DNA of 64,000 nucleotides from a virus. Of the stretch, positions 1-64,000 are shown piece after piece. The notes beneath the pieces were generated by a model that saw only the letters and a program-made list of their open reading frames with translations, was not told the DNA's origin and made no database searches. The position numbers and the translations under genes were made by a program. The stretch is taken from the IMG/VR virus record IMGVR_UViG_3300028030_000011, positions 1 through 64,000 of that record; one strand, written 5' to 3'. Numbering within the stretch: position 1 is the stretch's first letter; each line of letters starts with the position of its first letter.

Positions 1-14
1 ATATATATAGGATT

Positions 15-78
15 TTGATACGATTAATTTGATATGGATTCGTATCAATTGATACGAATTGTATCAAAAAAGTATCAA
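15..78. repeat. Cluster of TTGATAC/GTATCAA half-sites including a perfect 22-bp palindrome ATTCGTATCAATTGATACGAAT (38-59); operator/parS/iteron-like
   Basis: Half-sites at 15, 29 (one mismatch), 42, 49, 61 and 72, directly upstream of the promoter of the ParB-like gene. Confidence 0.75.
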
Positions 79-81
79 TCA

Positions 82-103
82 TTTAAGGTTAAAATGCTAT
101 AAT
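82..103 (+). promoter_or_regulatory. Host sigma70-type promoter (Campylobacterota-like)
   Basis: TTTAAGGTTAAAATGCTATAAT: TTTAAG element plus extended -10 TGnTATAAT, 35 nt before ATG 138. Confidence 0.7.
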
Positions 104-137
104 ATATTTATTAAGAACCACAAACAAAGGAGTTACA

Positions 138-983
138 ATGAGTAATAAAATAATAGCAATTCTTAAAGATATTGATGAATCAGAAGTATCATATCATAAA
201 ATATCAAGGTTTCAATATCAATGGCATGAGTTATCATATACTGAGCCAAAGATGAGTGATAGTGATTATGAAGCATTGAAAGAGGATATACAGCTATTAG
301 GCAAAGTGCATAATCCTGTACTTATTTATGAGAATAAGATACTTGATGGAAGGCATAGACAAAAAGCCTGTGAAGAATTAGACTTTTTGATGCCTATCAA
401 GAAACTTACTAAAGAGTATAACATATCAGACTTAAGAGAGGTAGTTAGGAGTATTCATATGGCAAGAAATAAGACACAAAATCAAAAAATTATACAAGCA
501 TACAGATTCAAACAGACAGTATCTAATGTTACTTGGGAAGATGCTGCGCAAAGACATGGAGTAAAAGTATTAGCAATTAAAAGAATCAATACTCTATATA
601 ATCTTCTTCGAGATAATAATCATGAAAAAGATTTTTATGAAATCATGAGATTATTTGAGTATGGTATTGTATTGAATGAGAAAAAATTTAATTGGTTAAA
701 TAAAAATACTTCATCTTTTAGTGGAGCTATTAAACAGTTTAAAGATTATCTTGATAATTTACAATCAAAAATAAAAAATAAAAATATTGATACAACTGAA
801 ATAAATCCTGAGACAGGTGAGACATTAAAGAAAGATGTAAATCCATTTATAGAGGAATATAATGATGAAAATGCACAATTAAAAAAAGAGATTGAACGAT
901 TAAAAAAAGAAAATGAACAATTAAAGTCACAATTTGAAGAGAAAAATATGACTAAATTGGTTGATAAAATTAAAAACATCTAA
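138..983 (+). CDS. ParB/Srx N-terminal domain protein with C-terminal coiled coil
   Basis: LKEDIQ..NPVLIY..ILDGRHRQKA ParB-N motif; AAGGAG RBS. Confidence 0.7.
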   Translation: MSNKIIAILKDIDESEVSYHKISRFQYQWHELSYTEPKMSDSDYEALKEDIQLLGKVHNPVLIYENKILDGRHRQKACEELDFLMPIKKLTKEYNISDLREVVRSIHMARNKTQNQKIIQAYRFKQTVSNVTWEDAAQRHGVKVLAIKRINTLYNLLRDNNHEKDFYEIMRLFEYGIVLNEKKFNWLNKNTSSFSGAIKQFKDYLDNLQSKIKNKNIDTTEINPETGETLKKDVNPFIEEYNDENAQLKKEIERLKKENEQLKSQFEEKNMTKLVDKIKNI

Positions 984-1030
984 CCAAATGAACCACCTCT
1001 ACCACAACAACTAAATAGAAAGGAAAAATA

Positions 1031-1204
1031 ATGATAACATTAAGTATAAAAGTACATGATAAAACTATCTCTAAACATGATATTCAAAATATGACTTATG
1101 ACCAAGTATACCAATTGGCTAGTATAATCTCTGAAAAAGAGTGGAAGACTATATGCAATTGGTGGAATTATGCTAATCCACATAGCTATAGAATATTACA
1201 ATAG
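1031..1204 (+). CDS. Small hypothetical protein (57 aa, not in ORF track)
   Basis: AAAGGAAAAATA-ATG; open frame MITLSIKVHD...YRILQ*. Confidence 0.6.
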   Translation: MITLSIKVHDKTISKHDIQNMTYDQVYQLASIISEKEWKTICNWWNYANPHSYRILQ

Positions 1205-1216
1205 AAAGGAAAAATA

Positions 1217-1486
1217 ATGGATAATAAAATTAGAGGCAATCAAAAAAATATTAGACCTAAAGATACAATTTTAGAGGATGATAATCAAGCAAAACAAACA
1301 ATAGATGAAGCATTTAAAGCTTTTGGCAAAACATTCAATACGTCTGATGATAAAATAGGTATAACATTTCAAGATGATGACAATACAGTTGGAATACCAC
1401 AATCATTAATTGATTTAGTTGTAGCTCTTAATCCTGTTGATAAAGAGAAGCAAAAAGCAATTACTTATGAACTCTTCAAAAAATAA
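1217..1486 (+). CDS. Hypothetical protein
   Basis: ORF with AAAGGA RBS. Confidence 0.7.
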   Translation: MDNKIRGNQKNIRPKDTILEDDNQAKQTIDEAFKAFGKTFNTSDDKIGITFQDDDNTVGIPQSLIDLVVALNPVDKEKQKAITYELFKK

Positions 1487-1569
1487 AAAAATAAAATATG
1501 TTCTTAATTGTTAGTTATTATTGATAAATTATGAGTAATCTGATAGACTACTAATAAAAAGGATTCCAA

Positions 1570-2271
1570 ATGAATATATTAACACCATTCGGAAAAATAG
1601 TAGTTAGGTGTACATTTTATGGATTAATTTTAACAACAGTTACATCAACTGTAACTGTTGTATATATGCAATATATCTACAATAAAAAAATAGATATTGT
1701 TGATACTGTGCTAAGAAAAATAAATCTTCAACATATACAACAATATGAACCACCTAAACATACTGTAAACAAACCAAAGAATATTATGACTGCTGTAATT
1801 AATCATAAGCCAAATAATATTGACATATATTCTCCTACATACGTAATTACAGATAGTGTAAAGAATGCTATTTATAGCTATGAAAGTAACTTCAATACTA
1901 CAGTATTCTCTCCAAGTAGAAAACATAGTGGATTATGTCAAATGTCTGACGCTGCACTAACTGATGTATTTTATAAAAAAAATCATTTTGCATTTGCAAA
2001 AGAAGATTATAAAACACAAGATATGTATTGCACTAGAAGATTTAATTATATCCTGAATCTTCTAGTGAAAAAACATATTACTCCGAATATTATGAATATA
2101 TATACTGTTCATCAGTTAGGGTATAAAGGTGGTATTAATTTTATAAAAAAACATAAAATCAACAAAACTCATATAGTTAGCAATGTAAATAAGAAAAATC
2201 TTATTGATGCATGGATTAAACAGACAGAATTTAATCTCAATAAAGGATTAAATAAAATCAGAAAGGAATAA
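1570..2271 (+). CDS. Membrane-anchored lytic transglycosylase/lysozyme-fold protein
   Basis: N-terminal TM segment; SLT-like motifs AIYSYESNFN, GLCQM, HQLG. Confidence 0.55.
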   Translation: MNILTPFGKIVVRCTFYGLILTTVTSTVTVVYMQYIYNKKIDIVDTVLRKINLQHIQQYEPPKHTVNKPKNIMTAVINHKPNNIDIYSPTYVITDSVKNAIYSYESNFNTTVFSPSRKHSGLCQMSDAALTDVFYKKNHFAFAKEDYKTQDMYCTRRFNYILNLLVKKHITPNIMNIYTVHQLGYKGGINFIKKHKINKTHIVSNVNKKNLIDAWIKQTEFNLNKGLNKIRKE

Positions 2272-2275
2272 AAAA

Positions 2276-3148
2276 ATGAAATTAAAAAAGAGAAAAAATA
2301 AAAAGAAATCAATAAGTAACAACACAAAGAAGCTTCTCATTCTTACCCTACTAGCTTCAAGCTGTATAGATGCAAGTGAATATACTGATTTAGCTGATGA
2401 GAAAGTAAAAAATGTTTTAAAAAATACTATCTCATTGGCTACAAAATTACATCCAAAAGAAGAGTTGAATAAACTATATGAATTTTTAACAGATGAATTA
2501 AAAAATCATAAATATGATGAGAAATATATAACTGTAGAACAAGCTTTTGTACTATCAATCTTAACAATAGACAGGCATAAACTAGAAAACTTCTTTGGAT
2601 TTAAAAAATTTTCAATAGGTGAACTCGGTTCTTTTACTTCAAAAGAGGTAACTATATGGTTATCATTTTTAAATAAACTTGATGCATTCTGTAATACAAA
2701 ACCTTATGTATCAAAGATAGACCCAAAAGTTATAACAATTATAGAAAGGAGAAAAATAAATAAAAAGAAAAAGACTAGAACACATTCACAATCAAACAAA
2801 ATTGCATCAAAAACAGCTAAACTCTCTAAAGGTAAGCAAAAGTATATAGAGAAGAAAGAAAAGGTTAGAAGTGTTTTAAATAACCTCAAAATTTTAGCAT
2901 TTAAAACTAAGGTAGATAAATTTGTTGAAAATGATGATGATAACTTCTTTATATCTTATGAACCACCTCTCAATACTGACAACATAATATATATACAAGA
3001 TAGTATCAATGGATTAGATTATTGGCTATGGTTCTTAAAAGAAGATGTTAGATACTCATGTGATTGGAAACTTATTACATCTAAAAGATATATTGAAACA
3101 CAAGAAGTACTCCAAGAAATATCGAATGAAATCAAGGAGTTATGGTAA
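2276..3148 (+). CDS. Hypothetical protein (Lys-rich)
   Basis: Long ORF with RBS; no motif recognised. Confidence 0.7.
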   Translation: MKLKKRKNKKKSISNNTKKLLILTLLASSCIDASEYTDLADEKVKNVLKNTISLATKLHPKEELNKLYEFLTDELKNHKYDEKYITVEQAFVLSILTIDRHKLENFFGFKKFSIGELGSFTSKEVTIWLSFLNKLDAFCNTKPYVSKIDPKVITIIERRKINKKKKTRTHSQSNKIASKTAKLSKGKQKYIEKKEKVRSVLNNLKILAFKTKVDKFVENDDDNFFISYEPPLNTDNIIYIQDSINGLDYWLWFLKEDVRYSCDWKLITSKRYIETQEVLQEISNEIKELW

Positions 3149-3381
3149 TGGATGAATATATCGTTGTTAAAAAAATATTCCAAGAATCAGATAAGAATAT
3201 CTATAGAGGTTCAAGAGATGATTGCGAATTTGTAAAAACAATATTAGAGGAATATCATAAATTTGATAGAGATGTATCTATTTCAATAATTGGTGTATAT
3301 ACTGAATTTAATACTATTAGAAGTTTTATGAATGAATATCAATACGAATATGATGAATTAAAAAAGAAAGGAAAATTATGA
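3142..3381 (+). CDS. Hypothetical protein
   Basis: Overlapping start/stop coupling, AAGGAG RBS. Confidence 0.65.
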   Translation: MVMDEYIVVKKIFQESDKNIYRGSRDDCEFVKTILEEYHKFDRDVSISIIGVYTEFNTIRSFMNEYQYEYDELKKKGKL

Positions 3382-3857
3382 AACTATGGTTCAATAAAAA
3401 AACTAAGAAATTCTTAGTAACAGATGATAACTATAATAAGCCAATAAAGCTATTTATGAACAAGGTGGAGGTTACTTTTAAAGAGTTAGAGAAAAGCTCT
3501 TATAATGGATGGAGTGACTTCATATTGCCAAAAAGAGACAATGTTATTCTAATCCCTAATAAGCATGGTAAAACATTTAGTAAATTCAAAGTAATGTATC
3601 ACAATATAAAGATTGCTAAAAGATTTATTGATAGTGGAGATTTACCAATTTATACTCAACATCTTTATTCTATACATTTCTTAAAAACAGAAAAGATGTA
3701 TTGGATTCCATCAAAATATAAAAATAAAGGATTCCCAATACATCTTGAAGATACAGATGGGTTCATTGTATCAATACAATTAGATGATGATGATAATGAT
3801 ATGGCTATATTTGATTACTATATGGCTCAAACAATTAGAGATTATGTGAATCCGTAA
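3378..3857 (+). CDS. Hypothetical protein
   Basis: ATGA coupling, AAAGGA RBS. Confidence 0.7.
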   Translation: MKLWFNKKTKKFLVTDDNYNKPIKLFMNKVEVTFKELEKSSYNGWSDFILPKRDNVILIPNKHGKTFSKFKVMYHNIKIAKRFIDSGDLPIYTQHLYSIHFLKTEKMYWIPSKYKNKGFPIHLEDTDGFIVSIQLDDDDNDMAIFDYYMAQTIRDYVNP

Positions 3858-3928
3858 GACTATTGATTATTGGAATTTCTAGTAATCAACTAAAAGGTAA
3901 ACAGAACCACCTCTACTCCCAACACTCA

Positions 3929-4079
3929 TCCATGAAGTTCAAAATGGATGGGATTGAAATTAAAATGTATTTTAAAGCAACCAAAGCAGGACACCGTAGG
4001 TGTTCTGTCGAAACCCTCGTAGAGTGGTTGGTTTAAAATATATTTTAATTTCAAGTCCATTTATTTTTTACTTCATGGA
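3929..4079. repeat. About 150-bp imperfect inverted repeat with small GC-rich hairpins in the loop
   Basis: TCCATGAAGT/ACTTCATGGA outer arms; 3954-3983 pairs with 4025-4054; loop GGACACC-GTA-GGTGTTC and CTC-GTA-GAG. Confidence 0.85.
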
Positions 4080-4134
4080 CTTACAGCGTAATTGATTTAA
4101 GATATATTAACAAAAAAAATAAAAAGGAAAATAA

Positions 4135-4740
4135 ATGCAAATTATAAAAAAATTATCAAATTTACCACTTAAAGTAAATGAAAAATATTTACTTGAAAAT
4201 ATTACTTATTTAAATGAAAAAAAAGGAATTTATCCACAAGTAACTTTTACAATAAAAAATACAAAATATCAAATCAATTCTCAAAAAATATTCAAAGATA
4301 ATAGAAAAGATTTTGAAGGTAAAGGTGTTGAACTCTGGTTCTTAAGTTGGAAAGATTATAGAGGTGAGAAAAGAGTTAAATTTAGTTTGGATTATGAAGA
4401 TATTCCAGACGAACCAACTGATATAATGACTGTATTTTATTTAATTGATGTAGATGGTTCATTATTCATCAAATGGCATAAAAAAGTTACTAAAAAAACT
4501 ATAAATGAATATAAAGATAGAATAAAAAATAATGATAATATGACTCTTATTGATTCAGTAAATATACCTGTTTTCATTAAACCAAACTATATTCTAAATG
4601 CAATGTTCAAATATATGAAAGATTCAACTTATGGAGATTATCTTATTAGAGATACTCAGAACCATACTACATGGAAGTTTATATGTGAAGTAGTTCTAAA
4701 TGAAGATAGTTATACTAAAAAAAATAAAACTAAACTTTAG
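4135..4740 (+). CDS. Hypothetical protein
   Basis: ORF with AAAAGGA RBS. Confidence 0.7.
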   Translation: MQIIKKLSNLPLKVNEKYLLENITYLNEKKGIYPQVTFTIKNTKYQINSQKIFKDNRKDFEGKGVELWFLSWKDYRGEKRVKFSLDYEDIPDEPTDIMTVFYLIDVDGSLFIKWHKKVTKKTINEYKDRIKNNDNMTLIDSVNIPVFIKPNYILNAMFKYMKDSTYGDYLIRDTQNHTTWKFICEVVLNEDSYTKKNKTKL

Positions 4741-4781
4741 TTTTTTTGAGAGAAATTGACAAAAAACTTTTACTCTGTATG

Positions 4782-4933
4782 CTTCTAGCCTAAGAAATCT
4801 TCAAAGATAAAAATGAAAAGGATAAATTTAAAAGATTTCTCTACGAGGGTAACACGAAACGCTTACAGCGTTCCGTACAAATCTTTCAAATTCATCCTTT
4901 TCATTTTCACTTCTTGCTTTCTTAGACTAGAAG
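4782..4933. repeat. About 150-bp imperfect inverted repeat
   Basis: CTTCTAGCCTAAGAAA/TTTCTTAGACTAGAAG outer arms; 4810-4838 pairs with 4879-4907; loop contains CTCTACGAGGGT, the reverse complement of 4013-4024. Confidence 0.85.
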
Positions 4934-5177
4934 AAGGGTTAAGGAATGAAGAAGTAATTGATTTAAGATAGATACTCTAAAAAAATAAACCTTTTTATAT
5001 ATAAATATATATAAATATATAAGGGTAATTTTCATCAAATCCCATAATCTTGGGAAACATAAGCATTTTAAGCTATTAATTTTGTCGCTATACTATAGTG
5101 CTGACCTACAACTATGTCGTTATAAAGGTAGTTTCAGCTACAATATTGTCGGTAAAATTATAATAAAAGGAGGATTC

Positions 5178-5636
5178 ATGGAAGAAATGAACCCTGATTA
5201 CGAAAGATATTATGATGGTTACGGTGTACCATATCAGCATTATAGCAAAAGATATTTTAATCTTATTAGCAAAATATATCCACCAGAGGAGAGAAATTTG
5301 AAAGCACAAAATACAAAAATAAATTCTGCATATAGAAAAGAACTCATTGAAGCTGTAGGTATTGATGGATATGTACTTATGGAATGGTTCGTAGAAAGAG
5401 TTACATACAGATATTTTAATCCACAAGATAATAAACATATAGGAGATTCATTAGGACTATCACCAAAAAAAATAGAAAGAATAAAAAAGAAATTAAAAGA
5501 GCATAATTATCTTTTAATAGTAAAAGTAAATTCAAACCCTGATGTGTATCAAACAATTATGGGTAAATCAGCAATTAAAGCTTATCTTGGAGATAAGTTT
5601 AAACCAAATGAACCACCACAAGATACTATACAGTAG
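5178..5636 (+). CDS. Winged-HTH protein, putative replication initiator
   Basis: Start moved to ATG 5178 (AAAAGGAGG RBS); HIGDSLGLSPKKIERIKKKLKEHNYL HTH. Confidence 0.55.
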   Translation: MEEMNPDYERYYDGYGVPYQHYSKRYFNLISKIYPPEERNLKAQNTKINSAYRKELIEAVGIDGYVLMEWFVERVTYRYFNPQDNKHIGDSLGLSPKKIERIKKKLKEHNYLLIVKVNSNPDVYQTIMGKSAIKAYLGDKFKPNEPPQDTIQ

Positions 5637-5663
5637 ACGATATGTTGATGGTTCAAAAACAAC
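5608..5663 (+). repeat. 56-bp direct repeat, copy 1 (TGAACCA...TGGTTCA hairpin)
   Basis: Identical to 6640-6695. Confidence 0.95.
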
Positions 5664-5894
5664 TTAGGGTGGAGCGTTCTGCTATGAGTGTGCTTTAGCA
5701 CACGAATGTAAGAAAACCCACACCTTATACTACTTTTGATTACAAGCCTATTTATTTTTTACTTCATGGGCTTACGGCAGTAATTGATTAAGATATATTA
5801 CTCAAAAAAATACTAAAAGATATACTTGTTCAACTTTAGCATAAAAAAACTCATGCAAATCCCACAGTTATGGTCTTTATAAAGGTTTTTAGCT

Positions 5895-5996
5895 GTAACT
5901 GACAGTTACACTTTTATATGTTTTTGCTTCCAAAAAATATCAAATAATAACTATTATTTACATTATTGTTTGCATATTTATGTAATCAACAGTTAC
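5895..5996. promoter_or_regulatory. Two palindromic operator/iteron-like sites upstream of the RepL-like gene
   Basis: TGTAACTGACAGTTACA (about 5894-5910) and TGTAATCAACAGTTAC (5981-5996); TATAAT at 6009. Confidence 0.55.
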
Positions 5997-6040
5997 TATA
6001 TTGTATACTATAATAATTAATAAGAACAAAGGATTTTTAA

Positions 6041-6643
6041 GTGGCTAATGAGTTTAAAGTGTATCCTGTGCATCAAACTTTAGTAGAACAAAGAACTATT
6101 GATGACACAAGAAAATACATAGAAATTATGAAAAGTAAATCTTACAATTATAGAGTCAAATTAATAAAAAAGGATTTAAAAAAGATGAATAGAGAAGGGA
6201 TAGTCATATTTAATTCAATAAGCATGAACTCTGGTAAAGCAGTTCTTCCTATAATGAATTTAATTATTGAAAATACTAATAGGCATAATATGTTATGTAT
6301 TAATAGAACTACTTTTGCAACAACAACTGATTTGGTTAAATTAGCAAAAGTTTCAAGACCTACTGTTACAAAATATATAAAAAAACTTGTAGATAAAAAT
6401 ATCATAAAAAGACATGATAAAAATTTTATGCTTAGTCCATATATCTTCTATCCTAATATTGATGACTTTAACCTCAAAATATTACAAGAGTATTGGGATA
6501 ATGATTTTAAAAAAAGCAAAGAGTCTATAGCTTCTGAAATTCAAGTAGAAATAAACTCTATGCTTGAAGATGCAAAAGAATTTGTAGGAGCTTCAAGAAC
6601 AGAGTTTGAACAATTACAATCAGTTAAAAAAATGACTAGATGA
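6041..6643 (+). CDS. RepL-like replication/maintenance protein (winged HTH)
   Basis: DLVKLAKVSRPTVTKYIKKLVDKNII...FMLSPYIF pattern typical of the RepL family; GTG start with AAAGGA RBS. Confidence 0.6.
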   Translation: MANEFKVYPVHQTLVEQRTIDDTRKYIEIMKSKSYNYRVKLIKKDLKKMNREGIVIFNSISMNSGKAVLPIMNLIIENTNRHNMLCINRTTFATTTDLVKLAKVSRPTVTKYIKKLVDKNIIKRHDKNFMLSPYIFYPNIDDFNLKILQEYWDNDFKKSKESIASEIQVEINSMLEDAKEFVGASRTEFEQLQSVKKMTR

Positions 6644-6695
6644 ACCACCACAAGATACTATACAGTAGACGATATGTTGATGGTTCAAAAACAAC
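6640..6695 (+). repeat. 56-bp direct repeat, copy 2
   Basis: Identical to 5608-5663. Confidence 0.95.
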
Positions 6696-6709
6696 GAAAG
6701 GAATAAAAA

Positions 6710-7216
6710 ATGATTAATAAAATTAAAAAATATATTGAATATCTAACAACTATGAGACAACATATTCAACTGGTTCATAAAGATAGAGCTATCTATGGTC
6801 AAGTACAAACAATAGATGACATTATCAGTATTCAGAATCATTTAAAGAAATTAGAAGCAATTCTACAAAAAGAACTTGATGATAAAAGATACTACATCAT
6901 ATCATTTGATTGTAATGGTTTACTTGTAATTAATGATGTAGTAATCAATCAACTAGTGTTCTATCGAGAGTTAATCGACTATAAACCAGAAAATAAGCTT
7001 GAATTGATTGAATCAATACAAGAGCTTACCAAAGATGCTGATGAACAGTATTTAGCACTAATGCGTGATGATATAGCCCATTTACAATCAATTGATGATG
7101 AGATATGCTTCAATCATATTGAAACTAATGAATATATCTTCTTTAGTGAACAACCTGATAAGTTCAATGAAATATGTGAAAGAATATTAGATGAGCATTA
7201 TACGTTATCTAGCTGA
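6710..7216 (+). CDS. Hypothetical protein
   Basis: ORF with AAAGGA RBS. Confidence 0.7.
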   Translation: MINKIKKYIEYLTTMRQHIQLVHKDRAIYGQVQTIDDIISIQNHLKKLEAILQKELDDKRYYIISFDCNGLLVINDVVINQLVFYRELIDYKPENKLELIESIQELTKDADEQYLALMRDDIAHLQSIDDEICFNHIETNEYIFFSEQPDKFNEICERILDEHYTLSS

Positions 7217-7220
7217 CTGA

Positions 7221-7271
7221 TGAACCACTCTAAATAGTGTTACCTATACAATGAGTCTATTGAGTGGTTCA
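7221..7271. terminator. Hairpin TGAACCACTC...GAGTGGTTCA
   Basis: Inverted repeat just after stop 7216. Confidence 0.55.
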
Positions 7272-7350
7272 AATAGCTTAGAATTGATTCTCATGCTTTT
7301 TTCTACATTTTACTTAGACACATGGCTTTTAGCCTGTGTCTTAATACTGA

Positions 7351-7407
7351 TTGTTAGTTAATTTTAACTACCCTAAATGGACTACTTGTTAGTTAATTTT
7401 AACTATA
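7351..7407 (+). repeat. Two copies of TTGTTAGTTAATTTTAACTA
   Basis: At 7351 and 7387; internal palindrome TAGTTAA-TT-TTAACTA. Confidence 0.8.
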
Positions 7408-7524
7408 CCGAACTACTAAGTACATTTTCTCTCAATGAAGCGTAGCGAAAATTGAGAGTGGTTGTAAAACATATTTTCTATGCCATTATTTCTAATGGCA
7501 TTAAAGTTCCAATGGAAATAATAG

Positions 7525-7614
7525 AGAGTAAAATTTTTTAACTTTCTACTAGATAGTAAAATTTTTTTACCTAGATAGTAAAATTTTTTTACCTAGATAG
7601 TAAAATTTTTTTAC
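7525..7614 (+). repeat. 22-bp iteron-like tandem repeat TAGATAGTAAAATTTTTTTACC x3 plus one degenerate copy; putative replication origin
   Basis: Units at 7550, 7572, 7594 (two helical turns each); degenerate copy at 7525; AT-rich tract follows. Confidence 0.8.
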
Positions 7615-7735
7615 TATGGCTTTTTTAATTTAATCTTAAATATAAATATTATATGTATAGATAACATATATAATTTTTATATGTTTTTTATATAATATAT
7701 GCTACAATTGCATAACTAACAAATAGGAGTCAAAA

Positions 7736-7912
7736 ATGTCAGATATGACTAAAGTACGAAAAAAAGCTAAAAAAGGTGTTCTAATCAATCTTGATGAGAA
7801 CAGCAAAATGCTTCTTATTCTGTTAGCTGAAAAAGATACTAGCTCAATGAGCCAAGTAATTAGAAGGTTAATCAATGATGAAGCAAGAAGACGAGATATT
7901 AAGCTCGACTAA
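7736..7912 (+). CDS. CopG/ribbon-helix-helix regulator (58 aa, not in ORF track)
   Basis: AGGAG RBS; GVLINLDENSKMLLILLAEKDTSSMSQVIRRLI fits the RHH pattern; overlaps the next gene. Confidence 0.7.
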   Translation: MSDMTKVRKKAKKGVLINLDENSKMLLILLAEKDTSSMSQVIRRLINDEARRRDIKLD

Positions 7913-8315
7913 TAGTTGGCAAAATATAGGTATTTGTACTCAATTAATGAGAGACAAAATTCAACCTAAGTATTGGAATGTTTATCTTGAAATTGTAAGT
8001 AGGTCATTTGGATATGGTCAATCTAAAACAAATAGATATATAATGAAAGAATGGTGCAAATGGCTTAAAATTACAAAACCAACTTTTATAAAACATATTC
8101 ATTGGTTATCTGATAACAATTTCATTGAAATAATTCAATATCAAGAATATGTTGTAGATGGTGGTTCAAAACCATTTGCTTATGCACCTACATTTCCACA
8201 TAAAATTGATAAAAAGTATGGTCTTATAAATATTAAAGATATACAAAAAGACCGTGATAGAAAGAAAAGAAAAAAAGAAGCACAAGAACAAGCAAAAAAT
8301 AGAACATTAATCTAA
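7875..8315 (+). CDS. Phage replication-initiator-like (O-protein N-terminal wHTH) protein
   Basis: YLEIVSRSFGYGQ...WCKWLKITKPTFIKHIHWLSDNNFI. Confidence 0.5.
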   Translation: MMKQEDEILSSTNSWQNIGICTQLMRDKIQPKYWNVYLEIVSRSFGYGQSKTNRYIMKEWCKWLKITKPTFIKHIHWLSDNNFIEIIQYQEYVVDGGSKPFAYAPTFPHKIDKKYGLINIKDIQKDRDRKKRKKEAQEQAKNRTLI

Positions 8316-8372
8316 ATGACTACTACATGCTATAGGTGCATCATGCATCCAAATAAATAAAAAGGGAAAACA

Positions 8373-8879
8373 ATGGATATATTAAAAGAAAGAAAAGAGA
8401 AGTTAAAAAGAGACGAAATAGAGGATATCAGACTAAAGAAATTAAGAGAAAATATTTGTAAAAAAATAACTCTTAATAATGATATTAGACTAGAGATATT
8501 CGATAAATTATATGGTACTGATTTGATTGAAAAAGGCGAAGTTATTTTAGGAAGAAGTGATGAAATACAAACAATAGAAATATATAAAACAATGAATTGT
8601 TTCCCATTTACAAATGTTTCAGCAACTGATTTTGTAACAGCTTTTAAACCATTGGGTTATAAAAAATGGTCAAATATATGTGATGTATGGAGTTTTGGTA
8701 GAAAAATAACAGATTATGGAGATTTACTTAGAATAGAATCTTTATACCTGAATGAAGAGGAAAGTAAAAAAATAATAGATATTGGTAGTAAAAAATATAA
8801 TTGCAAAACAAAAATTGAAAATAGACAATTATTGTTTGGTGGTAAAGTAGAAGCAATAATTTTGTATTTAGATGAATAA
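8373..8879 (+). CDS. Hypothetical protein
   Basis: ORF with AAAAGGGA RBS. Confidence 0.7.
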   Translation: MDILKERKEKLKRDEIEDIRLKKLRENICKKITLNNDIRLEIFDKLYGTDLIEKGEVILGRSDEIQTIEIYKTMNCFPFTNVSATDFVTAFKPLGYKKWSNICDVWSFGRKITDYGDLLRIESLYLNEEESKKIIDIGSKKYNCKTKIENRQLLFGGKVEAIILYLDE

Positions 8880-9271
8880 GAGAAATAAAATGACTGGAAA
8901 TATATGTTGTGACTGCTTTAGCAGTATATGCGTTGATAATCAATTATCATGCTACATTCAAGCTTCAAACAAAAGTGGTAAGTGTGAAGTATGTGGTTAA
9001 GAATTTGGTATGTTTTATTCTATAAGAGATGAAATCGAAAAAGCAAAACAAGTAAAAAAATAACAAATTTACGAAAAGGTTATTGAAATGAGCAAAAACA
9101 TAGAAGTAAATGATAACGATTATGGAAACGTTAAATTAATTGTTTACAGATTGGTTCGATAATGAAATCTCTTAATATAGAACTTGGTCTTAAAGTCTTG
9201 CGACTGTATGTAAAGATACGTAAAAGAGCTACTGTTAGCGAATATGCTAGATTTATAAAAAGGAATAAATT

Positions 9272-9505
9272 ATGAATGATGATTTAATATTATTAATAAG
9301 CTATGTAGACTCAAAGTTGAGTCTACATAAAATTGTATTAACTGTAGAACATGGTATGAATGATAGAGAGTGGATAAACTGGAAATATTATGAAGAAGAT
9401 AGTATTCAAGAAATATACAAAAATGCATTACCTCTATATATTAAAAACCATGTTAACAAAATTATACATGTAGAGAAAATATTTCAAGCCATTATTAAAA
9501 AATAA
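9272..9505 (+). CDS. Hypothetical protein
   Basis: ORF with RBS. Confidence 0.65.
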   Translation: MNDDLILLISYVDSKLSLHKIVLTVEHGMNDREWINWKYYEEDSIQEIYKNALPLYIKNHVNKIIHVEKIFQAIIKK

Positions 9506-9517
9506 AAAGGAAACAAA

Positions 9518-10057
9518 ATGGAAAAAGATGATGTAATAGTAATAACAAGTGATGATACATGTTATGAAATAAATGTGACGCTAAATGACCTTGTAACGCC
9601 TTTCATGAAGAAGATGACCAAAGGTATGGATTACTTATTAGTCGTTGGTTCTATGGGCTTGTGGAACGGTAAAAAAGAGATTGTACCAACTTTAATTGAA
9701 GGTACTGAATTTTCTTCTGTTACAGATATGCTATCTAATGATATTAATGATATTGTTGTAAATATTTATCATAATAAATATGAACTTGAATGTTCGCATC
9801 ATGATGGTACGAACTATTATACAGTTATTCCATTTAAATGGGATATGCTAACTCATCCTGCTATGACAAGAGTTATTAAAGATTTAGATTTATATGTAGA
9901 TTTAGGTCATTTTGTAAAAGATAAAATATCTGTAATATTAAGAGCGTACAACAGTCAGAAAGAACATAAAATTCAATTTCTTGAAGAACTACATATTGAT
10001 AATCTTCCAAAAATTACAGCAGATGATTTTGTAAATAAATATGAAATAGAATTTTAA
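9518..10057 (+). CDS. Hypothetical phage protein (CSHHDGTN motif)
   Basis: ORF with RBS; GLWNG...HHDGTN motif. Confidence 0.7.
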   Translation: MEKDDVIVITSDDTCYEINVTLNDLVTPFMKKMTKGMDYLLVVGSMGLWNGKKEIVPTLIEGTEFSSVTDMLSNDINDIVVNIYHNKYELECSHHDGTNYYTVIPFKWDMLTHPAMTRVIKDLDLYVDLGHFVKDKISVILRAYNSQKEHKIQFLEELHIDNLPKITADDFVNKYEIEF

Positions 10058-10082
10058 CACTCATAAATAAAAAGGAAAAATT

Positions 10083-10772
10083 ATGATTAAAGTCGAATAT
10101 GAAATAACAAAAAATAATGGTTATATATTTACTCTATTAAATAATACAATCTCAATATCAGAACCAAAAAGAGTATTTGAATTACAATCAAAAGAATCTT
10201 ATGAAGAAAATCTAAGATATGTTCCATCATCATATATCAGAGATAAATATACTATTGAAATAAATGGTAAATATAGAAACGATGATTATGCAATAGGTAG
10301 AGGTTCAATCAATAGAGGATTCAAGAAAGCTAATTCAATTGCAAGTGCAAAGAAAAAAGATAAATCTACAGATGAAATAGTAAGTATAATTACCTCTTCA
10401 AAATATAATGATAAAGCTAAATATTTCTTGCAAGATAATAAATATTATATCTATGAAAAAGAAGAAATGCATGAGCAACCTATGAGCAAACTTGAAGAAG
10501 CGATACATGTAGTATTTAATTATTTCGAATCATACACAAAAGCAAAAGAGTACGGTAACTTTGTTGAAGCAGAATCATTAGATTATTTTGCATCAGAATA
10601 TGGATTTAAAAAGGTTTCATCGTTATTGAATCATGTTAAATTCCTACAAGATACATATGGAGCTTTTAATAGTTTCTCAGAAAGCTATGAAGAAGATATT
10701 TATGAAATATGTAGTCAAGGTAGTTCAGAAGTATTAAAAGAATATATGGAGATAGAAAATGTTACAAAGTGA
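10083..10772 (+). CDS. Hypothetical protein
   Basis: ORF with RBS. Confidence 0.7.
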   Translation: MIKVEYEITKNNGYIFTLLNNTISISEPKRVFELQSKESYEENLRYVPSSYIRDKYTIEINGKYRNDDYAIGRGSINRGFKKANSIASAKKKDKSTDEIVSIITSSKYNDKAKYFLQDNKYYIYEKEEMHEQPMSKLEEAIHVVFNYFESYTKAKEYGNFVEAESLDYFASEYGFKKVSSLLNHVKFLQDTYGAFNSFSESYEEDIYEICSQGSSEVLKEYMEIENVTK

Positions 10773-11040
10773 ATTAAAAAATAAATTTTCAAGTATACTT
10801 AAAGGTGTAAATTTTATTACACCAGAAGTTATAGAATATATAGAAGTAGATAATTATATTTGTGAAATATCTAAAGGTAAATTTTTAAATACAGACCTAT
10901 ATGGTATATCTACAGTAAATACAGATACAAACAAACATGAATTTGAATTATCTGCTGGTGGTTTTAAAACACTAGAACTTGCAAAAGCATATATTTATGA
11001 ATGTATTGGAGATAATAGGGAGGAAGAAGAGTGTGAATAA
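10759..11040 (+). CDS. Hypothetical protein
   Basis: Overlap coupling, GGAG RBS. Confidence 0.65.
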   Translation: MLQSELKNKFSSILKGVNFITPEVIEYIEVDNYICEISKGKFLNTDLYGISTVNTDTNKHEFELSAGGFKTLELAKAYIYECIGDNREEEECE

Positions 11041-11422
11041 TGAAGAGTTTCTGAAAACAAAAATAGAACCAAAAACATCATGTGGTGCATGTAATAAAGC
11101 TTATTGCTGTAAATGGGCTAAAGGAATAGATGTTTCTAATGAAGAGTGGAATAAGCTTATTCCATATATTGATAACTCTGTAATTGCAAAAATGAGAATA
11201 GCTATAAGTAGCAAAGAGAAGTATGATAATTATGATTGTGCATTTTTAAAAAACAATAAATGTATTGCTTATACTGATAGACCATTAGCATGTAAATTAC
11301 ATTATGTTAATAGTTGTAAAAAGTATTGTAATTCAAAACAATATCCAAACAGAAATATAAATATGATAGACAAGGTTGCATTATATACATTTTTACCAGA
11401 AAAAAAAACCATTGCCATCTAA
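10979..11422 (+). CDS. YkgJ/FliB-like CxxCxxxxCC cysteine-cluster protein (likely start GTG 11033)
   Basis: CGACNKAYCC...CAFLKNNKCIAYTDRPLACK. Confidence 0.75.
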   Translation: MQKHIFMNVLEIIGRKKSVNNEEFLKTKIEPKTSCGACNKAYCCKWAKGIDVSNEEWNKLIPYIDNSVIAKMRIAISSKEKYDNYDCAFLKNNKCIAYTDRPLACKLHYVNSCKKYCNSKQYPNRNINMIDKVALYTFLPEKKTIAI

Positions 11423-11469
11423 TGGTTCAGATATGATTTATAAATATAAACAGTATATAAAGGAAAAAA

Positions 11470-11802
11470 ATGAACTTATTTGAAAACGATTATCCGTCTT
11501 GGGTTGATGAAATGTTTGAAACTTCTTGCAGAATGGGTATCTGTAATAATGTAGAGCTAGAACAATCAGTATGGAATATAGCTAGACAATCTATAGAAAT
11601 TCCTAATATAGGAAACATTACATGTGGAGTAATATTTAACAGAATTGCAAGTGGATTTAAAAATAAATATGAAGAAGATTATGATTTATCATCACTTGAA
11701 GTATATATAAATTCAATTGATTCTCATATTTATCTTAATGGAGAATCAATAACAACTTATCAAGAACTATTAGACCAATTAGAATATTTAGAAAAGGATT
11801 AA
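11470..11802 (+). CDS. Hypothetical protein
   Basis: ORF with RBS. Confidence 0.7.
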   Translation: MNLFENDYPSWVDEMFETSCRMGICNNVELEQSVWNIARQSIEIPNIGNITCGVIFNRIASGFKNKYEEDYDLSSLEVYINSIDSHIYLNGESITTYQELLDQLEYLEKD

Positions 11803-11804
11803 CT

Positions 11805-12437
11805 ATGAGTCAATTAAACGTGACATTAAACCATCATACACCATTATGGGTATGTGCTAAAGCAATTAGAGAGTGTTGGGATTCACATCATATATCAGAC
11901 AGTATAGGTGGTTCATGTGGTGAGAAAGATAGAGAGTTGATTAGACGTGTAGGTGTTAAGATGAACCACTCCTCCACATTGGAGCATTTAAACTTTAATG
12001 TAACTATTGAAAAATTTCCTAGAGCTGTACTACAGGAATTTAGTCGTTCAAGAATCGGAATCTCTCCATCAATTCAAAGTAGTAGATATACTCTTAAAAA
12101 GATGATGAAAGAGGTAAATGAAGATAACATGCATAAATATTTCTACTTTACAGGAGATAAAGATATTGATGAGTTGCTGATAGCTCAAATCAATATTCTA
12201 AAACAAGCTGTATTGCTTGGTAAAAGTAATGATGATATTAAACATCTTATTCCAGAAGCAATGTATACATCTGGTTCATATACAATCAATATGAGAGCTT
12301 TTAGACACCTGATAATGCTACGACAAGGCAAAGAGGTTTATAAGCCATTCAGAGAGCTTGTGAGAGCATTAATCGACAATATGCCAACAGAGTATGAATA
12401 TCTTATTGAAGATTTATGTTTAGCTAAAGGAGATTAA
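11805..12437 (+). CDS. thyX: FAD-dependent thymidylate synthase
   Basis: HSSTLEH, RAVLQEFSRSR..S.S.QSSRY, INMRAFRHLIMLR motifs. Confidence 0.9.
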   Translation: MSQLNVTLNHHTPLWVCAKAIRECWDSHHISDSIGGSCGEKDRELIRRVGVKMNHSSTLEHLNFNVTIEKFPRAVLQEFSRSRIGISPSIQSSRYTLKKMMKEVNEDNMHKYFYFTGDKDIDELLIAQINILKQAVLLGKSNDDIKHLIPEAMYTSGSYTINMRAFRHLIMLRQGKEVYKPFRELVRALIDNMPTEYEYLIEDLCLAKGD

Positions 12438-12439
12438 TA

Positions 12440-12802
12440 ATGAAAATCAAAACACTTGAAAAACTAATGACTTATGATGAAGCATTGGAGTATATTAATA
12501 ATCATCAAGATTATAGATTTCCAACACTAGAAGAAGCAAGAGAATTAGATTATGAATATCCATACTGGGTAGAAGGTGAAAAAAAACCTGATATGGATTA
12601 TGACAATGTTTTTCTTGCTCTTACAAATATGGGAGCAAGAAATGTTCTTTATAGATTGAAAATTGTAGTTATAAAAAAAGAAAGAACAATATATGTTGCT
12701 ATAAAATTTAAAAATGCATTCAGAATGTTATTGACATCAATATTTGGAATCAAATATAATTTTATGATTGGAAAACAAGAGTATGAATTCGTGAAAGAAT
12801 AA
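12440..12802 (+). CDS. Hypothetical protein (Lcl/DUF1566-like YRFPTLEE motif)
   Basis: MTYDEALEY..YRFPTLEE..YW. Confidence 0.55.
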   Translation: MKIKTLEKLMTYDEALEYINNHQDYRFPTLEEARELDYEYPYWVEGEKKPDMDYDNVFLALTNMGARNVLYRLKIVVIKKERTIYVAIKFKNAFRMLLTSIFGIKYNFMIGKQEYEFVKE

Positions 12803-12862
12803 TATGTTATAATTTTTATGTTAAAACATAAGATTATCCTCTTCTTAATTGAAGAGGGTATT

Positions 12863-12957
12863 AACTTTTTGAGGTTTACCAGACCATTGCAAATCTAGGA
12901 ATATCACTTGGTATTCCTCAAAGAGTTTTCTACAAAAGATGTAATAGTCTGGTAAAC
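12863..12957 (+). ncRNA. Structured antisense leader element (copy H) upstream of the helicase operon
   Basis: Closing stem 12863-12874/12916-12927; antisense 12874-12891 complementary to 12940-12957; promoter TGTTATAAT at 12805-12813. Confidence 0.7.
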
Positions 12958-13019
12958 TTACTTCTTTTTTCTCTTTAAAAAAATATAAAATTACTATTGT
13001 TACTTTAAAAAGGATAACT

Positions 13020-14825
13020 ATGAAGATACAACTATACGATTATCAACAAGAAGCTGTTGATGAAATAGAATCAGAGTTTATGCTTGGTTCAAATAAAGTT
13101 ATATTATCAGCATGTACCTCTTATGGAAAGACATTTACGTCATTATTCTATGCCATAGAGAATACAATGGGTAGGGTATTTATCTCTCTATCAATATCAG
13201 CTTTAGTAGACCAATTTATAGAATCTATCAACAAACTTGAATTTGAAGATTATGGAGTTGTTAAAAGAGGATATGAGCATCTATACAATCCACAAGCTAG
13301 AATCCAAATAATTATGGATAATAGTTTTGTTAATAAACTTACTGATTTTGGTAGAGATTGTGAATTGCTCATTATAGATGAAATACATGTTAGAATAACT
13401 GGTGATAGGATGAAACAAATAATTGGTTGGTTACAACCTGAATATATTTTAGGAATGTCAGGTACACCTTATGATTCACGAGGATTCATTATAACAGGTT
13501 TTACTACCATAGAGACAATAACACTTAAAGAGTTAACAGATAGGGGTAAATTGACTCCTATACGTTATTTTACTACTAAATTTGCAACAGAAGAGGATTT
13601 ATCTTGTTACACAATTAGTGGAGATGATTATAGTCAAGAATCTTTGTCAAATTTATATAGCTCTGATGAGTATATGCGTAAAATGGTAGATGCTTATAAA
13701 AACATTGGTGATAAAATTGATTTAAATCCATATAACTGTAAAAGTATATGGCTATGCAGCACTATAGAAGCTTGTAATAAGTTGGAGGCAAAACTACAAG
13801 ATAATGGATTTGAAATATATGCTTATCATGGTAAGTTATCAGATACTGAAAGTAAGCAGTTGATGCACTCATTTAGGACAGGAGAACCACTTCCACCACA
13901 AGCAAGAAATTTATTAAATTATAATACAAGAGAAGAAAATAGATATGTTAATGGGTTAATATCAGTTCAAAAGTTAGCTGTAGGATTTGATGTTCCTGAC
14001 ATAGATATTGGTGTTGCTTGTAGCACTACAAAAGTTCGTTCAAAAATTATGCAGTACTATGGAAGATTGTGTAGGAAATCACCAAAAAAAGAAACAGCAT
14101 ACTTCTTAGACTTTGGTCAAAATATTATGCTCCATGGCTTTGCTGATGAAGATTATAAACCACTTCCACCTGATGCTGATGTTGAAGAGATAAAAGAAAA
14201 CAAAAGAAAACATTCTCTTGAATATCTTGATATTGTGTTTGATGGTTCAATTGGTTTACTTGAAATAAATAGAGAATCATACGAACTTAAATTAAAAGAA
14301 ATGAAACAAGAAGGCAAATCATTGTCTGAGTTAACAATAGAAGAGCTTAAGAATAAATTTGCAATAGAAGAAGATTATCTTGAATTGATAATTATGATGT
14401 TTGCATTTGTAAATAAAGTATATGGGTATGACGGAAAAAATGATACTCGTAATTATAAATCAAAATCATGGGATAAGGAGAACAATAGAGAAAAAGAAAA
14501 GGTAAATTATAACTTTTATAATGAATCAAAAGTTGATTGGGTAAGTGAAACATGGATAAAACTTTTCGATAAATATGATGATAAATATCTTCATAGAAAA
14601 TGGACTAAAGCTCTTAAAACAAGAATTAGAAGTGTTGTAAATTCTCAAAAGAGTATCTATAGTATTAGATTCTTTGCAGAAAAGTTAGAAGAGTGGTATC
14701 TTGAAGAGCAAGATAAAGAAATTGAAGTAGTTTATGAACCATCTGAATTAGAGAAACAATTAGAACAACAATCACAAGATGTATTTGAATATGAAATAGA
14801 AATAGATGAATCTATTCCATTCTGA
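13020..14825 (+). CDS. SF2 DEAD/DEAH-box (ResIII-like) helicase
   Basis: LYDYQ Q-motif, SYGKT, DEIH, SGTP, GFDVP, QYYGRLCR. Confidence 0.9.
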   Translation: MKIQLYDYQQEAVDEIESEFMLGSNKVILSACTSYGKTFTSLFYAIENTMGRVFISLSISALVDQFIESINKLEFEDYGVVKRGYEHLYNPQARIQIIMDNSFVNKLTDFGRDCELLIIDEIHVRITGDRMKQIIGWLQPEYILGMSGTPYDSRGFIITGFTTIETITLKELTDRGKLTPIRYFTTKFATEEDLSCYTISGDDYSQESLSNLYSSDEYMRKMVDAYKNIGDKIDLNPYNCKSIWLCSTIEACNKLEAKLQDNGFEIYAYHGKLSDTESKQLMHSFRTGEPLPPQARNLLNYNTREENRYVNGLISVQKLAVGFDVPDIDIGVACSTTKVRSKIMQYYGRLCRKSPKKETAYFLDFGQNIMLHGFADEDYKPLPPDADVEEIKENKRKHSLEYLDIVFDGSIGLLEINRESYELKLKEMKQEGKSLSELTIEELKNKFAIEEDYLELIIMMFAFVNKVYGYDGKNDTRNYKSKSWDKENNREKEKVNYNFYNESKVDWVSETWIKLFDKYDDKYLHRKWTKALKTRIRSVVNSQKSIYSIRFFAEKLEEWYLEEQDKEIEVVYEPSELEKQLEQQSQDVFEYEIEIDESIPF

Positions 14826-14841
14826 TAACAAGGAGTAAACA

Positions 14842-15666
14842 ATGGAAACATTAGAAAAAATATATAAAGAGATAATTCTTAATTCTACTCAATATAGTGG
14901 AGAAAAGAAGAAACGACAGAAGATACTTAGTGCATCACAACTACTTATTGACCCTATAGCATGGAGATTAAAGTATGAGCATGGTGTAATTGAGAGAGAT
15001 AATATAGGTCAAAATACTATAGGTTCACTATTGCAATTAGGTATAGATGAATGCGTTGACAAATATAATAAAAAACATACTGAAATACATGCATTATATG
15101 CACAAAGATTTACAGCTACATTGATAAATGATTTTACTCTATCAGGAGAAATTGACCAATTGATAGAAGTAGATGATACTCTTTGGATTATTGATAATAA
15201 ACTTATTAAACATGGTAAATTTGAACAAATCAAAAAAGAAGGAGCTTATAATGAGTATGCATTACAGGTAAGAGCATATAAGTATTTGCTACAACAATAT
15301 GACCATTATAGTAAATATAATATTCGTATGGTTTTATTTCTCTGGTTCAAAGATGGTACAAAATTTGGAAAAAAACCTTTAACTGATTATGAATTGTATG
15401 AGATAGAAGATAATTTCTCTAATAGTGAGTTTGAAAAAGAGATATTATACCCAAAAGTATTAGACCTTGAAGAGTCGCTTGTTATCCCTAGTGAAAATTT
15501 AGAACAATGTTCTAATTTGTTTTGGAACAATAGAGGAAAAGGAGAGAAATCAGAACCATTCAAATGTATGTATTTCTGTGATTATAATAAATATTGTCCT
15601 CATTATAAAAAATATAATAAAGGTGCAGGAAGAAAAAATCTAATTAATTTAATAAGTAAATTATAA
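14842..15666 (+). CDS. PD-(D/E)XK exonuclease (Cas4/AddB-like, C-terminal Cys cluster)
   Basis: LSASQL, SGEID, IIDNK, QVRAY, CMYFCDYNKYC. Confidence 0.75.
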   Translation: METLEKIYKEIILNSTQYSGEKKKRQKILSASQLLIDPIAWRLKYEHGVIERDNIGQNTIGSLLQLGIDECVDKYNKKHTEIHALYAQRFTATLINDFTLSGEIDQLIEVDDTLWIIDNKLIKHGKFEQIKKEGAYNEYALQVRAYKYLLQQYDHYSKYNIRMVLFLWFKDGTKFGKKPLTDYELYEIEDNFSNSEFEKEILYPKVLDLEESLVIPSENLEQCSNLFWNNRGKGEKSEPFKCMYFCDYNKYCPHYKKYNKGAGRKNLINLISKL

Positions 15667-15676
15667 AGGAAAAATT

Positions 15677-16519
15677 ATGAATAAAAAAAATATAAGAAAA
15701 ATGATTGAATCTAAAATGAATAAATGGGTTAATTCTATTACAGATGAAGATTTAGTGCAAAGATTAAGACAAGATATTATTGTCACAGGTGGATGCATTA
15801 CATCAATGTATTTAAATGAAAATGTAAATGATTATGATATTTACATTTCGGATAAAAAAACGTTAATGATGTTAGCTCAATATTATTGTGATAGATACAA
15901 TGATATTGAATATAAAACAGCTCGTAATAATGACATTAACTCATTTCAGAGAGCTGTAGTAAATATTGAAAATAATAGAATTGAAATTTATTATAATAAA
16001 ACTACATTAGAAGATTATGAGGGCTATCAAAATATTTCTATTAAAACAGATGATTGTATCTGTTACCCAATTATTATTACTCCAAATGCTATAACTATTA
16101 CAGAAGGCATTCAAATTATTACAAGATTCTATGGAACTCCAAATGATATTCATTCAAACTTTGATTTTGTTCATGCAACAAATTACTGGACATATAAAGA
16201 TGGTTTAGTGTTAAGAGAAGAAGCATTAGAATCAATACTGTCAAAACAACTAAGATATATAGGTTCTAAATATCCATTAGCTTCTGTAATAAGAACTAAG
16301 AAATTCATCAAACGTGGATGGAATATTACAGCAGGTCAATATTTAAAAATGCTATTGCAATTAAACAAGATGAACTTAATGGATATTAGAACGCTTAAAG
16401 ACCAACTAGAAGGAGTTGATGCTACATACTTTATTCAATTTATAGAAGCAATAAAAGATAGAAAAGATGTAGATGATACATTTATGAGTGAAATTATTGA
16501 TAAAATATTTGAGGATTAA
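15677..16519 (+). CDS. Pol-beta-fold nucleotidyltransferase-like phage protein
   Basis: IVTGGCITS...VNDYDIY and NFDFVH motifs. Confidence 0.55.
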   Translation: MNKKNIRKMIESKMNKWVNSITDEDLVQRLRQDIIVTGGCITSMYLNENVNDYDIYISDKKTLMMLAQYYCDRYNDIEYKTARNNDINSFQRAVVNIENNRIEIYYNKTTLEDYEGYQNISIKTDDCICYPIIITPNAITITEGIQIITRFYGTPNDIHSNFDFVHATNYWTYKDGLVLREEALESILSKQLRYIGSKYPLASVIRTKKFIKRGWNITAGQYLKMLLQLNKMNLMDIRTLKDQLEGVDATYFIQFIEAIKDRKDVDDTFMSEIIDKIFED

Positions 16520-16522
16520 ATA

Positions 16523-18655
16523 ATGAAAATAGATGATATAGTAAATGAAATAATCAAGGCTGGTAAACGTAAAACAGACCCAATGATTATCAAAGCTACT
16601 CTTCTTTATTTTGGAGCTATCTTGTTAAATAGATACTCTATTAGAAAAAATATAGATACTCTTCCAAATAGAATAAATGCATATTTTCTTGTATTTGCAG
16701 TATCTGGTTCAGGTAAAAGTTTTATAATAAAAATAGTTGAAAATTTATGTGATTTAGAATCTTATGCAAAACAAAGAAAAACTGTATATGAATATATTAT
16801 GGATTTATCTGAATGTGAACCAGATGACCAAACAATAAAGTTCCTACAAGGTAATGCTTACTCTCTTGGAGTATCAGGAACAAAAGAAGGATTGTTTGAA
16901 TATTGTAAAGCTTATACTACTAGTCAGTTTGGTTCTATAAACATTCAATCTGATGAGATAGGAGATAATATAAATAGTTCTAACGACCTTTTGAACCAGC
17001 TTAAACAGATGTATGATGGTAAACTTCAAAAGAAGATTATTAAAGGCTCAGAAGAAGATTTTCCTGATGATGATATACATGGAATAGTTTGTAATTTTTA
17101 TGGAACTGGTTCAAAATCAGCCATAGATGCAAAAGATAGAAAAAAGCTAACAAATCTTGTTAAATCAGGTATGTTTAGAAGAAGTATATGTATTGATTCA
17201 AAATTACAAGTTGAGAAGAAAATAATGGAAGAAGTTAATTATGAACCAATTCACAAATGGTTCATAGATTTAAATTTAAAGCATAAAAAGTCATTATCAA
17301 ATAGACTTGAAAAGTATGGAATGATTGGAACTTTAGATACTTTTATAAAATTTAGCAATAAAGCTATAGAAAAAGTAGATGATATAGATAAGCTTCTTGT
17401 TCAAAGAGCTAATAAAGATAAAATCAATGACCTTAAACAGATAGATACAGGGTCACTTGATATGATTATTAATATTGCTTGTATCATTTCTTTTTTACAA
17501 GACGATAAAGAAGTTGAAACTATACATCTTGATACAGCGTATCAATTCTTCTTAGATACTAGAGAAACAGTAGAGAAAACATTTGATGATATTCATGCTC
17601 ATGATGAAGCATATAGAGTGTTAAAGCTAAAAAGTTCTCTTACGCATAGTGAAATAATGGATATTAGTGGACTTGATATTATACCTAAAGGTAAAAACTC
17701 TTGGAAAGATACAATAGAATTAGTTCATGAGCTATGTTATCGTAATGGAGAATATCTTAAAGAGAGTAGTGGCAGGGTTAAACGATATACGATTGAGCCA
17801 TTACCTGAAACTAATTTAGACCACCTAATCTTTTCATTGTCTACTGACGATAGAGGTGCTAAAGCAATTGCATTTAATCCTGTAGAGCTTGAATGGAATG
17901 ATATTGAATATCTTGTTAAAAGTAACAAGGTTGAATCATTTACAACTTCTCATTATAAAGAAAGTAATCATACAGGAGATTATGGTCATAGAAAAGCAGA
18001 ATATGCAATACAAGGGCAAAACGTAATAGCATTCGATATAGATAGTGGGTTAACAATAGAAAAGGCTAGAGAGCTATTTTCAAGCTTTACATATTGTTTA
18101 TATACAACAAAATCACATCAAACAGAGAAAGGAGATTATTGTGATAGATTTAGAATAATATTACCAACAAAACATAAATTTTATGTTACACCTGAACAAC
18201 ATAAAGAGATGATAAAAAATGCTGAAATGGTATTAGGGTTAAAAAGTAATGATATACAAACTAGAAATGTATCTAGGCTTTGGTTCACTAATCAAAATGC
18301 TGATGAAGTAATTATTAATGATGGAGAACTATTTGATATATCAGGAATGATACCTGATACTAATAAATCAGATAAGTTTTTACCAAAACTCAAAGAGATG
18401 ATGTCTAATGTTAATCAGACTTGTGAAATGCAAGATGAAATAACCAATAGAATAAATGGATTTACTAGGTATGCAATGTCTGTAGTAGCAGTAGGTAATC
18501 TTAAAGATACACTATTTAAACTAGGAACTTTCTGTATTGATTTAGGTTATCCATTATGGGAACAAAAGATGATTGATTTTACAAGAACTATTGGCTCTCC
18601 AATGCATATTACAGAAACAACAATAAAATCTCTTAAATCAAAATATAAATTATAA
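16523..18655 (+). CDS. Helicase-primase (N-terminal P-loop ATPase, C-terminal AEP/PrimPol-like domain)
   Basis: SGSGKS and SDE Walker motifs N-terminally; AFDID, YTTKSH, DRFRIILP C-terminally. Confidence 0.7.
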   Translation: MKIDDIVNEIIKAGKRKTDPMIIKATLLYFGAILLNRYSIRKNIDTLPNRINAYFLVFAVSGSGKSFIIKIVENLCDLESYAKQRKTVYEYIMDLSECEPDDQTIKFLQGNAYSLGVSGTKEGLFEYCKAYTTSQFGSINIQSDEIGDNINSSNDLLNQLKQMYDGKLQKKIIKGSEEDFPDDDIHGIVCNFYGTGSKSAIDAKDRKKLTNLVKSGMFRRSICIDSKLQVEKKIMEEVNYEPIHKWFIDLNLKHKKSLSNRLEKYGMIGTLDTFIKFSNKAIEKVDDIDKLLVQRANKDKINDLKQIDTGSLDMIINIACIISFLQDDKEVETIHLDTAYQFFLDTRETVEKTFDDIHAHDEAYRVLKLKSSLTHSEIMDISGLDIIPKGKNSWKDTIELVHELCYRNGEYLKESSGRVKRYTIEPLPETNLDHLIFSLSTDDRGAKAIAFNPVELEWNDIEYLVKSNKVESFTTSHYKESNHTGDYGHRKAEYAIQGQNVIAFDIDSGLTIEKARELFSSFTYCLYTTKSHQTEKGDYCDRFRIILPTKHKFYVTPEQHKEMIKNAEMVLGLKSNDIQTRNVSRLWFTNQNADEVIINDGELFDISGMIPDTNKSDKFLPKLKEMMSNVNQTCEMQDEITNRINGFTRYAMSVVAVGNLKDTLFKLGTFCIDLGYPLWEQKMIDFTRTIGSPMHITETTIKSLKSKYKL

Positions 18656-18666
18656 AAGGAAAAAAT

Positions 18667-19371
18667 ATGGAAATTAAAAAATTAACTAATGAACCACCTG
18701 AAACTGTAAATATTATCATTTTTGGTATTTCAGGGTCAGGCAAGACGAGAGGAGCTGTAAACGGTCTTGAAGATTGTTTGATTGTTGGATTTGAAAAGAA
18801 CGGTCTTACATCTACTGAACCATCTCAAACAGCTGATATGGTAGAGTTTTTTGATGCTAGTGGAGTTTCAGAAGTATTAGAGATTGCTAATGCTGGTACA
18901 TATAAGACTATTGTATTTGATGGGTTTACTCACTACTCTGAATATCTTGCTAAAGCTTTCCAAGAAATTGATGATAAAACATGGGGTTTAGAGTATACCA
19001 ATTTTATAAGAGACTTCTTTGTGAACTTAATCAATTCTCCTACAAATATAGTGTTTACTATGTTAGAAGAATCTATTATCCAAGATGGGTATAAGTCTAA
19101 AGCTCCAACTATGGTAGGAGATAAATTTAGAAATACTATTGTTGCTAAAGTAGATATATGTCTTCATGCAGAGAAAATCAGTAATGATAATAGCATTTAC
19201 AGATATGTATCAGAGGGAGATATTGTCGGTAAAAATAGATTAAAAAGATTCTTCCCTGAATCATATACTCATTTTGGTCATGGAACTCAAATAGAAACTG
19301 TTCAAGATATATTGGATGTGTTGAGTGGTTCAAAAGTTATCGAAGAAGAGAAAACAGATGAAACAGCGTGA
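18667..19371 (+). CDS. AAA_24/Sak4-like NTP-binding recombination protein
   Basis: IFGISGSGKT, TIVFDG, GKNR. Confidence 0.75.
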   Translation: MEIKKLTNEPPETVNIIIFGISGSGKTRGAVNGLEDCLIVGFEKNGLTSTEPSQTADMVEFFDASGVSEVLEIANAGTYKTIVFDGFTHYSEYLAKAFQEIDDKTWGLEYTNFIRDFFVNLINSPTNIVFTMLEESIIQDGYKSKAPTMVGDKFRNTIVAKVDICLHAEKISNDNSIYRYVSEGDIVGKNRLKRFFPESYTHFGHGTQIETVQDILDVLSGSKVIEEEKTDETA

Positions 19372-19939
19372 AAAAAAACCATTAGAATGGATGGCATGGA
19401 GTACATTTCTCAGAGAAGAGAAATTAGCTCCAAAGAAAGGTATTAATGCAGAAGTTATTATCGAAGAACTTGGTATTGAATGGCAAGTAGGTAGCTATAA
19501 GTTTAATAGAGATGATTTATATAAAGTTGTAAAACATTTTAAAATTAAACCTAAAGAAGAACCAAAACTATTAAATAGAGAAATTCAAGTATATTTACTT
19601 GGTGATAACCATTATGCGTTTATAGTTCAAGATGATAAAAATAAAGTTAGTTCTGAGTTGATAACAGCTATAAGAATAGCAACAAATGACAATAGTAAAA
19701 AGACTTTATTAAATCTAAAAGAAGGAGGATTATACAATGAACAAACATATCAATTATTAACATATTGGAAACAATTTAAAGCATTTATGGAGTTCCATTA
19801 TGACATGGAATTAACAAATGCTTTTAGAGAAGAGATGGGTACTGTAAATGGTAGTAGAGTGATTATATTACCAATAGATGACCTTACAAATGCTATTATA
19901 GCAAAATTAAAAGAAACAAAAGGAAATGACAATGAGTAA
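19358..19939 (+). CDS. Hypothetical protein
   Basis: Likely ATG at 19358 within called ORF 19325-19939. Confidence 0.65.
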   Translation: MKQREKKPLEWMAWSTFLREEKLAPKKGINAEVIIEELGIEWQVGSYKFNRDDLYKVVKHFKIKPKEEPKLLNREIQVYLLGDNHYAFIVQDDKNKVSSELITAIRIATNDNSKKTLLNLKEGGLYNEQTYQLLTYWKQFKAFMEFHYDMELTNAFREEMGTVNGSRVIILPIDDLTNAIIAKLKETKGNDNE

Positions 19940-20561
19940 ATTATTAGATGTATTAAATATTAGCAAAGAAGAGATTAGCAATGTAGAAGTAGCTGAAATT
20001 AGAGAAGGCAAAGAAATTCTTGATTCAGGTATATATAAAGGTACTATTGAACTATATCTATTTAAAACAAAAGAGACATCAGATGTGAAAATGCTTAAAA
20101 CTAAAGCTACAATCATCATTGATGAAAGCGAACATATTCTTGAAACATACACTAACATTATCAAGAAAGATGGAAAAAGCAATGAATATGGTCTTAGAGA
20201 TTTAGTTGGTTATCTTGCTGCTGTTGGAGTTGATATTAATGAAATTGAAACAACTCTTGTAGAAGAGAAATGCTATGGAAGTAAAAAAGAGTGTAATCAA
20301 ATTAATCTTCCAAAGAAACAAGTTACAGTATTTGTTCGTAAAGTATTTGAAGAAGGAGCTGATTATCCTGATTACAATGAAATTGAAGGTATTTTTGATG
20401 AAAATGGTAATAATGCTAAAGGTGAAGACCAAATTGAAACATTTAATGCTAAAATTGAAAAGATGCCTGTGTTAAAGAAAAAAGCTAAAACCAAAGAATC
20501 TTCAAGTTATAACAAATCTATAGCTAAAGAACCATCTAAAAAAGCTAAATCATTGCTTTAA
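19926..20561 (+). CDS. Putative ssDNA-binding protein (N4 gp45-like)
   Basis: LDSGIYKGTI motif, NEI motif, position next to Sak4-like ATPase. Confidence 0.5.
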   Translation: MTMSKLLDVLNISKEEISNVEVAEIREGKEILDSGIYKGTIELYLFKTKETSDVKMLKTKATIIIDESEHILETYTNIIKKDGKSNEYGLRDLVGYLAAVGVDINEIETTLVEEKCYGSKKECNQINLPKKQVTVFVRKVFEEGADYPDYNEIEGIFDENGNNAKGEDQIETFNAKIEKMPVLKKKAKTKESSSYNKSIAKEPSKKAKSLL

Positions 20562-20570
20562 GGGTCGAAT

Positions 20571-22133
20571 ATGACCTTTAAACCTACAAAGGAACAGTCT
20601 CTTATTATAGAGGCTGTCAATGATAAAGTAACTCCTATAATAGCTATACAAGCTAATTCTGGCTCTGCGAAAACAAGTAGTTTGCTTATGTCTTTACAGC
20701 ATGATTCTTGTTGGTTCAAAAGTGGTTTATTTTTAGCATTCAACAAGAAGATAGCAATGGAAAATGCTAAAAAAGTTCCTAACTATATTGAATGTGTAAC
20801 TCTTCATAGTTTAGCATATAAATATATTGTAAGACCATTGAGATTAAAAGTTAAAAACAATATTCAAGAGAGTGATTTTAATCATGAGAATAGTAAAGTT
20901 AGGAATAAATGTGTATGGCTAATGAACAAGTTTTGTACATCTAGGTATACAAAACTTGATGAATTTTTTGAAAGTATGAAAAATAAACCTAAATCATTTT
21001 ACAAAAAATTACTTAAAGATGTGATTATAGACATGGAAGAAGGCAAAAAGCCTATACCTCATTCAGTCTACATGAAACTATTTCATCTACATTTAGCAAG
21101 TGGTTCTGTTGATATGCCTGAATATGATTTGCTATTTTTAGATGAAGCTGGTGATATTAATGGTGTGTATCTGGAAGTATTTTTGCTTATAAATGCAAAG
21201 AAAAAAGTAGCTACAGGAGATTCAAGTCAAAATATTTATGGCTTTAATCATACATTAAATGGATTAGAAATTCTAGTAAATGAGTATAGAGCTAAAGAGT
21301 TTTCTCTTAGTAAAACTTTTCGTTGCTCACATGAAATCAGTAAAACAATTCAGTCTTTTTGTGATAAATATATTGATGATGAAGTCTCCTTTATTGGTAC
21401 TAAAAACACTCTCACAGAACCAAAGACATTCATGTTTCTAACAAGAGGGAATAGAGAATTATTAGAAGAGATTTATACCTGTATGCTCAATGATACAAAG
21501 TTTTCACTTGCTAGAGATGCTAATGCAATATTTGATTTGTTAATATGGTGCAAAAGCACTATTTACAATATTTATGAAGAGTATAAAGAGACAAATATTG
21601 AACCAGATATACCACAAGGGTATGAATATATTTGGAAAGAGTTTAAAGATGCAAAAGCAAATAGATATAGCTTTTCCAAATGGGTAAAAGAGAGAGCAAA
21701 AGATGATAAATTCTTTCCACAAGAATTAATTAGAACAATTGAATTGATTCGTGATTATAGTAGTAAAGACCTTATCTCTATGAAGCAATATTGCAAGGAT
21801 AGAGCTAATAAAGACTCTAGGTATACTTTAGGTACTGTATTCTCTACAAAAGGATTAGAAGCTGATTGCGTGTATATAGGAGATAGTCTGAATAAGTCAA
21901 TGAAAGACTATATAATGAATCCTGATGAGTATACAGATGAAACAGAGGCATTTCTGTACTACACAGGATGTACTAGGGCTAAAAAATGGTTAATCAATGC
22001 TGAGATACTCAGAAAAGAATATATAGGTAATGATGATTATTCTATTGTAGATGGTTCAAATATGAACTATGGAGTATTTAAGAGAATGATTGATACTAAA
22101 GATAGTATCAATGAAAAATTTAAAGGATTGTAA
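20571..22133 (+). CDS. SF1 UvrD-like helicase
   Basis: ANSGSAKT, LAFNK, LDEAGD, GDSSQNIYGF, LSKTFRC, TKGLEAD, YTGCTRAK. Confidence 0.9.
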   Translation: MTFKPTKEQSLIIEAVNDKVTPIIAIQANSGSAKTSSLLMSLQHDSCWFKSGLFLAFNKKIAMENAKKVPNYIECVTLHSLAYKYIVRPLRLKVKNNIQESDFNHENSKVRNKCVWLMNKFCTSRYTKLDEFFESMKNKPKSFYKKLLKDVIIDMEEGKKPIPHSVYMKLFHLHLASGSVDMPEYDLLFLDEAGDINGVYLEVFLLINAKKKVATGDSSQNIYGFNHTLNGLEILVNEYRAKEFSLSKTFRCSHEISKTIQSFCDKYIDDEVSFIGTKNTLTEPKTFMFLTRGNRELLEEIYTCMLNDTKFSLARDANAIFDLLIWCKSTIYNIYEEYKETNIEPDIPQGYEYIWKEFKDAKANRYSFSKWVKERAKDDKFFPQELIRTIELIRDYSSKDLISMKQYCKDRANKDSRYTLGTVFSTKGLEADCVYIGDSLNKSMKDYIMNPDEYTDETEAFLYYTGCTRAKKWLINAEILRKEYIGNDDYSIVDGSNMNYGVFKRMIDTKDSINEKFKGL

Positions 22134-22348
22134 TGAATTATGGATTACAAAAAGCAACTGAGGTTATGACTAAGGCAGACGCTATAGCCATTAAGCAAAT
22201 AAATGGTGAACCTGTAATGTCTACATTGAGAATTGCTGAGGTAACAGGGAAAGAACATAGTGATGTGCTAAAAAGCTCTCGAAGAGTGTTTGAAGAGCTA
22301 GAATTAGCCGAGGGAAAATATTCCCTGAGCTATTTTGATGCAAAATAG
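22133..22348 (+). CDS. Truncated Rha-family regulator
   Basis: MSTLRIAEVTGKEHSDVLKS Rha N-terminus; stops after the variable segment. Confidence 0.7.
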   Translation: MNYGLQKATEVMTKADAIAIKQINGEPVMSTLRIAEVTGKEHSDVLKSSRRVFEELELAEGKYSLSYFDAK

Positions 22349-22408
22349 GAGAGTCCAAATTTAGCTTCTCCTATTTAAATCTGATACAAAAACAATAAAA
22401 GGTAAATA

Positions 22409-23161
22409 ATGGAATTTAAAATAATTACAGTAGAGAATGATGAGTCGTTTGTAACGATAGATACATTAATTAAATTTAGTGGTAATGTAGAATACTCTGT
22501 TAAAGAATTAATAAGAGAGAATGAGTCAGATATTATGGAATTTAGAAATGAGGGTTCAACCCCCAATTTTGAAAAAAGTGAAAAAGGTAATATTAAATGG
22601 AAACTTGTAAGACTTAATGAAGACCAAGCATCTTTTATTTTAACACTCATGGCAAACAGTCCAGAAGTTAAACTATTTAAGAAAAATCTAATCAAAGAGT
22701 TTAGAGCCTTGAAGAATCAAGTGTTAGAGATTAAGTCTCCAATGCAATTAATTCAAGAAGCTATTGTACTTGCTAATGAACAAGTAGAGAAAGAGAGAAG
22801 TGCAAAAGAGAGAGCATTGAACATGATTCAAACTGCAAAACTTATAGAATCTACTAATGAAGAATCTAAAAAAGATGTCTCAGTAGAAGAGTTCTGCAAA
22901 ATGATTAGTGATAAGTATTCTGTTTTAGTTGGAAGAACGTTAATATATCATATTTTAAGAGAGATGGGATTAGTAATGAAAGACTCAACTAAACCTACTC
23001 AAAGAGGTTTAATGGTCTATCTTGCATATCGTAAACATGAAAGAGGTTATTCAACTAGAATATTCAGAGATAAGGCAAATAAACTTGCTAAATACATGCT
23101 AACGTTTCTAGCAAATAACAGAGAGATTAACGATGCACTTGGTAATCCGTTTGAAATATAA
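22409..23161 (+). CDS. Antirepressor-like protein (Rha-like N-terminus plus KilAC/ANT C-terminus)
   Basis: LNEDQASFILTLMANS..FKKNLIKEF; VSVEEFCKMI..GRTLIY..LRE..PTQRG. Confidence 0.7.
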   Translation: MEFKIITVENDESFVTIDTLIKFSGNVEYSVKELIRENESDIMEFRNEGSTPNFEKSEKGNIKWKLVRLNEDQASFILTLMANSPEVKLFKKNLIKEFRALKNQVLEIKSPMQLIQEAIVLANEQVEKERSAKERALNMIQTAKLIESTNEESKKDVSVEEFCKMISDKYSVLVGRTLIYHILREMGLVMKDSTKPTQRGLMVYLAYRKHERGYSTRIFRDKANKLAKYMLTFLANNREINDALGNPFEI

Positions 23162-23182
23162 TATAGCAGAGGAGTTACAATT

Positions 23183-24112
23183 ATGAATGTACTATCATTA
23201 TTTGACGGTATAGGTACTGGTCAATTGGCATTGAAGCATTTAAATTTTAAAGTTGATAAATGTGTAGCTTATGAAATAGATGAATTGCCAAAATCTATAG
23301 CTATGAGACATTTCCCTGATACTGATTATAGAGGAGATGTTAAGGAGTTTAATGTTAAAGATTTTGATTTTAAATTTGACCTCGTAATGGGTGGTAGTAG
23401 CTGTAATGACTTATCAAATGCTATGGCTAATAGAGATGGTATAGTTGGTTCAAAATCAAGTATATTCTTTGAATTTGTACGCATTTTAAAAAGCGTTAAA
23501 CCTAAATACTTCTTATTTGAAAATGTAGGAAGCATGAGTAAAGCAGACGAAATAATTATAACTCAAATGCTTGGATGTGAACCAATAAAGATTAACAGTA
23601 AAGATTATTCTCCTGCTCTTCGTAATCGTTATTATTGGACTAATATTCCACAAGACAAACATGATAATGCATTTAAGAATGATATAAATTTAAATGATAT
23701 TCTTGAAGATGGTTGGTATTCAGATAGAAAGAAAGCTAGAGCATTATTGGCTTCTGATAGTAGACCTCTTACATCTCCTATTAAGATGATGCATCGTTAT
23801 ATTAATACCGGATTTACAACTGTAGTATTCAGAAATAAAGAGATTGCAGATATGATGATTAAAGATTTCAAAGAAAGATTCTATGGGTTAAAAGCCAAAG
23901 ATATTGATATGGAGTCTATTGATAAAAATATATACAGTAGCGAAAATATTAGATATTTGAACCAACTAGAATTAGAATCATGTCAAACTATACCTCATGG
24001 CTATACAGATGGATTAACTAGAAATCAAGCTGCACATGTACTTGGTAATGGATGGACTTGTCTTGTTATTATGAAGCTACTTAACGGAATGGAAATGGAG
24101 AAAACATTATGA
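23183..24112 (+). CDS. C5-cytosine DNA methyltransferase
   Basis: SLFDGIG, GGSSC (motif IV), FENV, RNRYYW, LGNGW. Confidence 0.9.
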   Translation: MNVLSLFDGIGTGQLALKHLNFKVDKCVAYEIDELPKSIAMRHFPDTDYRGDVKEFNVKDFDFKFDLVMGGSSCNDLSNAMANRDGIVGSKSSIFFEFVRILKSVKPKYFLFENVGSMSKADEIIITQMLGCEPIKINSKDYSPALRNRYYWTNIPQDKHDNAFKNDINLNDILEDGWYSDRKKARALLASDSRPLTSPIKMMHRYINTGFTTVVFRNKEIADMMIKDFKERFYGLKAKDIDMESIDKNIYSSENIRYLNQLELESCQTIPHGYTDGLTRNQAAHVLGNGWTCLVIMKLLNGMEMEKTL

Positions 24113-24471
24113 TATGTATAACAGATTCTAGTGGTGGAGTATTATTTGAAGATGATGAAATATCTCTTGAAGAAGCAAATGCCATAGTAAATACTTATGG
24201 TAAAAAAAATGAAAAATACTATATTCAAGTAGCTAATTCAGGAATTATATTGGATGATGAACTGAAAGAATTGATTGAACAGTATTATACTAAGGAAGAA
24301 ATATTTGAATTATTTTTAGTATCTAGTTTAAACATCACAACAATGTTAGAATATGAGATAAAACCTATTGTTAAAAAAGCATCATTAAAAAAATTTGAAA
24401 AATTATTATTGGGTATTAAAGAGACTCAAATAGATTTTAAAGACACTACATTTGATATACTTAAAAGATAA
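24109..24471 (+). CDS. Hypothetical protein
   Basis: ATGA coupling. Confidence 0.65.
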   Translation: MICITDSSGGVLFEDDEISLEEANAIVNTYGKKNEKYYIQVANSGIILDDELKELIEQYYTKEEIFELFLVSSLNITTMLEYEIKPIVKKASLKKFEKLLLGIKETQIDFKDTTFDILKR

Positions 24472-24474
24472 TAA

Positions 24475-24984
24475 ATGATGCAAAATTGGATTACAAAAGA
24501 TAAATTAGTAGATAATATTCATAAAGATATTCATGGTTTTGTATATTGTATCTATTATGAAGATGGTAAAAAATATATTGGTAAAAAGTCTTGTCACTCT
24601 TATATAACTAAACGACCTCTTAAAAGAGGTACAAATAAAGGATTTGTTTGCAAGATTAAAAGAACTGTGTATAGGGATATAGATGGTTCAATCGTTACGA
24701 GCAAAAACAAAATAAAAGCTCTAAGAGCGAAAGGGATTAAAGGAAAGATAGAAGAGTTTGATAAATGTATAGTGGAAAGTAATTGGCGTAAATATATAGG
24801 TTCTAGCAAAGAAGCAAAAGCTAGAAAAAATATGATTACTAAAAGAGAAATATTACATTTTTGTAGAAATAAAAAATATCTTTCATATATGGAGACAAAA
24901 GAGTTATTTTGTAGAGAAGTATTGGAAAATGAAAATTACATTAATGATAATATAAATGGTAGCTATTACCGAAAGGACGTATAG
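24475..24984 (+). CDS. GIY-YIG-like endonuclease
   Basis: GFVYCI..KKYIGKK..ESNWRKYIGSS..REIL..YINDNI. Confidence 0.7.
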   Translation: MMQNWITKDKLVDNIHKDIHGFVYCIYYEDGKKYIGKKSCHSYITKRPLKRGTNKGFVCKIKRTVYRDIDGSIVTSKNKIKALRAKGIKGKIEEFDKCIVESNWRKYIGSSKEAKARKNMITKREILHFCRNKKYLSYMETKELFCREVLENENYINDNINGSYYRKDV

Positions 24985-25179
24985 ATGCATTGGTATATGT
25001 TGATGAAACAAATACTTAAACAAGGTCTTATAGAGTCTACAGAAGCTGTTATATATGATAGTAGTGGTTTTATGCTTTATGAACCAAAACACGAAGATAT
25101 AAATCAATATGAAGCTGATATGATAGCATATCAAGAATACATAAGCGATAACTATGGAATGGGATATAAATATGAATAA
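24985..25179 (+). CDS. Hypothetical protein
   Basis: Abuts previous stop, AAGGA RBS. Confidence 0.55.
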   Translation: MHWYMLMKQILKQGLIESTEAVIYDSSGFMLYEPKHEDINQYEADMIAYQEYISDNYGMGYKYE

Positions 25180-25408
25180 TATAAAACAGCAATTATTAAC
25201 TAGAAATCAATTTATAATGCTTTTAGCAAATACTCCAGAAGAGTATATTTATGATAATAAAACAGGAGAAGGAAAAGCATGGTTTTATTCAAATAAATTT
25301 GTAGAACCTTTACAAATGAGACAAGATGATGGAAAGATAAGAGAATTTAAACTTTCTGAAATACCTTTGAGAGCTACATATTGGGTGGTTCAGCATGAAA
25401 ACAATTAA
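25154..25408 (+). CDS. Hypothetical protein
   Basis: Operon context. Confidence 0.55.
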   Translation: MEWDINMNNIKQQLLTRNQFIMLLANTPEEYIYDNKTGEGKAWFYSNKFVEPLQMRQDDGKIREFKLSEIPLRATYWVVQHENN

Positions 25409-25529
25409 AGCTATAGCAACAGCTTTAGGAGCTATGACAATAGTTACTCTATTGATTGTAGCACCATTACAGCTATTTGTAGGAACAATGGTATTTCTAT
25501 TGATAATGGAAGAAAAGGAGACAAAATAA
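25395..25529 (+). CDS. Small hydrophobic membrane protein (44 aa, not in track)
   Basis: MKTIKAIATALGAMTIVTLLIVAPLQLFVGTMVFLLIMEEKETK fills the operon gap. Confidence 0.55.
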   Translation: MKTIKAIATALGAMTIVTLLIVAPLQLFVGTMVFLLIMEEKETK

Positions 25530-25530
25530 T

Positions 25531-25761
25531 ATGTATTTAACAAAATGTTTAAAATGCAATACAATTATGTATGAGGATAATCCTAGTGAAGTCAGTAGAG
25601 ATTATACTGATAAAGAGATAGAGGATATTAATATATTAAATATTACAATAGTATATGATGATAATGATGATGAAAAAGAGTATGGATTTTTAGCATGTCC
25701 TAAATGTTTACATGATGGTAATTTAATTGATTGTGTAGATGACATAAAGGAATATAAATGA
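25531..25761 (+). CDS. Zn-ribbon protein
   Basis: CLKC...CPKC, AAGGAG RBS. Confidence 0.65.
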   Translation: MYLTKCLKCNTIMYEDNPSEVSRDYTDKEIEDINILNITIVYDDNDDEKEYGFLACPKCLHDGNLIDCVDDIKEYK

Positions 25762-26069
25762 AACATCCATTATTGAATGAAAATAGTATTCATTATGATA
25801 CAAATGATAAACCTACAATATATGAGATTGAAAAAGAACTTACAATTGAAGAGATGATAGGTGCTTGTAAATTTAATATAATGAAATACAGAATGAGAGA
25901 TAAAGGTCAAGATGTAGAAGATAATGAAAAAATAACAGACTATATCGCTTATAGAGTATTCTTGGAATTATTGATAGAAGAATATAAAGATACTCTTGAT
26001 GATATAAGAGGATATAGAGTAAGAACTATAATTGATACATGTATGCCTGACTTGGAGTATAAATCATGA
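25758..26069 (+). CDS. DUF3310-like protein
   Basis: HY..IGACKFNIMKYRMRDKGQ..D..K. Confidence 0.65.
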   Translation: MKHPLLNENSIHYDTNDKPTIYEIEKELTIEEMIGACKFNIMKYRMRDKGQDVEDNEKITDYIAYRVFLELLIEEYKDTLDDIRGYRVRTIIDTCMPDLEYKS

Positions 26070-26133
26070 ATGATATTATATTAGGAATAGTAGCATTGAA
26101 AATATCAATGTTAATGACTATGATTTTAAAGGT

Positions 26134-26163
26134 TATTTTGAACCACATATAAGAGATGGTTCA
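26134..26163. terminator. Bidirectional terminator / partial copy of cassette repeat R1
   Basis: TGAACCA-CATATAAGAGA-TGGTTCA-TTTTT between convergent genes. Confidence 0.7.
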
Positions 26164-26169
26164 TTTTTA

Positions 26170-26781
26170 TTATGCTAGTAGATTTTTAGCTTCTTCTATT
26201 TTAGTTTCATAGTAAGAAGCTATTTGTTTAAATTCTTCTTGCAATCTTTCAACCTCTGACTTCTGAGGCTTATTTGCTTTACACCATCTATCATAAGCAT
26301 TTCTTACTAAAGAAGAATCATAGGTTGGAGTATTATAAATCATTTTACCAACAGTACCATTTAATTCATCTGGTATTTCTCTTCTAACAGTTATTTTGGC
26401 TTTTGTTTGAGCTAATCCACTCCATACTAAAGCATCCCATACCTCAGTCTCCATTACATCATCTTCAATATCTTCAAATGTAGTACCTATACAACCTCTA
26501 ACACTCATATAGCCATTTTCATATACTTTTGGTTTTTTAGCTATTTTAACAGCTTGTTCTATAGTTGGTCTTAATTCTCCTTTTTTATCTGTATATTTAA
26601 CGGGCTGAAATTTCAGCTCGTTAAATCTTTCTTCATCAAGAGTTGAAATCATTTTATTGAAATCAGAAACTAAATTTTTATTCTCTTTTCCATATTGGTC
26701 AGCTACATCTTTTAATGTCATTTTAAATCCTGCATTTTGCAAGAAACTCTCTGTTGGTGTTAATTCGATTAAATCTTTCAT
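26170..26781 (-). CDS. Cassette A: Rha-like N-terminus (shortened) plus shared C-terminal domain
   Basis: MTLKDVADQYGKENKNLVSDF..Y.DKKGELRP (Rha); AKKPKVYENGYMSVRG. Confidence 0.75.
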   Translation of the reverse strand: MKDLIELTPTESFLQNAGFKMTLKDVADQYGKENKNLVSDFNKMISTLDEERFNELKFQPVKYTDKKGELRPTIEQAVKIAKKPKVYENGYMSVRGCIGTTFEDIEDDVMETEVWDALVWSGLAQTKAKITVRREIPDELNGTVGKMIYNTPTYDSSLVRNAYDRWCKANKPQKSEVERLQEEFKQIASYYETKIEEAKNLLA

Positions 26782-26849
26782 AGATTTATCCTTTAATTAA
26801 AAGTACGGACAATGATAAATTTTGTGAGAGTGAAGTTATGAAGAATCTT

Positions 26850-27032
26850 GTCCAGAGAGTTCTTCAAACTATATATACACTCATTTCAGGTTCAAAAGTA
26901 GTTTAGAGAGGTAAAGTTACCTCTCAAAGAACTCTCTGGACGAGAAATCAATGTATACAAAACAATAAGTTTACTCAATGGTATTCATCTCTGAATACCT
27001 AGAAAGTGGCTTGAACACCATTCAGTAAACTT
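26850..27032 (-). ncRNA. Two tandem structured leader elements (A1 orphan 26967-27032; A2 26850-26957)
   Basis: A2: stem 26874-26887/26944-26957; 15-bp perfect antisense 26927-26941 versus target 26850-26864. Confidence 0.7.
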
Positions 27033-27040
27033 TATAACAG

Positions 27041-27083
27041 TATATCACATCTATTTTAAGAACCACCTATAAGAGATGGTTCA
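27041..27083 (-). repeat. Cassette repeat R1 (terminator hairpin plus promoter), copy 1
   Basis: Minus strand TGAACCATCTCTTATAGGTGGTTC-TTAAAATAGATGTGATATA(C/A)T; also at 27888 and 28830. Confidence 0.95.
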
Positions 27084-27133
27084 GTTCTACCTTTTCCTGA
27101 CTGACTCGCCTGACTGTCGAGCCAATAATTTAA

Positions 27134-27736
27134 TTAGTTGTAATACTGCTTTAATAAATTTATTGCACTATCAAATTTTATATAAGGTGTTTGAAACTCA
27201 CCTCTAGTCTTCAATAAGCCATTGCAATCATTTTTCATGTGCCAATATCTAGTTGGTCTTATTGAATCTTCTATTGCTCCAAGTTTAACAAAGAACTCTT
27301 GTATTTGAGATTCTGTATAATCAGTTCTTTGTGCTATACCTCTTATAGAAGAATATCCATCAGAATCTATCATGCATAATTTCTTTTCTGATTTCAATAG
27401 TTTAATCTCTTCTTCTTTTGATGCTGTTAACATTTCATAAATAATATTATCACACCAAATTGCAAATTCTGGAGAAATCCATCTAGCAAATATAATCAAT
27501 AAACTATTATGGATTAATGTCTTTCCAACTATAGTTGTATTGATTAAGGTTCTTTTAACAGCGTTACATTTTTGTAACGCACTTAAATATTCCTTAACTC
27601 CTTTTGATTTTCTCCAATGAGTAAAATTTTTACCATGAGATTTAGCTATACCACTAACATCAATCATAAATTCTTTTTCATTGATTACCTCTATAGGCAA
27701 TACAGCTTCATTAAAAACTTTTACAAGTTCTTTCAT
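27134..27736 (-). CDS. Cassette B: KilA-N domain plus shared C-terminal domain (possible upstream in-frame TTG at 27796/27793)
   Basis: IDVSGIAKSHGKNFTHW..FARWISPEFAIWCD; DSDGYSSIRG. Confidence 0.85.
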   Translation of the reverse strand: MKELVKVFNEAVLPIEVINEKEFMIDVSGIAKSHGKNFTHWRKSKGVKEYLSALQKCNAVKRTLINTTIVGKTLIHNSLLIIFARWISPEFAIWCDNIIYEMLTASKEEEIKLLKSEKKLCMIDSDGYSSIRGIAQRTDYTESQIQEFFVKLGAIEDSIRPTRYWHMKNDCNGLLKTRGEFQTPYIKFDSAINLLKQYYN

Positions 27737-27778
27737 GATATTTTCTTTCCATAACAATAATTCTAAGTTTTGATTGAT

Positions 27779-27881
27779 GGTGTATGAAATCAACAATCAC
27801 AAATTAATAACTTAGAGGTATATGAAAATTGAGTAATTTCCATATACCAATTATTGGCTTCATACACCTCTAAGCTATTAA
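27779..27881 (-). ncRNA. Structured antisense leader element B
   Basis: Stem 27804-27819/27866-27881; antisense 27850-27868 versus target 27779-27797. Confidence 0.7.
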
Positions 27882-27887
27882 CAAAAT

Positions 27888-27930
27888 TATATCACATCTA
27901 TTTTAAGAACCACCTATAAGAGATGGTTCA
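27888..27930 (-). repeat. Cassette repeat R1, copy 2
   Basis: 43 bp identical to 27041-27083. Confidence 0.95.
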
Positions 27931-27935
27931 TTTAG

Positions 27936-28667
27936 CTATGCTAACAGATTTTCATCAACATACTTTATTGCAGCGTTAGAGAATCTCTCTCTCAATTCAT
28001 CGGCTTCTTCTGATGTTGGTTTGCCATCTTGAATATATTTATAAACTAAATCATTTATGAATTTTAAATCAAATGTAGGTAGTCCATAACTAGTTCTTGA
28101 AGCCATCACATATTTAGCAATCTCATTATCTGTATCTATATCTCTTGATATTGTAATTTTAGGCATAGTCTTAACATACCCATAATGAACTAGCATATCC
28201 CATGCTTCATGTTCTTTTACTACTTCTATACCTTGCTCTTTCAATTCTACTAAACAACCCTTCAAACTCATAAAACCATTGTCATATACTTTTGGCTTTT
28301 TAGCATCTCTTATTGCTTTTGCCTTTTCTTTAGAAAATTCAATCCTTAAAGCATCTTCTCTAATCTTTTGAATTTCATCTCTCATAGTAAAAAATTGATT
28401 TACAAGTTCCTCTTTGAATTTTTCAGTAATTTCATTGTTTGGTAACAATGTTAAAAGTAAGGTACAAGATTTTTCATCAAACTTCATTTCAGAATAATTT
28501 AAGTCTTCCGACAAATCGTATGGATAACTTAATCCATTCTTAATCAACATATTTATCTTTCGTTTAACTATTTTCTTAACAGCTTCATCTCCAAGTTTAG
28601 AAAATTTAATAATAGTAGATAATTCTACAACAGCATTAGTGTTTTCAATAGTAATAAGATTTTGCAT
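27936..28667 (-). CDS. Cassette C: Rha-like N-terminus (similar to gene 22409) plus shared C-terminal domain (possible upstream in-frame TTG at 28721)
   Basis: ATG 28667 with GAGGA RBS; FDEKSCTLLLTLLPNN..FKEELVNQF; AKKPKVYDNGFMSLKG. Confidence 0.75.
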   Translation of the reverse strand: MQNLITIENTNAVVELSTIIKFSKLGDEAVKKIVKRKINMLIKNGLSYPYDLSEDLNYSEMKFDEKSCTLLLTLLPNNEITEKFKEELVNQFFTMRDEIQKIREDALRIEFSKEKAKAIRDAKKPKVYDNGFMSLKGCLVELKEQGIEVVKEHEAWDMLVHYGYVKTMPKITISRDIDTDNEIAKYVMASRTSYGLPTFDLKFINDLVYKYIQDGKPTSEEADELRERFSNAAIKYVDENLLA

Positions 28668-28711
28668 CTTTATTCCTCTTAACAATGGTAATAAATTTAG
28701 AGTTTGGATTT

Positions 28712-28825
28712 GATGTACCAAATCAATCCATAAACCTATTTAATATAGTAAACTCAAAGATGAACCAATTACGAGTGTAATTAGAACATCAAGATGATTT
28801 GGTACATCTTTCAATTTACATACTA
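28712..28825 (-). ncRNA. Structured antisense leader element C
   Basis: Stem 28741-28762/28805-28825; perfect 14-bp antisense 28795-28808 versus target 28712-28725. Confidence 0.7.
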
Positions 28826-28829
28826 AAAT

Positions 28830-28872
28830 TATATCACATCTATTTTAAGAACCACCTATATAGGATGGTTCA
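28830..28872 (-). repeat. Cassette repeat R1, copy 3 (also the terminator of the vRNAP gene)
   Basis: Near-identical to the other R1 copies; 1 nt after the vRNAP stop. Confidence 0.95.
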
Positions 28873-28873
28873 T

Positions 28874-31800
28874 TTAAAGCATATCATTTATAATATGTAC
28901 TGGTGCAGGAATAATTAAATCCTCTATATTTCCAAATGGATTTCTCATCTTCTCATCAGGAGTCATTAGTAACCAATAATTCTCAAATGGTGTAGCTATA
29001 TCATATACCACTTTTTCAAATGCTTCTATAGCAAGTACAGTCTTAGGATTCTCTCTTAATAGCCTAGACATTACTTTTTGCATTCTAAGATAGTATTTAA
29101 TGAATGGAAACCAAGCTACTTGGTCAGCCCATCTAACAGCTTTACCAAGAGGTATATCATACTGAACAAAATCATCTAATGCTTCATCATATATCTGTTG
29201 ATATGATTTATTTGTATTGTTCTCTTTCTCTAACTCTATTTGAGCATATCTAGCTGTAAAATCACTAGCTTGTGTAAAGTGATACATGAGTTTAAAATAG
29301 TTAGTGTCTTCTGCTAAATACAATTCTCTACCTATTTTTACTACCTTTTCAGGTAATATTTCTTCAACTTTATCTATAGCATCTCTGATAGGTTTTAGAG
29401 ACTCAAAAGCTTTATTAATAGTTATGTCTTCTATTCTAGCTGACAATAATCCATCATCAATTAAACTTCTTATCTTATTCTGGTTCAATCTACTTTGCAA
29501 ATCTGTAATTAACTCTTCATCATAAAGTAACCCAGAATCTCTTTTAAGCTCTTCTTGCTTAAGTAAATCATCAGTTCTCATATAATCATTGAGATACAAA
29601 AGACCTTCTTTTTGTTTTGCGTATATATCTCTTAAAGAATATCCTTTTGATTTAGTGAGGAATAAGTTAGAAACAAAGTTGCTTAACAACGTAAGAGGAT
29701 ATTTGATAATTACAGTAGCTTTCCATAATCCCATTAATTCTTTCCAAAAATCTTCTGCAAATTTTGCAACTTTCTTCATTGTTGGTATGTCATTAAAAAT
29801 ACTAGATATAGAGCTATCACGAGAACCAAGAAATATATTTTTAGTATTACCATTAGCTGGTATATAGAATCTGCCTTTATATTTATCAACAATATAGTCT
29901 CTAGTATCTTGTGGCAACATATACCATATATCATCATATTCACTTACTTTATTCTCAAAGCCTTTACTAGCAAATGGAGCTGATATTTTTATCCACTCTT
30001 TATTGTCTGTTTTATCTACAAACTTATCAACTGTTTCATTATCTTCTAGTCCAAGTCTAACAATACTATCAATAACTCTAATATTTACTTCTTTTGCTTT
30101 TTGCTTTTCAAATCCTCTAGCTCTTTGGTTCGCATATATATCAGCAATATTGTATGAGTATTTTAGATATTTTTTCTTCTCTTCAAATGATAATGGGTCA
30201 TAATCATAGCGTGAACCATTTCTATTGAATACATACTCAGTATTATGAATTTTTACAAAATTAGGTCTAGCTCTACCATAAAGTTCAAAATACAATTTAT
30301 CTATATCTTGACTAACACTCTTTTCACCATATACTAATGCTCCTCTAGTATATGAATTCATTTCAGGAGTAAGAGAATATACATGAATATTACCCGGACT
30401 AAATGGATTCTTAATTATCTTAATTCTTTCTCCACCTAATTCTCTGACTCTTTTTATTTCATCTTTGTTACTGTCTAATATATTTACTACAGAATTAACT
30501 TTACTACTGTTTTGTATAGCAAGACCATCTTGAACTAAATCAGGGTTATCATGATAGAATTGCTCTAACATCTCTCTCTCATAGCTGTTTGTCATAATCA
30601 TTAAATCATGAAATGCATTCTTATCTTTTGTTACTTTAGATAAAAACTCTTTTTTGTAATTTTTTATTCCTAATAAAGATGCTAAAGCTGTCATCTCATT
30701 CTTTTTGCTAAAATCAAATCTAGTAGCAATAACATGTATATTTCTAAATTTAGTATTCTCATCATGAGTGAGTCTATATTTAACTAGCTTCTTAATGTGT
30801 GGAATAGATTTTTTAGGAACTAATTTTTCTAATCTTCTTATCTCTTCATTTGGATTCTCAATAAGAGATAATATTTGGTCTATTGAATACCCTACATCTA
30901 ATAAATTACCAACTTTAGATGAATTAAGTAAGTTACCTAACAATGACTTCTCATATTCATTTAGACCCATATATTGAATCTTTTCATTAATAAACTCATG
31001 TGTATTGGTTCGTAATTTTTCTCTTACAATATCAACTTCTTTAATTGAATTTCTAAGCTCTTGAACTTCAATGCTAGTATCTTTTGCTGTTTTAAATATA
31101 TTATCACCCAATACTTGCAATTCATCAACTATATTATTTAGGAAACCTTCTTTATCTATTCTCGCTTTAGACATAGAATCAATACCTTTTGAGATAATAT
31201 CACCAATTGCATAACCAAACTCTTTTTTAGAGAATGGAATATTATTCATAGCCATAATAGCTAAAACTTTAGCAATTGTTTTTGTGTCTCCAACTATAAA
31301 TTTAGATATATTTCTTTTTAAAGAATCACTATCTTTTGACATATATTCAATTATATGAAAAACAGAAGATTTATTATCCTTGATTAAATCACTTCTTATT
31401 TTCAATGTTTTACTATGATAGAAGAATGCTAATTTGTTAACATTTGGTTTAATATTTTCATTATATTTATCACCAGCAAATCTAAGAGCTTTATACACAC
31501 CATTAAATACTTTATTCTCATTTTCAATAGTTATTCCTACACTCTGTTTTACAAGTGTTTGTAATTTACTTTGCATATCTAAATCTATTCTTCCATTAGT
31601 GAGAAGCATAGTTAATTTCTTTAATGAAGATGTAACAATATTTACAAGATTACTCAAAATAGAACCATTACCTTTATTCAATATTGTATTCATGCCAGAT
31701 AGATTGTTCATAAAATTCTTATTTGTTAATCCATATGCTGCAAACTCTGATACATCTCCTTTACCACCAAATACATGTTTAGCCATTCTTTTAGCTAATT

Positions 31801-34800
31801 GTTCATCTTCTACTGTATATACACCATCTTTAGGAAGGAATAATTTATATATATCTTTACCATGCTGCTGTTTTAACTCTTTCATCATATCTGTTATTTG
31901 ATTAACAAATATATTTGCGTCTTTTAATGCACCATCAAAAATATTATGAACTAACTCATGCACATATACTTCTTGTGCTGACATGCTCATATTGTCACTA
32001 CCTTGGTTAGCAATAGCTATTTTAGCAACATTCGAACCACTTGCACTACCGTAACTCATACTATCTGTTTTACCTACTGCAACTACAATTGTTTCCATTA
32101 CAGGAGCTATAATACTACTTAAAACATTTGATAGTTTATTGCTGTATTCAGAGCTAATTACATCATTTGACCATTGTTTTATTTTCTCAAATGATTTAAT
32201 TATATTCTCTTTATTTACTTTAAATGTAAAATATGGTTTAAACTCTTCATTTGTATCAAGAGATTGTTTTGTGTTGTTAATCTCTTGTTTTGCTTTTTTA
32301 AGTTTCGTCAAATGACTATTCAATTTGGTCTTATCCAATTGAATAATCTCTATGCCACTATCCTTCATTATTTCATTAACAGCTCTAACTAAAGCATAGC
32401 CTGTTAGGCTTTCAAGTTTTCTAACAGGTATTTTATCAAATGCTTCTAATACATCTTCAAGCTCTATTTTTGATAATTCAGGATTAGAACCATTCTTCAT
32501 GAGATGCTCATAATTTAAATCATTAGCTGTCGTTTTAGTCTTAGGGGTGTAATTATTAATCTCATTATTAAGACCTGTCAATGATTCACTTTGACCTAAT
32601 TTTTCATTTGTCTCTTCTTTATATTTGTCATAAATTTTTTTATGCTCAGTAGTATCTATAGGTTTAAAATCATTTGATTCATTTTTGACATATCTTTCGT
32701 CTACTCCAACAGAATGCTCAATTGTAGTTACAATGTCCTTTAATATGCGTCTGTTTAACTGATTCAATTCAATATGAAAATCAATAGATATAGGGTCAAA
32801 ATATATGCTACCATTATCACCTACTTTTACAGTAGATAAAGTTCCTATCATCATTGAATCTATTTGCTTTTTCGATAATTTATCTTTATCTAATGATTCG
32901 TAGAATCTAAATAATCTATCTGTAGCATATTCAGTATATGGTATTATTTTATTATCTACTTTCATATCATGAACAGATTTAGGCAACATTGCATTTATAT
33001 TTTCTTTAGTCCACTCATAATTGTTAAATGCTATTTTTGCATTTTTAAGAACTTCAACAAATGGTGAATATCCACTATCAATAAGTTTATTAACACTTTT
33101 ATTATATTGTTTAGCTCCACCTTCTGCTGATAGAACAGCATCAAAAATATACAATCCTATATTTTCTTGTGAAGTATTTTTGATAGTGTCTGCAAGTACA
33201 CCAGAGTCAGTCATAAGAGTTGATAGAGCTGGTGTTCTTACTCCAATATCAATCCATGATGTAACTCCAATAGTTTGAGTAGACATCAAATGTCTATCCT
33301 TGCCTTTTGTAGCCACTTTGACTTGATAGTTTTTACCCTTTATAATATTGTTTATTTGGTCATTAAAACCTCTCTTCATTAACTCACCTTGTCTACCCTC
33401 AAAAGTGGTTAAAACAGGTGCTATCCCATCTTTAATGAGCTTATTTGTTATCTCATTGATTACTTGCTTAGAGATAAATCCATGTTCTTTATGATATGCG
33501 TCTAATCGTCTAAAGAACTCATCTAAAAAATATTTATTTTGAAGATTAGATACTCTTTGAGTAATCTCTGTACCTTGCTTAAAAGGAGCTAGAACTTTAT
33601 TTATAGAATCAGTAATCACTTTACCTAAAGTGTTTCTATAATTAGTTCTTAATGTAGCTAACTGTTTAGCAGTAAATTCAAAATCATTTAAATTATAATT
33701 ATATTTATTTGTATTTGTAGGATTCTCTAAACTATGTAACCTCTCATTGAGGTGGTTCATCAATTCTTGAATATTTTCATCATTAAATTGAGACTCTTGT
33801 ACTTTACCATTTATTGTAAGTTTAACCTCTTTCCCATTTGAATCTTTGTTAAAATTAACAATTGATTGAACCATCTGAACGACTAATTGTATCTCTTGCT
33901 TTGTTGATTTACCATTAGCAATATCTTCTATTTTAGTATAAAAATCATCTATCATTTCATCAAATTTACTGTCCTGAATAGACTTGTCACCAGCTGTATA
34001 TCCTTTAGCAATTATAGGTGTTTTAAAGAAGTTTCTAGCTTGTCTAAGAGCTTCTGACCCTTTAGATAATGTATCAGATACAACCCATGATTCTAGCATA
34101 GGCTTAAAAAAGTTATTGAATAGATTATATCTAGCTACTTTAGCATAGTATGCATTCTTTTCGTTAACTGTCTTTAATTCTTTCTTTGGTGGCTCAGGCT
34201 TACGATTATGCTCATAATCATTATCTTTATCCTGCAATCTATTGTGCATTTCAATACCTGATTCTTCATAGTTATCAAGACCTACATAGTCAGTATTTTT
34301 TGTTGTGTCAGTTTGGTTCGTATAGATACCACCTTTATGAAGCATTTCAACAGATTTGCTATCTAATGGATTGAAATAGAATATTGATTGTAAAGTCGAA
34401 CCACTCTGTTTTGCATCAGTCTCTTTTTCAAGTGTAGTTTCAAATATATCACCTTTTTTATTTACAAACTTTTTAAGTTCTACCAATCCTTGAAGAGTAT
34501 ATGCTCCTTCTCCATATTTTTGAACCAGTTCAATAGGAGGATATATAGACTTATCATTGAGATATGACATTAGTTCACTATCTAATAACAACTTACCAAA
34601 CTCTTCTAGTATTTCATCAGGCTTCATATTCTCAGATTTCATTCCAAATGAATCAAGAATAGCTGATTTCCATATTAGCATTCTACCTTCATCTTTAATA
34701 TCAACAGTTCTTTTAGAGTTGATATTATGAGTCAAAAATCTATGTAATTTATTTGACTGAGGGTTAATCAGTTCAGCTACCAAATGCATTCTCTCTTCAC

Positions 34801-37800
34801 TAGCTCTCTTATATTTGTAATACATAGGTGTATTACCTATTGTTTCTATTACCTCCATAAGAGTATCTATTGAATCATCTATTTGTAGATTCTTACCTTT
34901 AATAGAAGCATGTTTAGATGTATGTGAATATATTCCAGCAGTATTAGCAAATTTAAAATCATATCCCATAATAGTTCTAAGATAGTCTCTAAACTCTTTT
35001 TCTCCTAACTCTTGATATAAATCAATTATCTCTTGCTTTATCTGTCTGGGTGCTTGTTGTTGCTTATTTATAGCCTCATCTTTTACTATTTCGTGTGGAG
35101 TGGTTCTCTCTTCTGGTAAATGCATTCTGAACACTTTTTTAAGTACAGCCTTACCTTTACCTCTAATTGGAGATTTATCATTTGCACGAAGGAAATTTAC
35201 TCTTTTATTGCTATCTGTACTGTATGGTATAGCTCTATACGCATTAAACTCTTTCATTGTCATTGAGAACTGTTCTACATTAGCTAAATTAGATGTTCTA
35301 AGCAAATGAGTAGCAAGTAGTGCTATAGCACTACCAAATCTCTCTTTTGCTAATGGGTTATTAGATTGGAGAGAGATATATTCATTCATAAGATTTGACA
35401 TTGAAGAGATAATATTGGATTGTAATTTACCATATTTAAATCTACTTTTCATGGCTACAGTCACATCATGTTCAGAGTTTAAACCAAGAAGTGTAGCTAT
35501 ATCTTCATCAGTATTCTCATTGAACATCTCTCCACCTTGATTCATCATCCCATCAATGGCTACAAATGTAACAAGATTAACAAGAGTATTTTCATCTAAT
35601 CCATTTAACATTTCATTGTATTTATCAGAATCTTCTTTATTGAAATCCATGGCAAATATCTCACCTCTATCAGATATGTTTTGAACCAGTTCTCTAGCTT
35701 GTTTTATTAGGGGTCTAACAATATTGTTAAAATATTGAATCTCCTTATCTTTTGTAGAATAATCATTACCTTGTGTACCTTCAATACTTTGAGATATTAA
35801 ATCCCATGTCTCAAAGGCTTTCATTAAACCAAATTTCACCCCTTTAGGTAATTTCATTTTTTGTAATTTATTATAGAAGCCTTTATCTATTGTATTTATC
35901 TTGGCAATAAATCCATCTGTTAATTTACCTGTAGCTTTTAGCTTCTTCTTGTACTCTGACATCAAAACATTTATATTTTGTTTTCTTGATACTTCATTGG
36001 TTCTATATTGTTTAGATTTTACTTGTAATTCAATTAAAGCACTAAGCTCTTTATTTAAAGAATCAAGTTCTTTTTGAATCTGTTCTTTATTTTTGAAAAG
36101 TTTTGTAATCAGAGAGTTAATCTCTTTTACAAATTGTTTTATTTTTTCAACAATTACTTCTCTTAGTGATGGAAGAATTTCAGATTTCTTATCTTTATTT
36201 AATTTAGATTTTTTACCTTTTTTAAACTTTTTAGTATTCTCTATCCTTTTATTAATGGTTTCTAAATCTTTTTCTAATTTAGCTATTTTTTTCTTTTTAT
36301 CATTTATCTCTTTTTGTACCCCTTTATATCTCTTTTTCCATTTACCATCTTTAGTTTGGTATATTCCATCAAGTTTAGCTTGTAGCTCATCAATTTTTCT
36401 TTCAAGTCTACTAGCTCTTTTATCTTCTTTTACAGGTGTAAGCTCTTTCTTTTTAGTGTTAAAAGATTTCTTTAACTCATTAGCATATTGATTAGCTAAT
36501 TTTCTATTTTGTAAATCTTGTAAACCTTTAGCAAATGCATCTTTAGCTTCATCTATAGTAGATGCTTTCTCTATATTAGAGATATGTGAACCAACTACTT
36601 TTTTATCTTCTTTTATTTGCTTATCTTCTTTAGTATCTTGTTGAGATGGTTCATTAGTTATAGATGTTTCGCTTGGTATTCCACCCCTACTTTTTAAAAA
36701 GTTATTATAGCTCTCATTGACAGCTTTAGCTTCTCTCTCTATTCTATCGACTAATTTAACACTACCATTGTGATTAGCATCTACATACTCTTCTGTACCA
36801 AGACTATTTACTCCAAGAGAAACTCTTTTGCCTGTCGCTCTAGATTCTACAAGTGCTTGTTTGAATCTTATAGCCTTATCATTCATTTGACCAACAAATC
36901 TTTTGTATCCAGACTCTTCTATTTGTTTTGGTGTAGCATCAGATAGTCTTGACTCCCATTGGGAAATACCTACATTATTATTATCACCAGTAAATATCTC
37001 TTTAGAGACTTGATATTTATCTTTTACTTGATTATACTCTTTAGATTTATCAATTTGTTCCTGAACACTTTTATCTTCTGTTCTGATAGTATCAACATTA
37101 GGCATATCCATAAAAGCACTAATATTGGCACTTTCATTATCACTAATAGAGTTTTTAGTTATTGGATTATTATCTACTACACTTTTAAGAGATGCTTTAG
37201 CTGTTTGTATAGAATCAAGTACTTGTTTGATATTTAGGATATTGTCTATATCTTGTAGTGTATAGCCTTTATCTTTTAAAGATTTTGGAACTTTAGGATT
37301 CTCTTTATCGTATAAAGCATCATACTCTTCATCAGTTATAACATTTTGAATTTCATTTGAAATGTTATCAATCTCTTTAACAGCATCTTTACCAATCTTA
37401 TCATGAAACTCTTTTTCAAGATTATCTACTTCATTATACGAGTTAGATGCATCTTCAACAGTTTTAACTTCTTTGCCCATTACTTGATGATAATTAGGCA
37501 TCTTGCTTTGTACTGTATGATATGCTCTCTTCGTATCTATCTTCTTTGCAGTATCTTGTTTAGGTGGTTCATTTACTACTGTAGTCTCTTGTTGTGTAGA
37601 AGGCTCTGTTGTTGGTGTTTGTGGTTCAGGATACTCATTGGTTGCATTAGGTGTTACAGGCTCTGTATTAGATTGCTTTGTCTTAAAATTATCTCTAGCT
37701 CTTGTAAGTGTCTGTAGCAACTCTTCTTTTGATAATTTACTTAAAGACATTTTAGTAATTGTACCAGTATTTCTAATAATAGGACTATTGTCTATAATAG

Positions 37801-39754
37801 TTTGTATTTTGTCTCTATCATTGGTTTTATCAATTATACGGATTAGATTATCAAATTCAAGCTCTCCATCAATATCTTTAAATTTGACTTCTCGTTTGGC
37901 TACTCCACCATCAGGAGTAGGTTCATTTTGAGACATCGTTGTTTTCTTATTTATAGATGTCCTTAAATCAGACGATAATACATTTCCAAGTCTATTAAAC
38001 TCATCTTCTTTAGTTGGTTCAGGCTCTGTAGTGGCTTTTGAACCATCTGTAGAAGGAGTATCATTAGGAGATGGTTCATTATCTTTACCAAAGAACGGTG
38101 TTCCATCGTCATTAGTTGAAATAGACTCATAAAATCTAGCTCTCTCTTTAGCATCTGCTTCATCTTTAATAGCTTGTTGCTCTTTTTGGTACGCTCTATC
38201 CTCCCCTAATCTTCTAGTAGTATCAGGAAGTGAATGTACACTACTCATACCAGCACCAATACTTAGACCTGCTAAAGCACCTTTCAGTACAGTATCAATA
38301 GTCTTTTGGTCTTTAGGGAAGTTATTGCCAAATGCATCAGTACCAAGAGTTGTAGCCAATAACTCTCCATAAGTTTGAACAGCTTCTGTAGAACCCTCCC
38401 ATGCTCCACCTGTAGCTGCTCTTTTTGATAAATCAATGGCTGATGTAAGCATCTCAGTAGTTAATGCTCTTTGAGCTGTAGGAGATGAACCAGCTAGTAA
38501 CTTCTTAATATTATCAATATTAGATGCACCTGCTTTACCTTTTATTATACTTTGAAATGCAAGTCTATCTAATGCATTCTTAGCCAATAAGAAAGTAAAT
38601 GTATTTATAGCACTACCAGATGTTTCTCCATCAAGATTATTCTTAGCTCTTTCTTCTAATGCTGTATTCGTCTCTCCAAGAGTATATGATAATAGACCAC
38701 CATTCTTTAACGCTAAACCTTTAGCACCTTCAAGCATAGCTTTTGTCTTTTCTATTCCTTGAAGTAATTCAGAACCACCATTCACCAATCCTTTAGATGC
38801 ATTAAGCAATGCTCCAGATTCACCTACAGGAGTCATCATTAAAGCCATATCTCCAGCACTCTCAGAGAATAATGCATCAGCTTGTTTAAACGCTTCCCAT
38901 GCTGCTTTAGCATATTTCATTTTATGAGAGTTCTTTGAGTTCCAACCAATCTTTAAATTATGTAATCCCTCATCAAGTGCTATATTTGATTCGGTATCAT
39001 CATAGCTATTTAGTCTATTTGAATACTCTTTATCTTTTAGCTTATTGAAGTATGTGCTGTCTCCAAGATATAATGCATCTCCTTTTTTACTCCCTAGTGC
39101 AGTATCAATTAATGCTGATGTAGTATCTAATGCAAAATCTCCAATTGATGAACTAGCTCTACCAAGTGATGCGTAAGCACCTTTTAGGTCATTCCATGGT
39201 CTTCCGAGAAAACCTAACCCATCATCTGTAGCATCATTGTTATACTCTTTTAAAGCTTCTAGCTCTTTAGCTCTATCATCTTCACCAAGAGCATATAATT
39301 TTTCTATCTCCTTATTGGCTAATTCTTGACGTTTTCTATCGTATTTATTTGAAGATACAGCTTTACCACTAGCAATAGACAAATCAGCTAATTCAGGTAT
39401 ATCAACAAGTAATCTACCATACTTATCTCTTTTTCCTGTATAGTTATTGTATATATCTTTTGCTGTTATTTTGCCAGTATTAATCATCATCTCTAACATA
39501 CTACTACCAGTAGTATTGTCAGGTGTTATACCAGATTCATTTTCTAATTCTTGTGCTTTTTTTGAATCAATTGTTTCTAATGAATCATAACCCTTGAATC
39601 TAAAAATTCTACCTGTTATATTATCCTTTACAGTATCACCATCAATGACTTCTAATGTATTGTCTTTTACGCCAAGAGACTCATCAATTCTGTCATCAGT
39701 AGATGAACCAAGTTTTTGTAACATTTCATCAAATTTATCTAAAGATTGTGGCAT
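28874..39754 (-). CDS. N4-like virion-encapsidated RNA polymerase (3626 aa) with N-terminal thermonuclease-like domain and HExxH motif
   Basis: ERMHL..NPQSNKLHR, motif A ETDAKQSG, motif B RNFFKTPIIAKGYTAG, motif C YIFDA; size; no Cys seen on reading; HELVH. Confidence 0.85.
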   Translation of the reverse strand: MPQSLDKFDEMLQKLGSSTDDRIDESLGVKDNTLEVIDGDTVKDNITGRIFRFKGYDSLETIDSKKAQELENESGITPDNTTGSSMLEMMINTGKITAKDIYNNYTGKRDKYGRLLVDIPELADLSIASGKAVSSNKYDRKRQELANKEIEKLYALGEDDRAKELEALKEYNNDATDDGLGFLGRPWNDLKGAYASLGRASSSIGDFALDTTSALIDTALGSKKGDALYLGDSTYFNKLKDKEYSNRLNSYDDTESNIALDEGLHNLKIGWNSKNSHKMKYAKAAWEAFKQADALFSESAGDMALMMTPVGESGALLNASKGLVNGGSELLQGIEKTKAMLEGAKGLALKNGGLLSYTLGETNTALEERAKNNLDGETSGSAINTFTFLLAKNALDRLAFQSIIKGKAGASNIDNIKKLLAGSSPTAQRALTTEMLTSAIDLSKRAATGGAWEGSTEAVQTYGELLATTLGTDAFGNNFPKDQKTIDTVLKGALAGLSIGAGMSSVHSLPDTTRRLGEDRAYQKEQQAIKDEADAKERARFYESISTNDDGTPFFGKDNEPSPNDTPSTDGSKATTEPEPTKEDEFNRLGNVLSSDLRTSINKKTTMSQNEPTPDGGVAKREVKFKDIDGELEFDNLIRIIDKTNDRDKIQTIIDNSPIIRNTGTITKMSLSKLSKEELLQTLTRARDNFKTKQSNTEPVTPNATNEYPEPQTPTTEPSTQQETTVVNEPPKQDTAKKIDTKRAYHTVQSKMPNYHQVMGKEVKTVEDASNSYNEVDNLEKEFHDKIGKDAVKEIDNISNEIQNVITDEEYDALYDKENPKVPKSLKDKGYTLQDIDNILNIKQVLDSIQTAKASLKSVVDNNPITKNSISDNESANISAFMDMPNVDTIRTEDKSVQEQIDKSKEYNQVKDKYQVSKEIFTGDNNNVGISQWESRLSDATPKQIEESGYKRFVGQMNDKAIRFKQALVESRATGKRVSLGVNSLGTEEYVDANHNGSVKLVDRIEREAKAVNESYNNFLKSRGGIPSETSITNEPSQQDTKEDKQIKEDKKVVGSHISNIEKASTIDEAKDAFAKGLQDLQNRKLANQYANELKKSFNTKKKELTPVKEDKRASRLERKIDELQAKLDGIYQTKDGKWKKRYKGVQKEINDKKKKIAKLEKDLETINKRIENTKKFKKGKKSKLNKDKKSEILPSLREVIVEKIKQFVKEINSLITKLFKNKEQIQKELDSLNKELSALIELQVKSKQYRTNEVSRKQNINVLMSEYKKKLKATGKLTDGFIAKINTIDKGFYNKLQKMKLPKGVKFGLMKAFETWDLISQSIEGTQGNDYSTKDKEIQYFNNIVRPLIKQARELVQNISDRGEIFAMDFNKEDSDKYNEMLNGLDENTLVNLVTFVAIDGMMNQGGEMFNENTDEDIATLLGLNSEHDVTVAMKSRFKYGKLQSNIISSMSNLMNEYISLQSNNPLAKERFGSAIALLATHLLRTSNLANVEQFSMTMKEFNAYRAIPYSTDSNKRVNFLRANDKSPIRGKGKAVLKKVFRMHLPEERTTPHEIVKDEAINKQQQAPRQIKQEIIDLYQELGEKEFRDYLRTIMGYDFKFANTAGIYSHTSKHASIKGKNLQIDDSIDTLMEVIETIGNTPMYYKYKRASEERMHLVAELINPQSNKLHRFLTHNINSKRTVDIKDEGRMLIWKSAILDSFGMKSENMKPDEILEEFGKLLLDSELMSYLNDKSIYPPIELVQKYGEGAYTLQGLVELKKFVNKKGDIFETTLEKETDAKQSGSTLQSIFYFNPLDSKSVEMLHKGGIYTNQTDTTKNTDYVGLDNYEESGIEMHNRLQDKDNDYEHNRKPEPPKKELKTVNEKNAYYAKVARYNLFNNFFKPMLESWVVSDTLSKGSEALRQARNFFKTPIIAKGYTAGDKSIQDSKFDEMIDDFYTKIEDIANGKSTKQEIQLVVQMVQSIVNFNKDSNGKEVKLTINGKVQESQFNDENIQELMNHLNERLHSLENPTNTNKYNYNLNDFEFTAKQLATLRTNYRNTLGKVITDSINKVLAPFKQGTEITQRVSNLQNKYFLDEFFRRLDAYHKEHGFISKQVINEITNKLIKDGIAPVLTTFEGRQGELMKRGFNDQINNIIKGKNYQVKVATKGKDRHLMSTQTIGVTSWIDIGVRTPALSTLMTDSGVLADTIKNTSQENIGLYIFDAVLSAEGGAKQYNKSVNKLIDSGYSPFVEVLKNAKIAFNNYEWTKENINAMLPKSVHDMKVDNKIIPYTEYATDRLFRFYESLDKDKLSKKQIDSMMIGTLSTVKVGDNGSIYFDPISIDFHIELNQLNRRILKDIVTTIEHSVGVDERYVKNESNDFKPIDTTEHKKIYDKYKEETNEKLGQSESLTGLNNEINNYTPKTKTTANDLNYEHLMKNGSNPELSKIELEDVLEAFDKIPVRKLESLTGYALVRAVNEIMKDSGIEIIQLDKTKLNSHLTKLKKAKQEINNTKQSLDTNEEFKPYFTFKVNKENIIKSFEKIKQWSNDVISSEYSNKLSNVLSSIIAPVMETIVVAVGKTDSMSYGSASGSNVAKIAIANQGSDNMSMSAQEVYVHELVHNIFDGALKDANIFVNQITDMMKELKQQHGKDIYKLFLPKDGVYTVEDEQLAKRMAKHVFGGKGDVSEFAAYGLTNKNFMNNLSGMNTILNKGNGSILSNLVNIVTSSLKKLTMLLTNGRIDLDMQSKLQTLVKQSVGITIENENKVFNGVYKALRFAGDKYNENIKPNVNKLAFFYHSKTLKIRSDLIKDNKSSVFHIIEYMSKDSDSLKRNISKFIVGDTKTIAKVLAIMAMNNIPFSKKEFGYAIGDIISKGIDSMSKARIDKEGFLNNIVDELQVLGDNIFKTAKDTSIEVQELRNSIKEVDIVREKLRTNTHEFINEKIQYMGLNEYEKSLLGNLLNSSKVGNLLDVGYSIDQILSLIENPNEEIRRLEKLVPKKSIPHIKKLVKYRLTHDENTKFRNIHVIATRFDFSKKNEMTALASLLGIKNYKKEFLSKVTKDKNAFHDLMIMTNSYEREMLEQFYHDNPDLVQDGLAIQNSSKVNSVVNILDSNKDEIKRVRELGGERIKIIKNPFSPGNIHVYSLTPEMNSYTRGALVYGEKSVSQDIDKLYFELYGRARPNFVKIHNTEYVFNRNGSRYDYDPLSFEEKKKYLKYSYNIADIYANQRARGFEKQKAKEVNIRVIDSIVRLGLEDNETVDKFVDKTDNKEWIKISAPFASKGFENKVSEYDDIWYMLPQDTRDYIVDKYKGRFYIPANGNTKNIFLGSRDSSISSIFNDIPTMKKVAKFAEDFWKELMGLWKATVIIKYPLTLLSNFVSNLFLTKSKGYSLRDIYAKQKEGLLYLNDYMRTDDLLKQEELKRDSGLLYDEELITDLQSRLNQNKIRSLIDDGLLSARIEDITINKAFESLKPIRDAIDKVEEILPEKVVKIGRELYLAEDTNYFKLMYHFTQASDFTARYAQIELEKENNTNKSYQQIYDEALDDFVQYDIPLGKAVRWADQVAWFPFIKYYLRMQKVMSRLLRENPKTVLAIEAFEKVVYDIATPFENYWLLMTPDEKMRNPFGNIEDLIIPAPVHIINDML

Positions 39755-41184
39755 TATTTTATCCCTTTTATAATATCTTCCAATTTTCTTCTATCTTTCT
39801 TATCTAAATCCATTTTATTCATAGCATCATTTATTTTTTTGATATTTTTTTCTCTATCTCTTATTCCTTTTTCCTGCTTTTTTAAATTGGCTACTTTTTC
39901 AGAAGTTTTCATATTTTTATAATCATATATTGCATTAGCAACGATTCCTTTATCATCAGGCGTATTTGCACCAAGAAGTTTCATTATTTGAGCTATGTTT
40001 GGTTTTCTATTTTCTTGTTTAAATTGAGGTAAATCTTTTGTATTTTTAATGGCATTTTTCACGTATGCTTCATAATCTTTATCAGCTTCATCTCTATATA
40101 ACGCTTCAATTTCATTTTTCATAGACCATTGTGTTTGAAATTTATTTGTTGTTACAACTTTACCTTTTCTCATTTTATCTATTTTATTTTTTAGGAATTT
40201 ATTCTTTGGTAAAATAACTTTATTATCAACAAGCCATTTCTGTCTCTCTTTATATGATGTAGGAACATTAGTTTCAACTCCATGAGTGTATAGTAGTTTT
40301 GCTAAACCAGCTATTGAATCAGCTTTAGCCTTTCTGTCGCCTTTACTATTTTTATTATTGATATTCATATCTTTATTATATTGAAGCATCCCATCAGTAA
40401 AAGGTTGAGAATCTTTTGGTTTAACAGTACCATTACTATTTGTGATAACATCTTTTGAGGTGAATCCATATTTTAAATAACTTCCTGAACGAGATAAAGC
40501 ATTTAGTCTACTATTAATATCTTCACTCTTTGCACCTAACTCTTCTCTCAATTTAAGTGCTTCTTCTCCTGTAACCTCTCCATTTTCATAAGCTATTTTA
40601 GCTCTATTTGTTCTTTCAATAACATCCTTTAATTCATTTTTTAATTGCAATTCTTCTGCTAAATTATCAGCTTGTTTACTTTTAATAGGAAGTATTTTAT
40701 CACTTAGTTTACGTTCATTACTTTTTATTATTGATTTATCAGAAGAGTAATTTGCTTCATTCTGTTTAATCTCAACATCTAAAGGATTTGTTTTTTCAAG
40801 TTGATTATATTTTTGAATCCCTGTATATAATTTATTTTTTTTGATTCTAACATCTAAAGGATTTGTCAATTCTGCTTGGTCTATTATTTGCCTCTCCCTC
40901 TCAGCTTTTAACGCATCCATTTTAGCTTTAGCAATTCTAGCATCATTATTAATTGAGAATTGCAACAATGACTTTCTGTCAACTTGACCATTTACGTTAA
41001 CATGTTTACCTGCTCTTATTTGCTCCATTGCATCAATAGTATTTGACTCTATCTCTCTATCATATATATCTTTTAGTGTAGAACTTACACCTGCTGTTGC
41101 TTTAGTAAATTGATTTATAGCACCTGTTATATCACTTCTGACATTGCTATTAACATTGCTCCATCTTATTGGATTTCTAGGCAT
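39754..41184 (-). CDS. Internal virion protein (N4 gp51 position)
   Basis: PIRWSNVN N-terminus, no Cys seen, coupled to vRNAP; promoter TGTTATAAT at about 41214-41222. Confidence 0.55.
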   Translation of the reverse strand: MPRNPIRWSNVNSNVRSDITGAINQFTKATAGVSSTLKDIYDREIESNTIDAMEQIRAGKHVNVNGQVDRKSLLQFSINNDARIAKAKMDALKAERERQIIDQAELTNPLDVRIKKNKLYTGIQKYNQLEKTNPLDVEIKQNEANYSSDKSIIKSNERKLSDKILPIKSKQADNLAEELQLKNELKDVIERTNRAKIAYENGEVTGEEALKLREELGAKSEDINSRLNALSRSGSYLKYGFTSKDVITNSNGTVKPKDSQPFTDGMLQYNKDMNINNKNSKGDRKAKADSIAGLAKLLYTHGVETNVPTSYKERQKWLVDNKVILPKNKFLKNKIDKMRKGKVVTTNKFQTQWSMKNEIEALYRDEADKDYEAYVKNAIKNTKDLPQFKQENRKPNIAQIMKLLGANTPDDKGIVANAIYDYKNMKTSEKVANLKKQEKGIRDREKNIKKINDAMNKMDLDKKDRRKLEDIIKGIK

Positions 41185-41258
41185 AACACATCCTTTAATG
41201 CTTAATTATTATCATTATAACACAAAGCTTCTATGATAATAAAAATAGCTATAATTTT

Positions 41259-41330
41259 AAGTCATATAGTAATAATTGTAGTGATATTTTTCCCTTTTTT
41301 AATAACTACAAAAATATTACTGTATGGCTT
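41259..41330 (+). ncRNA. Long hairpin with CU-rich loop after a TATAAT promoter (candidate sRNA)
   Basis: AAGTCATATAGTAATA/TATTACTGTATGGCTT stem, loop TTTTTCCCTTTTTT. Confidence 0.4.
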
Positions 41331-41384
41331 CTAATATTTTTTATGGTAATATGTAAATTAAATATATAAAAAGGTTATACAAAA

Positions 41385-41870
41385 ATGACAAGAGAAGATA
41401 TAGAAAGAGAGCTGCAATCGTTATCATGGAATAAATTGAAAACTTATTGTAAAGACAATAACTTAGATATAAAAGGTCTTAAAAAAGAAGAGGTTATAAA
41501 TCTAGCAGTAAGAAAAAGACTTGCTGATGTAGAAACATTAAATTCTGATAAAGCTACTGATATAGATGATGACAATCTGACTCCACTTCAAAATATGACT
41601 TTAATGAAAACTGCTACTATTCAAAATCTAAATCCTTCTGATGCAAAATTACCATCAAAAGTAGTAACTGTTGGTAATATGGAATATGGATTCCCATTAC
41701 CAAGTTATGTTGTTCAATTTGGTATGAAGCAGAGACTACCAAATGGTATTATTAAATATCTACAAAAACAAGAATACAGAAGTTCTAAAAGTGTAAGAAA
41801 TAAACAAGGTGTACCTGTTACTGTTAATGTCATGAATCCATATTATCAAGTAATAATCCACCCTGAATAA
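41385..41870 (+). CDS. N4 gp55-like protein
   Basis: TIQNLNPSDAKLP..VTVGN motif; synteny. Confidence 0.55.
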   Translation: MTREDIERELQSLSWNKLKTYCKDNNLDIKGLKKEEVINLAVRKRLADVETLNSDKATDIDDDNLTPLQNMTLMKTATIQNLNPSDAKLPSKVVTVGNMEYGFPLPSYVVQFGMKQRLPNGIIKYLQKQEYRSSKSVRNKQGVPVTVNVMNPYYQVIIHPE

Positions 41871-41884
41871 TAAGGATATAACTA

Positions 41885-42925
41885 ATGGCAGCGAATCAAG
41901 ATGTAGTTGACACGTATAATGCTCTATTGGACGCAATAGATAGCAGGACTCTTACATGGTTAAATGATAAGATTATTGACAAGAAAAAAAGAGTTGAAAT
42001 TATATCTGCTCATTTTGCACCATTTGCAACAGAAGCTTTTACATGGCAAAAAACAAAAGCTGAAATAAGTAGTATTGACTATGAAACAAATACTATTTTA
42101 CCACTTACTGCTACAAAACTTCAATTAGAATCAAAATTAATTAAATGTCAAGGTGATACATGTTGTTATGAACTAGAACATCTTCTTCCTGAACAAGTGA
42201 ATAAAGTGTTAGCAGAAATATCACAAATAGAATGTGCAACTTCTAAATGTACTTATGAAGTGGAACATTTACTACCTTCACAGAAGAGTAAAATAGAGTG
42301 TGAAACATCTTTATGTGGTATACAGGGTTCTGAATTACAATTAAATGGTACTAGCAATAGAGCATTGAATACAATTAAAGGTGAACTGTACACTAGGCAA
42401 AAAGAAGGGTTTACTGATAAGCAACAGCAAGAAATGCTATCTAAACTTATTGATATATGGACTATTACTGTATCACAAGAGATTAGTAGTGAAGATGCAC
42501 AGATGAACCTAACAAAGAGAGATTACAGTAGTGGTGAAATCTCAGAAGTAGAATGTGCAATAAATAGTGTTGCTCAAACAATTGATGCTTTAACATGTGT
42601 AAATGGTGCTTCTGGTGTATTAGCAATAACAAGCTATCCACAAGAGGCAGGTACATTAAAACTATTAAAAATGGAATTTACAGAGGGAACAGGATTAATA
42701 CTACATGGTAGAGGAGTAGTTGGATATAAAGCTAGATTCTTCTTCATGGTTGATGATGAACAAGATGTTACTCTTGCTAATATTAGTAATTCAGGTGGTG
42801 GATTTAAAATTGTAGTAGATGGTGTACTTGGTTCAAAAATAAAAAAATATGATTTATACACAGTTAAAGAGTATGATGACTCTGGAACATATACAGGCAA
42901 TCAAATTAATGGCGTAATTGGATAA
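41885..42925 (+). CDS. N4 gp54-like structural protein
   Basis: KGELYTRQKEGF..KLIDIWTIT motif; internal ELEHLLP repeats. Confidence 0.55.
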   Translation: MAANQDVVDTYNALLDAIDSRTLTWLNDKIIDKKKRVEIISAHFAPFATEAFTWQKTKAEISSIDYETNTILPLTATKLQLESKLIKCQGDTCCYELEHLLPEQVNKVLAEISQIECATSKCTYEVEHLLPSQKSKIECETSLCGIQGSELQLNGTSNRALNTIKGELYTRQKEGFTDKQQQEMLSKLIDIWTITVSQEISSEDAQMNLTKRDYSSGEISEVECAINSVAQTIDALTCVNGASGVLAITSYPQEAGTLKLLKMEFTEGTGLILHGRGVVGYKARFFFMVDDEQDVTLANISNSGGGFKIVVDGVLGSKIKKYDLYTVKEYDDSGTYTGNQINGVIG

Positions 42926-42927
42926 TC

Positions 42928-45378
42928 ATGGGTTGTTGTACTGCTATTGAAAATTTCTTTAAAGACCCTATAGGCTCAATAGAAGACTTCTTTGATGGAG
43001 AGGATATCCAATCCGTTGGCGTATCAATGCAACCTATAATGCCATTAGATACAATAGAAGCTAATGCCATGATGAATCTAAGAAAAAAAGCTAAAGCATA
43101 TAATACATCAATTGCAAAACAATTGATAGAAGAGTATACAACAGGGAGATTCTTTCATATAACTGATACAATACGATACCTAAGAAAAGGTAATGGATTG
43201 GATGGAGAAGCAAAATTTAAAGTACTTGGAGATACAGGTGACTATAGAAACTTCTTGTTATCTCAATTAGCATTAGAATCAGGTGTAGTAGGTGCTACTT
43301 CAAATGATGTATATATAAACAGTTATAGTGATACAGAAGTACCATCAATGGATTGTATAGCATATAAATATTTATATGACAATGGTGCTATTTATGGTTC
43401 ATGGAATAATGATAATATATTCACGTTTGACTCACATATTGATATAAATTCCATTGATTTTCTACAAAGTGAACCACAGATACAACAGACAACAAATGTT
43501 GATACTAGTGGTTCATCAAATGAGATTATGTTCAATACACCAAAAGATTTAAAGGTAGTAAATATATGGGCTATGAATAAAAAGAGACAAGATATGATAA
43601 ATGATGTATTGTGTGGTGAAGGAGAGAATCCTATACTTAATCAATGTGATTATACTCTAGAACCACCTAATGACAATCTACATGTTATAGTATTGGAACT
43701 AGAAGACCCATTAACAAATGATATATACTATTATGAGCTTAGAGAACTTTCATTAGATATAGATAATCTAAATATGATAATTGTACACTATGGGGTAACT
43801 GGTTCAGATTGCTGCTATTTCTACACATACCAATTGGGTTCAGATGTACATAGTGAGCTTGAAAATGTAACAGAACAGACTATTGATAATTCATATAGTA
43901 CATTTACATTGTTTCCAATAATATGTCTCAAATATAATGGCGAATATGTTGCAGATATGAAAGATACAAATTATGATAGATATATTGATACTAAAACATT
44001 ATGTAGGAAAATTGGTTATCCATTAAAATATTTAGATGCAATTATAAAAGAGAGAGGTACTACTCCTGCAGAGCAACAACAAGCTGACGATAGTCACTCT
44101 CAAACAAAAGATACATTTATAGAATATGGACTAAACATTGATAGAGATTCACATAGCAATTATAAAGCTCTATGGTATACAGCTAAGATGATAAAAGAGC
44201 ATACAACTTCAAAAACTGTATTTACAAATGATGGTCAATCTGATTCAACATACTCATTCTCAATAAGCTATGACGAGAATACAACATCAAGATACAATAA
44301 GAATATACGTATAGGAAACATAAATACCTCTACTCATTCAGGAGTATATACAGTTAGAAAATATGATGCAATAAATGGAGTAACACTATTTGAACCACTT
44401 CCCCCCCACAAATATTTAAAAGAAAAATATTTAATAGAAGAGGGGTCTGAACTTTTGGCAGATGGTTCAAATGGAGAGATGCAATATCAAATACGTCTTA
44501 ATACTAAAAGTCACTATTCAGATTACAAATCAGTACTTAGACTTGTGTATCAAGGTGAAAATGAATATACAATATATGATATTGAGTCATTAGCTACGCA
44601 TTCAACTGTTGTTGATGGAGGGAATGCAAAAGGTGCTGCATATAATATGTTTGATTCATTTTCGTTTAGTGATAGTCAAGGAACAAATGTAACATTACCA
44701 TTATTTGCTGAAATAGTGAACCATTTCAATTATTCTGAACAGTATGCATTATATGGTGAATCAATACATATCATAAACTTTGCTTCTGTAACAACTCATC
44801 TATCATGGTATGAAACAGGATTCTTTTTTAAGCTAGTACAAGTAGTTCTTATTGTTGTAGCAGTAGTTATATTGATTGCTACACTTGGTACAGGTGCAGG
44901 GTTCTCTGCATATCTTTTAGCTATTGCATCAGGACTTGCATCAGGTATGGCTATAAGGTATATGCTATATCATGTATCTAGTCCTTGGCTAAAAGCAATT
45001 CTAATAATTGCATATGTAGCTCTAATGGCTGAGACAGGAAATGTATCAGATATTGATGATACTCTAATGTTGTTAGCATCTACATCAGCAGACTCAATAA
45101 ATATACATTATCAACAGGAAATGAAAAGAGAAAGAGAATCATTTGATAAATTTAGACAATCTCTAAACTCAAAATTATCTGAACTTGAAGAGAAGCAAAA
45201 ACAGTTTATAGAACCAAATGTAATTGGTGAAGAAATTGTAATTGAGACACCTGACCAATTCTATGATAGGGTTTTAAATAACGATATAATAGAATTAGTT
45301 GATTCAATGTATAATAGCTTTGTATCAAGTGATTTAGACTCATACTTAGATACAGATAACCTATATTTAAAAAAATAA
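42928..45378 (+). CDS. N4 gp53-like structural protein with C-terminal TM segments
   Basis: SWYETGFFFKLVQVVLIVVAVV motif; size; synteny. Confidence 0.6.
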   Translation: MGCCTAIENFFKDPIGSIEDFFDGEDIQSVGVSMQPIMPLDTIEANAMMNLRKKAKAYNTSIAKQLIEEYTTGRFFHITDTIRYLRKGNGLDGEAKFKVLGDTGDYRNFLLSQLALESGVVGATSNDVYINSYSDTEVPSMDCIAYKYLYDNGAIYGSWNNDNIFTFDSHIDINSIDFLQSEPQIQQTTNVDTSGSSNEIMFNTPKDLKVVNIWAMNKKRQDMINDVLCGEGENPILNQCDYTLEPPNDNLHVIVLELEDPLTNDIYYYELRELSLDIDNLNMIIVHYGVTGSDCCYFYTYQLGSDVHSELENVTEQTIDNSYSTFTLFPIICLKYNGEYVADMKDTNYDRYIDTKTLCRKIGYPLKYLDAIIKERGTTPAEQQQADDSHSQTKDTFIEYGLNIDRDSHSNYKALWYTAKMIKEHTTSKTVFTNDGQSDSTYSFSISYDENTTSRYNKNIRIGNINTSTHSGVYTVRKYDAINGVTLFEPLPPHKYLKEKYLIEEGSELLADGSNGEMQYQIRLNTKSHYSDYKSVLRLVYQGENEYTIYDIESLATHSTVVDGGNAKGAAYNMFDSFSFSDSQGTNVTLPLFAEIVNHFNYSEQYALYGESIHIINFASVTTHLSWYETGFFFKLVQVVLIVVAVVILIATLGTGAGFSAYLLAIASGLASGMAIRYMLYHVSSPWLKAILIIAYVALMAETGNVSDIDDTLMLLASTSADSINIHYQQEMKRERESFDKFRQSLNSKLSELEEKQKQFIEPNVIGEEIVIETPDQFYDRVLNNDIIELVDSMYNSFVSSDLDSYLDTDNLYLKK

Positions 45379-45395
45379 GAAAAGGAGCAAACAAA

Positions 45396-45836
45396 ATGAC
45401 ATACGAAGAATATATGATGCTAAATAAGAATATTAATAGTTCTATGCCTCAAACTTTTGGAGATGCTTTAACTAATAGCGATTTAAAACAAAATCCTGTA
45501 GCACTATATGGTGGAACACAAAACAATGGTAGTTGGTTCAAAGGTATGTTCAAAGATTGGAATATGCAAAATACTATGGATACAGCAAACCTAGCACTTG
45601 GTGGGTTTAATTCATGGATGGCTTATAAAAACTATAGAGAACAACGAAAGAATAATGCTTTCAATAGAAAACTTGGTAGAGCAAACTATAAGAACCAAGC
45701 TAAATCATATAACTTACAAGTTGAAGATAGAGCTAGATACAGACAAGCATTCAGAGGAAACAATAGTGATGCTATTAATTCATATTTGCAAAATAATCAA
45801 GAATATAGAAGACGTTTAGTTGATGAAACATTTTAG
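45396..45836 (+). CDS. N4 gp52-like small virion protein
   Basis: ALGGFNSWMAY..NYKNQAKSYNLQVEDRAR. Confidence 0.6.
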   Translation: MTYEEYMMLNKNINSSMPQTFGDALTNSDLKQNPVALYGGTQNNGSWFKGMFKDWNMQNTMDTANLALGGFNSWMAYKNYREQRKNNAFNRKLGRANYKNQAKSYNLQVEDRARYRQAFRGNNSDAINSYLQNNQEYRRRLVDETF

Positions 45837-45842
45837 AAAGAA

Positions 45843-46229
45843 TTGATAATGTTAAGAAAAATAACAAAGCAAGAATATCTATTCTTCTACAAAAAGAAAC
45901 AAAGTAAAAGTGATTTAGATTTAAGTGATTATATTGACATATTAAAGTATTCTGATTCATACTACGCACTTAACAACAATGCTTTCGTAGGTGTTGAGTA
46001 TCTTAAAAATGGAGTTGTGAGAATAAACGGTTTATTCTCTCTTGAACCAAGCAGAGGACGTGATTTACTAAATACAATGATTGAAAACTTGGAGTCACTT
46101 GGCAAGACTGCTATAGTACTAGATTGTACTAAAGAGTTAAAAGATAAGTATTATACTAAGCATTGGGGGTTCTATAATGCATGGTATTTATCATCTATTA
46201 ACTATTATGAGTTAGTATTATTCTTGTAA
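45843..46229 (+). CDS. GNAT-like acetyltransferase
   Basis: RINGLFSLEPSRGRDLL..IVLDC..YYTKHWGF. Confidence 0.55.
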   Translation: MIMLRKITKQEYLFFYKKKQSKSDLDLSDYIDILKYSDSYYALNNNAFVGVEYLKNGVVRINGLFSLEPSRGRDLLNTMIENLESLGKTAIVLDCTKELKDKYYTKHWGFYNAWYLSSINYYELVLFL

Positions 46230-46252
46230 AACTTATATAAAAAAGGAATAAC

Positions 46253-48100
46253 ATGATTACAAGTAAAAAATATTTCAATCCAGATGGTTGTGAAATTCTC
46301 AATGAGAGAATATTTGCATCAACCCAAAATAATACAGGCTTTGTAGATTTCAATAGAAGCAAGTATCAATGGGATAGTGATGTGTATGACCTAATGAATG
46401 CCAATACATGGTTTAACTAAAAATAGACCAGTTTAAACACATTGAATTGCTGGGAAGCCTAAGTTGGTTCAAAGTGAAGTTAATCTATAATAAGAGAAAT
46501 ATTACAAGGAATCAATATGGTAATCAGCAGGGAAGCAGAGTATAACGAAACAAATGAAGTTTTTAAACAGATAGGTACTACGATTTATTCTGTTAGTACA
46601 CATGGAAGGGTAAGGAACGACAAAAGAATGAAATTTTTAACTCCAAGAAATCTTAGAGGATATGCAAGAGTTTCATTGTGGTTCGATGGGAAAGCAAACG
46701 ACAAAAGAATACATAGATTAGTCGCAGAAGCTTTCTTACCTAATCCTGATTGTAAACCAGAAGTAAATCATAAAAATGGTATCAGAAATGATAATCGTTT
46801 ATGTAATCTTGAATGGGTAACACCACAAGAAAATGTAAAACATAAAATGGAAGTTTTGAAACAAGAATCACAACAAGGCGAAAAAAACGCTAATTCAAAA
46901 CTTTCAGAAAGTGATATTATTTCTATACGAAACTCTAAAAAAGATGCTAAATTATTAGCAAAAGAATATGGAGTATCGTTAACACATATCTATCGGATAA
47001 AAGCCAAAAAAATGTGGAGTCATATCTGAACCTTCAACGACTATCGAAACGGTACTACTATAAGAGATTATAGTAGAAGAACGGAGTAGAGTACACCTAA
47101 GTAGGTGGAAGTGGTGTGGCATATAGAGAAGACTTAATTGAGTTCTTTATGTGTATGATATAGTCTAGCCTATATAGAAATATATAGAAGTTCATAAGAG
47201 AACTGCATAGGATTAACGACCCTATGTGAATATAAGCGTCCATCTGAGGTTAATACATCTAATGAAAAAAAGCAATTTAGTCAACTAACAGAAAATGAAC
47301 AAGCTATTTATAAAATGACATTTGCTCAACTTAGCTTTAATGATTCTGCTCAGGAAGAATACCTTAGTGACTTTAGGCGACTAGCAAATAACCGTTTACT
47401 GAAAGCTGTTATGTCTTTACAGATTACCCAAGAGGTAAACCACTCAAAGAGTTACGCTGTGCTACTTGATGCTTGTGGCAATTCGGAAGAGGTCTTTAAT
47501 CTTTATAAATATGATGATATGCTAAATAGAAAGAATCAACGAATCTCGGAACAATTTGCCAGATATATAAATGGTAATTCTGTTGATAAGATGTTGCTTT
47601 CAGCCATGGCTTCTGTTAATCTTGAAGGTATTTATTTCTTGCTTGGATTTGGATATATCTATACTCTTGGGGAGAAAGTTCAAGGAGCTAGAGATATGAT
47701 AAAATTTATTGCTAGAGATGAACTAAACACGCATCTGCCACTCTTTGCCAATATTTTCAAGACTATACAAAAAGAGAACAAAATTAAAACAAGCACAATA
47801 GATTCAGTTCATAAAATGATAGAAGAAGCTGTTGAAATAGAATTAGAATATGGAGAGTATTTATTAGATACATATCCTATTATGGGTATAACTAAAGAAT
47901 TGATGAGAGATACAGTCTATAATTATGCTAATGATAGACTTGATAAGATAGGACTAAAACCTATATTCAAAGAGAGTCATACTACACATATTCAAAAATT
48001 AGTAACTAAACATTTAAATATAAATGATGTAAAGAGTAACTTCTTTGAATCAAATGTAGCTGGATATGCTAAATCAAGTATTGAATTAGATGACTTTTAA
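46253..48100 (+). CDS. nrdB: Class Ia ribonucleotide reductase beta subunit, spliced: exon 1 46253-46413, exon 2 47239-48100 (340 aa)
   Basis: Joining TGG TT|T CCA restores NTWFPSEV; FNDSAQ, EVNHSKSY, LEGIYF, RDE, NFFE..V..Y motifs. Confidence 0.9.
46414..47238 (+). mobile_element. Group I intron in nrdB
   Basis: P1: exon TGGTT pairs with IGS GACCA (U.G at splice site); P AATTGCTGGGAA, Q AATCAGCAG, R TCAACGACTA, S ATGATATAGTC; ends in G. Confidence 0.9.
46517..47029 (+). CDS. Intron-encoded NUMOD4/HNH homing endonuclease
   Basis: YSVSTHGRVRN, IHRLVAEAFL, VNHKNG.RNDNRLCNLEWVT..EN, C-terminal HTH. Confidence 0.9.
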   Translation: MVISREAEYNETNEVFKQIGTTIYSVSTHGRVRNDKRMKFLTPRNLRGYARVSLWFDGKANDKRIHRLVAEAFLPNPDCKPEVNHKNGIRNDNRLCNLEWVTPQENVKHKMEVLKQESQQGEKNANSKLSESDIISIRNSKKDAKLLAKEYGVSLTHIYRIKAKKMWSHI

Positions 48101-48270
48101 GATATTACAATGTATAATGTATTGAGCCAGTGTACAACTTCTCCCCAGTTAATGCGTTGGCTCATAGATGATATTTTCCTTGTGTGTGTGTTTCATTTTT
48201 TTTCCCACCAAAGAATAAGAACTCCTTTCGATTTTGAAATTTATTTTGAACCACCTAAATGAGTGGTTCA
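48096..48270 (+). ncRNA. Candidate sRNA of about 145 nt with its own promoter and terminator
   Basis: TTTAAG..TGTATAAT promoter; TGAGCCA/TGGCTCA hairpin with TCTCCCC loop; terminator TGAACCAC/GTGGTTCA 48247-48270. Confidence 0.45.
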
Positions 48271-48271
48271 T

Positions 48272-48304
48272 GTAGAGTTAGTGTTTAGCTAACTCCATTT
48301 GATT
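48272..48304 (-). repeat. Cassette repeat R2, partial copy (hairpin GAGTTAG-TGTTTAG-CTAACTC)
   Basis: Matches 49238-49271 and 50106-50139. Confidence 0.85.
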
Positions 48305-48311
48305 GGTTATG

Positions 48312-49076
48312 CTATTTATCAGATAGATACTCTTCTAGTTGTCTTCTCATCTTAGTTTTAAAGTCTTGATTTACACATGGACTTCCTACTTTATTATATT
48401 GATTTATTATGGCTCTAACAGCATCTGGAATATAAGTATAATCTCTAGTAGCTTTTACACCATCTTTTTTAAATGTTTTAGACTTGTAGACTAAACCCAT
48501 ATAGTCATCATTCATTGTTGGTCTAGTTGTTATTTTAATGTCTACAGTCATAACCTCTTTCCACACCAAAGCATCTTTTATATAATCATAAGACTCTTGA
48601 AATCCATAATGTTGAATAAGACCTGTAATAGATGTTGTGCCATCATCATGCAATCTAACTTTATTTGCATCAGCTTCTATTTGAGCTATTTGCTGTTGAG
48701 CTTCTTCTAAGATTAGCATTTCATTTTTTTTAGATTCAAGTCGTATTTCATTTTTAATCCATCTATCACAAGCTACAGCAAAATCAGAAGAAATCCATCT
48801 TGCAAAATGGATTATTAAATCTGGATGAATATATGTTCCACCATACTTTCCTTGAATAGCTTGTTTTAACTCCGTAGATTTTACGGAGTTAAAATTACAT
48901 ACAGACTTCATATATTCTTGTGTATCTTGACTTTTCCAATAATTAGATAAATCTTTACCAAAAGTTTTAGAAACCTCTGTAGCATTTAACCATGCTCCAT
49001 TTTCTAATGCAAATTTAATATTTACATCAACTAAGTCTAATGTAGTGTTTGAGAAATTTTTTAATTGAATTTCCAT
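48312..49076 (-). CDS. Cassette D: KilA-N domain plus shared C-terminal domain
   Basis: WLNATEVSKTFGK..GGTYIHPDL..FARWISSDFAVACD; HDDGTTSITG. Confidence 0.9.
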   Translation of the reverse strand: MEIQLKNFSNTTLDLVDVNIKFALENGAWLNATEVSKTFGKDLSNYWKSQDTQEYMKSVCNFNSVKSTELKQAIQGKYGGTYIHPDLIIHFARWISSDFAVACDRWIKNEIRLESKKNEMLILEEAQQQIAQIEADANKVRLHDDGTTSITGLIQHYGFQESYDYIKDALVWKEVMTVDIKITTRPTMNDDYMGLVYKSKTFKKDGVKATRDYTYIPDAVRAIINQYNKVGSPCVNQDFKTKMRRQLEEYLSDK

Positions 49077-49117
49077 TTAACAGTATTACTTTCATTAATT
49101 TTAAGTGAAGGATTTGG

Positions 49118-49205
49118 AGAGGTTATCAAGCTTTCTAATCCTATTATACACTTAGAGGTTAGCATCTCTACTAACCGACTAGAAGGCTTGATAACCTCTA
49201 AATGT
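49118..49205 (-). ncRNA. Structured antisense leader element D
   Basis: Stem 49148-49161/49192-49205; antisense 49177-49199 versus target 49118-49140 (21/23 identity as inverted repeat). Confidence 0.7.
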
Positions 49206-49209
49206 CTTT

Positions 49210-49271
49210 AAAATTATATCATATAAATCTTTAATGAGTAGAGTTAGTGTTTAGCTAACTCTTGTTTGATT
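49210..49271 (-). repeat. Cassette repeat R2 (terminator hairpin plus promoter), copy 1
   Basis: 62 bp, one mismatch to 50078-50139; minus strand ends TAAAGATTTATATGATATAAT. Confidence 0.95.
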
Positions 49272-49935
49272 GTCTTACATAATCAATTACAGCTTGTTTA
49301 ACGACTTGTGGATAGTATGTAGGTGCTTGTGTGCCTCTATCAGTACCTATATAGCTTGGAGTACCTTCTGGTAATCTTCTATACTTTGTAACTTTAGTAA
49401 TATCTTCATTCCACCCCTTAAATGTTAAAGCTTCCCAAACAAAGTCTTCTGATACATCTAATCCAGTATGTTGAATAACTCCTCTAACACTCATCGTACC
49501 ATCATCATAAATTTTACATTTCTTAGCATTAGCTACTGCTAACTGTTTTTCTTTCTCTGCTTGTTCTAATAGAGCTTCTGTTTTAATCTGATTTACTTTA
49601 ATCATTTCTGATTTAATAAATCTATCACACTCAATAGCAAATTTAGGAGAACACCATCTTGCAAAATGAACCACGAGTTCTGGGTGTAAATATGTTCCTT
49701 GTTGTTTTCCTTTACCTGTAACAACAATTTTAAGGTCACTGATTTTCAGTGAGCATAATTCTGCTAATTCAATCATATATTCTTCAGTATCTTTTGATGT
49801 GAAATAGTTATCAATACGCTTACCAAACTCTTTAGCTGTTGTTGTAGCATTAATCCATAAACCATTCTGTAATGCGAACATTACTTCTTTACTTGATATA
49901 GCTTCATTACTAAAGCTGTGTAATTCTAAATCCAT
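49255..49935 (-). CDS. Cassette E: KilA-N domain plus shared C-terminal domain
   Basis: WINATTTAKEFGK..QGTYLHPEL..FARWCSPKFAIECD; YDDGTMSVRG; stop lies inside R2. Confidence 0.9.
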   Translation of the reverse strand: MDLELHSFSNEAISSKEVMFALQNGLWINATTTAKEFGKRIDNYFTSKDTEEYMIELAELCSLKISDLKIVVTGKGKQQGTYLHPELVVHFARWCSPKFAIECDRFIKSEMIKVNQIKTEALLEQAEKEKQLAVANAKKCKIYDDGTMSVRGVIQHTGLDVSEDFVWEALTFKGWNEDITKVTKYRRLPEGTPSYIGTDRGTQAPTYYPQVVKQAVIDYVRQSNKS

Positions 49936-49979
49936 AATAGATTCCTAAACATAGACAAATTTTAAAGGTTGATGATTGT

Positions 49980-50073
49980 GAGTCCAATACGACCATCTAA
50001 ATAAATACCTTAGAGGAATACCCTTACCAAGTAGTAAAGAAATTCCAAGTCGGATTGGACTCCTCTAAAGTAT
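49980..50073 (-). ncRNA. Structured antisense leader element E
   Basis: Stem 50005-50017/50061-50073; antisense 50049-50062 versus target 49980-49993 (13/14). Confidence 0.7.
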
Positions 50074-50077
50074 TAAT

Positions 50078-50139
50078 AAAATTATATCATATAAATCTTT
50101 AACGAGTAGAGTTAGTGTTTAGCTAACTCTTGTTTGATT
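50078..50139 (-). repeat. Cassette repeat R2, copy 2
   Basis: See copy 1. Confidence 0.95.
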
Positions 50140-50142
50140 ATG

Positions 50143-50916
50143 CTAGTTCTCCCCTAGCTCATCCATTGGTCTATATTTGGCTCCCCAACCCTTTACAGAC
50201 TTTCTAACACCTCTAAGAACTTTAGCCATATTGCTAGTAGTAGAACCAACGAACTCAGAAGCTTCTTTATTTGATGTGAATACTTTTTCTTCTCCTGTAT
50301 CATTGTTTGTTAGAATTATATCTCTACCAGAAATCTTAACTATTTTAGGAACAGCTTTCTCCTCCATCTTTCTATATGAGTACATATAGCCACCATGAAC
50401 TTGTCTACCCTCTTCTGTATTATTGTTTGTATCATTTGTTAAACACTCTGATACATGAGCAGTATTGAGCTTTAATAGTCTACAAGCTTCTATAGGGTTT
50501 CTATAGCTTCCTAAGTACTTTCCATCTAAAGCATCATATAAGAACACTCTCTTTGGTTTAGAAGCTATCTGTGAATTTTCTCCTAATGATATAACTCTAC
50601 AGTTATTTGGGGTATAATTCTTTAGTGGGTCTATTCTATCACATACAAGAGTTTGTTGGTTCGCACTACCAATTCTTGGAATATATCCACCAACTATCAT
50701 CCATCTAGCGTATGCAAAATAATCATATCTCCACTCATCACATACCTCAATACCTTTAGCTCCATACTTATGGTAATTACGGTCGTTCTCATTATGGCAT
50801 CTTCTATTCATAGTATTCCATATTCTTCTAAGTTTATGGTTCACTAACGACTTAGGGTCTGTCATGAGGTCATGAAGTAATTCTTCTGTTGTAAACTTTT
50901 CTACAAAATTAGCCAT
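50143..50916 (-). CDS. Free-standing HNH-type homing endonuclease with two NUMOD1-like domains
   Basis: WNTMNRRC..YGAKGIEVCDEW..DRID..YTPNNCR; HGGYMYSY, KSVKGW. Confidence 0.85.
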   Translation of the reverse strand: MANFVEKFTTEELLHDLMTDPKSLVNHKLRRIWNTMNRRCHNENDRNYHKYGAKGIEVCDEWRYDYFAYARWMIVGGYIPRIGSANQQTLVCDRIDPLKNYTPNNCRVISLGENSQIASKPKRVFLYDALDGKYLGSYRNPIEACRLLKLNTAHVSECLTNDTNNNTEEGRQVHGGYMYSYRKMEEKAVPKIVKISGRDIILTNNDTGEEKVFTSNKEASEFVGSTTSNMAKVLRGVRKSVKGWGAKYRPMDELGEN

Positions 50917-51095
50917 GCTAATCCTTTTATATATGTATTATTCCTATTGGAATATCATATTATACAGTTTATGACCTCTATGGTTGCTGAATGTAAGGAA
51001 ATGTAGTGGAAGATGTTATTTAGTGATTGTTATGGGAAAAAGCTAAGTAAGAGGTAGGCAAATGAGTATAAATACTCAAATGCCTATTTTGTGGG

Positions 51096-52316
51096 CTACA
51101 TCTCAGCAACAGTAAGAATTTTTGCGATTCTTTCGGGTCTACTGAAAAGCGACCCATAGTACCATTCCGTAACAGTCCAGCCAACTTTTCCATACGGGTC
51201 TTGTCTATCACGAGATTGGATAGATTGTGGTTTCTTATCATGGTACAAGAATTTCTTGCCTTGTGTACCAGCTTTAAATGAAATAGTAGTAAATGAACCA
51301 CCACCTACAACAAGCATAGGATATACGTCATATCTATCTTCACCTCCTGCATTAGTGCTATGTCTGTAACCTTGGTTAGCACCTGTAGCTAAAGCTCCTG
51401 ATGCTTCATATCTCATCATGTATTTACCAACATTAATGAATCTAAAGTTACCTACTCTACCCCACTCACCATTAGCCATTCCACCTGCATCAGCATATCT
51501 TTCAAGTGGTTCAAATGCTTCATTACCAAAGTAGTCAGTAAGCTTCATAATGGTTTTTTTCATGTGAGTACCAATATACATATATCTAGCATTAGAGATA
51601 GTAACAGTATCAATTAATCTACTACCTTTTACAATTGTAGTATTCATAGGAACATCAAGGTCATCTAGCTTGTCATTAAGAGCCATAAGCCCATCATAAG
51701 TGACAACAGAGACGTTACCACCTTCACCTGTTACTTCATCCATTTGTGTAGCTACACCACCATACATAACAGTACCAGCATTTGCAAGTAAGTCAAGTTG
51801 CAATGTATCTTCATAAATCTGTGCAACAGCCTTATATGTCTCTCTTGTATTCCATTGGATTAAATCAGACTCTGAGTCAAACTGTGCTGAATCTTTTGTA
51901 TATTCCCAAAATAAACCATAGTCTTCAAATGTACCTTCAATTTGTAATCTAGTGAATGAAACACGGTTAACTCTACCACCCATCTCTCCTACTCTTGGAA
52001 GAAGTGAAGTAATAGTTCCCACATCTCTACTTGAACCATATAGATTCTGTGTTACAGTATTGTCTGTAGCATAATCAACACCTGCTGAGTTAATACCTTC
52101 TGTACCAACGTTTCTGTCATCCAATAATGGTACATGAACCAATTGAACAATTTTTTTACCATGGTTCTTTGGTGTCTCTTTAGGGTCTGTTAATTGAGAA
52201 AAGTAATCATACCCAACTCTCTCTTCAATAGCTTTTTTAATCCAATAATCAGTTACTGTCTGACTACCAATACTTGATTGTGTACCACCTAAAGGGTCAT
52301 TATATTTAATTGGCAT
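51096..52316 (-). CDS. Major capsid protein (N4 gp56-like)
   Basis: YNDP, PKNHGKKI, LLDDRN, NLYGSSRDVG, GGRVNRV, DPYG, RPERIA. Confidence 0.95.
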   Translation of the reverse strand: MPIKYNDPLGGTQSSIGSQTVTDYWIKKAIEERVGYDYFSQLTDPKETPKNHGKKIVQLVHVPLLDDRNVGTEGINSAGVDYATDNTVTQNLYGSSRDVGTITSLLPRVGEMGGRVNRVSFTRLQIEGTFEDYGLFWEYTKDSAQFDSESDLIQWNTRETYKAVAQIYEDTLQLDLLANAGTVMYGGVATQMDEVTGEGGNVSVVTYDGLMALNDKLDDLDVPMNTTIVKGSRLIDTVTISNARYMYIGTHMKKTIMKLTDYFGNEAFEPLERYADAGGMANGEWGRVGNFRFINVGKYMMRYEASGALATGANQGYRHSTNAGGEDRYDVYPMLVVGGGSFTTISFKAGTQGKKFLYHDKKPQSIQSRDRQDPYGKVGWTVTEWYYGSLFSRPERIAKILTVAEM

Positions 52317-52336
52317 ATCTTATTCCTTTGTATAAT

Positions 52337-53389
52337 TTAAGTAGGTAAATCTTTCAGATATTTTTCATAAAATTCATCTGCTTCTTTTTCAGTCATTCCA
52401 AATAAATCTATTTCTGCAAGATTAACCTTTTCTTTTGTTTGTGTTGGCTGTTGTCTGCTAGGTGTTTTTGATACCTTAGCAACATCAACATTAGCTTTTT
52501 TCTGTTGTTTTGATTTAATACTAGTCACAACGTCACTATACGATTCAATATAAATATCTATCGTAGGTCTATTATCTTTTTCAAACAATTTCTTAGATTG
52601 AACAGTAGCCATAACTTTATTATATATTCCATTTTCCATATCAGCATTTAATGCTTCTAACAGTTGTGGAGATTTATAAAAAACTTGTGAACTTTCATCG
52701 CTAAAATCATTTACAATATTCTTTTGAAATTTATCATAATTATTTGATGATTTCAATCTTGAAAATGTATCTTCAAATTCTATTTCTTCCTCAGAAGATA
52801 TATTATCATTTGGAACATAAGCATCTTCAACTTCTTCATCATCAGATAAATCAAGTTCTCTTTTTTTAGCAAAATCCAATAATGCTTGTTTATCACCTTT
52901 TGCTATATCAATTAACTGGTTCATAACTGTTTTATCATCAGCTATTCCAGCATCTTTTAATGCGTTTATAATTCCCATATAAGGTTTAGCCTCTTGCATT
53001 TTCTTATTGTAATTTATACCCATTTGCATAAGCTGTACAGCCTTCTCAGGAGTATCTACAATAACTTCATGACCATTAGCCTTTATTGGATTTTGTAATA
53101 GTTTAGAAAAGGTAGATTCCGTATCAACTTCATCTAATTTACTATTATCATCCTCAACTTGACCTTCATTGTTTTCGATTGGGTCAATATTCTCTTCTTG
53201 TACTGGTTCATTAACCACATCTTCTTGTACTTGTTCATCAGGAGAATCTAACTCTATATTATAGTTATCATCATTATCTTCATGCTCAGAGAGATAAGCA
53301 TCTAAATCAAATGATGCAAACTCATCAGCACTCATATTGTTGAAGTCTGGAGTATTAGTAGTTGCGTAAGCATTGCTTCTGTCATCCAT
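52337..53389 (-). CDS. N4 gp57-like protein (scaffold/tape-measure annotation)
   Basis: Acidic N-terminus; PIKANG..QLMQMGINYNKKMQ. Confidence 0.75.
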   Translation of the reverse strand: MDDRSNAYATTNTPDFNNMSADEFASFDLDAYLSEHEDNDDNYNIELDSPDEQVQEDVVNEPVQEENIDPIENNEGQVEDDNSKLDEVDTESTFSKLLQNPIKANGHEVIVDTPEKAVQLMQMGINYNKKMQEAKPYMGIINALKDAGIADDKTVMNQLIDIAKGDKQALLDFAKKRELDLSDDEEVEDAYVPNDNISSEEEIEFEDTFSRLKSSNNYDKFQKNIVNDFSDESSQVFYKSPQLLEALNADMENGIYNKVMATVQSKKLFEKDNRPTIDIYIESYSDVVTSIKSKQQKKANVDVAKVSKTPSRQQPTQTKEKVNLAEIDLFGMTEKEADEFYEKYLKDLPT

Positions 53390-53391
53390 AA

Positions 53392-53769
53392 TTATTTACC
53401 TGCCTGTTTTTTTTGAAGCTCTTCTTGAATCTCTTCAATTTGAGCTTTTGCATTTAAACCCTCAGCTTCTAGCTGTTTGAACCAAACTTGAACCACCCCA
53501 CTAGCATTAATAATACTATCTAATCTTTCACGTTGCACATCAGCCATTTCACCGAAAGAGACAGAAGGGTCTTGCTTTAATCTAATGCAACGTAAAGGAT
53601 ACTTATTGAAAAATTCCTCTGTAAACAACAATTTAAAATCTTTATTTTCTTTAAGATTTTCCATAGCATTATAAAGTTCAATCCTACCACTATCTTCAAT
53701 CTCTTTGATTGCGTCAGTTAATAATTGTGGGTTTACTGAATCATCTTTTTTAAGTTTATTTTTACTCAT
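53392..53769 (-). CDS. N4 gp58-like protein
   Basis: LKENKDFKLLFTEEFF; synteny. Confidence 0.6.
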   Translation of the reverse strand: MSKNKLKKDDSVNPQLLTDAIKEIEDSGRIELYNAMENLKENKDFKLLFTEEFFNKYPLRCIRLKQDPSVSFGEMADVQRERLDSIINASGVVQVWFKQLEAEGLNAKAQIEEIQEELQKKQAGK

Positions 53770-53840
53770 TATTTTTCCTTTTTTATTTAATTGTGATATT
53801 CAAATAATATCTCATTGTCACTTAATAAATTAAAACTAAG

Positions 53841-54275
53841 TTATAGTTTCAACTTTATTAATTTATTATATCGTAATTCTCTGACATTATATTTGTCTCT
53901 GAAACTTTTGTTAACTTGCCAATGTGGGTAATCTTTACCCCATAAGTCATATCCATGTTCTATAGGAAGATTATATTTATCTATAATTGTATGCATAGCA
54001 ATAGCTATAGATTTATATTCATCTCCAACATTATCCCATTGTAATGAATCATCTTTCCAAACAACAAGGTCTACAGCATTACCTGTTAAATGATTAGAGT
54101 TCATAGTCCAAGATACACCTCTTTTAACAAGTTGTTTTTGTCTCTTAAGACTTCTAACACCTTCAAATACAGTAAAATCTTGTTCTGTAATCTTTATTGC
54201 TTCTGTAACAGCAAAAGCTAATATAGGATTAATTCCTAATAATTTAGATTGACTTTTTTTACCAAGTTCATACAT
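53841..54275 (-). CDS. Endolysin, M15 L-Ala-D-Glu peptidase
   Basis: EGVRSLKRQ, SNHLTGNAVD, DYPHWQ; ATG at 54275. Confidence 0.9.
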   Translation of the reverse strand: MYELGKKSQSKLLGINPILAFAVTEAIKITEQDFTVFEGVRSLKRQKQLVKRGVSWTMNSNHLTGNAVDLVVWKDDSLQWDNVGDEYKSIAIAMHTIIDKYNLPIEHGYDLWGKDYPHWQVNKSFRDKYNVRELRYNKLIKLKL

Positions 54276-54276
54276 G

Positions 54277-54579
54277 TTATTCACCAAATATTTTAATAAT
54301 ACCACTAACACCTACAAATTGCATTGTTAATATAATACCTAATGCTATATAGATAAATTTAGATTGTTTATCTATCTTTGCATTAACCTCTTTCCAATCA
54401 TTCTTATCATCTAGTATAAATCTGTCAAATTGTTCACCAAGTAATTTTAGGCTATTTGCAGTCTCAACCCTAAGTTTTGTTGCTTCATATCCACAACAAC
54501 CATTCTCCAATGTAGAGATTCTCTCTTCAAGTCTTTCTATTTGTGCCTTTAACACAGGGCATACTTTATTATTAACCAT
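54277..54579 (-). CDS. Coiled-coil protein with C-terminal TM segment (lysis accessory/holin-like)
   Basis: Hydropathy; adjacent to endolysin. Confidence 0.55.
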   Translation of the reverse strand: MVNNKVCPVLKAQIERLEERISTLENGCCGYEATKLRVETANSLKLLGEQFDRFILDDKNDWKEVNAKIDKQSKFIYIALGIILTMQFVGVSGIIKIFGE

Positions 54580-54843
54580 CTAAAATCCAATATCAATATT
54601 TTTTCTATCTCTAATCAATGGTTTATCATCACCATCTTTACGATATTTTGCTAATCCAAATGCTCCAGCTAATCCAACGATTATATTCATTACTACAAAT
54701 ATAGTGTTACCATAATTGTTGTTACCTGTAATTGATTCTAGTATCGGCAACAATGTATCTTTATATTGTAGTAACACAGATAATACTGTTATTACTGTTA
54801 TACCAAATTTTACCGTATTGCTTTTTCTGATAGTACTTAACAT
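54580..54843 (-). CDS. Putative holin (2 TM segments, charged C-terminus)
   Basis: Hydropathy and context. Confidence 0.55.
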   Translation of the reverse strand: MLSTIRKSNTVKFGITVITVLSVLLQYKDTLLPILESITGNNNYGNTIFVVMNIIVGLAGAFGLAKYRKDGDDKPLIRDRKNIDIGF

Positions 54844-54855
54844 TATATGTCCTTT

Positions 54856-56556
54856 TTATAATGTTGCATTATCACTTCTGATTACACTAAAGCCTGTCTT
54901 ATCAAATATAGTTCCATTCCCAACAACGGTTGATTCTAAAGAGAAAGATACATAGTAATCACTAGGTAATTTAAATCTTAAATATAAATGGTCATCACTA
55001 CCAAGATAACTATCTACTTCTGTGAACACACCACTTCTATCCAAAGATTGTCTGTTTAGCAATGAGTTATTTGTAGAATAGACATACCCAACATATACAA
55101 TATCCAATATTGCAGACGCACCATACGCATACCCAATTACAGAGAAGTGGAACATTGCACTAAAGTCTATATTTAATGGTGTTCTTATATGAATATAATC
55201 ATTTGTAGCAGCAGAGTGAAAATGCTCTAGTATTCGTGTTCGTGTTCCTCTTATTGATTGAGATAATTGCATTGGATATTTCCAGCTACCCTTCCCATTA
55301 TCATCAGATGTGTACACTTTCCCATCTGATGCGTATTGTGGCTGGACTAGTCCTTTATCTGAATTGTAAATTTTCAAATCTCCATTTTTAATATTAACAA
55401 CATCTGCTACATCAAGGTATACATCAACTTCCGTACTCCCATTGCCATAACCAATATACATACCTCTAATATCATCAACATTTCTATATTCTGTGTATCC
55501 ATAATGCAACGCAGTATCATAAGTTGCTCTTATATATTTAGCATCTGGATGGATAAGTAGCTTACCATCTTTGTTGTATACTCCACTTCCAAGATGCAAA
55601 TTACCACCATTTATACTGCACAGACTGTCCTGTAGTTGACCATTTGAACCATCGAAAATTGGGATATGTTCATCAGTAGATGCAACTTTATCTACTTTAT
55701 TTGAGAGACTTGTACGTTCAATTTGTGTCATCCATTTTTTTGTTGTTGTCTCAGACACATCATCTGCTGTATGAACGTGTGTTGAATTTGATTTTAAATC
55801 CAATTCAGTTCTTACTGCTTTCTCGGTTGGGTACAATGTGTCATTTGAATTTGCTGTTCTTACTGATGTTGTCTTGTTTAATTTAAGTTCTCTATCATCT
55901 AACGCACTAGATAAACCAGCAATATTTCCAATAGATAATGTATCTAAATCATCTTTATTTTGTTTTATAAAATCAACAATTTCTTGTAGCTCATCCAATG
56001 TGGCATCATCACTAAGTAGTAACGTAGTAATGTCATCAATTAAGCCTTTCAGTATTCTAAGTTGATTTGCACTACCAGCTTTATCTGTATCATTACTAGT
56101 TAGATTATCTTTGATGTCATTTAATCTAGCTAGAGTATTTTCGGCTACTGTTGTAAAACTAGCTGTTGTAGCATCAAGAATTAACGAATTAGCATGTGTA
56201 TGTTCATTGTTTACGGCATCTGTAGTATCAAGATTTGGAACATTACCTAATCCAACCTTCTCTTTAGTTACATCATTTAATGTTGTCTCTGACGTATAAT
56301 ACCCAATTTTTTGCTCTCCTCTTTGTTGAGAGTTTAAATGGTATACCCATACAGTAGAACCAACTAGCATGTCCTCATTATATTTAATTGTAGTGTCTAC
56401 AATCGTATTATATGTATCTAAATCATCAGGGTTGTCAGAAACATATAGGTTGCCAATAAATTTATTGTCATTAATTATCGTAACAAAATTACCTTCATTT
56501 ACATTGAATTCTCTTTTGACTCCATGCTCATGCAATAAAAACTTATTTGGTATCAT
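54856..56556 (-). CDS. Tail fibre-like protein
   Basis: VTKEKVGLGNVPN, LDELQEIVDFIKQN, YPTEKAV fibre motifs. Confidence 0.7.
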   Translation of the reverse strand: MIPNKFLLHEHGVKREFNVNEGNFVTIINDNKFIGNLYVSDNPDDLDTYNTIVDTTIKYNEDMLVGSTVWVYHLNSQQRGEQKIGYYTSETTLNDVTKEKVGLGNVPNLDTTDAVNNEHTHANSLILDATTASFTTVAENTLARLNDIKDNLTSNDTDKAGSANQLRILKGLIDDITTLLLSDDATLDELQEIVDFIKQNKDDLDTLSIGNIAGLSSALDDRELKLNKTTSVRTANSNDTLYPTEKAVRTELDLKSNSTHVHTADDVSETTTKKWMTQIERTSLSNKVDKVASTDEHIPIFDGSNGQLQDSLCSINGGNLHLGSGVYNKDGKLLIHPDAKYIRATYDTALHYGYTEYRNVDDIRGMYIGYGNGSTEVDVYLDVADVVNIKNGDLKIYNSDKGLVQPQYASDGKVYTSDDNGKGSWKYPMQLSQSIRGTRTRILEHFHSAATNDYIHIRTPLNIDFSAMFHFSVIGYAYGASAILDIVYVGYVYSTNNSLLNRQSLDRSGVFTEVDSYLGSDDHLYLRFKLPSDYYVSFSLESTVVGNGTIFDKTGFSVIRSDNATL

Positions 56557-58546
56557 TTTTACTCTCCTGTTTAATTTTCTCTATTGTAGCTTGTTTTGCT
56601 ACATCTTCTGTTGCTTCACTACCATCAATTTTTCTTGTAAACTCTAAATCATCTAAATCAGCTTTTGAACCAGCTTGTTTAGCCATAGCAAGATAGTGTT
56701 CAGCCTGAGCTTTCTCTTTATATATTTTAGCTTTTTGCTCTTCTAATTGCAACTGTTGCATCTCTTGCATGAATTGGTCAGGTTGAGGTTTGAAGTTTAG
56801 TATAGCTTTACTCATTGACTCTTCGCCATCAAGTCTACTTATTTGTGCTTGGTAGATTCTTCTTTCTCTCTCATCCATATTATTACCTGTAGTCTGTAAT
56901 AAGAATGCTAATCGTTCAGCTTTTGCTGCTCTAATCTCAGGAGATGATATATTTATATTCATACCAAATAATGGTTGGTATTGAGTTCTCTCTATAAATA
57001 ATTGTTCAGAACCTGTTTTTAACATTATCTCTTCATCAGATAGTAACTCTATATCTAATCTAGCAACTTTTATTGCTAACTTTTTAAGACCACTAGCTAA
57101 TCTTCTAAGTATTGAAGCTTCTCTTTTAGATACAGCATCTACTGCACTTCTAACACCTGTAGCTGTACTTCCCATAGAATCACCTGTGATACCATTAGAG
57201 CTAAAAGCTTTAACTCCTGTAAGGCTCTCAGCTTCATTGTTAAACGTTCCTATTAGCCAAGGTACTATCTGTGGTATATCTTCAAAATTTTGAGTATATA
57301 TAGCTTCCTGTGGATTATGTTCAGGATTTATCTCACAATCTTCTCCAGCTTGTAATTTATGTCTATTGTATCTATCAAAAGCACCTTTTCTATATATCTT
57401 TTGTCCTAATGCTTTTTTACCTGTTAAATCAATAACTCCTCTTAATATAGCTGATATAATATCTTGATTATCAGTTATCAAATCAGTAGGACTATCTCCA
57501 TAATTACTATTTACTTTTGGCAAACATTGAACCAACTCAAATGGTAACTCATGAAGAGGATATGGATTTTTCTCCATCCTAACTATAGTTTCATTTATCC
57601 ATGATATAACAACTGGTTCAGATACTCCATCATTATCAATATCATAATATCCCCAATATTCATTTACTATTAACTCTTTATTTGGAATATGAGCTACTCC
57701 ATTTGATTGTAACCAATCAAGTTCAGCTGTCAATGAAAAATCTTCAGGAACAACAGCTAAGTCTCCAACTGTTAGTTTACTTAAATTAAAATATCTACCA
57801 TCCTCTTTTAAATCAGATAATGTACTTCTGAATCTATGTCTTACATATTTAGCTTTAGATATATCTCCTTTTGCTGATGGGTCAATAGTTACGTTTTCAA
57901 TATCACAAAACTCAAATACAGGTTGATTTCTTACCACTATCTCTCTAACGACAGTCATTGAACCATCTCCATTGTTTGGCGATATAATATCAGTATAAGT
58001 ATCCATATCATATTCCTCAATTGGAATAATTAATTCATCTCTTTTAATCTCTCTATCCCAAGAAATTTTTATAATTGATGTTCCATCATCTACTGTTTTA
58101 GCAATGTATCGTGTAAGGAAATCATCATAATCATTCTCTTTTGTGAATTGAAAATTTAATAAATCTTGCAATTGAAAGAGAGCCAATCTATTCATTGGCA
58201 TTGAATCGCTTAATTCAAACAATGCATCATTTTGTGTTAACGCTGCTTCTAAATTTGGATATTGCCATGTAGATTGTTTTTTAACTAATCTATATACAAA
58301 TTTAGAACCATTATCAGAAGTATCGAAATTAATTTCACCATCTCTGTAACTATGCCATTCAATTATCTTGGAAAGCTGAGCCATAAGCTCATTCTCTCCA
58401 GATTGCATTTCATCATTTAGATTGTCAATAGTTGGTATATTCTTCCAATCTACTTTTAGATTCCCATTATCATTATAATGTTTATCTATTTTGTAGTCAT
58501 TTTCTTTATTTTCAATATCGTATGTTTTTTCTATTTTTTTAGACAT
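56543..58546 (-). CDS. Portal protein (N4 gp59-like)
   Basis: DWKNIPT, IDPSA, EYWGYYDIDNDG, RMEKNPYP, EAESLTGVKAFS. Confidence 0.9.
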   Translation of the reverse strand: MSKKIEKTYDIENKENDYKIDKHYNDNGNLKVDWKNIPTIDNLNDEMQSGENELMAQLSKIIEWHSYRDGEINFDTSDNGSKFVYRLVKKQSTWQYPNLEAALTQNDALFELSDSMPMNRLALFQLQDLLNFQFTKENDYDDFLTRYIAKTVDDGTSIIKISWDREIKRDELIIPIEEYDMDTYTDIISPNNGDGSMTVVREIVVRNQPVFEFCDIENVTIDPSAKGDISKAKYVRHRFRSTLSDLKEDGRYFNLSKLTVGDLAVVPEDFSLTAELDWLQSNGVAHIPNKELIVNEYWGYYDIDNDGVSEPVVISWINETIVRMEKNPYPLHELPFELVQCLPKVNSNYGDSPTDLITDNQDIISAILRGVIDLTGKKALGQKIYRKGAFDRYNRHKLQAGEDCEINPEHNPQEAIYTQNFEDIPQIVPWLIGTFNNEAESLTGVKAFSSNGITGDSMGSTATGVRSAVDAVSKREASILRRLASGLKKLAIKVARLDIELLSDEEIMLKTGSEQLFIERTQYQPLFGMNINISSPEIRAAKAERLAFLLQTTGNNMDERERRIYQAQISRLDGEESMSKAILNFKPQPDQFMQEMQQLQLEEQKAKIYKEKAQAEHYLAMAKQAGSKADLDDLEFTRKIDGSEATEDVAKQATIEKIKQESKNDTK

Positions 58547-58557
58547 GCTTCTCGACC

Positions 58558-60465
58558 TTACAATGTATTCTCATATATGTCTTGTACAGTTACTGTATCT
58601 AACTCTTCTTTATAATATCTTACGTCTGAGAATAAACATTTTGTATTGTATGCAGAGTTTGTAACATTTGTATATCCACCTAGAGACAGAGGAGTATTAT
58701 AGTTTTTTGACATATTATTTAATGTGGCACTTTTTATAATCTGACCATTTACATATACTCTTGCTATTGAATTTGTATAATCAATAGAAAACGCTATATG
58801 AACCCATGTATCTATTGGGAAATAATTGTTATTGTCAAAATACAATACTACAGTTGTGTCACCATATATATTTATTCTAGCTTTTGAATTTGTTACATCA
58901 TTGATAACAGCCCATTCATAATACGGTGATGAATGAGATGTGTACGCTTTATTCATAAGAATATTATCGTCTCCACTAACTGTTTCTAAAGGCTTAATCC
59001 ATGCAGTAACAGTAAATATGTCTCCCATATTTCCTAGTGGTAAGTCTATCCTATCATCAGTTCCATCAGTATAATAAACATCACCTCTAGTGCCATCAGT
59101 ATATGCTGATGCCCCATTAATTAACGAAGCATTAGAGTAATTACCTTGCTTGTCTACTAATGTGTTAATAAATGTATAGTATGCATCTGGCGAAGACACG
59201 AATAGTAGTGGAATATCTTTTGCTCCCAATGAAGCACTATATATTCTCACATAACTTATTTTACCATCATACGCATCACTCTCAGAGAATGAGATTCTAT
59301 CTCCACTTGTTATTAAAGAAGCATCAGTAGTACCTGCTGACTGTGTTACTAGTTCACCATTAACATGAATATCGTACTTGGAATTTGCACTATTCCAATT
59401 ACATATAATTCGTGAACAATATGTATTGGCGATATTATCAGTTATATATGTTACTTCTCCATCAGCACTTTTAATAGAAAGTGTTTCATTAGTTGCAGAA
59501 CCGTCTGATTGACCTAAAAATACGCCTATGTCACTTGCTCCAAACCCAATAAGTTGTTGTTTTAATGATGCACTAGTTATTTCATTTGTTGGAGTAATAT
59601 CAAATACAATAGCATATATATCAGGTACTGATAATGAAAGTTTTAAAAAGTTTCCAGAATTACCATTGAAATTAGCTGCTCTGTCAGTTAGTGGAACACT
59701 ACCTGTAACAGTCAAATGTCTTTGAGTGTGCCAATTATCATCATAACTATCATAGAATGGATATACAGCTATTAAATCATTGTCAACTCTTAGTGGATGA
59801 TTATATAAATCATAATCAAATATATGTTTAACATCTGATTGTGACAAGACACTATTCCATGCTCTAAGAGTAGAGTATCTCCCAACCATCCCATTTGTTC
59901 TAGTAGATACATGATTGCCAATAGTTATATTTGGTGTATTTGCTGTAAATGTAGTTGATTGCTGATATACTTGTGAACCATCCAAGAATAGTGTTACCTC
60001 TCCGTTGTTGCCTGTAACCAATATGTGATACCATCTATTAGGTACAATAGGTTCAAGAGTATTTAGTACCGTTGCAGAGTTCCCTTTAACTTCCAATTTT
60101 ACATTATTGGATGAACCATCTCCCATACTGACCATAACGTATTCAGTTGTATCATCTCCTATAGATAATATGTTTTGGTTCACCATATTACTATTTGTCT
60201 TTTTGACACACAAAGATATAGTCCATGTTGAAGATATATCAAATGTAGATACTCCATCTAGATAATCACCTGTTTGATTTTGAGCCAAGCATGACCCCTT
60301 TAATGTGTCACTACTCCATTCAGCTCCTGTAGCTGTAAAGTCATTGTCATATCTAAAATCTTCACCTGTTCCAGTTAACGGTACAGTTAATATTTGATTA
60401 TTTGGTATTCTACCTCTTGTATTTAGAAAAACTCTTTGACACGCACTCATGAAAGCACCAAACAT
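58558..60465 (-). CDS. LamG/concanavalin-A repeat virion protein
   Basis: Three LamG-like units (NRWYHI, DTWVHIAF, SDVRYY). Confidence 0.8.
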   Translation of the reverse strand: MFGAFMSACQRVFLNTRGRIPNNQILTVPLTGTGEDFRYDNDFTATGAEWSSDTLKGSCLAQNQTGDYLDGVSTFDISSTWTISLCVKKTNSNMVNQNILSIGDDTTEYVMVSMGDGSSNNVKLEVKGNSATVLNTLEPIVPNRWYHILVTGNNGEVTLFLDGSQVYQQSTTFTANTPNITIGNHVSTRTNGMVGRYSTLRAWNSVLSQSDVKHIFDYDLYNHPLRVDNDLIAVYPFYDSYDDNWHTQRHLTVTGSVPLTDRAANFNGNSGNFLKLSLSVPDIYAIVFDITPTNEITSASLKQQLIGFGASDIGVFLGQSDGSATNETLSIKSADGEVTYITDNIANTYCSRIICNWNSANSKYDIHVNGELVTQSAGTTDASLITSGDRISFSESDAYDGKISYVRIYSASLGAKDIPLLFVSSPDAYYTFINTLVDKQGNYSNASLINGASAYTDGTRGDVYYTDGTDDRIDLPLGNMGDIFTVTAWIKPLETVSGDDNILMNKAYTSHSSPYYEWAVINDVTNSKARINIYGDTTVVLYFDNNNYFPIDTWVHIAFSIDYTNSIARVYVNGQIIKSATLNNMSKNYNTPLSLGGYTNVTNSAYNTKCLFSDVRYYKEELDTVTVQDIYENTL

Positions 60466-60953
60466 TAGTCCATCCTTCCTATTCTTATAATTGTTGTTGA
60501 TTGAATAAAATATCCAAAAGTTTCATCACCTGTTAAAGAGCTAGGAACTGTTTTGAATTTAAACTCAGTTCCCCAACCTGTAACATTTTCAGCTGATTGT
60601 ATTACTATAATTCCTGATTGACCTACATTGAGATTTGTAGCTGTTACATTAGCACTTGTGGCTGTAAATACAAAATTATTTTCAGTATCGAAATCAATAA
60701 CATTAGAAGCTGTTGTTGTATCTATACCTGTTGTCTGAACACCTGTGAAATTATTTCCACCAGACAAGACAGCACCACCACCACCACTATTGGCTACCCA
60801 ACTTCTAGTTCCACTAGTTGTTGATGATAATATATATCCATCAGTAGGAGGATTTCCTAAAGATGGTTCTCTAGCTTCTACTTCGCTTTTAATCTTTGTC
60901 AAATACGTTTGAAATTGAGTTCTTACATATTGATATAAATTTATTACAGCCAT
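60465..60953 (-). CDS. Short tail fibre/virion protein
   Basis: GYILSSTTSGTRSW, NNFTG, GQSGIIVI; N-terminus paralogous to 60964-61779. Confidence 0.6.
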   Translation of the reverse strand: MAVINLYQYVRTQFQTYLTKIKSEVEAREPSLGNPPTDGYILSSTTSGTRSWVANSGGGGAVLSGGNNFTGVQTTGIDTTTASNVIDFDTENNFVFTATSANVTATNLNVGQSGIIVIQSAENVTGWGTEFKFKTVPSSLTGDETFGYFIQSTTIIRIGRMD

Positions 60954-60963
60954 TTATTATCCT

Positions 60964-61779
60964 TTATGCATTATTCCAATCATCTGTAGCTTCTGTGGAA
61001 GTAATATTGGTTGTATTCGCTGCATCATCAGGAATCCATAAACTATTTGTATTATCCCATTTCAGTATTTGATTATCGGTAGGAGCATTTGTTGATGTAT
61101 CGACATCTGATAAATCGTCTATTGCACTTACATTCCCAGCATTAGCCATTTGGTCATCTACATACTTTTTATTAGCTATTTGGTAATCGGTAGTAGGAGC
61201 TGAGCTAGGAGTAATAGGAAAGTCTCCAAATGTTTTAACACCGTTTACTGTTTCAGCTCCTGTATTGTGAACCACTCCACTATCATCTGCTTTTGCATTT
61301 AAAGCTGTTTGTGTAGCTGTTGATACAGGCTTATCAGCATCACTTGTATTGTCTACATTACCTAATCCTACATCTGATTTAGAGTAATCACCTGACTGAG
61401 GTGTTACAGCTCCTGTTCTACCGTTAAATGAACTTACACCACTACTTGGGGTAGTAATAGCTCTCCATGAACTAGCTTGTGTTAAATCATTATCAATTGC
61501 AATATAATCTTTTGATTCATCTGTTCTTGTACACCAATCACCCTTTTGTCCTGTCAATGCTAACATTGCAGTTTGGTTTGCTACTTCACCTAAAAAATCA
61601 CTTATTGTTATATCTGGTACTTGTGCATTAGGAATCTTCCCATCAGCTCCAAGTGAAGCGTATCCATTTGCTACACCCTTATCACTTGTACTTTGTTTAC
61701 TATTGGTTACTGTTTTAATTACAGGTAAATATGTTTGAAATTGACTTCTTACATACGCTTTTAAATCTATTGCTGCCAT
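60964..61779 (-). CDS. Tail fibre-like protein
   Basis: GVANGYASL, VSSFNGRTGAV, DVGLGNVDNTSDADKPVS, ANKKYVD, DLSDVD. Confidence 0.75.
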   Translation of the reverse strand: MAAIDLKAYVRSQFQTYLPVIKTVTNSKQSTSDKGVANGYASLGADGKIPNAQVPDITISDFLGEVANQTAMLALTGQKGDWCTRTDESKDYIAIDNDLTQASSWRAITTPSSGVSSFNGRTGAVTPQSGDYSKSDVGLGNVDNTSDADKPVSTATQTALNAKADDSGVVHNTGAETVNGVKTFGDFPITPSSAPTTDYQIANKKYVDDQMANAGNVSAIDDLSDVDTSTNAPTDNQILKWDNTNSLWIPDDAANTTNITSTEATDDWNNA

Positions 61780-61794
61780 TATATATATCCTTTG

Positions 61795-63135
61795 TTATGA
61801 GTTAACCCAATCAGCATCAGCTTCTAAATTTGTTATTGGATTATTTGCAATTGTTATAGCTTCCCACTCAGGAGTTACGTTAGCTCCTTTTGATGTTAGC
61901 ACCTCATTATTATTTCCTACGGAACTATTAACTGATAATCCATTCTCTGATAGTATTGTAACCAATCCAGTATTGTCAACTTTTACATTTGCTGTTTTAC
62001 CATTACCAGAAGATTCAATGTCAGTAAATGTATCATTTAACCTAATTCTACCATTAGTTTCTTCAAATTCTAAACTATGACCATTGAGCGTCAATGTTCT
62101 ATCACTTGTCAAAGTTCCATCTTGTGTGTATAAATTAGCAGAAGATGATATATTCTCCCATGTATACACACCTGCTGTAGCACCTGCTGTAAGCACTTTA
62201 CCACCATTGTTTGTACCATTTGCTGGTACATGAAGATTCCCATCTCCACTTGGATGAGTATAGTTGTTTGCATTACTGTCAATACTGTCTAGCTTTGTCT
62301 TATCAGTACCAGACATTAGACCAGCTTCTGTTGTTGTAGCTTGTGGTAATATAACAACATTGCCTGTACTAGAATCAATGCTAAAACTAGTAGATGTTTT
62401 ATTTGTTACTGATAGATTTGTATCTCTTTCAGGATTATCCATTGGAATAAAATTAGTTCCATTCCAAACTAATAATTGACCATTTTGAATAGGATTTGTT
62501 GCAATATCAACATCAGGGAGAGAACCTATACCTTGCTCATTTTCATCAACATGAACCACACCATTCACATCTATACTTAATCCATTCCCAATTTTTATAC
62601 CACCTAAAGTAGAATTATTTGCAGTAGGCAATGAGTAATTATTTGCTCCAGATTCAATATTGTTAAGCTTTGTCTTTTCAGTTGTTGTGTAGTCTTCTGT
62701 AGATAAACCCTTACCAACAACCTTATCTACTTTTATTTCATTGATATGTTTACCCATGTGTGCTGACAATGCATCTGTTGTTGCGTCAGATGTTAAAGAG
62801 TCTTCAATGTTTACTGTATTTGGATTAAACCCACCAGTAAAGCTAGAGCCACCATCATCAGTTTCAAGATATTCAATAAGTACAGAACGTTTATAATCTG
62901 TATTTAAATGATATACAAAGAAATCTCCTGCAGTTAATATAACTTGGTCTTTATAATCTAATTTATGGTCTACATCTACATCATGAATATATAAATTTAA
63001 TGATTTGTTGCTATCACTAATGTATAACGCACCTAAAGTTGGTTCATTGTTTGTAATGGAAGCATTCTTCCCAGATGGGACTACTAATTGTTCTTTTACT
63101 CCTGCATAAGGAATTATTTTTGTTTTTCTTATCAT
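61795..63135 (-). CDS. Tail fibre-like protein
   Basis: GKGLSTEDYT..EKTKL, TLGGIKIG, AGLMS.TDKTKLD, NNYTHP. Confidence 0.75.
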   Translation of the reverse strand: MIRKTKIIPYAGVKEQLVVPSGKNASITNNEPTLGALYISDSNKSLNLYIHDVDVDHKLDYKDQVILTAGDFFVYHLNTDYKRSVLIEYLETDDGGSSFTGGFNPNTVNIEDSLTSDATTDALSAHMGKHINEIKVDKVVGKGLSTEDYTTTEKTKLNNIESGANNYSLPTANNSTLGGIKIGNGLSIDVNGVVHVDENEQGIGSLPDVDIATNPIQNGQLLVWNGTNFIPMDNPERDTNLSVTNKTSTSFSIDSSTGNVVILPQATTTEAGLMSGTDKTKLDSIDSNANNYTHPSGDGNLHVPANGTNNGGKVLTAGATAGVYTWENISSSANLYTQDGTLTSDRTLTLNGHSLEFEETNGRIRLNDTFTDIESSGNGKTANVKVDNTGLVTILSENGLSVNSSVGNNNEVLTSKGANVTPEWEAITIANNPITNLEADADWVNS

Positions 63136-64000
63136 ACTATTTTACCTACCATACTAATTGTATTTTGTCTATTATTGGCTAATGTAGCTGTTGCTTCTAA
63201 ACATAATATCGTACCTGTTTCTATATTGTTATCTAATGATATGTTAAAAGAGTGCGTTGCAATATCTCCTTGATAAGAATACTCATCGCCTAATAACATG
63301 TTTGTAATTTTTAAATCCATTGAAACTAAAGAAGATACTCCGTTAATTGATGTGAATAATGTTTTTAATATTGAAGCTCCTCTATGTATTAGAACAATAG
63401 GAACATTGTTAATCATTTCAATTGTAAACCCATCAGTTATAAAAAATATAATAGGAGATGGTTTATCATAGATTGTAAAGTTATTTTTATCCTTAATTAT
63501 ACTATATGTACCATTAGTGTTATGAGCTAGTATGCTGATGCCATTTTCCTCAATATTAATCGTATCAGATACATAGTTATTTATATCAATCATCAATTCA
63601 TTTTTACTACCTATATTATCTATGTATGTATTTGTGTTATCACCAGATGATGTATAAACGTTACCTCTAAGAGTTCTTAATTCAACTTCTGAACCATCTG
63701 ATAAAACCCTTAGTGTATCAATTGGTTGTTCATATTTTTCATATATAACAATAATATTTTGCTCTGTAAATGATAATTGATTCTTATTCGTGAGTTTCAA
63801 GTCAATAGTTACAAGATTTTGATTCAAGGTGTTATCAGCTACTAATACAGATAAGTTTACATTGAAATTCGATAGTGGATTTGCTAATGTTTCACTATAA
63901 ATAGTTTGACCATCTTTATCTTTAACTGTAACTTCTTTTGATGTAATGTAATGGTCAATATTTAATGGAATTGTTAATCCATTTAATGGTGTTATCTCTA
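63132..64000 (-). CDS. Structural/hypothetical protein, 5' end outside the window
   Basis: Frame of called ORF 63132-63827 stays open to the window edge. Confidence 0.65.
   Translation of the reverse strand, partial: EITPLNGLTIPLNIDHYITSKEVTVKDKDGQTIYSETLANPLSNFNVNLSVLVADNTLNQNLVTIDLKLTNKNQLSFTEQNIIVIYEKYEQPIDTLRVLSDGSEVELRTLRGNVYTSSGDNTNTYIDNIGSKNELMIDINNYVSDTINIEENGISILAHNTNGTYSIIKDKNNFTIYDKPSPIIFFITDGFTIEMINNVPIVLIHRGASILKTLFTSINGVSSLVSMDLKITNMLLGDEYSYQGDIATHSFNISLDNNIETGTILCLEATATLANNRQNTISMVGKIV

Follow-up and report, generated by a model that had tools for sequence, protein, structure and literature searches.

A six-nucleotide word enriched across N4-like phage genomes and its possible reading by a gp43-like helicase-primase

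The question that this locus raises is why a single six-nucleotide word, GAACCA/TGGTTC, is so frequent in it and what might read this word. In the window (viz. the whole 64-kb stretch of DNA that was analysed), 138 copies of the word are present on the two strands, as against 19.8 ± 4.1 copies (maximum 32) in dinucleotide-preserving shuffles and 18.1 expected from base composition, which amounts to an enrichment of about 7-fold over chance in this uncultured relative of phage N4. The first-pass annotation of this DNA, which put the copies at more than 100 versus about 16 expected, is borne out by these numbers, and its expectation is close to both of those obtained here. Its observation that the form TGAACCA is frequent also holds: the core of the word is GAACC, which is preceded by T in 67% of the copies and followed by A in 84% of them. 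With both strands counted together, the word occurs about once per 460 bp of the window; the 76.3-kb phage genome contains 167 copies, 92 on one strand and 75 on the other, corresponding to one copy per 0.8–1 kb on each strand. The spread of the copies along this genome is uniform.

1–64000, both strands: field of GAACCA/TGGTTC copies, 138 in number, in all six frames and between genes
39711–42828, no strand assigned: longest word-free stretch of the window, 3.1 kb without GAACCA/TGGTTC

One candidate explanation is that the word is an artefact of codon or dipeptide preferences. Within genes, it is read as Glu-Pro (40 copies), x-Gly-Ser (48), Trp-Phe (13), Asn-His/Gln (20), Val-His/Gln (16), and Arg-Thr (4), and the counts for the first four of these confirm the placement in several frames that had been described earlier. 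Each of the six reading frames is enriched 2–6-fold for the word. The 141 coding copies compare with 54.1 ± 5.2 in synonymous shuffles that keep the protein sequence, 34 ± 6 in shuffles of codon order, and 77.6 ± 5.9 under a dicodon-Markov null, which by its construction absorbs in-frame signal. The enrichment thus persists under both the codon-preserving and the dicodon-aware models that had been proposed for judging it. Of the 329 coding positions that are eligible, 140 (43%) carry the word, versus 47.7 expected from codon usage, and in this genome of 30% GC, GAA-CCA accounts for 40 of the 50 Glu-Pro pairs and TGG-TTC for 13 of the 17 Trp-Phe pairs. Fully intergenic copies number 25 in comparison to 1.8 expected (maximum 8 in 500 shuffles), a 14-fold enrichment. 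Based upon the three nulls for coding copies (141 vs. 54, 34, and 78) and the intergenic excess (25 vs. 1.8), a codon or dipeptide artefact was rejected, and GAACCA/TGGTTC is not a by-product of codon use.

The genome that carries this word is N4-like, as seen from a 3626-aa open reading frame that matches N4 gp50 and from PHROG matches that agree with it. A gene set of N4 type (Schitoviridae type) is present, comprising the giant virion RNA polymerase, capsid, portal, terminase, and primase, with the capsid 46%, the terminase 39%, the portal 31%, and the primase 22% identical to those of N4.

28874–39754, minus strand: virion RNA polymerase (vRNAP) of 3626 aa, which marks the genome as N4-like and has the usual word density

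A test on related phages, which had been suggested earlier, finds the same word at the top of the hexamers in coliphage N4 (220 copies vs. 31.2 expected), in the N4-like Vibrio phage 1.238.A (122 vs. 19.4), and in 19 of 63 metagenomic IMG/VR loci that have a gp43-like, N4-type primase; in Dinoroseobacter phage R7L it ranks fourth (87 vs. 20.5). In N4 it is uniform along the genome and occupies over half of the coding positions at which it could be written. Among the 63 loci the word is at least 4-fold enriched in 31, and up to 21-fold, with 17 loci (about a quarter) below 2-fold, and the enriched uncultured phages span 23–49% GC. The Pseudomonas and Acinetobacter N4-like phages that were examined show no enrichment of GAACCA/TGGTTC; their top words are AAGCCA and AAACCA, for which the same-strand interference described below was not clearly shown. 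Coliphage N4 has served as a model for decades, and the literature that was searched yielded no paper describing this word, which is N4's strongest oligonucleotide signal.

These results bear upon the possibility that the word is host-related, i.e., a Chi or uptake sequence that the phage took over from its host, or a signal by which host defence is decoyed or escaped. Several enriched contigs do share one metagenome series, and the genome exhibits strong restriction adaptation (GATC, GGCC, GGNCC, and CCWGG are all absent from it), as such an origin might lead one to expect. However, the same word is found in phages that infect E. coli, Vibrio, and Dinoroseobacter as well as in uncultured phages of widely differing GC content, and it is not enriched in E. 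coli K-12 (0.7×; 17 vs. 24.4 in 50 kb) or to any N4-like extent in coliphage T7 (1.6×). A host-related origin is therefore very improbable, and GAACCA/TGGTTC is a family-level word of N4-like phages that is independent of host type. The resemblance to Chi sites of RecBCD/AddAB, which are likewise over-represented asymmetric words of 5–8 nt recognized on one strand by a translocating enzyme, is limited in the same way. Chi is specific to the host enzyme and strongly co-oriented with replication, whereas the N4-type word is common to phages of unrelated hosts, is nearly strand-balanced, and shows neither over-representation in the chromosome of E. coli K-12 (17 vs. 24.4) nor strong orientation bias (92:75 here; 130:90 in N4). 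The Chi of E. coli is also a different sequence from GAACCA/TGGTTC. DNA uptake sequences, HIP1, and KOPS are similar in being short words whose genome-wide excess is kept by selection or a biased process. These are chromosomal, of 8–12 nt, palindromic (HIP1) or polar (KOPS), and are tied to uptake, methylation or FtsK; unlike the N4-type word, none of them is, to our knowledge, a trait of a phage family.

How the copies are maintained can be judged from their turnover and spacing. The relative G001, whose portal is 67% identical, has an equal density of the word (59 copies in 27.4 kb). Because no more than 7 of the 32 aligned sites are common to both despite this equal density, the sites turn over, and the density of the word is actively maintained. 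For the spacing, 23 records were pooled and the null was drawn only from positions where the protein permits the word. Same-strand pairs 6–60 nt apart numbered 45 versus 95.7 ± 8.6, whereas opposite-strand pairs showed no avoidance (91 observed vs. 101.4 ± 8.4). The interference ratio was 0.39 at 6–30 nt and 0.56 at 30–60 nt, and it returned to about 1 beyond 200 nt; codon-driven control words gave a pattern opposite to same-strand avoidance. This spacing fits selection with diminishing returns that acts on each strand separately. Polarity relative to transcription is absent (64 sense and 77 antisense coding copies), and the absolute strand bias is weak at 55–59%, with counts of 92:75 for the present phage and 130:90 for N4.

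A blanket mutational process is disfavoured because site-to-site interference would not result from one. A more specific proposal is that the word is a by-product of biased mutation or repair, e.g., very-short-patch-like repair tied to the C5 methylase that this phage encodes.

23183–24112, plus strand: C5 cytosine methylase (Pfam PF00145, E 2.5e-26)

The occurrence of the word at synonymous sites and in spacers alike is in keeping with this proposal, but N4 has the word and its annotation contains no C5 methylase, the deamination neighbours GAATCA (70) and GAACTA (40) show no depletion against 43 expected, and only about 50% of the eligible positions are converted, with the adjacent same-strand ones spared; we hold it to be highly unlikely. 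The earlier suggestion of a motif-generating repair process that also seeds module shuffling finds no support: one-mismatch neighbours of the word are depleted only where they contain avoided restriction sites, and the word occupies only about half of the positions open to it, with neighbouring ones spared. The methylase was also rejected as the reader of the word, as N4 has the word but no annotated methylase. A methylase or restriction target was rejected as well, the word being asymmetric and enriched, whereas palindromes of restriction type have been purged from this genome. Of the original proposal of a site for a phage protein, the general idea is supported by the family-wide spread, the lack of comparable enrichment in E. 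coli and T7, the turnover, and the interference, but the candidates named for it fared poorly. The N4 annotation has no C5 methylase, ParB-like, KilA-N or Rha gene, yet N4 shows the same enrichment, and the product of the 138–983 gene has no ParB domain in Pfam.

A different candidate reader is provided by the homologue of N4 gp43.

16523–18655, plus strand: homologue of N4 gp43 and candidate reader of the word (PHROG 2135 "DNA primase", E 5e-58)

This protein shows 22% identity to N4 gp43 over its full length and is made up of an N-terminal P-loop MCM-like helicase, an archaeo-eukaryotic-type (AEP) primase domain, and a helical bundle at the C terminus. Pfam gives no significant match for it, while N4 gp43 contains DUF3987 and PriCT_1. 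The invariant motifs SGSGK (61–65, Walker A), DxD (505–507), and SH (531–532; SxH) are present, and an AF2 model (pLDDT 84), in which helices 614–707 form the bundle, gave Foldseek matches to MCM2-7 and to the AEP domain of the cyanophage S-2L PrimPol (6zp9_A, E 9.5e-5). The genome thus encodes a predicted primase of its own that is coupled to a helicase, although the label "primase" for gp43 is itself a bioinformatic annotation. The word, in turn, lies on both strands at a spacing (one per 0.8–1 kb per strand) that is not above the size of Okazaki fragments. MCM and SF3 helicases track the leading-strand template, and the MCM-like N-terminal domain therefore makes it less straightforward to envisage a primase that travels on the lagging strand.

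Two known primases are instructive in this regard. The gp4 primase of T7 recognizes a template 5′-GTC-3′ core, with 5′-TGGTC-3′, 5′-GGGTC-3′, and 5′-GTGTC-3′ preferred, and makes pppACCA and other primers. Its sites are also short words on both strands at sub-kilobase to kilobase spacing, they are read on single-stranded template by a phage-encoded helicase-primase (the reader proposed here for the N4-type word), and their spelling is close (GACCA/TGGTC vs. GAACCA/TGGTTC). As a calibration, T7 carries 141 copies of TGGTC vs. 75 (1.9-fold enrichment), with TGACCA third among its hexamers. The two systems differ in that the T7 enzyme is of DnaG type (zinc finger plus TOPRIM) whereas the N4-type enzyme is of AEP type with an MCM-like helicase, in the extent of enrichment (about 2-fold vs. 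7–20-fold), and in spacing. Because copies on the same strand do not avoid each other among the proven T7 sites (23 vs. 14.1), such avoidance is no known hallmark of primase sites. ORF904 of plasmid pRN1, like gp43, combines a primase of the AEP superfamily with a C-terminal helical bundle (PriCT_1 in N4 gp43). According to the account in PMC2965215, this bundle is needed for faithful, template-specific primer synthesis and supports sequence-specific priming at the template word GTG. That word is of only 3 nt and belongs to a small plasmid, and it is not known to be enriched genome-wide.

Taken together, the evidence argues for a word that is selected, is not derived from the host, and appears to be read one strand at a time, most likely by the gp43-like helicase and AEP primase, a reading to which we assign a probability of about 45%. 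Two points here are inferred: the choice of the primase over other conserved phage proteins as the reader, and the strand whose spelling it reads. Selection would set the word at about one copy per 0.8–1 kb on each strand, mainly through synonymous codon choice and partly through favoured Gly-Ser and Trp-Phe dipeptides, and non-coding DNA would take copies freely. With one strand read at a time, a second same-strand copy within about 60 nt would be useless and avoided, and a copy on the opposite strand would be independent of its neighbour. The gp43-like enzyme may use the word as the point at which primers for Okazaki fragments are begun, on either strand once it is exposed as template. A broader proposal, of which we are a little less confident, is that of a "priming code" across N4-like genomes, viz. 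a 6-nt start word for the AEP primase-helicase at about one copy per kilobase per strand, for which selection would fix about half of the synonymous opportunities and shift dipeptide use. Its spelling would drift between subfamilies, with GAACCA, GAGCCA or GATCCA alongside it, and possibly AAGCCA or AAACCA elsewhere.

The family-wide spread fits any conserved phage protein equally, because all core genes are coinherited, and another conserved DNA-acting protein of the N4 family could instead read the word. Host independence, turnover, and selection would serve this alternative equally, and a translocating nuclease or helicase would also account for strand-wise reading. The word might act, in the manner of Chi, as a signal to the phage exonuclease and Sak4-type annealase (N4 gp42/gp44); it might be where the phage SSB nucleates or a helicase is loaded; or it might serve in packaging or condensation. 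Genes for an exonuclease, a Sak4-like annealase, and an SSB are indeed found in N4-like phages. However, Chi-type and packaging signals are polar and the strand bias of the word is weak, and a duplex binder would see both orientations alike, yet only same-strand neighbours interfere. In addition, tblastn matched only the primase, vRNAP, capsid, portal, gp57, and terminase of N4 in this genome, although homologues may have gone undetected. We regard such a reader as unlikely, though it is the alternative to be taken most seriously.

If the word is a start site for the gp43-like primase, it offers a first handle on lagging-strand initiation in the widespread N4-like family and shows how far the preference of a replication enzyme can shape codon, and even amino-acid, choice; if the priming code across the family is correct, this would be the first case of a primase recognition word visibly shaping an entire genome. 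Word density also provides a simple tag, read from sequence, by which N4-like contigs can be picked out in metagenomes, recent acquisitions of DNA could be marked by stretches without the word, and the variant words represent a natural experiment on the evolution of specificity.

Lastly, some copies of the word form hairpin stems at module borders, as the first-pass annotation had listed. All of these pairs exist, some of the coordinates being one base off: inverted pairs were confirmed at 5610/5649, 6642/6681, 7222/7265, 26140/26157, 27060/27077, 27907/27924, 28849/28866, and 48248/48264, and they fold with −8 to −18 kcal/mol (z −2.8 to −4.8).

5609–5655, plus strand: hairpin TGAACCA-N33-TGGTTCA at the stop codon of the 5082–5636 gene (−11.2 kcal/mol, z −2.8)
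6641–6687, plus strand: second copy of this hairpin, directly after the stop of the 6041–6643 gene, with identical arms and 33-nt loop
7221–7271, plus strand: hairpin with GAACCAC/GTGGTTC arms, after the stop of the 6710–7216 gene (−17.6 kcal/mol, z −3.4)
26139–28872, minus strand: four GAACCA-N11-TGGTTC hairpins (26140, 27060, 27907, 28849), each following, by 3–52 nt, the stop codon of the vRNAP gene or of a minus-strand gene of Rha/KilA-N type
48247–48270, plus strand: hairpin GAACCA-N10-TGGTTC where the plus-strand block ends and gives way to the minus-strand late genes (−11.4 kcal/mol, z −4.8)

These hairpins would be the clearest form of the word if it were a transcription signal (pause, termination or RNA 3′-end) of a phage RNA polymerase. 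This genome has 16 GAACCA...TGGTTC pairs within 60 nt versus 5 expected, and eight of the pairs lie directly after stop codons and fold stably. Most copies, however, are single, intragenic, and in both orientations (64 sense, 77 antisense), the hairpins have no U-tracts, and N4 and other relatives show no excess of pairs (5 vs. 9.1 in N4). Only a portion of the N4 genome is served by the phage RNAP II and the vRNAP, whereas the word is uniform along all of it. A transcription signal is thus improbable, and the vRNAP, which had been named earlier as a possible reader, could still act as one, but the word lacks polarity relative to transcription. The hairpins are repeated gene-end elements, a lineage-specific extra not seen in N4; under the preferred reading by the helicase-primase, this lineage would also have built the word into them, as a local feature and not a family trait. 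A further repeat reported with them, the 13-mer GAACCACCTCTAC, is present at both of the places given for it.

990–1002, plus strand: 13-mer GAACCACCTCTAC, 7 nt past the stop of the 138–983 gene, which recurs at 3904–3916

Judged from its proteins, the virus that supplied the window (a record of 76,293 bp with 30% GC, whose first 64 kb the window covers) is a distant uncultured N4-like phage, because a 3626-aa protein encoded in the window matches the N4 virion RNA polymerase (vRNAP), and its major capsid protein, portal, terminase and gp43-type primase are of the N4 type (46, 31, 39, and 22% identical to those of N4, respectively). No close relatives were found among deposited phages, where the best portal match is 34–35% identical; the nearest portal homologues, located on ENA contigs, show 80 and 66% identity. 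The portal homologue of one relative (P0004) is 1025 aa in length, about 350 aa of this being extra, and the presence of PF14528 in it points to an intein-like insertion. The genes considered here are crude longest-ORF calls, and no tRNA genes were detected in the 64-kb window.

The hexamer GAACCA/TGGTTC (both strands counted) is present 138 times in the window, compared with 19.8 ± 4.1 in dinucleotide-preserving shuffles, and with 167 copies in the whole genome it far exceeds every other hexamer there in over-representation. The first-pass annotation had placed copies of this word inside genes in several frames and in hairpin pairs, and its positions, frames and pairs were found to be right to within one base; the 13-mer that it reported was likewise located at 990 and 3904. 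The core of the word is GAACC; 67% of the copies have T before it and 84% have A after it. The copies are distributed evenly along the genome and across both strands (92:75), with a per-strand spacing of 0.8–1 kb, and the coding copies show no polarity with respect to transcription (64 sense vs. 77 antisense). The absolute strand bias is weak, too weak to infer the direction of replication. The longest word-free stretch of the window (39711–42828; 3.1 kb) covers two plus-strand genes and the gene adjoining that of the vRNAP; it could be recently acquired DNA, although it does not stand out in GC content.

The word fails the tests that define a codon artefact. With the proteins held fixed, synonymous shuffles of the genome yielded 54.1 ± 5.2 coding copies and codon-order shuffles 33.9 ± 5.6, compared with the 141 that are observed. 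A dicodon-aware Markov null, which by construction recreates the in-frame GAA-CCA and TGG-TTC, gave 77.6 ± 5.9, and under it the out-of-frame classes of the word were still 2- to 5.5-fold high. The enrichment, whose disappearance under such a null had been named in the first-pass annotation as its refutation, thus outlasts it. Of the 329 coding positions whose peptide allows the word (eligible positions), 140 carry it, where codon usage would predict 47.7; Glu-Pro is spelt GAA-CCA in 40 of 50 cases and Trp-Phe is spelt TGG-TTC in 13 of 17, the latter against the AT-rich codon usage. The dipeptides Gly-Ser (111 vs. 77.6) and Trp-Phe (17 vs. 8.5) are themselves in excess, and Phe-Trp shows no excess. 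Outside genes, 25 intergenic copies are found where 1.8 are expected.

Enrichment of GAACCA/TGGTTC is a trait of the N4-like phage family. It is the top hexamer in coliphage N4 (NC_008720; 220 vs. 31.2, often as GAACCAG) and in Vibrio phage 1.238.A (122 vs. 19.4); in Dinoroseobacter phage R7L it takes fourth place (87 vs. 20.5). In a set of 63 IMG/VR loci, each 8 kb or longer and with a gp43-like primase gene, the word is enriched at least 4-fold in 31 and is the top hexamer in 19, with enrichment reaching 21-fold and GC contents ranging from 23 to 39%; in 17 of the 63 it is not enriched. No enrichment was observed in a Pseudomonas Litunavirus, an Acinetobacter N4-like phage, T7 (1.6x) or 50 kb sampled from E. 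coli K-12 (0.7x). A link to host or environment was first suspected, as several enriched contigs came from one JGI series, and was dropped because the N4, Vibrio and Dinoroseobacter phages have the same word. No published account of this enrichment in N4-like phages was found, the matches being primer sequences or irrelevant.

The favoured flanks of the word vary even among closely related phages, with T favoured ahead of it in the phage of the window, A in a relative whose portal is 67% identical, and GGAACCAG or GAACCAG in other lineages. The top words of phages and loci that lack GAACCA enrichment include AAGCCA, AAACCA, GAGCCA, and GATCCA. In some subgroups among the primase-bearing loci other hexamers, likewise ending in CCA, take the top place, viz. 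AAGCCA (about 6x in a group of 50–55% GC) and AAACCA (4–6x), and GAGCCA (13x) and GATCCA (6–12x) are found beside GAACCA. These four words may be alternative spellings of one signal; in a Pseudomonas N4-like phage, AAGCCA bears more resemblance to a codon-driven word.

Comparison with the 67%-identical relative, a 27.4-kb contig whose capsid protein is 80% identical, indicates how the word persists. The contig carries 59 copies, compared with 13 for a control word. The codon-aligned orthologous sequence amounts to 15.7 kb, and of its 32 sites only 7 are common to both phages, which is little above the background of 12.7% for any hexamer. Equal density at different positions implies a continual gain and loss of sites, and the word is therefore maintained, not just passed on. 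In the same contig, ACCTGT/CACCTGT has a strand bias that follows transcription and was judged to be codon-driven. The terminase large-subunit gene of this contig is recovered by tblastn in two pieces about 970 bp apart (about 16415–17388 in contig coordinates), and the gap might reflect an intron or the insertion of a homing endonuclease.

The arrangement of neighbouring copies bears on what maintains them. Per-strand spacing tends to have a coefficient of variation below the Poisson value, which is only marginal record by record, and it was replaced by a pair test in which 23 records were pooled after removal of near-duplicates, the pooled loci being fragments centred on one gene, and the null was drawn only from eligible positions. 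Half of these positions (1370 of 2740) are filled. Same-strand pairs 6–60 nt apart numbered 45, compared with 95.7 ± 8.6 expected, a value that not one of 300 draws reached; opposite-strand pairs were as expected (91 vs. 101.4 ± 8.4). The same-strand ratio is 0.39 at 6–30 nt and 0.56 at 30–60 nt, and the effect is gone by about 200 nt. The phage of the window by itself shows 4 same-strand pairs vs. 13.6, and for abundant codon-driven hexamers in these genomes the pattern is reversed. If mutation or repair were biased across the board, as in the motif-generating repair that had been proposed for this word, adjacent eligible positions would be filled alike; hence selection with diminishing returns is favoured. 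A duplex-binding protein would be blind to orientation, which favours strand-wise reading, and the lack of transcriptional polarity together with the weak strand bias argues against promoters, terminators, packaging signals and Chi-type polar signals. We consider it probable (about 0.8) that the word is a selected, phage-family-specific signal that is read one strand at a time.

As to its reader, the word fails the tests that define Chi, uptake sequences and methylase targets. A C5 methylase, a ParB-like protein and KilA-N proteins had been suggested earlier, yet the N4 annotation contains none of these and N4 is enriched; additionally, the supposed ParB-like protein (138–983) has no ParB domain. 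The methylase gene is as follows.

23183–24112, C5 cytosine methylase, 309 aa

It is a member of a very large family of methylases of ~300 aa from phages and metagenomes, the names of which provide nothing informative on the host, and it resides in a genome that is almost without GG..CC and CpG-containing palindromes. Restriction-type palindromes are almost wholly purged from this genome: GATC (209 expected), GGCC (38), GGNCC (38), GGWCC (26), and CCWGG (26) are absent, GGNNCC, CCNGG, CCGG, and GCGC occur 1, 1, 2, and 1 times, respectively (38 expected for each), and TCGA and ACGT are each at about 0.2x. GATC is likewise absent from the 67%-identical relative. No copy of GAACC is preceded by G, because GGNNCC and other palindromes have been nearly all purged.

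Among the selected genomic words, primase recognition sites are the closest likeness, and a gp43-like helicase/AEP primase would be the candidate reader. Of the proteins that the phage detectably shares with N4, the gp43 homologue (16523–18655) alone acts genome-wide on single-stranded DNA, and the per-strand spacing is of the order of Okazaki fragments. N4 gp43 contains DUF3987 and PriCT_1 domains; in the homologue the Walker A, DxD, and SxH motifs are invariant. A direct search of its sequence against solved structures gave no useful match. Its AlphaFold model (pLDDT 84) has structural matches in helicases of the MCM type and in the AEP domain of the cyanophage S-2L PrimPol, and ends C-terminally in a helical bundle. 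The AEP primase of pRN1 also has such a bundle, which is reported to be needed there for template-specific priming, the template word being GTG (PMC2965215). In T7, taken as a calibration, the proven primase site TGGTC is 1.9-fold enriched (141 vs. 75) and its extension TGACCA, one inserted base apart in spelling from GAACCA, is the third-ranked hexamer; however, unlike the N4-family word, T7 primase sites show no same-strand interference. Because of this difference, the word-free relatives that bear the primase, and the fact that the core genes of N4-like phages all travel together, we regard reading by the gp43-like primase as a tentative proposal of somewhat less than even probability.

In the phage of the window, GAACCA and TGGTTC also form pairs within 60 nt (16 vs. 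5 expected), an excess not seen in N4 and other relatives, and in the gene-end hairpins the word is put to a use specific to this lineage. No evidence was found in this genome that the hexamer seeds module shuffling, as had been suggested, and U-tracts are absent at these hairpins. Eight of the pairs lie at or just past stop codons, and the hairpins fold at −8 to −18 kcal/mol. They include the following.

5604–5662 and 6636–6694, hairpin element of about 50 nt (pairs at 5610 and 6642), arms and loop identical

26140–28866, four related hairpin copies, behind Rha/KilA-N-type genes and the vRNAP gene

Follow-up and report, generated by a model that had tools for sequence, protein, structure and literature searches.

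Apparent cassette shuffling, a candidate replication origin and a RepL-family unit in the left arm of an uncultured N4-like phage

Blocks, genes and a shared box in the left arm

We analysed a 64,000-nt stretch (the window) of the genome of an uncultured 76.3-kb N4-like phage, whose bases 1-8315 form the left, early-side arm. The N4-like identity, already proposed in the original prediction, is confirmed by a 3626-aa ORF in the genome and by a capsid protein 46% identical to that of N4 and encoded at the same map position. The phage is collinear with N4; its left arm occupies a position corresponding to N4 gp1-gp14 and appears hyperplastic. As had been described, it contains non-coding blocks with genes behind them: we find five (A-E, 137-519 nt), each with a + strand gene 3' of it, and 38% of positions 3858-8315 is non-coding. 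Two small ORFs within long hairpins (3863-4036 and 4813-4971) are very unlikely to be genes. Within positions 1-8400, 75 exact 17-mers recur, against 0.09 expected from Markov shuffles. The palindromes and iterons said to be private to their blocks are so across the whole genome, operator and iteron words each being confined to their own block. Further non-coding blocks with private repeats precede unrelated genes elsewhere (e.g. at 70-72 kb), and private repeats would thus be a general regulatory style in this genome.

Block A (1..137, + strand) carries five GTATCA/TGATAC half-sites (16-79), some of them within a perfect 18-bp palindrome TCGTATCAATTGATACGA (40-57), and an extended -10 TGCTATAAT (95-103), and continues the repeat-rich right contig end (75970-76293). 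Gene 138 follows (138..983, + strand), encoding 281 aa that are ParB_N-like over the N-terminal half, with a coiled coil at the C-terminus. Its proposed ParB-like nature is echoed by Atlas features (0.93 to ParB_N clusters) and structural comparison (TM 0.52-0.55 to phage ParB_N models) and not by Pfam, a search of which returned no ParB match, and we treat it as a lead only. Block A itself reads as a promoter-operator region before this gene and does not appear replicon-like.

Block B (277 nt; 3858..4134, + strand) comprises a near-perfect 151-nt hairpin (3929-4079; z = -9.9 folded as RNA, -13.8 as DNA) and a box shared with blocks C and D, leading directly into the RBS and ATG of gene 4135 (4135..4740, + strand). 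This 201-aa ORF has no assignable family, a search of its product for Rep or DNA-binding signal found none, and block B seems not to be replicon-like. Block C (437 nt; 4741..5177, + strand) holds a predicted sigma-70-like promoter, TTGACA-16-TATGCT (4756-4783), a ~150-nt hairpin (4786-4935; z = -6.9 folded as DNA), the shared box, a palindromic tract of 87% AT (4975-5030), a conserved hairpin box of ~35 nt (5037-5073) and three TGTCG-N-TA repeats 32 nt apart (5083, 5115 and 5147). The folding z-scores of the two long hairpins agree with the hairpins originally noticed. Gene 5178 (5178..5636, + strand; 152 aa), proposed as a winged-helix gene, is HTH_36-like but only weakly so (Pfam HTH_36 E 0.037; PHROG 21584 E 5e-7; PHROG 428 ‘replication initiation’ E 0.003).

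The shared box, absent from the rest of the 76-kb genome, reads (A)GTAATTGATTTAAGATAnATnAC..AAAAAAATA over ~36 nt and occurs in three copies, at 4085-4121 (block B), 4950-4987 (block C) and 5776 (block D). The TAAGATA motif previously noted in three blocks matches exactly at 4088 and 4954 and lacks 1 nt at 5780, and the reported resemblance of 4057-4120 to 5748-5810 extends to an alignment of 4043-4121 with 5734-5812 (87 columns including gaps). An origin role for the shared motif is not supported: block E, whose layout is most like an origin, lacks the box, which more probably acts as an expression or regulatory signal. Copies B and D can form small hairpins ~15 nt before a G (4-bp stem and 3-nt loop, TTAC-AGC-GTAA; 4-bp stem and 4-nt loop, TTAC-GGCA-GTAA), and no hairpin was found in copy C. 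In a comparison using the N4 P1 and P2 sequences, the copies lacked the N4-type vRNAP promoter hairpin, which would have a 5-7-bp stem, a 3-nt loop and flanks conserved from copy to copy, close to the entering end.

A RepL-family gene between direct repeats

Block D (404 nt; 5637..6040, + strand) contains a GC hairpin (5666-5725), a copy of block B's 3' arm with the shared box (5734-5812), a conserved hairpin box of ~35 nt (5857-5893), and two candidate operators of the form GTAAY-N5-GTTAC, GTAACTGACAGTTAC (5895-5909) and O2 GTAATCAACAGTTAC (5982-5996), O2 overlapping the -35 of a predicted sigma-70-like promoter, TCAACA-17-TATAAT (5986-6014). Gene 6041 (6041..6643, + strand) encodes a 200-aa winged-helix protein that scores 26.4 bits against Pfam RepL (PF05732; cut-off 20.3) over model positions 35-153 of 164; MarR and TrmB also exceed their cut-offs, solely across the 40-residue HTH. 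A tblastn search of plasmids (7.3 Gb) gave 126 weak matches, nearly all to small Staphylococcus/Bacillus plasmids and, among those listed, either RepL-annotated or without annotation, and a profile search for distant relatives turned up RepL more often than any other Pfam family (15/39, best E 1.3e-32). The AF2 model and PDB profile matches are to MarR-type regulators/repressors only. In PHROG, the best of the weak hits for 5178 and 6041 fall almost exclusively in replication-initiation families. On its Pfam, plasmid and profile matches, 6041 is a true RepL-family member, as the original prediction held. RepL is also known from the lytic replicon of phage P1.

The recognition-helix region is hypervariable across the 6041 family, with both ends conserved, and palindromes upstream of the genes covary with it: this phage and L007 have GTAAC-N5-GTTAC, L006 has TAACT-N3-AGTTA and L008 has GATACT/AGTATC, the sites in L006 and L007 lying inside or adjoining the -10. 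Because the palindromes here overlap the sigma-70-like promoter, they would act at least as autoregulatory operators, if bound. We propose that the GTAAY-N5-GTTAC palindromes, one of which overlaps the 6041 promoter, are bound by the 6041 protein, autoregulation being certain if such binding occurs; protein and palindromes are possibly a second, orthogonal initiator-site pair.

A 61-nt direct repeat containing a TGAACCA...TGGTTCA palindrome bounds the RepL cassette, its left (5603..5663) and right (6635..6695) copies, both on the + strand, being 97% identical. Neither this repeat nor the ~35-nt conserved box at 5037-5073 and 5857-5893 featured in the original prediction. The last 9 codons of gene 5178 fall inside the left copy and differ from those of the homologue P0010; the C-terminus of the 5178 homologue diverges exactly at the repeat's start. 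Cassette and right repeat together (5664-6695) measure 1032 bp, and block D with 6041 has the appearance of an inserted mobile unit; cassette C may, tentatively, be of the same kind. A paralogous RepL-type cassette with the same conserved box lies on the minus strand of the right arm (69779-70420), and on the ~100-kb contig L007 such a cassette sits within a nucleotide-metabolism module. Presence in relatives, a check named in the original prediction, was seen for both candidate modules: RepL-type cassettes occur in further phages, and module E, described below, in the related phage fragment L010.

Directly 3' of the repeat, with no block of its own, lies gene 6710 (6710..7216, + strand), an acidic 168-aa ORF without family. 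GAACCAC elements occur at or beside the stops of 138, 3378, 5178, 6041 and 6710. At 26-29 kb the palindrome is joined directly to a TGATATAAT promoter, and promoter plus structured-leader cassettes precede KilA-N/Rha genes. Stem-loop repeats around accessory genes, with direct repeats bounding 5664-6634, resemble PeSLs (promoter-early stem-loops), cassettes by which T4-type phages shuffle ORFans (PMC2839356, PMC4122927). From 3.9 kb on, self-contained cassettes, each a long structured non-coding block with private repeats and a small gene, would be exchanged via recombination at repeated gene-end hairpins (TGAACCA palindromes).

A candidate origin in block E

Block E (519 nt; 7217..7735, + strand) contains a TGAACCA palindrome (7221-7271), a hairpin (7316-7341), two 25-nt repeats with a palindromic core (7346-7370 and 7381-7405), hairpins H1 (7429-7458, loop GAAGCGTAGCGAAA) and H2 (7480-7501), a box TTCCAATGGAAATA (7507-7520), four 22-bp iterons (7521-7614; spacing 28, 22 and 22) and a tract of 84% AT (7615-7735; genome 70% AT) that includes TATAAT at 7689-7694. 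Two genes follow on the + strand. Gene 7736 (7736..7912), a basic 58-aa ORF, and gene 7875 (7875..8315), encoding a 146-aa winged-helix protein, had been described as CopG plus O-like. The second half of that description is supported, 7875 belonging to the HTH_36/O-N class by Atlas features and structure, with weak Pfam scores below the cut-offs for it and its homologues (HTH_36 1.5e-4, for homologues; Phage_rep_O 0.14); the first is RHH-like by pattern only (Pfam RHH_1 E 0.033, sub-threshold). We consider 7875 a candidate origin-binding protein. Its proposed partner, 8 kb downstream, is the N4-like core gene ‘dns’ (16523..18655, + strand), a 710-aa P4-type primase matching ‘DNA primase’/‘DNS protein’ in 468 N4-like phages.

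Conservation of cassette E with L010 spans about 290 nt. H1 and H2 are both kept there, although their stems differ entirely in sequence (8-9 compensated pairs per hairpin); also conserved are the hairpin loop GAAGC..TAGCGAA, a TTCCAATG box and, in register, the four iterons. The L010 module continues with a small ORF at the position matching 7736 and a 7875 homologue (50% identity). The next gene, for a DUF3987/PriCT_1 protein of 693 aa with 29% identity (E 1e-62) to the 16523-18655 product, has its start overlapping the stop of that homologue; the pair thus appears translationally coupled to a P4-type primase. The four 22-bp repeats beside an AT-rich tract fit the pattern of iteron-type theta origins (three or more helically phased repeats, each of 17-22 bp), and a link to the replication machinery is seen through primase coupling in one relative, L010. 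DnaA boxes are not enriched (29 near-matches in the window versus 25.6 expected, zero within blocks), and iteron origins do not all need them.

Owing to this origin layout and to the L010 orthologue coupled to the ‘dns’ primase, cassette E is the best origin-plus-initiator candidate and most likely the phage replication origin, in agreement with the original prediction for block E and 7736/7875. In the mechanism we propose, 7875 would bind all four of the 22-bp iterons, melting would take place in the 84% AT tract next to them and the ‘dns’ P4-type primase would be recruited, with the small 7736 protein autoregulating the operon. Against this, the iterons lie just upstream of the operon's predicted promoter and could be plain operators, and the synteny support comes from one relative. 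Cultured N4-like phages have no homologues of 7875 or 6041, which places both outside the conserved N4 replication apparatus.

Alternative readings and comparison with known systems

The reading we favour, held tentatively, is one of shuffled cassettes in which E is the likely origin with 7875, D is a mobile RepL unit, and A, B and the 36-nt box are not origin elements; the DNA binding, origin firing and promoter activity involved are predicted from sequence. Somewhat unlikely, in our judgement, is that no block is an origin and that the cassettes work as moron-like transcription units, autoregulated and encoding sequence-specific DNA-binding proteins that control host take-over or the exclusion of related phages, with iterons and palindromes as operators and long hairpins as 5' leader RNAs or terminators. 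The MarR-type structural matches of 6041, the overlap of O2 with its -35, the L006/L007 sites in or near the -10, the private repeats at 70-72 kb and the block C promoter immediately 5' of a long hairpin, like the KilA-N/Rha cassettes, all suit this account, but in the plasmids investigated so far RepL is a family of replication initiators (PMC5703833), the weak PHROG hits for 5178 and 6041 point to replication initiation, module E heads a primase operon in L010 with start/stop overlap, and an operator role would hardly account for a pair of hairpins conserved in structure on the 5' side of the promoter. We regard as improbable the idea that the blocks serve chiefly as early transcription signals of the N4 type, with the 36-nt boxes or the CCCA..TGGG hairpin boxes as vRNAP promoters, hairpins as terminators of the injected virion RNA polymerase and the DNA-binding genes as ordinary early ORFans. 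The gp1-gp14 position, exactly three 36-nt copies co-oriented with genes, as for N4 P1-P3 (PMC4496689), the hairpins of copies B and D, like LUZ7 early promoters (PMC9163698), and conservation of the CCCA..TGGG box in five cassettes of four phages fit it; yet copy C has no hairpin, no family of hairpins with 5-7-bp stems, 3-nt loops and common flanks occurs in the region, everything before 3.9 kb would be left without such a promoter, the box is kept on L007, a contig that may not be N4-like, and iterons, RepL membership and primase synteny would all go unexplained.

Rather more doubtful still is the original picture, in which four or five plasmid-like modules, each an independent origin with its initiator, have accumulated as alternative replicons and so evade incompatibility or sustain a phage-plasmid state. 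Three genes (5178, 6041 and 7875) do appear to encode initiator-type winged-helix proteins, each with private sites; the hypervariable recognition helix of the 6041 family parallels pSN2 RepL incompatibility variation, and the ~150-nt hairpins are of about the same size as single-strand origins (PMC5703833). The modules, at 0.9-1.1 kb, resemble in size the 1.27-kb RepL plasmids matched by 6041 in tblastn. Extending replicon status to every block finds no support, given the signal-less 4135 and block A as a promoter-operator region, and the motif shared by B-D is lacking in E. A phage-plasmid state is likewise unsupported: no ParA-type ATPase (PF13614 or PF01656; controls positive) that could partner 138 was found in the 76-kb record, a genome search found no integrase, DnaA boxes are not enriched, and N4-like phages are known only as lytic, with linear genomes and their own polymerase and primase. 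A plasmid-like replicon stack is only partly supported, through E and possibly D.

Among known systems, the N4 P1-P3 and LUZ7 hairpin promoters (PMC4496689, PMC9163698) share with this arm genome position, orientation, three box copies and, in some elements, a small GC hairpin lying ~15 nt ahead of a conserved G, whereas here the hairpin is not conserved across the three copies, loops are of 3, 4 or 6 nt and the elements start 4 kb from the contig start. PeSLs (PMC2839356, PMC4122927) likewise combine gene-end stem-loop repeats bounding accessory genes with a hyperplastic region; elsewhere in this genome stem-loops are joined directly to the TGATATAAT promoter, and the 61-nt repeats around one cassette could give a 1032-bp circle. 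Phage family and repeat sequence differ, however, and the present cassettes are far longer; they hold extensive structured blocks private to each, and their DNA-binding genes come with predicted sites of their own. Compared with RepL of the small staphylococcal plasmids of the pSN2 family, 6041 is similarly small (200 aa versus about 158) with a central HTH, and its family varies chiefly in the DNA-recognition segment, as described for incompatibility groups (PMC5703833); it differs in having additional conserved N- and C-terminal segments, in being encoded by a lytic N4-like phage of a low-GC host, and in having palindromes overlapping its own promoter as predicted sites. Compared with iteron systems, 7875 is a single small winged-helix protein (146 aa), neither Rep_3 nor a full O protein, and unlike lambda O is without a helicase-loading part; DnaA boxes are missing, the primase lies 8 kb off in this phage, and two conserved hairpins precede the iterons. 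Block E nevertheless resembles the iteron origins of lambda (ori/O), P4 (ori/alpha primase) and pSK639, the last with five 22-bp repeats upstream of rep (PMC5703833), in its four tandem 22-bp repeats beside an AT-rich tract, in the winged-helix gene downstream with a small candidate regulator before it and in the fusion of the gene pair to a P4-type primase operon in L010.

An N4-like phage and the anatomy of its left arm

The window, 1-64000 of a 76,293-bp IMG/VR virus record, carries an ORF of 3626 aa (28874-39754, minus strand), a capsid protein with 46% identity to that of coliphage N4 at a nearly equal map position, and the N4-like core 'DNA primase / DNS protein' (16523-18655; the P4-type primase 'dns'), which matches 468 N4-like records. 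These features place the phage among the N4-like viruses (Schitoviridae), collinear with N4, and positions 1-8315 are positionally equivalent to the N4 early arm, gp1-gp14. Its GC content is ~27-28%. Megablast against phages found no close relatives among cultured phages, and IMG/VR peptide-pattern scans with the capsid protein and the products of genes 6041 and 138 (genes are named by start coordinate) found none either. Rfam gave no match in the window at gathering scores and only chance-level matches in 1-8400 at E <= 1, a tRNA search found none, and PADLOC and NCBIfam returned nothing specific.

The original prediction foresaw four or five non-coding blocks; five are real, as judged from hairpin z-scores and from private repeats that in every block have no other occurrence in the genome (the whole 76,293-bp record). 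Block A (1-137) holds an 18-bp palindrome and five GTATCA half-sites; block B (3858-4134) a long hairpin at 3929-4079 (z = -9.9 as RNA, -13.8 as DNA); block C (4741-5177) a long hairpin at 4786-4935 (z = -6.9, DNA) and three copies of TGTCG-N-TA at 32-nt spacing; block D (5637-6040) two copies of GTAAY-N5-GTTAC; and block E (7217-7735) two 25-nt repeats and four 22-bp iterons. The non-coding share of 3858-8315 is 38%, and 1-8400 contains 75 exact repeated 17-mers against 0.09 expected. This anatomy is unusual for an N4-like phage.

Several further features adjoin or resemble these blocks. The GTATCA/TGATAC half-sites at 16-79 form the genome's only such cluster (5 in 57 nt). At the right contig end (75970-76293), an intrinsic-terminator-like hairpin is followed by 320 nt of non-coding sequence in which CTATTTCC(G/T)A recurs 10 times or more, in either orientation, and builds two hairpins, likely a terminal, packaging or binding-site region adjoining block A. 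The 12 nt of 4013-4024 (ACCCTCGTAGAG), in the head of hairpin B, are the exact reverse complement of 4839-4850 in the head of hairpin C, so that on sequence grounds the two heads could pair mutually, as RNA or single-stranded DNA.

Blocks B, C and D share a motif, as had been predicted: its copies at 4088 and 4954 are exact, that at 5780 lacks 1 nt, and it extends to ~36 nt; the noted likeness of 4057-4120 to 5748-5810 likewise holds, with 4043-4121 alignable to 5734-5812. These three copies are all that the genome contains. Since block E lacks the box, it is not an origin element shared by all modules. We read it as an expression or regulatory signal common to three cassettes (a block with its downstream gene), perhaps a promoter read by one of the phage's polymerases. 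Set against the textbook N4 hairpin promoter (PMC4496689, PMC9163698), the copies in blocks B and D have a hairpin stem of 4 bp closed by a loop of 3 or 4 nt, and that reading was rejected because copy C has no hairpin. A sigma-70 promoter (TTGATT-17-AAAAAT) was rejected as the sole reading because the start in block B would sit inside the RBS of 4135. A generic promoter scan (75 sites against 74 expected) is uninformative at this GC, and TTTAAG was dropped as a general promoter word, having no association with gene starts.

Cassette E as an origin candidate

Atlas features and structure place the product of 7875 among winged helices of the HTH_36 / DnaD_N / Phage_rep_O neighbourhood, in keeping with its proposed O-like nature, but neither it nor its homologues reach Pfam thresholds. 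IMG/VR's only locus with a homologue (L010, 50% identity) keeps the whole non-coding architecture of block E. The GC hairpin is retained with wholly different stems (CTCTCAAT/ATTGAGAG in the window, CCACACTGC/GCAGTGTGG in L010) and a conserved loop, GAAGC..TAGCGAA; the stem sequences of a second hairpin are likewise exchanged; the box TTCCAATG(G/T)AAATA is common to both; and four iterons with the core GATAGT..AAAA stand in register; next come a promoter-like stretch, then a small ORF and then the wHTH gene. BLASTP does not align the two small ORFs, which are alike only in position and to the eye. In L010, a gene whose start overlaps the stop of the wHTH gene encodes 693 aa carrying signals of DUF3987 and PriCT_1; its product has 29% identity (E 1e-62) to that of 16523-18655 in the window. 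When IMG/VR was scanned for patterns of the RepL box and of the hairpin-box of block E, L010's contig was the sole match apart from one attributable to chance. The loop word TAGCGA resembles what we take to be the CS-6 word of ssoA origins, a likeness not used as evidence.

Because its two compensated hairpins lie upstream of a promoter, its iterons lie beside an AT-rich tract and its relative is fused to a primase operon, we rank cassette E first among candidates for an origin paired with the protein that would bind it, a judgement drawn from one relative and from inference, and module E a credible origin-plus-initiator. Elsewhere in the genome, a 427-nt non-coding block (71548-71974) with three direct repeats of TAGTGTAAGTGACTCA, whose core resembles the L010 iterons, precedes a 704-aa ORF with no Pfam matches.

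Cassette D and its RepL-type relatives

The RepL-like nature predicted for 6041 is borne out. Its product scores 26.4 bits against Pfam RepL (threshold 20.3; 119/164 model positions), the initiator family of pSN2-type plasmids (PMC5703833). In tblastn against 7.3 Gb of plasmids it gave 126 weak matches, nearly all to small Staphylococcus/Bacillus plasmids, and among the matches listed every annotated row is RepL. A search of 1.84 billion representatives with a profile built from seven homologues (A1) retrieved 42 relatives, with RepL the commonest Pfam family (15/39, best E 1e-32). An AF2 model (pLDDT 69) with PDB searches gave only a generic MarR-like winged helix.

Copies of a 61-nt repeat, 97% identical, lie at 5603-5663 and 6635-6695, and block D with 6041 is therefore a 1032-bp unit bounded by direct repeats. 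The final nine codons of 5178 sit in the left repeat and differ from those of its homologue P0010, which is otherwise 80% identical, the pattern that a recombination junction would leave. The gene 6041 has homologues at the contig end of a distant N4-like fragment (L006/G001; capsid protein 34% identical), inside the nucleotide-metabolism module (RNR, ThyX, UvrD) of a ~100-kb contig (L007) and in a 2-kb fragment (L008). vRNAP was not found in the fragments G001 and G002, an uninformative absence. In L007, an intein with a LAGLIDADG domain interrupts the ribonucleotide reductase large subunit (13030-16269), and the 785-nt non-coding stretch upstream of the 6041 homologue holds very GC-rich hairpins and four palindromic iterons, AGTGTCTCTGTGACACT (9371-9505).

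All 6041-type cassettes keep a ~35-nt box (a CCCAYA..TGGG hairpin, then AGGTTTT) followed by palindromes; the box also occurs upstream of 5178. Family members are conserved towards both the N and the C terminus but hypervariable in the segment holding the recognition helix, and the upstream palindromes change along with that segment, a kind of variation like that between incompatibility groups of pSN2 RepL (PMC5703833). A paralogous cassette lies in the right arm, outside the window, at 69779-70291 on the minus strand, within the stretch 69779-70420 (L011 780-1420). Its protein, P0057, matches the 6041 family with an hhalign probability of 94% (E 1.5e-7), and it has the same upstream box with palindromes of its own, TGTATCA-N5-TGATACA and GATACAATATTGTATC. 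As the half-site type at 16-79 matches these sites, P0057 might bind the left terminus as well. We take cassette D for a mobile unit of uncertain role that pairs a RepL-type protein with its putative sites.

GAACCAC elements stand at or beside the stop codons of 138, 3378, 5178, 6041 and 6710, and in another part of the genome, between KilA-N/Rha cassettes, this palindrome comes attached to a TGATATAAT promoter. Counting both strands, the window has 28 instances of the word TGAACCAC where 1.2 are expected (e.g. 989, 1746, 2959, 5609, 6641, 7221), often as (A)ATGAACCACC at gene ends. Since the GAACCAC word is ~25-fold over-represented genome-wide, its placement at gene ends tells only part of the story. 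In L008, two consecutive genes both end in CTTAAGAACCAACTACAAA with the next RBS after it (1289-1320, 1815-1850), another phage's variant of the GAACCA element at gene ends.

Replicons or regulators

The original prediction had taken 1-8315 for tandem plasmid-like replicons, possibly of a phage-plasmid. As a whole this is not supported: neither a ParA-type ATPase nor a tyrosine integrase was found in the 76,293-bp record, DnaA boxes are not enriched, and 4135 has no family assignment and no Rep-like signal. Of the five modules, E is credible, D is a mobile pair, C is a weak analogue, and A and B are not replicon-like. The remaining protein labels survive in part: 138 resembles phage ParB_N proteins (Atlas) but has no Pfam match; 5178, called a wHTH, gives weak hints only (HTH_36 E 0.037, PHROG 'replication initiation protein' E 0.003) and an unusable AF2 model (pLDDT 42); and 7736, called CopG, is RHH-like but below threshold.

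The main rival, still plausible, holds that there are no origins anywhere and that all cassettes are autoregulated regulators, which would make the region an ordinary though unusually elaborate accessory arm. One of two predicted 6041 operators overlaps the -35 of a TCAACA-17-TATAAT promoter, and autoregulation is thus the predicted minimal function of 6041; unrelated genes at 70-72 kb are also preceded by non-coding blocks with private repeats. The hairpin, iteron and winged-helix module fused to the dns operon in one relative offers a concrete origin candidate for a clade of these phages. The RepL cassettes co-vary in helix and site, have flanking repeats, are present twice per genome and turn up in unrelated phages, suggesting that shuffled cassettes carry initiator-site pairs from one lytic phage to another. 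Such pairs, if real, would be a source of orthogonal DNA-binding pairs and perhaps of selfish mini-replicons.

A joint reading, which we put forward as a long shot, has RepL cassettes as mini-replicons parasitising or serving a lytic phage alongside a clade-wide iteron origin with dns loading. Recombination between the 61-nt repeats would free a ~1-kb circle with initiator, private sites and a single-strand-origin-like hairpin; the circle would self-replicate in infected cells and cross unrelated phages, with an orthogonal helix/site pair per lineage; and in this N4-like clade the O-like protein would read the iteron origin and load the dns primase. To our knowledge, how N4-like phages choose where DNA replication starts is not settled; the N4 literature consulted names required replication proteins, including 'dns', and names no origin. 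The boundary layout seen here is reminiscent of PeSL cassettes, by which ORFans are shuffled in T4-type phages and which yield mini-circles (PMC2839356).

Follow-up and report, generated by a model that had tools for sequence, protein, structure and literature searches.

Rha- and KilA-N-type genes at the locus

The window, i.e. the whole stretch of 64,000 nucleotides that was analysed, is part of the 76,293-bp genome of an N4-like phage of lytic type, in which the giant open reading frame at 28874-39754 matches the virion RNA polymerase (E 5e-142). It carries the following genes encoding proteins of the Rha and KilA-N types:

22133-22348, plus strand: small Rha-like open reading frame, 71 aa (Pfam Phage_pRha, E 2.3e-4; PHROG anti-repressor Ant, E 1.5e-6)
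22409-23161, plus strand: Rha paralogue (Pfam Phage_pRha, E 1.8e-6), the internal negative case
26170-26781, minus strand: gene A, Rha-like, 203 aa (Pfam Phage_pRha, E 1.3e-4, under the curated cut-off; PHROG anti-repressor)
27134-27796, minus strand: gene B, KilA-N protein (Pfam KilA-N, E 1.9e-14)
27936-28721, minus strand: gene C, Rha-like (Pfam Phage_pRha, E 7e-4, under the cut-off; PHROG 2657)
48312-49076, minus strand: gene D, KilA-N protein, 254 aa (Pfam KilA-N, E 2.1e-20)
49255-49935, minus strand: gene E, KilA-N protein, 226 aa (Pfam KilA-N, E 3.1e-19)

The KilA-N profile PF04383 (cut-off 23.8 bits) was clearly exceeded by B (53.8), D (73.0) and E (69.2 bits). All four Rha-type genes stayed below the cut-off of 29.9 bits for Phage_pRha PF09669 (small Rha-like frame 22.1, paralogue 22409-23161 28.9, A 23.0, C 20.5 bits), and PHROGs label them Rha-like or anti-repressor. 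Residues 1-75 of A retrieved 63 representative proteins with the Rha motif, to which the N-terminus of A aligns; these proteins have GKxHKNV...FNxLNFxPVxYxDxKGExRP in common. Relative to its homologues, A has an internal deletion of approximately 38 residues after the wing. The small Rha-like frame comprises only the helix-turn-helix and the first wing strand and stops just past its own palindrome. Judged from the sequence, translation of B and C is likely to start at the ATG codons at 27737 and 28667, respectively. An AlphaFold model of the D protein (pLDDT 75) contains a long coiled-coil (helix 97-139); in structural comparison it came closest to the DNA-binding domains of the Mbp1/APSES type (1bm8 and 1mb1; probability 0.97-0.99, E ~0.03) and to the PCG2-DNA complex 4ux5.

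Palindromes within the coding regions

A preliminary description had listed six palindromes in these genes, and their coordinates and sequences all proved correct on re-examination:

22305-22332: small Rha palindrome, imperfect, 11 of 14 pairs by manual count, encoding LAEGKYSLSY
26595-26626: palindrome A, on the minus strand in gene A, 16-nt arms with 15 of 16 pairs, codons 53-62 (FNELKFQPVK)
27544-27597: palindrome B, core 27561-27580 with 8+8 perfect pairs and a loop of 4, extended arms of 25 nt at 76%
28500-28531: palindrome C, degenerate, 9 of 16 Watson-Crick pairs by manual count, displaced some 8 codons upstream from the counterpart of A's position
48864-48894: palindrome D, 13+13 perfect pairs with a loop of 5, codons 61-71 (NFNSVKSTELK)
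49734-49754: palindrome E, core 49736-49752 with 7+7 pairs and a loop of 3, 8 pairs with one mismatch, codons 61-68

As had been described, the palindromes lie in the coding region of the DNA-binding domain and differ among the paralogues. Those of B, E and the small Rha-like frame are weaker than A and D, and C is marginal. In the AlphaFold model of D, the palindrome codons correspond to the end of helix 50-63, the loop and the first wing strand (71-74); the small Rha palindrome is located directly before the wing Y-x-D, as is palindrome A. An inverted repeat at the helix 3-to-wing codons whose symmetry is kept in relatives is present in A, D and E and approximately in B and the small Rha-like frame. 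It is missing in the marginal case C and in the paralogue 22409-23161, whose helix 3-wing segment contains no hairpin (segment folding-energy p = 0.136). The reported equivalence of positions in B, D and E is exact for the codons of D and E, while the centre of B is shifted about 6 codons upstream in the alignment. That the palindromes occupy the most variable peptide segment applies to KilA-N proteins across subfamilies only: FNELKFQPVK of A represents the best-conserved Rha motif (FNxLNFxPVxY), and FNSVKSTELK of D is conserved among its close relatives. With up to one mismatch allowed, no palindrome arm has a second copy in the phage genome, promoters included, so that each palindrome is private, and no gene leader was found to match the palindrome of its own gene.

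Occurrence beyond chance

Palindromes A and D rank first and second among the short-loop inverted repeats of the whole 76,293-bp genome and also among 78 open reading frames. According to 40 first-order Markov genomes, 0.07 hairpins of at least 14 pairs are expected per genome, and none of at least 15 pairs occurred. With the peptide and the genome's codon usage taken as given, pairing as good as that observed or better had a probability of 5e-5 in A, 0.011 in D, 0.058 in E, 0.088 in the small Rha palindrome and 0.28 in B. When the folding energy of the segments, which were picked after the palindromes had been seen, was compared with synonymous shuffles, p-values of 0.002 (A), 0.022 (D), 0.004 (E), 0.066 (B), 0.010 (small Rha) and 0.006 (C) were obtained. 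Palindrome B has the lowest folding energy among the 204 windows of its gene, and C ranks second among 239, with no hairpin of at least 8 pairs at this position in the gene-wide hairpin scan. A region test for E yielded p = 0.027. In the gene-wide test, B, E and the small Rha palindrome were individually non-significant; they carry weight because their position is conserved in the family.

The rarest codons of the genome are concentrated in every palindrome, namely CTG (2%), CCC (1%), CAG (15%) and AAC (18%) in A; TCC (1%) and ACG (4%) in D; CTG (2%) and ATC (9%) in E; GCG (3%) in B; and GCC (4%), TCC (1%), CTG (2%) and AGC (6%) in the small Rha palindrome.

Occurrence in the KilA-N and Rha families

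For KilA-N genes, the palindrome scan against shuffled-codon controls that had been suggested supported the feature: the synonymous-shuffle tests combine to p = 6e-20, a value that, like the other combined p-values, overstates independence because the sequences tested are related. The best hairpin of a gene fell within a 23-codon region in 21 of 35 non-redundant genes from viral contigs (12% expected). Among 71 genes, 38 distinct palindromes spanning 25-64% GC were found, and cognate arms paired better than swapped arms (p = 1.3e-4). In Rha genes from viral contigs, the top hairpin was located at the palindrome motif in 27 of 61 cases. In a library clustered at 50% identity, the 59 unique motifs had a palindrome potential of 12.4 out of 15, and other 10-mers from these proteins reached 8.9; cognate arms again outperformed swapped ones (permutation p = 2e-4), and the inner residue pair is compatible with reverse-complement codons in nearly every motif (L-Q/E/K, R-A, S-G, P-R, T-R).

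Both families share the same position in the domain, from the end of helix 3 to the first wing strand, with arms that differ and compensate. The proposal that palindrome and gene change together was borne out by the relatives of A, which keep the symmetry with different arms via non-synonymous double changes. Arm length and spacing vary (24-32 bp overall). A clear palindrome at the helix 3-wing position is missing in about 40% of the KilA-N genes and in more than half of the sampled Rha genes. The same intragenic feature is present in lambdoid and other non-N4 phages. We found no published description of palindromes inside Rha or KilA-N genes in the literature.

A probable DNA element rather than a peptide or mRNA feature

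Sense and antisense strands fold equally well (17 versus 17 genes; 47 versus 39 G-U pairs). The allele of A is translated in either orientation: one gives NELNFQPV, the flipped one NGLNFQLV. For one KilA-N allele, two Pfam-confirmed KilA-N genes use different frames, yielding FKGGIFPPL and LKVGKSHLF. Moreover, an exact copy of the allele of A is present on another viral contig in a 390-bp non-coding array that comprises at least four palindromes of the same build and lies at the end of a mobile element. What is conserved is the symmetry of the DNA, not the peptide.

Three roles had been envisaged for the palindromes, namely an intragenic operator, an origin-like site or an mRNA hairpin. An operator-like DNA site is favoured over an mRNA hairpin by the strand symmetry, the use of both orientations and of two frames, and the non-coding copy. 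The origin-like site found no support: the palindromes are single-copy, lack iterons and have arms that are repeated nowhere in the genome. An intrinsic terminator was rejected: in A and D, the sense strand has T-runs 5' and A-runs 3' of the stem, the A/T flanks of other subfamilies show the opposite order (A-5'/T-3'), and this difference in polarity between subfamilies argues against termination. Rfam 15 gave no match at the gathering score in the whole window. The element is probably a DNA site under selection, neither a coincidence nor an mRNA fold.

A putative cognate site of the encoded protein

We propose with moderate confidence that the palindromes are alleles of one element carried by genes for Rha- and KilA-N-type winged-helix proteins at a fixed place, namely in the codons from the last part of the putative recognition helix through the loop to the first wing strand. 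The element would be a site in double-stranded DNA to which the encoded protein binds as a dimer, inside its own gene. Such a site could act as a portable, promoter-independent auto-operator or transcriptional roadblock; alternatively, it might serve as a "self" mark or as a decoy that titrates the protein on the replicating genome of the phage. Since the arms have no second copy in the phage genome, the site would act only locally or as a tag. Precedents for a cognate site of this kind are HK022 Roi and BstA with its aba element, which are compared below.

The long coiled-coil of the D protein is consistent with a dimer, and in the model of D the palindrome falls where helix 3, the loop and the wing of an APSES-like winged helix meet. 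As the nucleotides of the site also encode part of the surface that reads DNA, and nearby helix-3 residues co-change, each paralogue is suggested to form a private protein/site pair. A and its closest relative differ at four positions within the first 50 residues, three of which (35, 39 and 43, spaced i, i+4, i+8) lie on helix 3, while the palindrome segment is identical at 4 of 10 positions; this correlation is based on four sequences. The varying arm length and spacing are unusual for one mode of dimer binding, and selection for a stable hairpin or cruciform would likewise be compatible with the enrichment of G:C pairs.

More far-reaching is the idea of a self-referential module, in which the same 25-30 bp or so encode the piece of a winged-helix protein that determines its specificity (end of the recognition helix, loop, first wing strand) and form the palindromic site read by the dimer of that very protein. 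We consider this fairly doubtful. If true, a single template switch or inversion would change both the reader and its site, orthogonal regulator/site pairs would be generated (five in this phage alone), and mobile elements could gather arrays of sites without their genes, with which the regulators of many phages would be sensed or titrated.

Alternative explanations

It is rather unlikely that the palindromes are cruciform or single-stranded hairpin DNA elements that are recognised by another factor or serve recombination. They could in this case be a hotspot at which the helix 3-wing module is rewritten, inverted or exchanged, or serve as target or sensor for a factor that belongs to the host, a satellite or a defence system. 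Rare G/C-ending codons do reinforce the stems in a genome of 30% GC, the allele of A occurs in both orientations, and non-coding arrays of several alleles are found at the end of a mobile element. In addition, mosaic exchange is suggested by this allele being more like those of L091 and phage Fnu1 than like the one in L085, the closest relative of A overall. However, arms of 8-16 bp are poor at cruciform extrusion, GC-rich genomes have A/T-rich outer arms (TAAA...TTTA), so that stability is not simply maximised, and no candidate partner factor was found.

Quasi-palindrome correction by template switching is an established mutational mechanism in bacteria. It would account for the joint change of the arms, since compensating multi-nucleotide non-synonymous changes and orientation flips are products of template switching, and the encoded segment, a loop and the start of a strand, tolerates many sequences in KilA-N proteins. 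A functionless, self-perpetuating quasi-palindrome, whose arms evolve in concert because template switching copies their changes while the protein loop tolerates them, nevertheless appears unlikely. Correction is a mechanism, not a function, and it leaves unexplained the same fixed structural position in at least two families with a GC range of 25-64%, the retention with costly rare codons, the upkeep of copies as non-coding arrays and the overlap with the most conserved Rha motif.

An intragenic mRNA hairpin with an effect on translation or on the stability or processing of the transcript, for instance as a ribosome pause, RNase site or attenuator, is very unlikely. The folds are stable (in this window -10 to -17 kcal/mol, some of the lowest values in each gene) and their loops are often A-rich on the sense strand; against this stand the equal folding of the antisense strand, an element that works in both orientations and in non-coding DNA, the flank polarity varying by subfamily and the lack of a match to Rfam families. 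Chance, or a by-product of conserved peptides and A/T-rich codon bias, is scarcely credible: the outer base pairs follow conserved residues (F/L-N ... D/E-L), the D peptide alone gives a null mean of 7.5-9.9 pairs, and B, E and the small Rha palindrome are unremarkable one by one, but the symmetry survives changes of peptide, reading frame and orientation, which refutes chance for A, D and both families as wholes and leaves it a possible explanation for C.

Comparison with known systems

The N4 virion RNA polymerase uses hairpin promoters, and the hairpin of E, with a 7-bp stem and a 3-nt loop in an N4-like genome, resembles them. In contrast to these promoters, the palindromes described here are intragenic and of varied shape, and their presence in non-N4 phages shows that they are not an N4-specific promoter. 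The origin of phage lambda consists of four iterons and an A/T-rich region within the linker-coding segment of gene O. There too, a site inside a gene is read by the N-terminal domain of its own product and diversifies with the gene among related phages; O, however, is a replication initiator, whereas here one palindrome per gene lies inside the DNA-binding domain with no link to replication.

HK022 Roi, a Rha-type helix-turn-helix protein, reportedly binds a site within its own coding sequence (work attributed to Clerget and Boccard, 1996), its C-terminal half is said to be related to P1 Ant1 and KilA, and an IHF site is said to adjoin. Roi and the present genes have in common a Rha-type phage protein and a site inside its own gene, with binding being putative in our case; Roi differs in that only one protein is concerned and an IHF site adjoins. 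In roi, the codons that correspond to palindrome A contain no more than a 5+5 bp inverted repeat, which is under the reporting threshold of the scan. A family-wide covarying palindrome in Roi-type genes was not found described in the literature.

BstA is a KilA-N protein with a cognate DNA element, aba, inside its own locus; aba acts as DNA, is specific to the cognate BstA and differs between variants (PMC8585504, Owen et al. 2021). The 63 bp of aba include the start codon (-29 to +34), and its function requires direct repeats at its ends (PMC8585504), whereas the present elements are inverted repeats at codons 53-71 with neither start-codon overlap nor terminal direct repeats. BstA is also prophage-borne and has a C-terminal domain of its own; the present genes belong to a lytic-type 76-kb N4-like phage, and the BstA-type C-terminus was not matched. 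D and E nevertheless show weak PHROG matches to the BstA family (E 3e-4), confined to residues 25-116, the KilA-N part, and the two systems share a KilA-N protein and a short DNA element in its own locus.

Rha-like and KilA-N genes of the phage

The contig measures 76,293 bp at 30% G+C, of which the window covers the first 64 kb. The product of ORF 28874-39754 (3,626 aa) resembles the PHROG virion RNA polymerase family (E 5e-142), and the phage is therefore N4-like, while Fusobacterium phages gave the sole named-phage nucleotide matches to the 26-29 kb region. No tRNAs were found in the window. Seven Rha/KilA-N genes have a combined span of 5.9% of the genome.

Rha-like and KilA-N genes with their palindromes (Pfam E-values are the range over B, D and E)
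Small Rha ORF: 22133-22348, Rha-like, 71 aa, Pfam score sub-threshold; palindrome 22305-22332
Rha paralogue: 22409-23161, Rha-like, Pfam score sub-threshold; without palindrome
A: 26170-26781, minus strand, Rha-like, Pfam score sub-threshold; palindrome 26595-26626
B: 27134-27796, KilA-N protein, Pfam E 1.9e-14 to 2.1e-20; palindrome 27561-27580
C: 27936-28721, Rha-like, Pfam score sub-threshold; degenerate palindrome 28500-28531
D: 48312-49076, KilA-N protein, Pfam E 1.9e-14 to 2.1e-20; palindrome 48864-48894
E: 49255-49935, KilA-N protein, Pfam E 1.9e-14 to 2.1e-20; palindrome 49736-49752

A stretch of approximately 38 residues that directly follows the wing in its homologues is absent from A, between ...RPT and IEQAVK; A may be a trimmed Rha domain in which the helix-turn-helix and the palindrome are kept along with the first part of the wing. 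The small Rha ORF overlaps the stop of the helicase gene upstream (ATGA) and ends a few codons past its own palindrome, followed by a 17+17 nt hairpin at 22343-22376; region 22133-22376 could hold a gene that was truncated or one whose product is short by design, consisting of the helix-turn-helix only.

Every cassette has its own leader (26782-27133, 27797-27935, 49077-49254 and 49936-50142) bearing a long hairpin (26967-27032, 27804-27881, 49148-49205 and 50001-50077), with stems including CTTAGAGG/CCTCTAAG, and a repeated hairpin-plus-promoter-like unit marks cassette borders at 27040-27085 and 27885-27930. The second KilA-N cassette array is adjoined by two HNH genes, free-standing or intron-borne, which points to the cassette regions as hotspots for selfish or mobile genes. 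One of them (50143-50916) has an I-HmuI-like NUMOD domain. The other, HNH-NUMOD4 (46517-47029, HNH_3 + NUMOD4), lies in approximately 0.8 kb between the pieces of an apparently split gene for the ribonucleotide reductase small subunit (46241-48100): an N-terminal open frame at 46241-46420, whose product ends ...MNANTWFN, and a remainder at 47198/47315-48100 (Pfam Ribonuc_red_sm, profile positions 53-277). This arrangement resembles a group I intron that carries a homing endonuclease gene, although Rfam returned no intron match. Near the contig start lies a perfect 11+11 bp palindrome (38-59), and near its far end, outside the window, two more perfect palindromes with 9- and 10-bp stems and loops of 1-3 nt (76104-76124 and 76199-76219); all three may be N4-type early hairpin promoters or terminal features.

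Palindromes in this genome

The preliminary description, made from sequence alone, had assigned to the Rha/KilA-N genes private palindromes within their DNA-binding-domain codons. The positions were all borne out by the sequence, and 'private' is correct as well, since no arm recurs anywhere else in the genome: no further copies were found in its promoters or leaders, and no cassette leader matched the palindrome of its own gene. In a genome-wide inverted-repeat scan (at most one mismatch, loop of at most 8), A (15 pairs) and D (14 pairs) ranked first and second in the whole genome and also among the 78 ORFs, with 0.07 hairpins of at least 14 pairs expected per genome from 40 first-order Markov genomes.

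The palindromes are all made up of the rarest codons of the genome, namely CTG (2% of Leu), CCC (1% of Pro), CAG and AAC in A, TCC (1% of Ser) and ACG (4% of Thr) in D, CTG and ATC in E, GCG (3% of Ala) in B, and GCC, TCC, CTG and AGC in the small Rha ORF. Given the peptide and the codon usage of the genome, the probability of pairing at least as extensive as observed was 5e-5 for A, 0.011 for D, 0.058 for E, 0.088 for the small Rha ORF and 0.28 for B. Folding energies compared with synonymous shuffles were in agreement, with p = 0.002-0.066 for the palindromes, 0.006 for C and 0.136 for the paralogue 22409-23161, the segments having been picked after the palindromes were already seen. In the gene-wide test B, E and the small Rha ORF were unremarkable; C is marginal.

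Conservation in Rha and KilA-N relatives

Both family samples consist of the 80 best matches per scan and are phylogenetically related. In homologues of A these codons again form a palindrome, but from other arms, which arose through paired non-synonymous changes, for example N..V to S..A (AAC/GTT to AGC/GCT) and LKFQ to LKFE (CTG/CAG to CTC/GAG). The encoded FNELKFQPVK is the form that A has of the best-conserved Rha motif, FNxLNFxPVxY (phmmer with residues 1-75 against 1.84 billion representatives). From the peptides alone, the pairing potential of the motif 10-mer was 12.4 of 15, versus 8.9 +/- 1.7 for the remaining 10-mers in these proteins, cognate arms paired better than swapped ones (permutation p = 2e-4), and the inner residue pair was almost always compatible with reverse-complement codons (L-Q/E/K, R-A, S-G, P-R, T-R). 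In the DNA of 72 further Rha genes, the top hairpin fell at the motif in 27 of the 61 that were scorable, with compensations CTG/CAG, CTC/GAG, CCG/CGG and GCT/AGC.

The KilA-N sample comprised the best 80 loci of a scan of viral contigs (68 distinct genes, 25-64% G+C, 28-46% identity to D across matched segments). In most of these genes the best hairpin of the entire gene lies at the alignment position of the D palindrome, immediately preceding the strand-turn-strand GKYGGTYIHP / GRxGGTWxHP, and its stems differ. As loop lengths were too variable for a gapped structure alignment to be trusted, tests of position, synonymous shuffling and arm swapping were used in its place. The top hairpin was located within the 23-codon region in 21 of 35 genes less than 80% identical (12% expected), and the combined shuffle tests gave p = 6e-20, a value overstated because the sequences are related. 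There were 38 distinct palindromes in 71 genes, and cognate arms formed 8.83 pairs versus 7.87 for between-gene swaps (p = 1.3e-4). A single-protein scan of viral contigs yielded no close relatives of D, and the KilA-N alignment had no match in the genome collection.

Position in the protein

D was modelled at pLDDT 75, with helices at 43-48 and 50-63, a loop, then wing strands at 71-74 and 80-83, and after the wing a 43-residue helix (97-139) that likely serves dimerisation. Its best structural matches, with weak E-values, were Mbp1/APSES DNA-binding domains and the PCG2-DNA complex. By the APSES fold, the palindrome (codons 61-71) would encode the last part of the putative recognition helix, the loop after it and the first strand of the wing. 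For A the AlphaFold model (pLDDT 51) was too poor for use, so an analogous placement of the Rha palindromes, at the junction of helix 3 and wing, is suggested by sequence pattern only.

Within their first 50 residues A and its closest relative (L085) differ at only four, and three of these (35, 39 and 43) are on helix 3 at spacing i, i+4, i+8; their palindrome segments are identical at 4 of 10 positions. Among A, L085, the Fusobacterium phage Fnu1 and the related locus L091, residue 35 varies with the outer arm, and the inner arm varies with residue 39, which is anecdotal with four sequences. The allele of A (its palindrome version) has more in common with the L091 and Fnu1 alleles than with the L085 one, which suggests that the module has been exchanged or rewritten.

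Nature of the element and possible mechanisms

The palindrome is a symmetric, position-fixed and diversifying nucleic-acid element, independent of strand, frame and coding context. The evidence favours DNA over peptide or mRNA as the level at which it is conserved. An exact-pattern scan found the allele of A at eight loci, in some read as NELNFQPV, as in A and Fnu1, and in others as the reverse complement, NGLNFQLV; the conserved object is thus a slightly asymmetric DNA, used either way round. Two KilA-N genes of 52% and 62% G+C, both confirmed by Pfam, have one allele (AAAGGTGGGAWWWTCCCACCTTT) in common at the same position in the domain and read it in different frames, as FKGGIFPPL and LKVGKSHLF. 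An exact copy of the A allele also lies in a 390-bp ORF-free stretch (3784-4176) of the viral contig IMGVR_UViG_3300005721_000056, with an XRE-type gene on one side and on the other a VasI gene in convergent orientation; the stretch holds at least four different palindromes, this copy among them, of the common build ...CTSAAWWTTSAG... with private outer arms. It forms the tail of a phage-like element, after AntA-domain and XRE-type genes. Scanning for non-coding copies of a KilA-N allele mostly returned ordinary terminators of A/T-rich phages, so that non-coding use is established for the Rha-type allele only.

We give about even chances to the reading that the palindrome is a binding site of the dimeric protein which it helps to encode. 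Such a site would serve as an auto-operator or roadblock built into the gene and moving along with it or, alternatively, as a self-mark or decoy of the BstA/aba kind. That it is a structure-forming DNA element, for recombination or some other factor, is possible and rather unlikely; a functionless quasi-palindrome perpetuating itself is less likely again. An mRNA hairpin is improbable: sense and antisense RNA folds were equally stable (17 versus 17 genes; G-U pairs 47 versus 39), and Rfam at gathering scores had no match in the whole window. An intrinsic terminator was rejected because flank polarity differs, with the T-run 5' and the A-run 3' in A and D and the opposite elsewhere, and an N4-type hairpin promoter was rejected as the feature is common to non-N4 phages too. 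Chance, realistic for C only, is very improbable.

To our knowledge, few phage genes without an assigned mode of action are as common as those for Rha, KilA-N and related 'anti-repressor-like' proteins, and we know of essentially no DNA targets for them. If the palindrome is the cognate site, the target sequence could be read from each such gene itself, which would open thousands of genes to direct functional tests and would account for one phage having so many paralogues with private sites. For annotation and evolution, the strongly conserved 'protein motif' FNxLNFxPVxY would partly be DNA conservation, and codon-based selection tests on Rha/KilA-N genes would mislead at this spot.

Comparison with known systems

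Nothing describing the feature came up in full-text literature searches for a palindrome in connection with KilA-N or with Rha/antirepressor, and one article on mRNA structure conservation takes KilA-N genes from eukaryotic viruses solely as an example of clustering. The window genes differ from origin-in-gene systems, whose iterons were not found in them. BstA has a cognate DNA element, aba (PMC8585504), whereas the window genes do not share the defining features of that system, i.e. position, direct repeats, C-terminal domain and prophage. BstA/aba and Roi of phage HK022 are the closest precedents. Roi reportedly binds within its own gene, and HK022 roi has only a 5+5 bp repeat at the codons equivalent to palindrome A. 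If the palindrome is indeed a cognate site, these single cases, Roi in its own gene and BstA with aba, would be united under one general principle.

Follow-up and report, generated by a model that had tools for sequence, protein, structure and literature searches.

A family of leader RNAs with a common scaffold and private complementary pairs in an N4-like phage from hydrothermal vents

We uncovered in an uncultured N4-like phage from hydrothermal vents a genuine family of leader RNAs, which share a common scaffold and differ from each other in a pair of complementary segments, termed here the guide and the target. The window analyzed is the stretch of 64,000 nucleotides spanning positions 1 to 64,000 of the IMG/VR record IMGVR_UViG_3300028030_000011; on re-reading it, we recovered all seven elements of a preliminary description at the positions and with the guide sequences given there. 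Its assignment of the phage to the N4-like group is likewise borne out by an ORF for a 3626-aa vRNAP and a capsid protein 46% identical to those of N4-like phages. An eighth element is present in the same genome outside the window (genome 70622-70527, minus strand), and about eight further elements are found in three related vent-phage contigs. The fold of each of the seven elements lies far below those of its shuffled controls (z -4.0 to -6.9). We propose, with a probability of about one half, that each leader is a self-contained module with two exclusive folds, governing what becomes of the mRNA and not whether ribosomes can reach it. The features in the window are as follows:

12805..12813, plus strand: extended -10 promoter-like box TGTTATAAT of leader H, its promoter role inferred from position
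12863..12959, plus strand: element H
12863-12874 and 12916-12927, plus strand: P1 arms of element H
12872-12891 and 12940-12959, plus strand: guide and target of element H
13020-14825: helicase gene after element H
27039..27047, minus strand: promoter-like box TGATATACT of leader A (A1 and A2)
26967..27032, minus strand: A1, an orphan 5′ domain made of P1 and a GAGA-loop hairpin
26850..26941, minus strand: A2
26927-26941 and 26850-26864, minus strand: guide and target of A2
within A2, minus strand: hairpin TTGAGAGG/CCTCTCTAA with the loop ACUU
26782..26849, minus strand: C-rich, G-poor tail of leader A, from the target to the Shine-Dalgarno sequence, with the motif TTATCATTGTC
26170-26781: Rha-like gene after A2
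27886..27894, minus strand: promoter-like box TGATATAAT of leader B
27779..27882, minus strand: element B
27858-27882 and 27803-27827, minus strand: P1 arms of element B, 25 bp
27850-27868 and 27779-27797, minus strand: guide and target of element B
27134-27736: KilA-N gene after element B
28828..28836, minus strand: promoter-like box TGATATAAT of leader C
28712..28819, minus strand: element C
28799-28819 and 28748-28768, minus strand: P1 arms of element C
28795-28808 and 28712-28725, minus strand: guide and target of element C
27936-28667: Rha-like gene after element C
49213..49221, minus strand: promoter-like box TGATATAAT of leader D
49118..49205, minus strand: element D
49189-49205 and 49148-49164, minus strand: P1 arms of element D
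49177-49199 and 49118-49140, minus strand: guide and target of element D
48312-49076: KilA-N gene after element D
50081..50089, minus strand: promoter-like box TGATATAAT of leader E
49980..50077, minus strand: element E
50059-50077 and 50001-50019, minus strand: P1 arms of element E
50049-50062 and 49980-49993, minus strand: guide and target of element E
49255-49935: KilA-N gene after element E

The scaffold is centered on the helix P1, whose 5′ end coincides approximately with the predicted +1 of the transcript; its shape is conserved and its sequence partly so (UUAGAGG/CCUCUAA). Strong covariation of P1 in alignments of 13 and 7 elements demonstrates the structure and supports a single-scaffold family. 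In the anchored alignment of 13 elements, some 20 columns in a row are paired, with compensatory pairs of many types; in the flush seven-row alignment 95.7% of the P1 cells pair versus 72.9% after shuffling, and slid partners pair at only 34-43%. In the latter alignment 11 of the 17 P1 pairs have changed on both sides, a count reached by 0/500 shuffles, and compensatory changes are also seen within the E-type leaders. The tally of P1 pairs (169 Watson-Crick, 19 G.U and 0 A.C), together with these two-sided changes, identifies it as an RNA helix. The common scaffold proposed earlier is borne out; the A2 guide, however, is located 5′ of the TTGAGAGG hairpin and not inside it.

The guide is 11-23 nt long, and the complementary target starts 4-20 nt past the hairpin, the two being linked by contiguous runs of 9-19 pairs (11-23 with one internal mismatch allowed). 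As a null set we used 112 unrelated IMG/VR sites with chance TTTAGAGG...CCTCTAAG arms, at which the best complementary run had a mode of 7 and did not go beyond 11. The guide:target helices span 11-23 bp, attaining at least 19 bp only in A2, B, D and H, and the duplexes longer than 15 bp each contain one mid-helix mismatch. That the pairs are private to each element was upheld and their mutual orthogonality demonstrated by duplex energies, which range from -20 to -32 kcal/mol for cognate and average -7.9 for non-cognate combinations. A further Watson-Crick site of at least 12 nt was found for none of the guides across five phage contigs, and the A1 guide has no target in its own genome. Two details of the preliminary description had to be revised: the guide is not wholly unpaired, as its 5′ 3-11 nt constitute the inner part of P1, which leaves the 3′ half alone exposed; and the mismatches, some of which were cited there as G.U-compatible signs of RNA-level pairing, comprise 6 G.U, 5 A.C and 1 C.U and do not argue for such pairing. 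Unlike P1, guide:target has no wobble bias, a point against the two-state reading proposed below.

In 10/10 elements P1 and the guide overlap by 3-11 nt. Because of these shared nucleotides and the crossing of the two helices, P1 and guide:target are mutually exclusive, and the earlier label of a switch is apt since they cannot coexist. Such a combination of two nucleotide-sharing helices, one of which covaries (P1) and the other of which is cognate-specific (guide:target), is that of the attenuator/switch class. The minimum-energy fold contains guide:target in 8/11 leaders and retains P1 in the other 3/11 (B, G1c and G2), with the two states predicted to be 6-19 kcal/mol apart in the 11 leaders. 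When the 5′ domain is folded in isolation, the 5′ half of the guide is paired (probability unpaired 0-0.24), and most elements expose the 3′ half (0.46-0.76; 0.24 in K1 and 0.04 in the degenerate K4), an arrangement resembling a toehold switch. As a set, the leaders with their private helices look like non-interfering RNA switches.

The genomic context of the leaders is less uniform than had been described. The tendency to precede Rha/KilA-N genes holds for A2, B, C, D and E; however, a helicase gene comes after H and a small ORF after I, and some modules are orphans. The TGnTATA(A/C)T boxes are present at the leaders, but their frequency in the window is no higher than chance, and we infer their promoter role from position; the transcription start is a prediction. 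Tails like that of leader A occur 3′ of every target, with 99 C versus 25 G in 467 nt (compared with 12% C and 17.6% G for the sense strand of the genome). The leader modules travel as units: an E-type leader is found before three different genes in three phages, including G001 and G002, where it precedes other genes, and the orthologue of the E gene carries another leader. The whole A2 module is an insertion in the genome under study (G000). The 77-nt block of A1 is 100% identical to its counterpart in G001, where a target follows; this perfect identity is explained by recent mosaic exchange. In G004 the orphan 5′ domain K4 is followed by another promoter, and in K5 a linker of 4 nt follows a 23-bp stem.

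Based on these observations, the leader can be pictured as a 100-130-nt module driven by a host-type extended -10 promoter, whose transcript would open at about +1 with a long hairpin in which P1 closes P2. The guide is part of the 5′ strand, where the initial 3-11 nt supply the inner P1 pairs and the 3′ half makes a bulge or loop, and the target is followed by a C-rich, G-poor tail of 30-60 nt, a Shine-Dalgarno sequence and the start codon. In one state the 5′-terminal hairpin would be closed and the target free; in the other the long guide:target helix would form, freeing the 5′ end and the 3′ arm of P1, with the exposed half of the guide acting as a toehold for strand displacement. In our view the switch would act on mRNA fate and not on ribosome access. 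Between the end of the target and the start codon there are 37-72 nt in each of the 11 leaders, and in none of them does the target overlap the ribosome-binding site.

We also considered other outputs. Masking of the ribosome site was rejected, as its predicted opening energy is unchanged whether the target is free or sequestered, and so was a released anti-Shine-Dalgarno, as the 3′ arm of P1 pairs with the initiation region no better than shuffles. A consensus scan, to which the terminators of AT-rich hosts may not conform, found none downstream of the target or, on the sense strand, after P1, where 2-4 U follow in some copies only. By opening energy, anti-Shine-Dalgarno and terminator scans, neither fold was seen to hide a terminator, ribosome-binding site or other signal, and the unchanged opening energy and the lack of pairing by the P1 arm speak against the two-state reading. 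The likeliest outputs would be either a choice between a protected 5′ end and loss of the mRNA through decay or through cleavage of the long helix by RNase III, or loading of Rho on the target and tail. The putative benefit would be tight control of KilA-N/Rha-type DNA-binding genes, which are plausibly harmful when overexpressed, and the private sequences would prevent mispairing between copies within one cell. If the two-state reading is true, these leaders are a natural family of orthogonal strand-displacement switches, useful both as parts and as a model of how RNA specificity diversifies.

A possible but doubtful alternative is a trans-acting riboregulator like C4 or IsrK, in which transcription stops after P1, or the transcript is processed there, so that the 5′ hairpin domain accumulates as a small RNA and its displayed guide pairs with the target of full-length transcripts belonging to the same type, perhaps including those of co-infecting related phages, resulting in cross-regulation or immunity. 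As antisense RNAs do, the leaders present the guide on a stable hairpin, where it occupies a bulge or a loop, and both c4 (PMC12197685) and IsrK (PMC4825925) set precedents at antirepressor genes. Pairing in cis is sterically or thermodynamically disfavored in K5, with its short linker and long stem, and in B, G1c and G2, whose minimum-energy folds keep P1; this is also compatible with trans action. There are also orphan 5′ domains, namely K4 ahead of another promoter, and A1, the sole match of which is the target in G001. Against this, the Rfam C4 and IsrK models remain unmatched even at E up to 10, the target lies off every ribosome-binding site, the leader ORF required by a C4-icd or IsrK-orf45 logic is inconsistent among the leaders, the above scan yielded no convincing terminator after P1, and the mosaic exchange accounts for the identity of A1. 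An improbable variant is that the leaders of the phage and its relatives are orthogonal toehold-type RNA addresses whose hairpin domains act in trans when phages from the same population infect together. If so, an orphan guide (A1 in G000 or K4 in G004) would switch the leader that matches it in a competitor off or on, and a lytic N4-like phage would possess a multi-specificity system of interference or immunity based on RNA.

We regard as quite improbable a static processing or stability hairpin, with guide:target as a lower stem that is either cut by RNase III, as in T7 early mRNA, or protective, and with sequence differences reflecting only the compensated drift of paralogues. The long helix being the minimum-energy fold in most leaders and the single mismatch in the longer duplexes are consistent with it, but the incompatible P1 is the helix best supported by covariation and G.U bias, it overlaps the guide in every element, and the orphan domains lack the long helix altogether. 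An RNase III processing site comprises about two turns of near-perfect double-stranded RNA, compared with the 11-23 bp of the guide:target helices. The same phage has further long intergenic hairpins with an inner hairpin (3925-4079, 4805-4912 and genome 69005-69105); these are without an alternative P1, favor the static hairpin and were counted against the two-state reading.

It is very unlikely that the inverted repeats function as DNA, be it as operator half-sites for the downstream proteins or as cruciform or recombination sites. The downstream proteins are DNA binders, repeats flank the cassettes, the leaders recombine and the guide:target mismatches lack the RNA wobble bias; however, leaders and genes are shuffled relative to each other, therefore a protein does not keep its own repeat, H and I are not before DNA-binder genes, the orientation is always the same and just after a promoter-like box, and the helix P1, with which the repeats interlock, is clearly one of RNA. 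Least credible is a leader peptide starting in the target, coupled to the gene as in icd or orf45 and blocked by the guide: in 7/11 targets a UUG/CUG begins an open frame that extends over 17-25 codons as far as the start of the gene, but this model failed, as H, G1c and I are stopped in all frames, two of the three frames are open in several leaders, rendering open frames nonspecific, and no Shine-Dalgarno precedes these codons.

The antirepressor-type genes of temperate phages (Ant, KilA and Rha) are classic cases of RNA-level control (sar, c4 and IsrK). The two-state leaders proposed here would be another solution, unrelated in structure, from an N4-like phage of lytic type that infects deep-sea vent bacteria; one RNA scaffold recurs eight times in its genome, each copy having a complementary pair of its own. 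With them the N4-like group, in which we know of no non-coding RNAs, gains an RNA motif family whose covariation is clear. Covariance models confirm the absence of the family from Rfam, with no match at gathering score in the window and related contigs; no C4-type match was found at E up to 10 in 26700-29000 and 48900-50300, nor any match to the IsrK model. The suggested analogy to C4/c4-2/c4-a1b1 hence does not extend to membership in these families, and the target is never at the ribosome-binding site, where C4 acts.

The C4 RNA, of about 77 nt, is excised by RNase P, and its words a′ and b′ pair with a2 and b2, with the decoy sites a1 and b1 upstream. As in the immI locus of phages P1/P7 (c4-icd-ant; RF01695, c4-a1b1), regulator and target are co-transcribed upstream of antirepressor-type genes, and complementary sequences are displayed in loops. 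Also comparable is the heteroimmunity of P1/P7, wherein c4 specificity shifts by paired changes of regulator and target (PMC12197685). However, in C4 the complementary segments are short and lie around the ribosome-binding site (PMC12197685), whereas the leaders have one contiguous guide and a target remote from the start codon, with neither a second word nor decoys detected in the five contigs. The IsrK-orf45-anrP system of the Salmonella prophage Gifsy-1 is similarly a leader RNA before an antirepressor gene, with a 5′ segment that pairs further down the same transcript, two alternative folds and a leader sequence that can compete with itself; the short form of IsrK has its own read-through mRNA as its target (PMC4825925). 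It differs in acting via the ribosome-binding site of a small ORF and translational coupling, in the defined terminator that yields the short form (PMC4825925), and in constituting its own Rfam family; private orthogonal versions within one genome are not described for IsrK.

In T7 early mRNA the RNase III hairpins are an intergenic family whose members have the same shape but differ in sequence, and many of them contain an internal mismatch or bubble. They share these traits with our leaders but are not known to have a conserved competing helix or a +1 position behind their own promoter. Synthetic toehold switches are engineered hairpins whose opening exposes a ribosome-binding site. Like these and other strand-displacement riboregulators, the leaders have an exposed toehold beside a paired segment that a complementary strand can invade, and many orthogonal versions on one scaffold; in contrast, the ribosome site is uninvolved, and trigger and switch are on one transcript. 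We regard the leaders as a novel form of the leader/antisense control known before antirepressor genes, as in C4-icd-ant and IsrK-anrP.

The elements are genuine and form one family of structured leader RNAs, absent from Rfam. Each full leader combines a long 5′ hairpin stem (P1) closing P2, a private segment of 11-23 nt (the guide) and, past the hairpin, its private complement (the target); A1 is an orphan 5′ domain. The seven in the window (H on the plus strand; A1, A2, B, C, D and E on the minus strand) were recovered with the coordinates and guide sequences of the preliminary description, every leader folds far below its shuffled controls (z −4.0 to −6.9), and in an inverted-repeat scan of the whole window the seven rank among the longest pairs. 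Their supposed linkage to Rha/KilA-N genes holds for two Rha-like and three KilA-N genes; it does not extend to H, which is followed by a helicase gene. The features are:

26170-26781, 27134-27736, 27936-28667, 48312-49076 and 49255-49935, minus strand: Rha-like/KilA-N genes, by annotation
genome 70622-70527, minus strand: eighth member (I), found by scanning the entire genome with a descriptor, with a small ORF downstream
27048-27090, 27895-27935 and 28837-28880, minus strand: upstream cassette-boundary hairpins of array A (cassettes around 26-29 kb), conserved and adjoining the promoter box
49222-49265, 50090-50133 and 48275-48295: upstream cassette-boundary hairpins of array B (cassettes around 48-50 kb), conserved and adjoining the promoter box

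The eighth member is preceded by a promoter-like site, TTGACT-17-TGgTAAAAT. The empirical null was a set of 112 IMG/VR sites, unrelated to the family, in which TTTAGAGG...CCTCTAAG occurs by chance: the best guide–target run at these sites is most often 7 and never above 11, against 9-19 contiguous pairs in the family, or 11-23 allowing one mismatch. The Rha-like and KilA-N proteins differ only in their N-terminal DNA-binding domains and have in common a C-terminal region (KKPKVYxNGxMSVRG...) covered by no Pfam or PHROG model. The boundary hairpins of array A read GAACCAYC...GGTGGTTC and those of array B AGAGTTAG...CTAACTCT; on the plus strand only, which is antisense to the KilA-N genes, the array B hairpins score as terminators.

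The pair types of P1, 169 Watson–Crick, 19 G·U and 0 A·C over ten elements, mark it as a sense-strand RNA helix. A 13-element alignment anchored on the UUAGAGG core gives about 20 consecutive paired columns, several of them compensatory, with G-C, A-U, U-A and U·G occurring in one and the same column. In a flush 7-row MAFFT alignment, the basis of the covariation pair counts, which cover P1 only, 95.7% of P1 cells are paired (72.9 ± 3.0 when shuffled) and 11 of 17 pairs have changed on both sides (5.3 ± 1.5 when shuffled); 0 of 500 shuffles reached either value, and sliding the partner by 1-3 columns lowers pairing to 34-43%. For guide:target the MAFFT alignments were out of register, and RNAalifold predicted zero pairs from them. 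E-type leaders illustrate the compensatory changes, with UUAGAGG/CCUCUAA becoming UUAGUGG/CUACUAA in the related contig G001 and UUAAUGG/CCAUUAA in G004. The P2 loop is frequently ACUU, ACUC or GAGA. P1 begins 4-9 nt past the −10 box, about where the transcript is expected to start, and transcription probably initiates at about its first nucleotide.

On this covarying scaffold the complementary pairs are private and orthogonal and, as modeled, arranged as a two-state switch. Cognate guide–target duplexes reach −20 to −32 kcal/mol, against an average of −7.9 kcal/mol for 110 non-cognate combinations, which bears out the privacy of the pairs proposed earlier; cross-reaction is limited to the three E-type leaders (−14 to −18). 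A second Watson–Crick site of at least 12 nt was found for no guide in 218 kb of five contigs, and the sole cross-genome match joins the orphan A1 guide of the present genome to the A1 target of G001 over 11 nt. In a variant contig from sequencing run X3 the guide CCGAC has become CCAAC and the target reads GUUGG instead of GUCG (one contig, depth 6, loose-end read). An E-type leader contig of 159 nt in run X2 has a depth of about 1008, a depth uninformative on copy number.

Two details of the preliminary description have to be given up. The guide was taken as an unpaired segment, but in 10 of 10 elements the first 3-11 nt of the guide supply the innermost pairs of P1. When the 5′ domain is folded alone, the 5′ half of the guide is paired (probability unpaired 0-0.24) and most elements leave the 3′ half exposed (0.46-0.76), the exceptions being K1 (0.24) and the degenerate K4 of G004 (0.04). 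Likewise, G·U mismatches were read as a sign of RNA-level guide:target pairing, but the tally is 162 Watson–Crick, 6 G·U, 5 A·C and 1 C·U, and since G·U and A·C are nearly even, the duplex lacks the wobble bias of P1. The A·C mismatches lie mid-helix in longer duplexes, with C on the guide side in all five. Duplexes above 15 bp (B, D and H in the window; G1b and G1c on sequence piece L064) have one mid-helix mismatch each, a guide C opposite a target A in 5 of 6, the reverse never being seen.

P1 and guide:target cannot both form fully, because they share nucleotides and the helices cross; the earlier notion of a switch stands to the extent of this structural layout of two exclusive helices. 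Of 11 leaders, 8 have guide:target in their minimum-energy fold, whereas B, G1c and G2 retain P1 there; 6-19 kcal/mol separate the two states. The layout is that of a toehold plus branch-migration switch. We give a probability of roughly one half to its being a self-contained cis module: the 5′ domain, linker and target travel as one unit, our consensus scan found no terminator after P1 on the sense strand, and the target is remote from the ribosome site. In the rival reading the 5′ domain would work in trans as a small RNA, in the manner of c4 (PMC12197685) and IsrK (PMC4825925), both of which precede antirepressor genes. The display of the guide, the K5 linker of only 4 nt after a 23-bp stem and the orphan domains A1 and K4 would suit trans action, which on balance we regard as the less likely of the two.

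As to what the switch could control, the target ends 37-72 nt upstream of the start codon, and each of four translational models failed when tested. A P3 stem formed by the target flanks, with the target in its loop, looks convincing by eye but does not outperform shuffled flanks (combined p = 0.12); an anti-Shine–Dalgarno released as the freed CCUCU/P1 3′ arm pairs with the initiation region no better than shuffles; masking of the ribosome site by the target finds no backing in the predicted opening energy of that site, which is the same in both states of the target (mean difference −0.08 kcal/mol); and a UUG/CUG leader peptide from the target fits only 7 of 11 leaders, other frames being open as well. 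Because these models failed, we infer that the output is mRNA fate, with which the C-rich, G-poor tail from target to Shine–Dalgarno is consistent (467 nt with 99 C and 25 G, in a genome whose sense strand is 12% C and 17.6% G); the tail contains a UUAYYAUUGUY motif. The +1 hairpin could shield the 5′ end for as long as the long helix has not formed, and that helix, once formed, would be cut; alternatively, Rho might load onto the free target plus tail.

Beyond this genome, protein and pattern searches recovered family members from three vent-phage contigs:

IMGVR_UViG_3300028030_000019 (G001)
IMGVR_UViG_3300028490_000032 (G002)
IMGVR_UViG_3300019863_000024 (G004)

Scans by protein across viral, metagenome and genome collections returned G001, G003 and then G004, with no further contigs; DNA pattern scans added the family-bearing G002, the remaining matches being chance. 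The family was not found in 185,579 species genomes, a metagenome scan gave the same contigs and none beyond, and phage GenBank records held no DNA match. Seven further KilA-N relatives were recognized by protein (P0001, P0002, P0004-P0007, P0009-P0010). By sequence comparison the leader modules are mosaic: an E-type leader precedes gene E here, the gene C orthologue in G001 and a Rha-like gene in G002; the gene E orthologue of G001 (protein 84% identical) has a leader with quite different guide and target; and the 77-nt A1 block is 100% identical between our genome and G001, while in ours the whole A2 module replaces the stretch that in G001 contains A1's target. The linker of the G002 leader (L067:8225-8290, minus strand) holds a second guide-like copy, GAGUCCGAUU, also able to pair with the target, and in the minimum-energy fold the target is paired with this copy and not with the guide.

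The record has 76,293 nt at 29.8% G+C, the window being its first 64 kb. Its assignment as N4-like agrees with an ORF of 3626 aa (28874-39754, minus strand), which is as long as expected of an N4-type virion RNA polymerase, and a capsid protein that shares 46% identity with its counterparts in many N4-like phages. Phage DNA is present in hydrothermal-vent metagenomes from three studies; no RNA run containing the phage was listed among the sequencing runs searched. The vent genus Sulfurimonas has been linked to a vOTU classed in the N4-like family Schitoviridae (PMC11531552). HNH/NUMOD homing-endonuclease-like genes (50143-50916, minus; 46517-47029, plus) lie on either side of array B, adjoined by a ribonucleotide reductase small-chain gene (47315-48100), and at the record's right end (genome 76091-76275, L185:12091-12275) GGAAATAGG recurs as iterated repeats alongside palindromes. 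Three further long hairpins between genes lack an alternative P1; in each, an outer stem of 19-55 bp encloses a G+C-rich inner hairpin (z −6.7 to −11):

3925-4079, plus strand: wobble bias favors the plus strand (6 G·U)
4805-4912, plus strand: wobble bias favors the minus strand (3 A·C on plus, equivalent to G·U on minus)
genome 69005-69105 (L185:5005-5105), minus strand

Neither the window nor 111 kb of the related contigs matches any Rfam 15 family at gathering score, and E up to 10, applied to 26700-29000 and 48900-50300, brings only microRNA-like hairpin noise; the comparison with the C4 families that the preliminary description called for gave no match at either threshold. Unlike the C4 family, the leaders do not match its model, lack its two words plus decoys and do not have the target on the ribosome site. 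As there is no Rfam match and these testable C4 features are absent, we place them outside the C4 and IsrK families. They may work somewhat like c4-icd-ant and IsrK-anrP while belonging to neither, and we class them as a probable extension of the RNA control already known before antirepressor-type genes.
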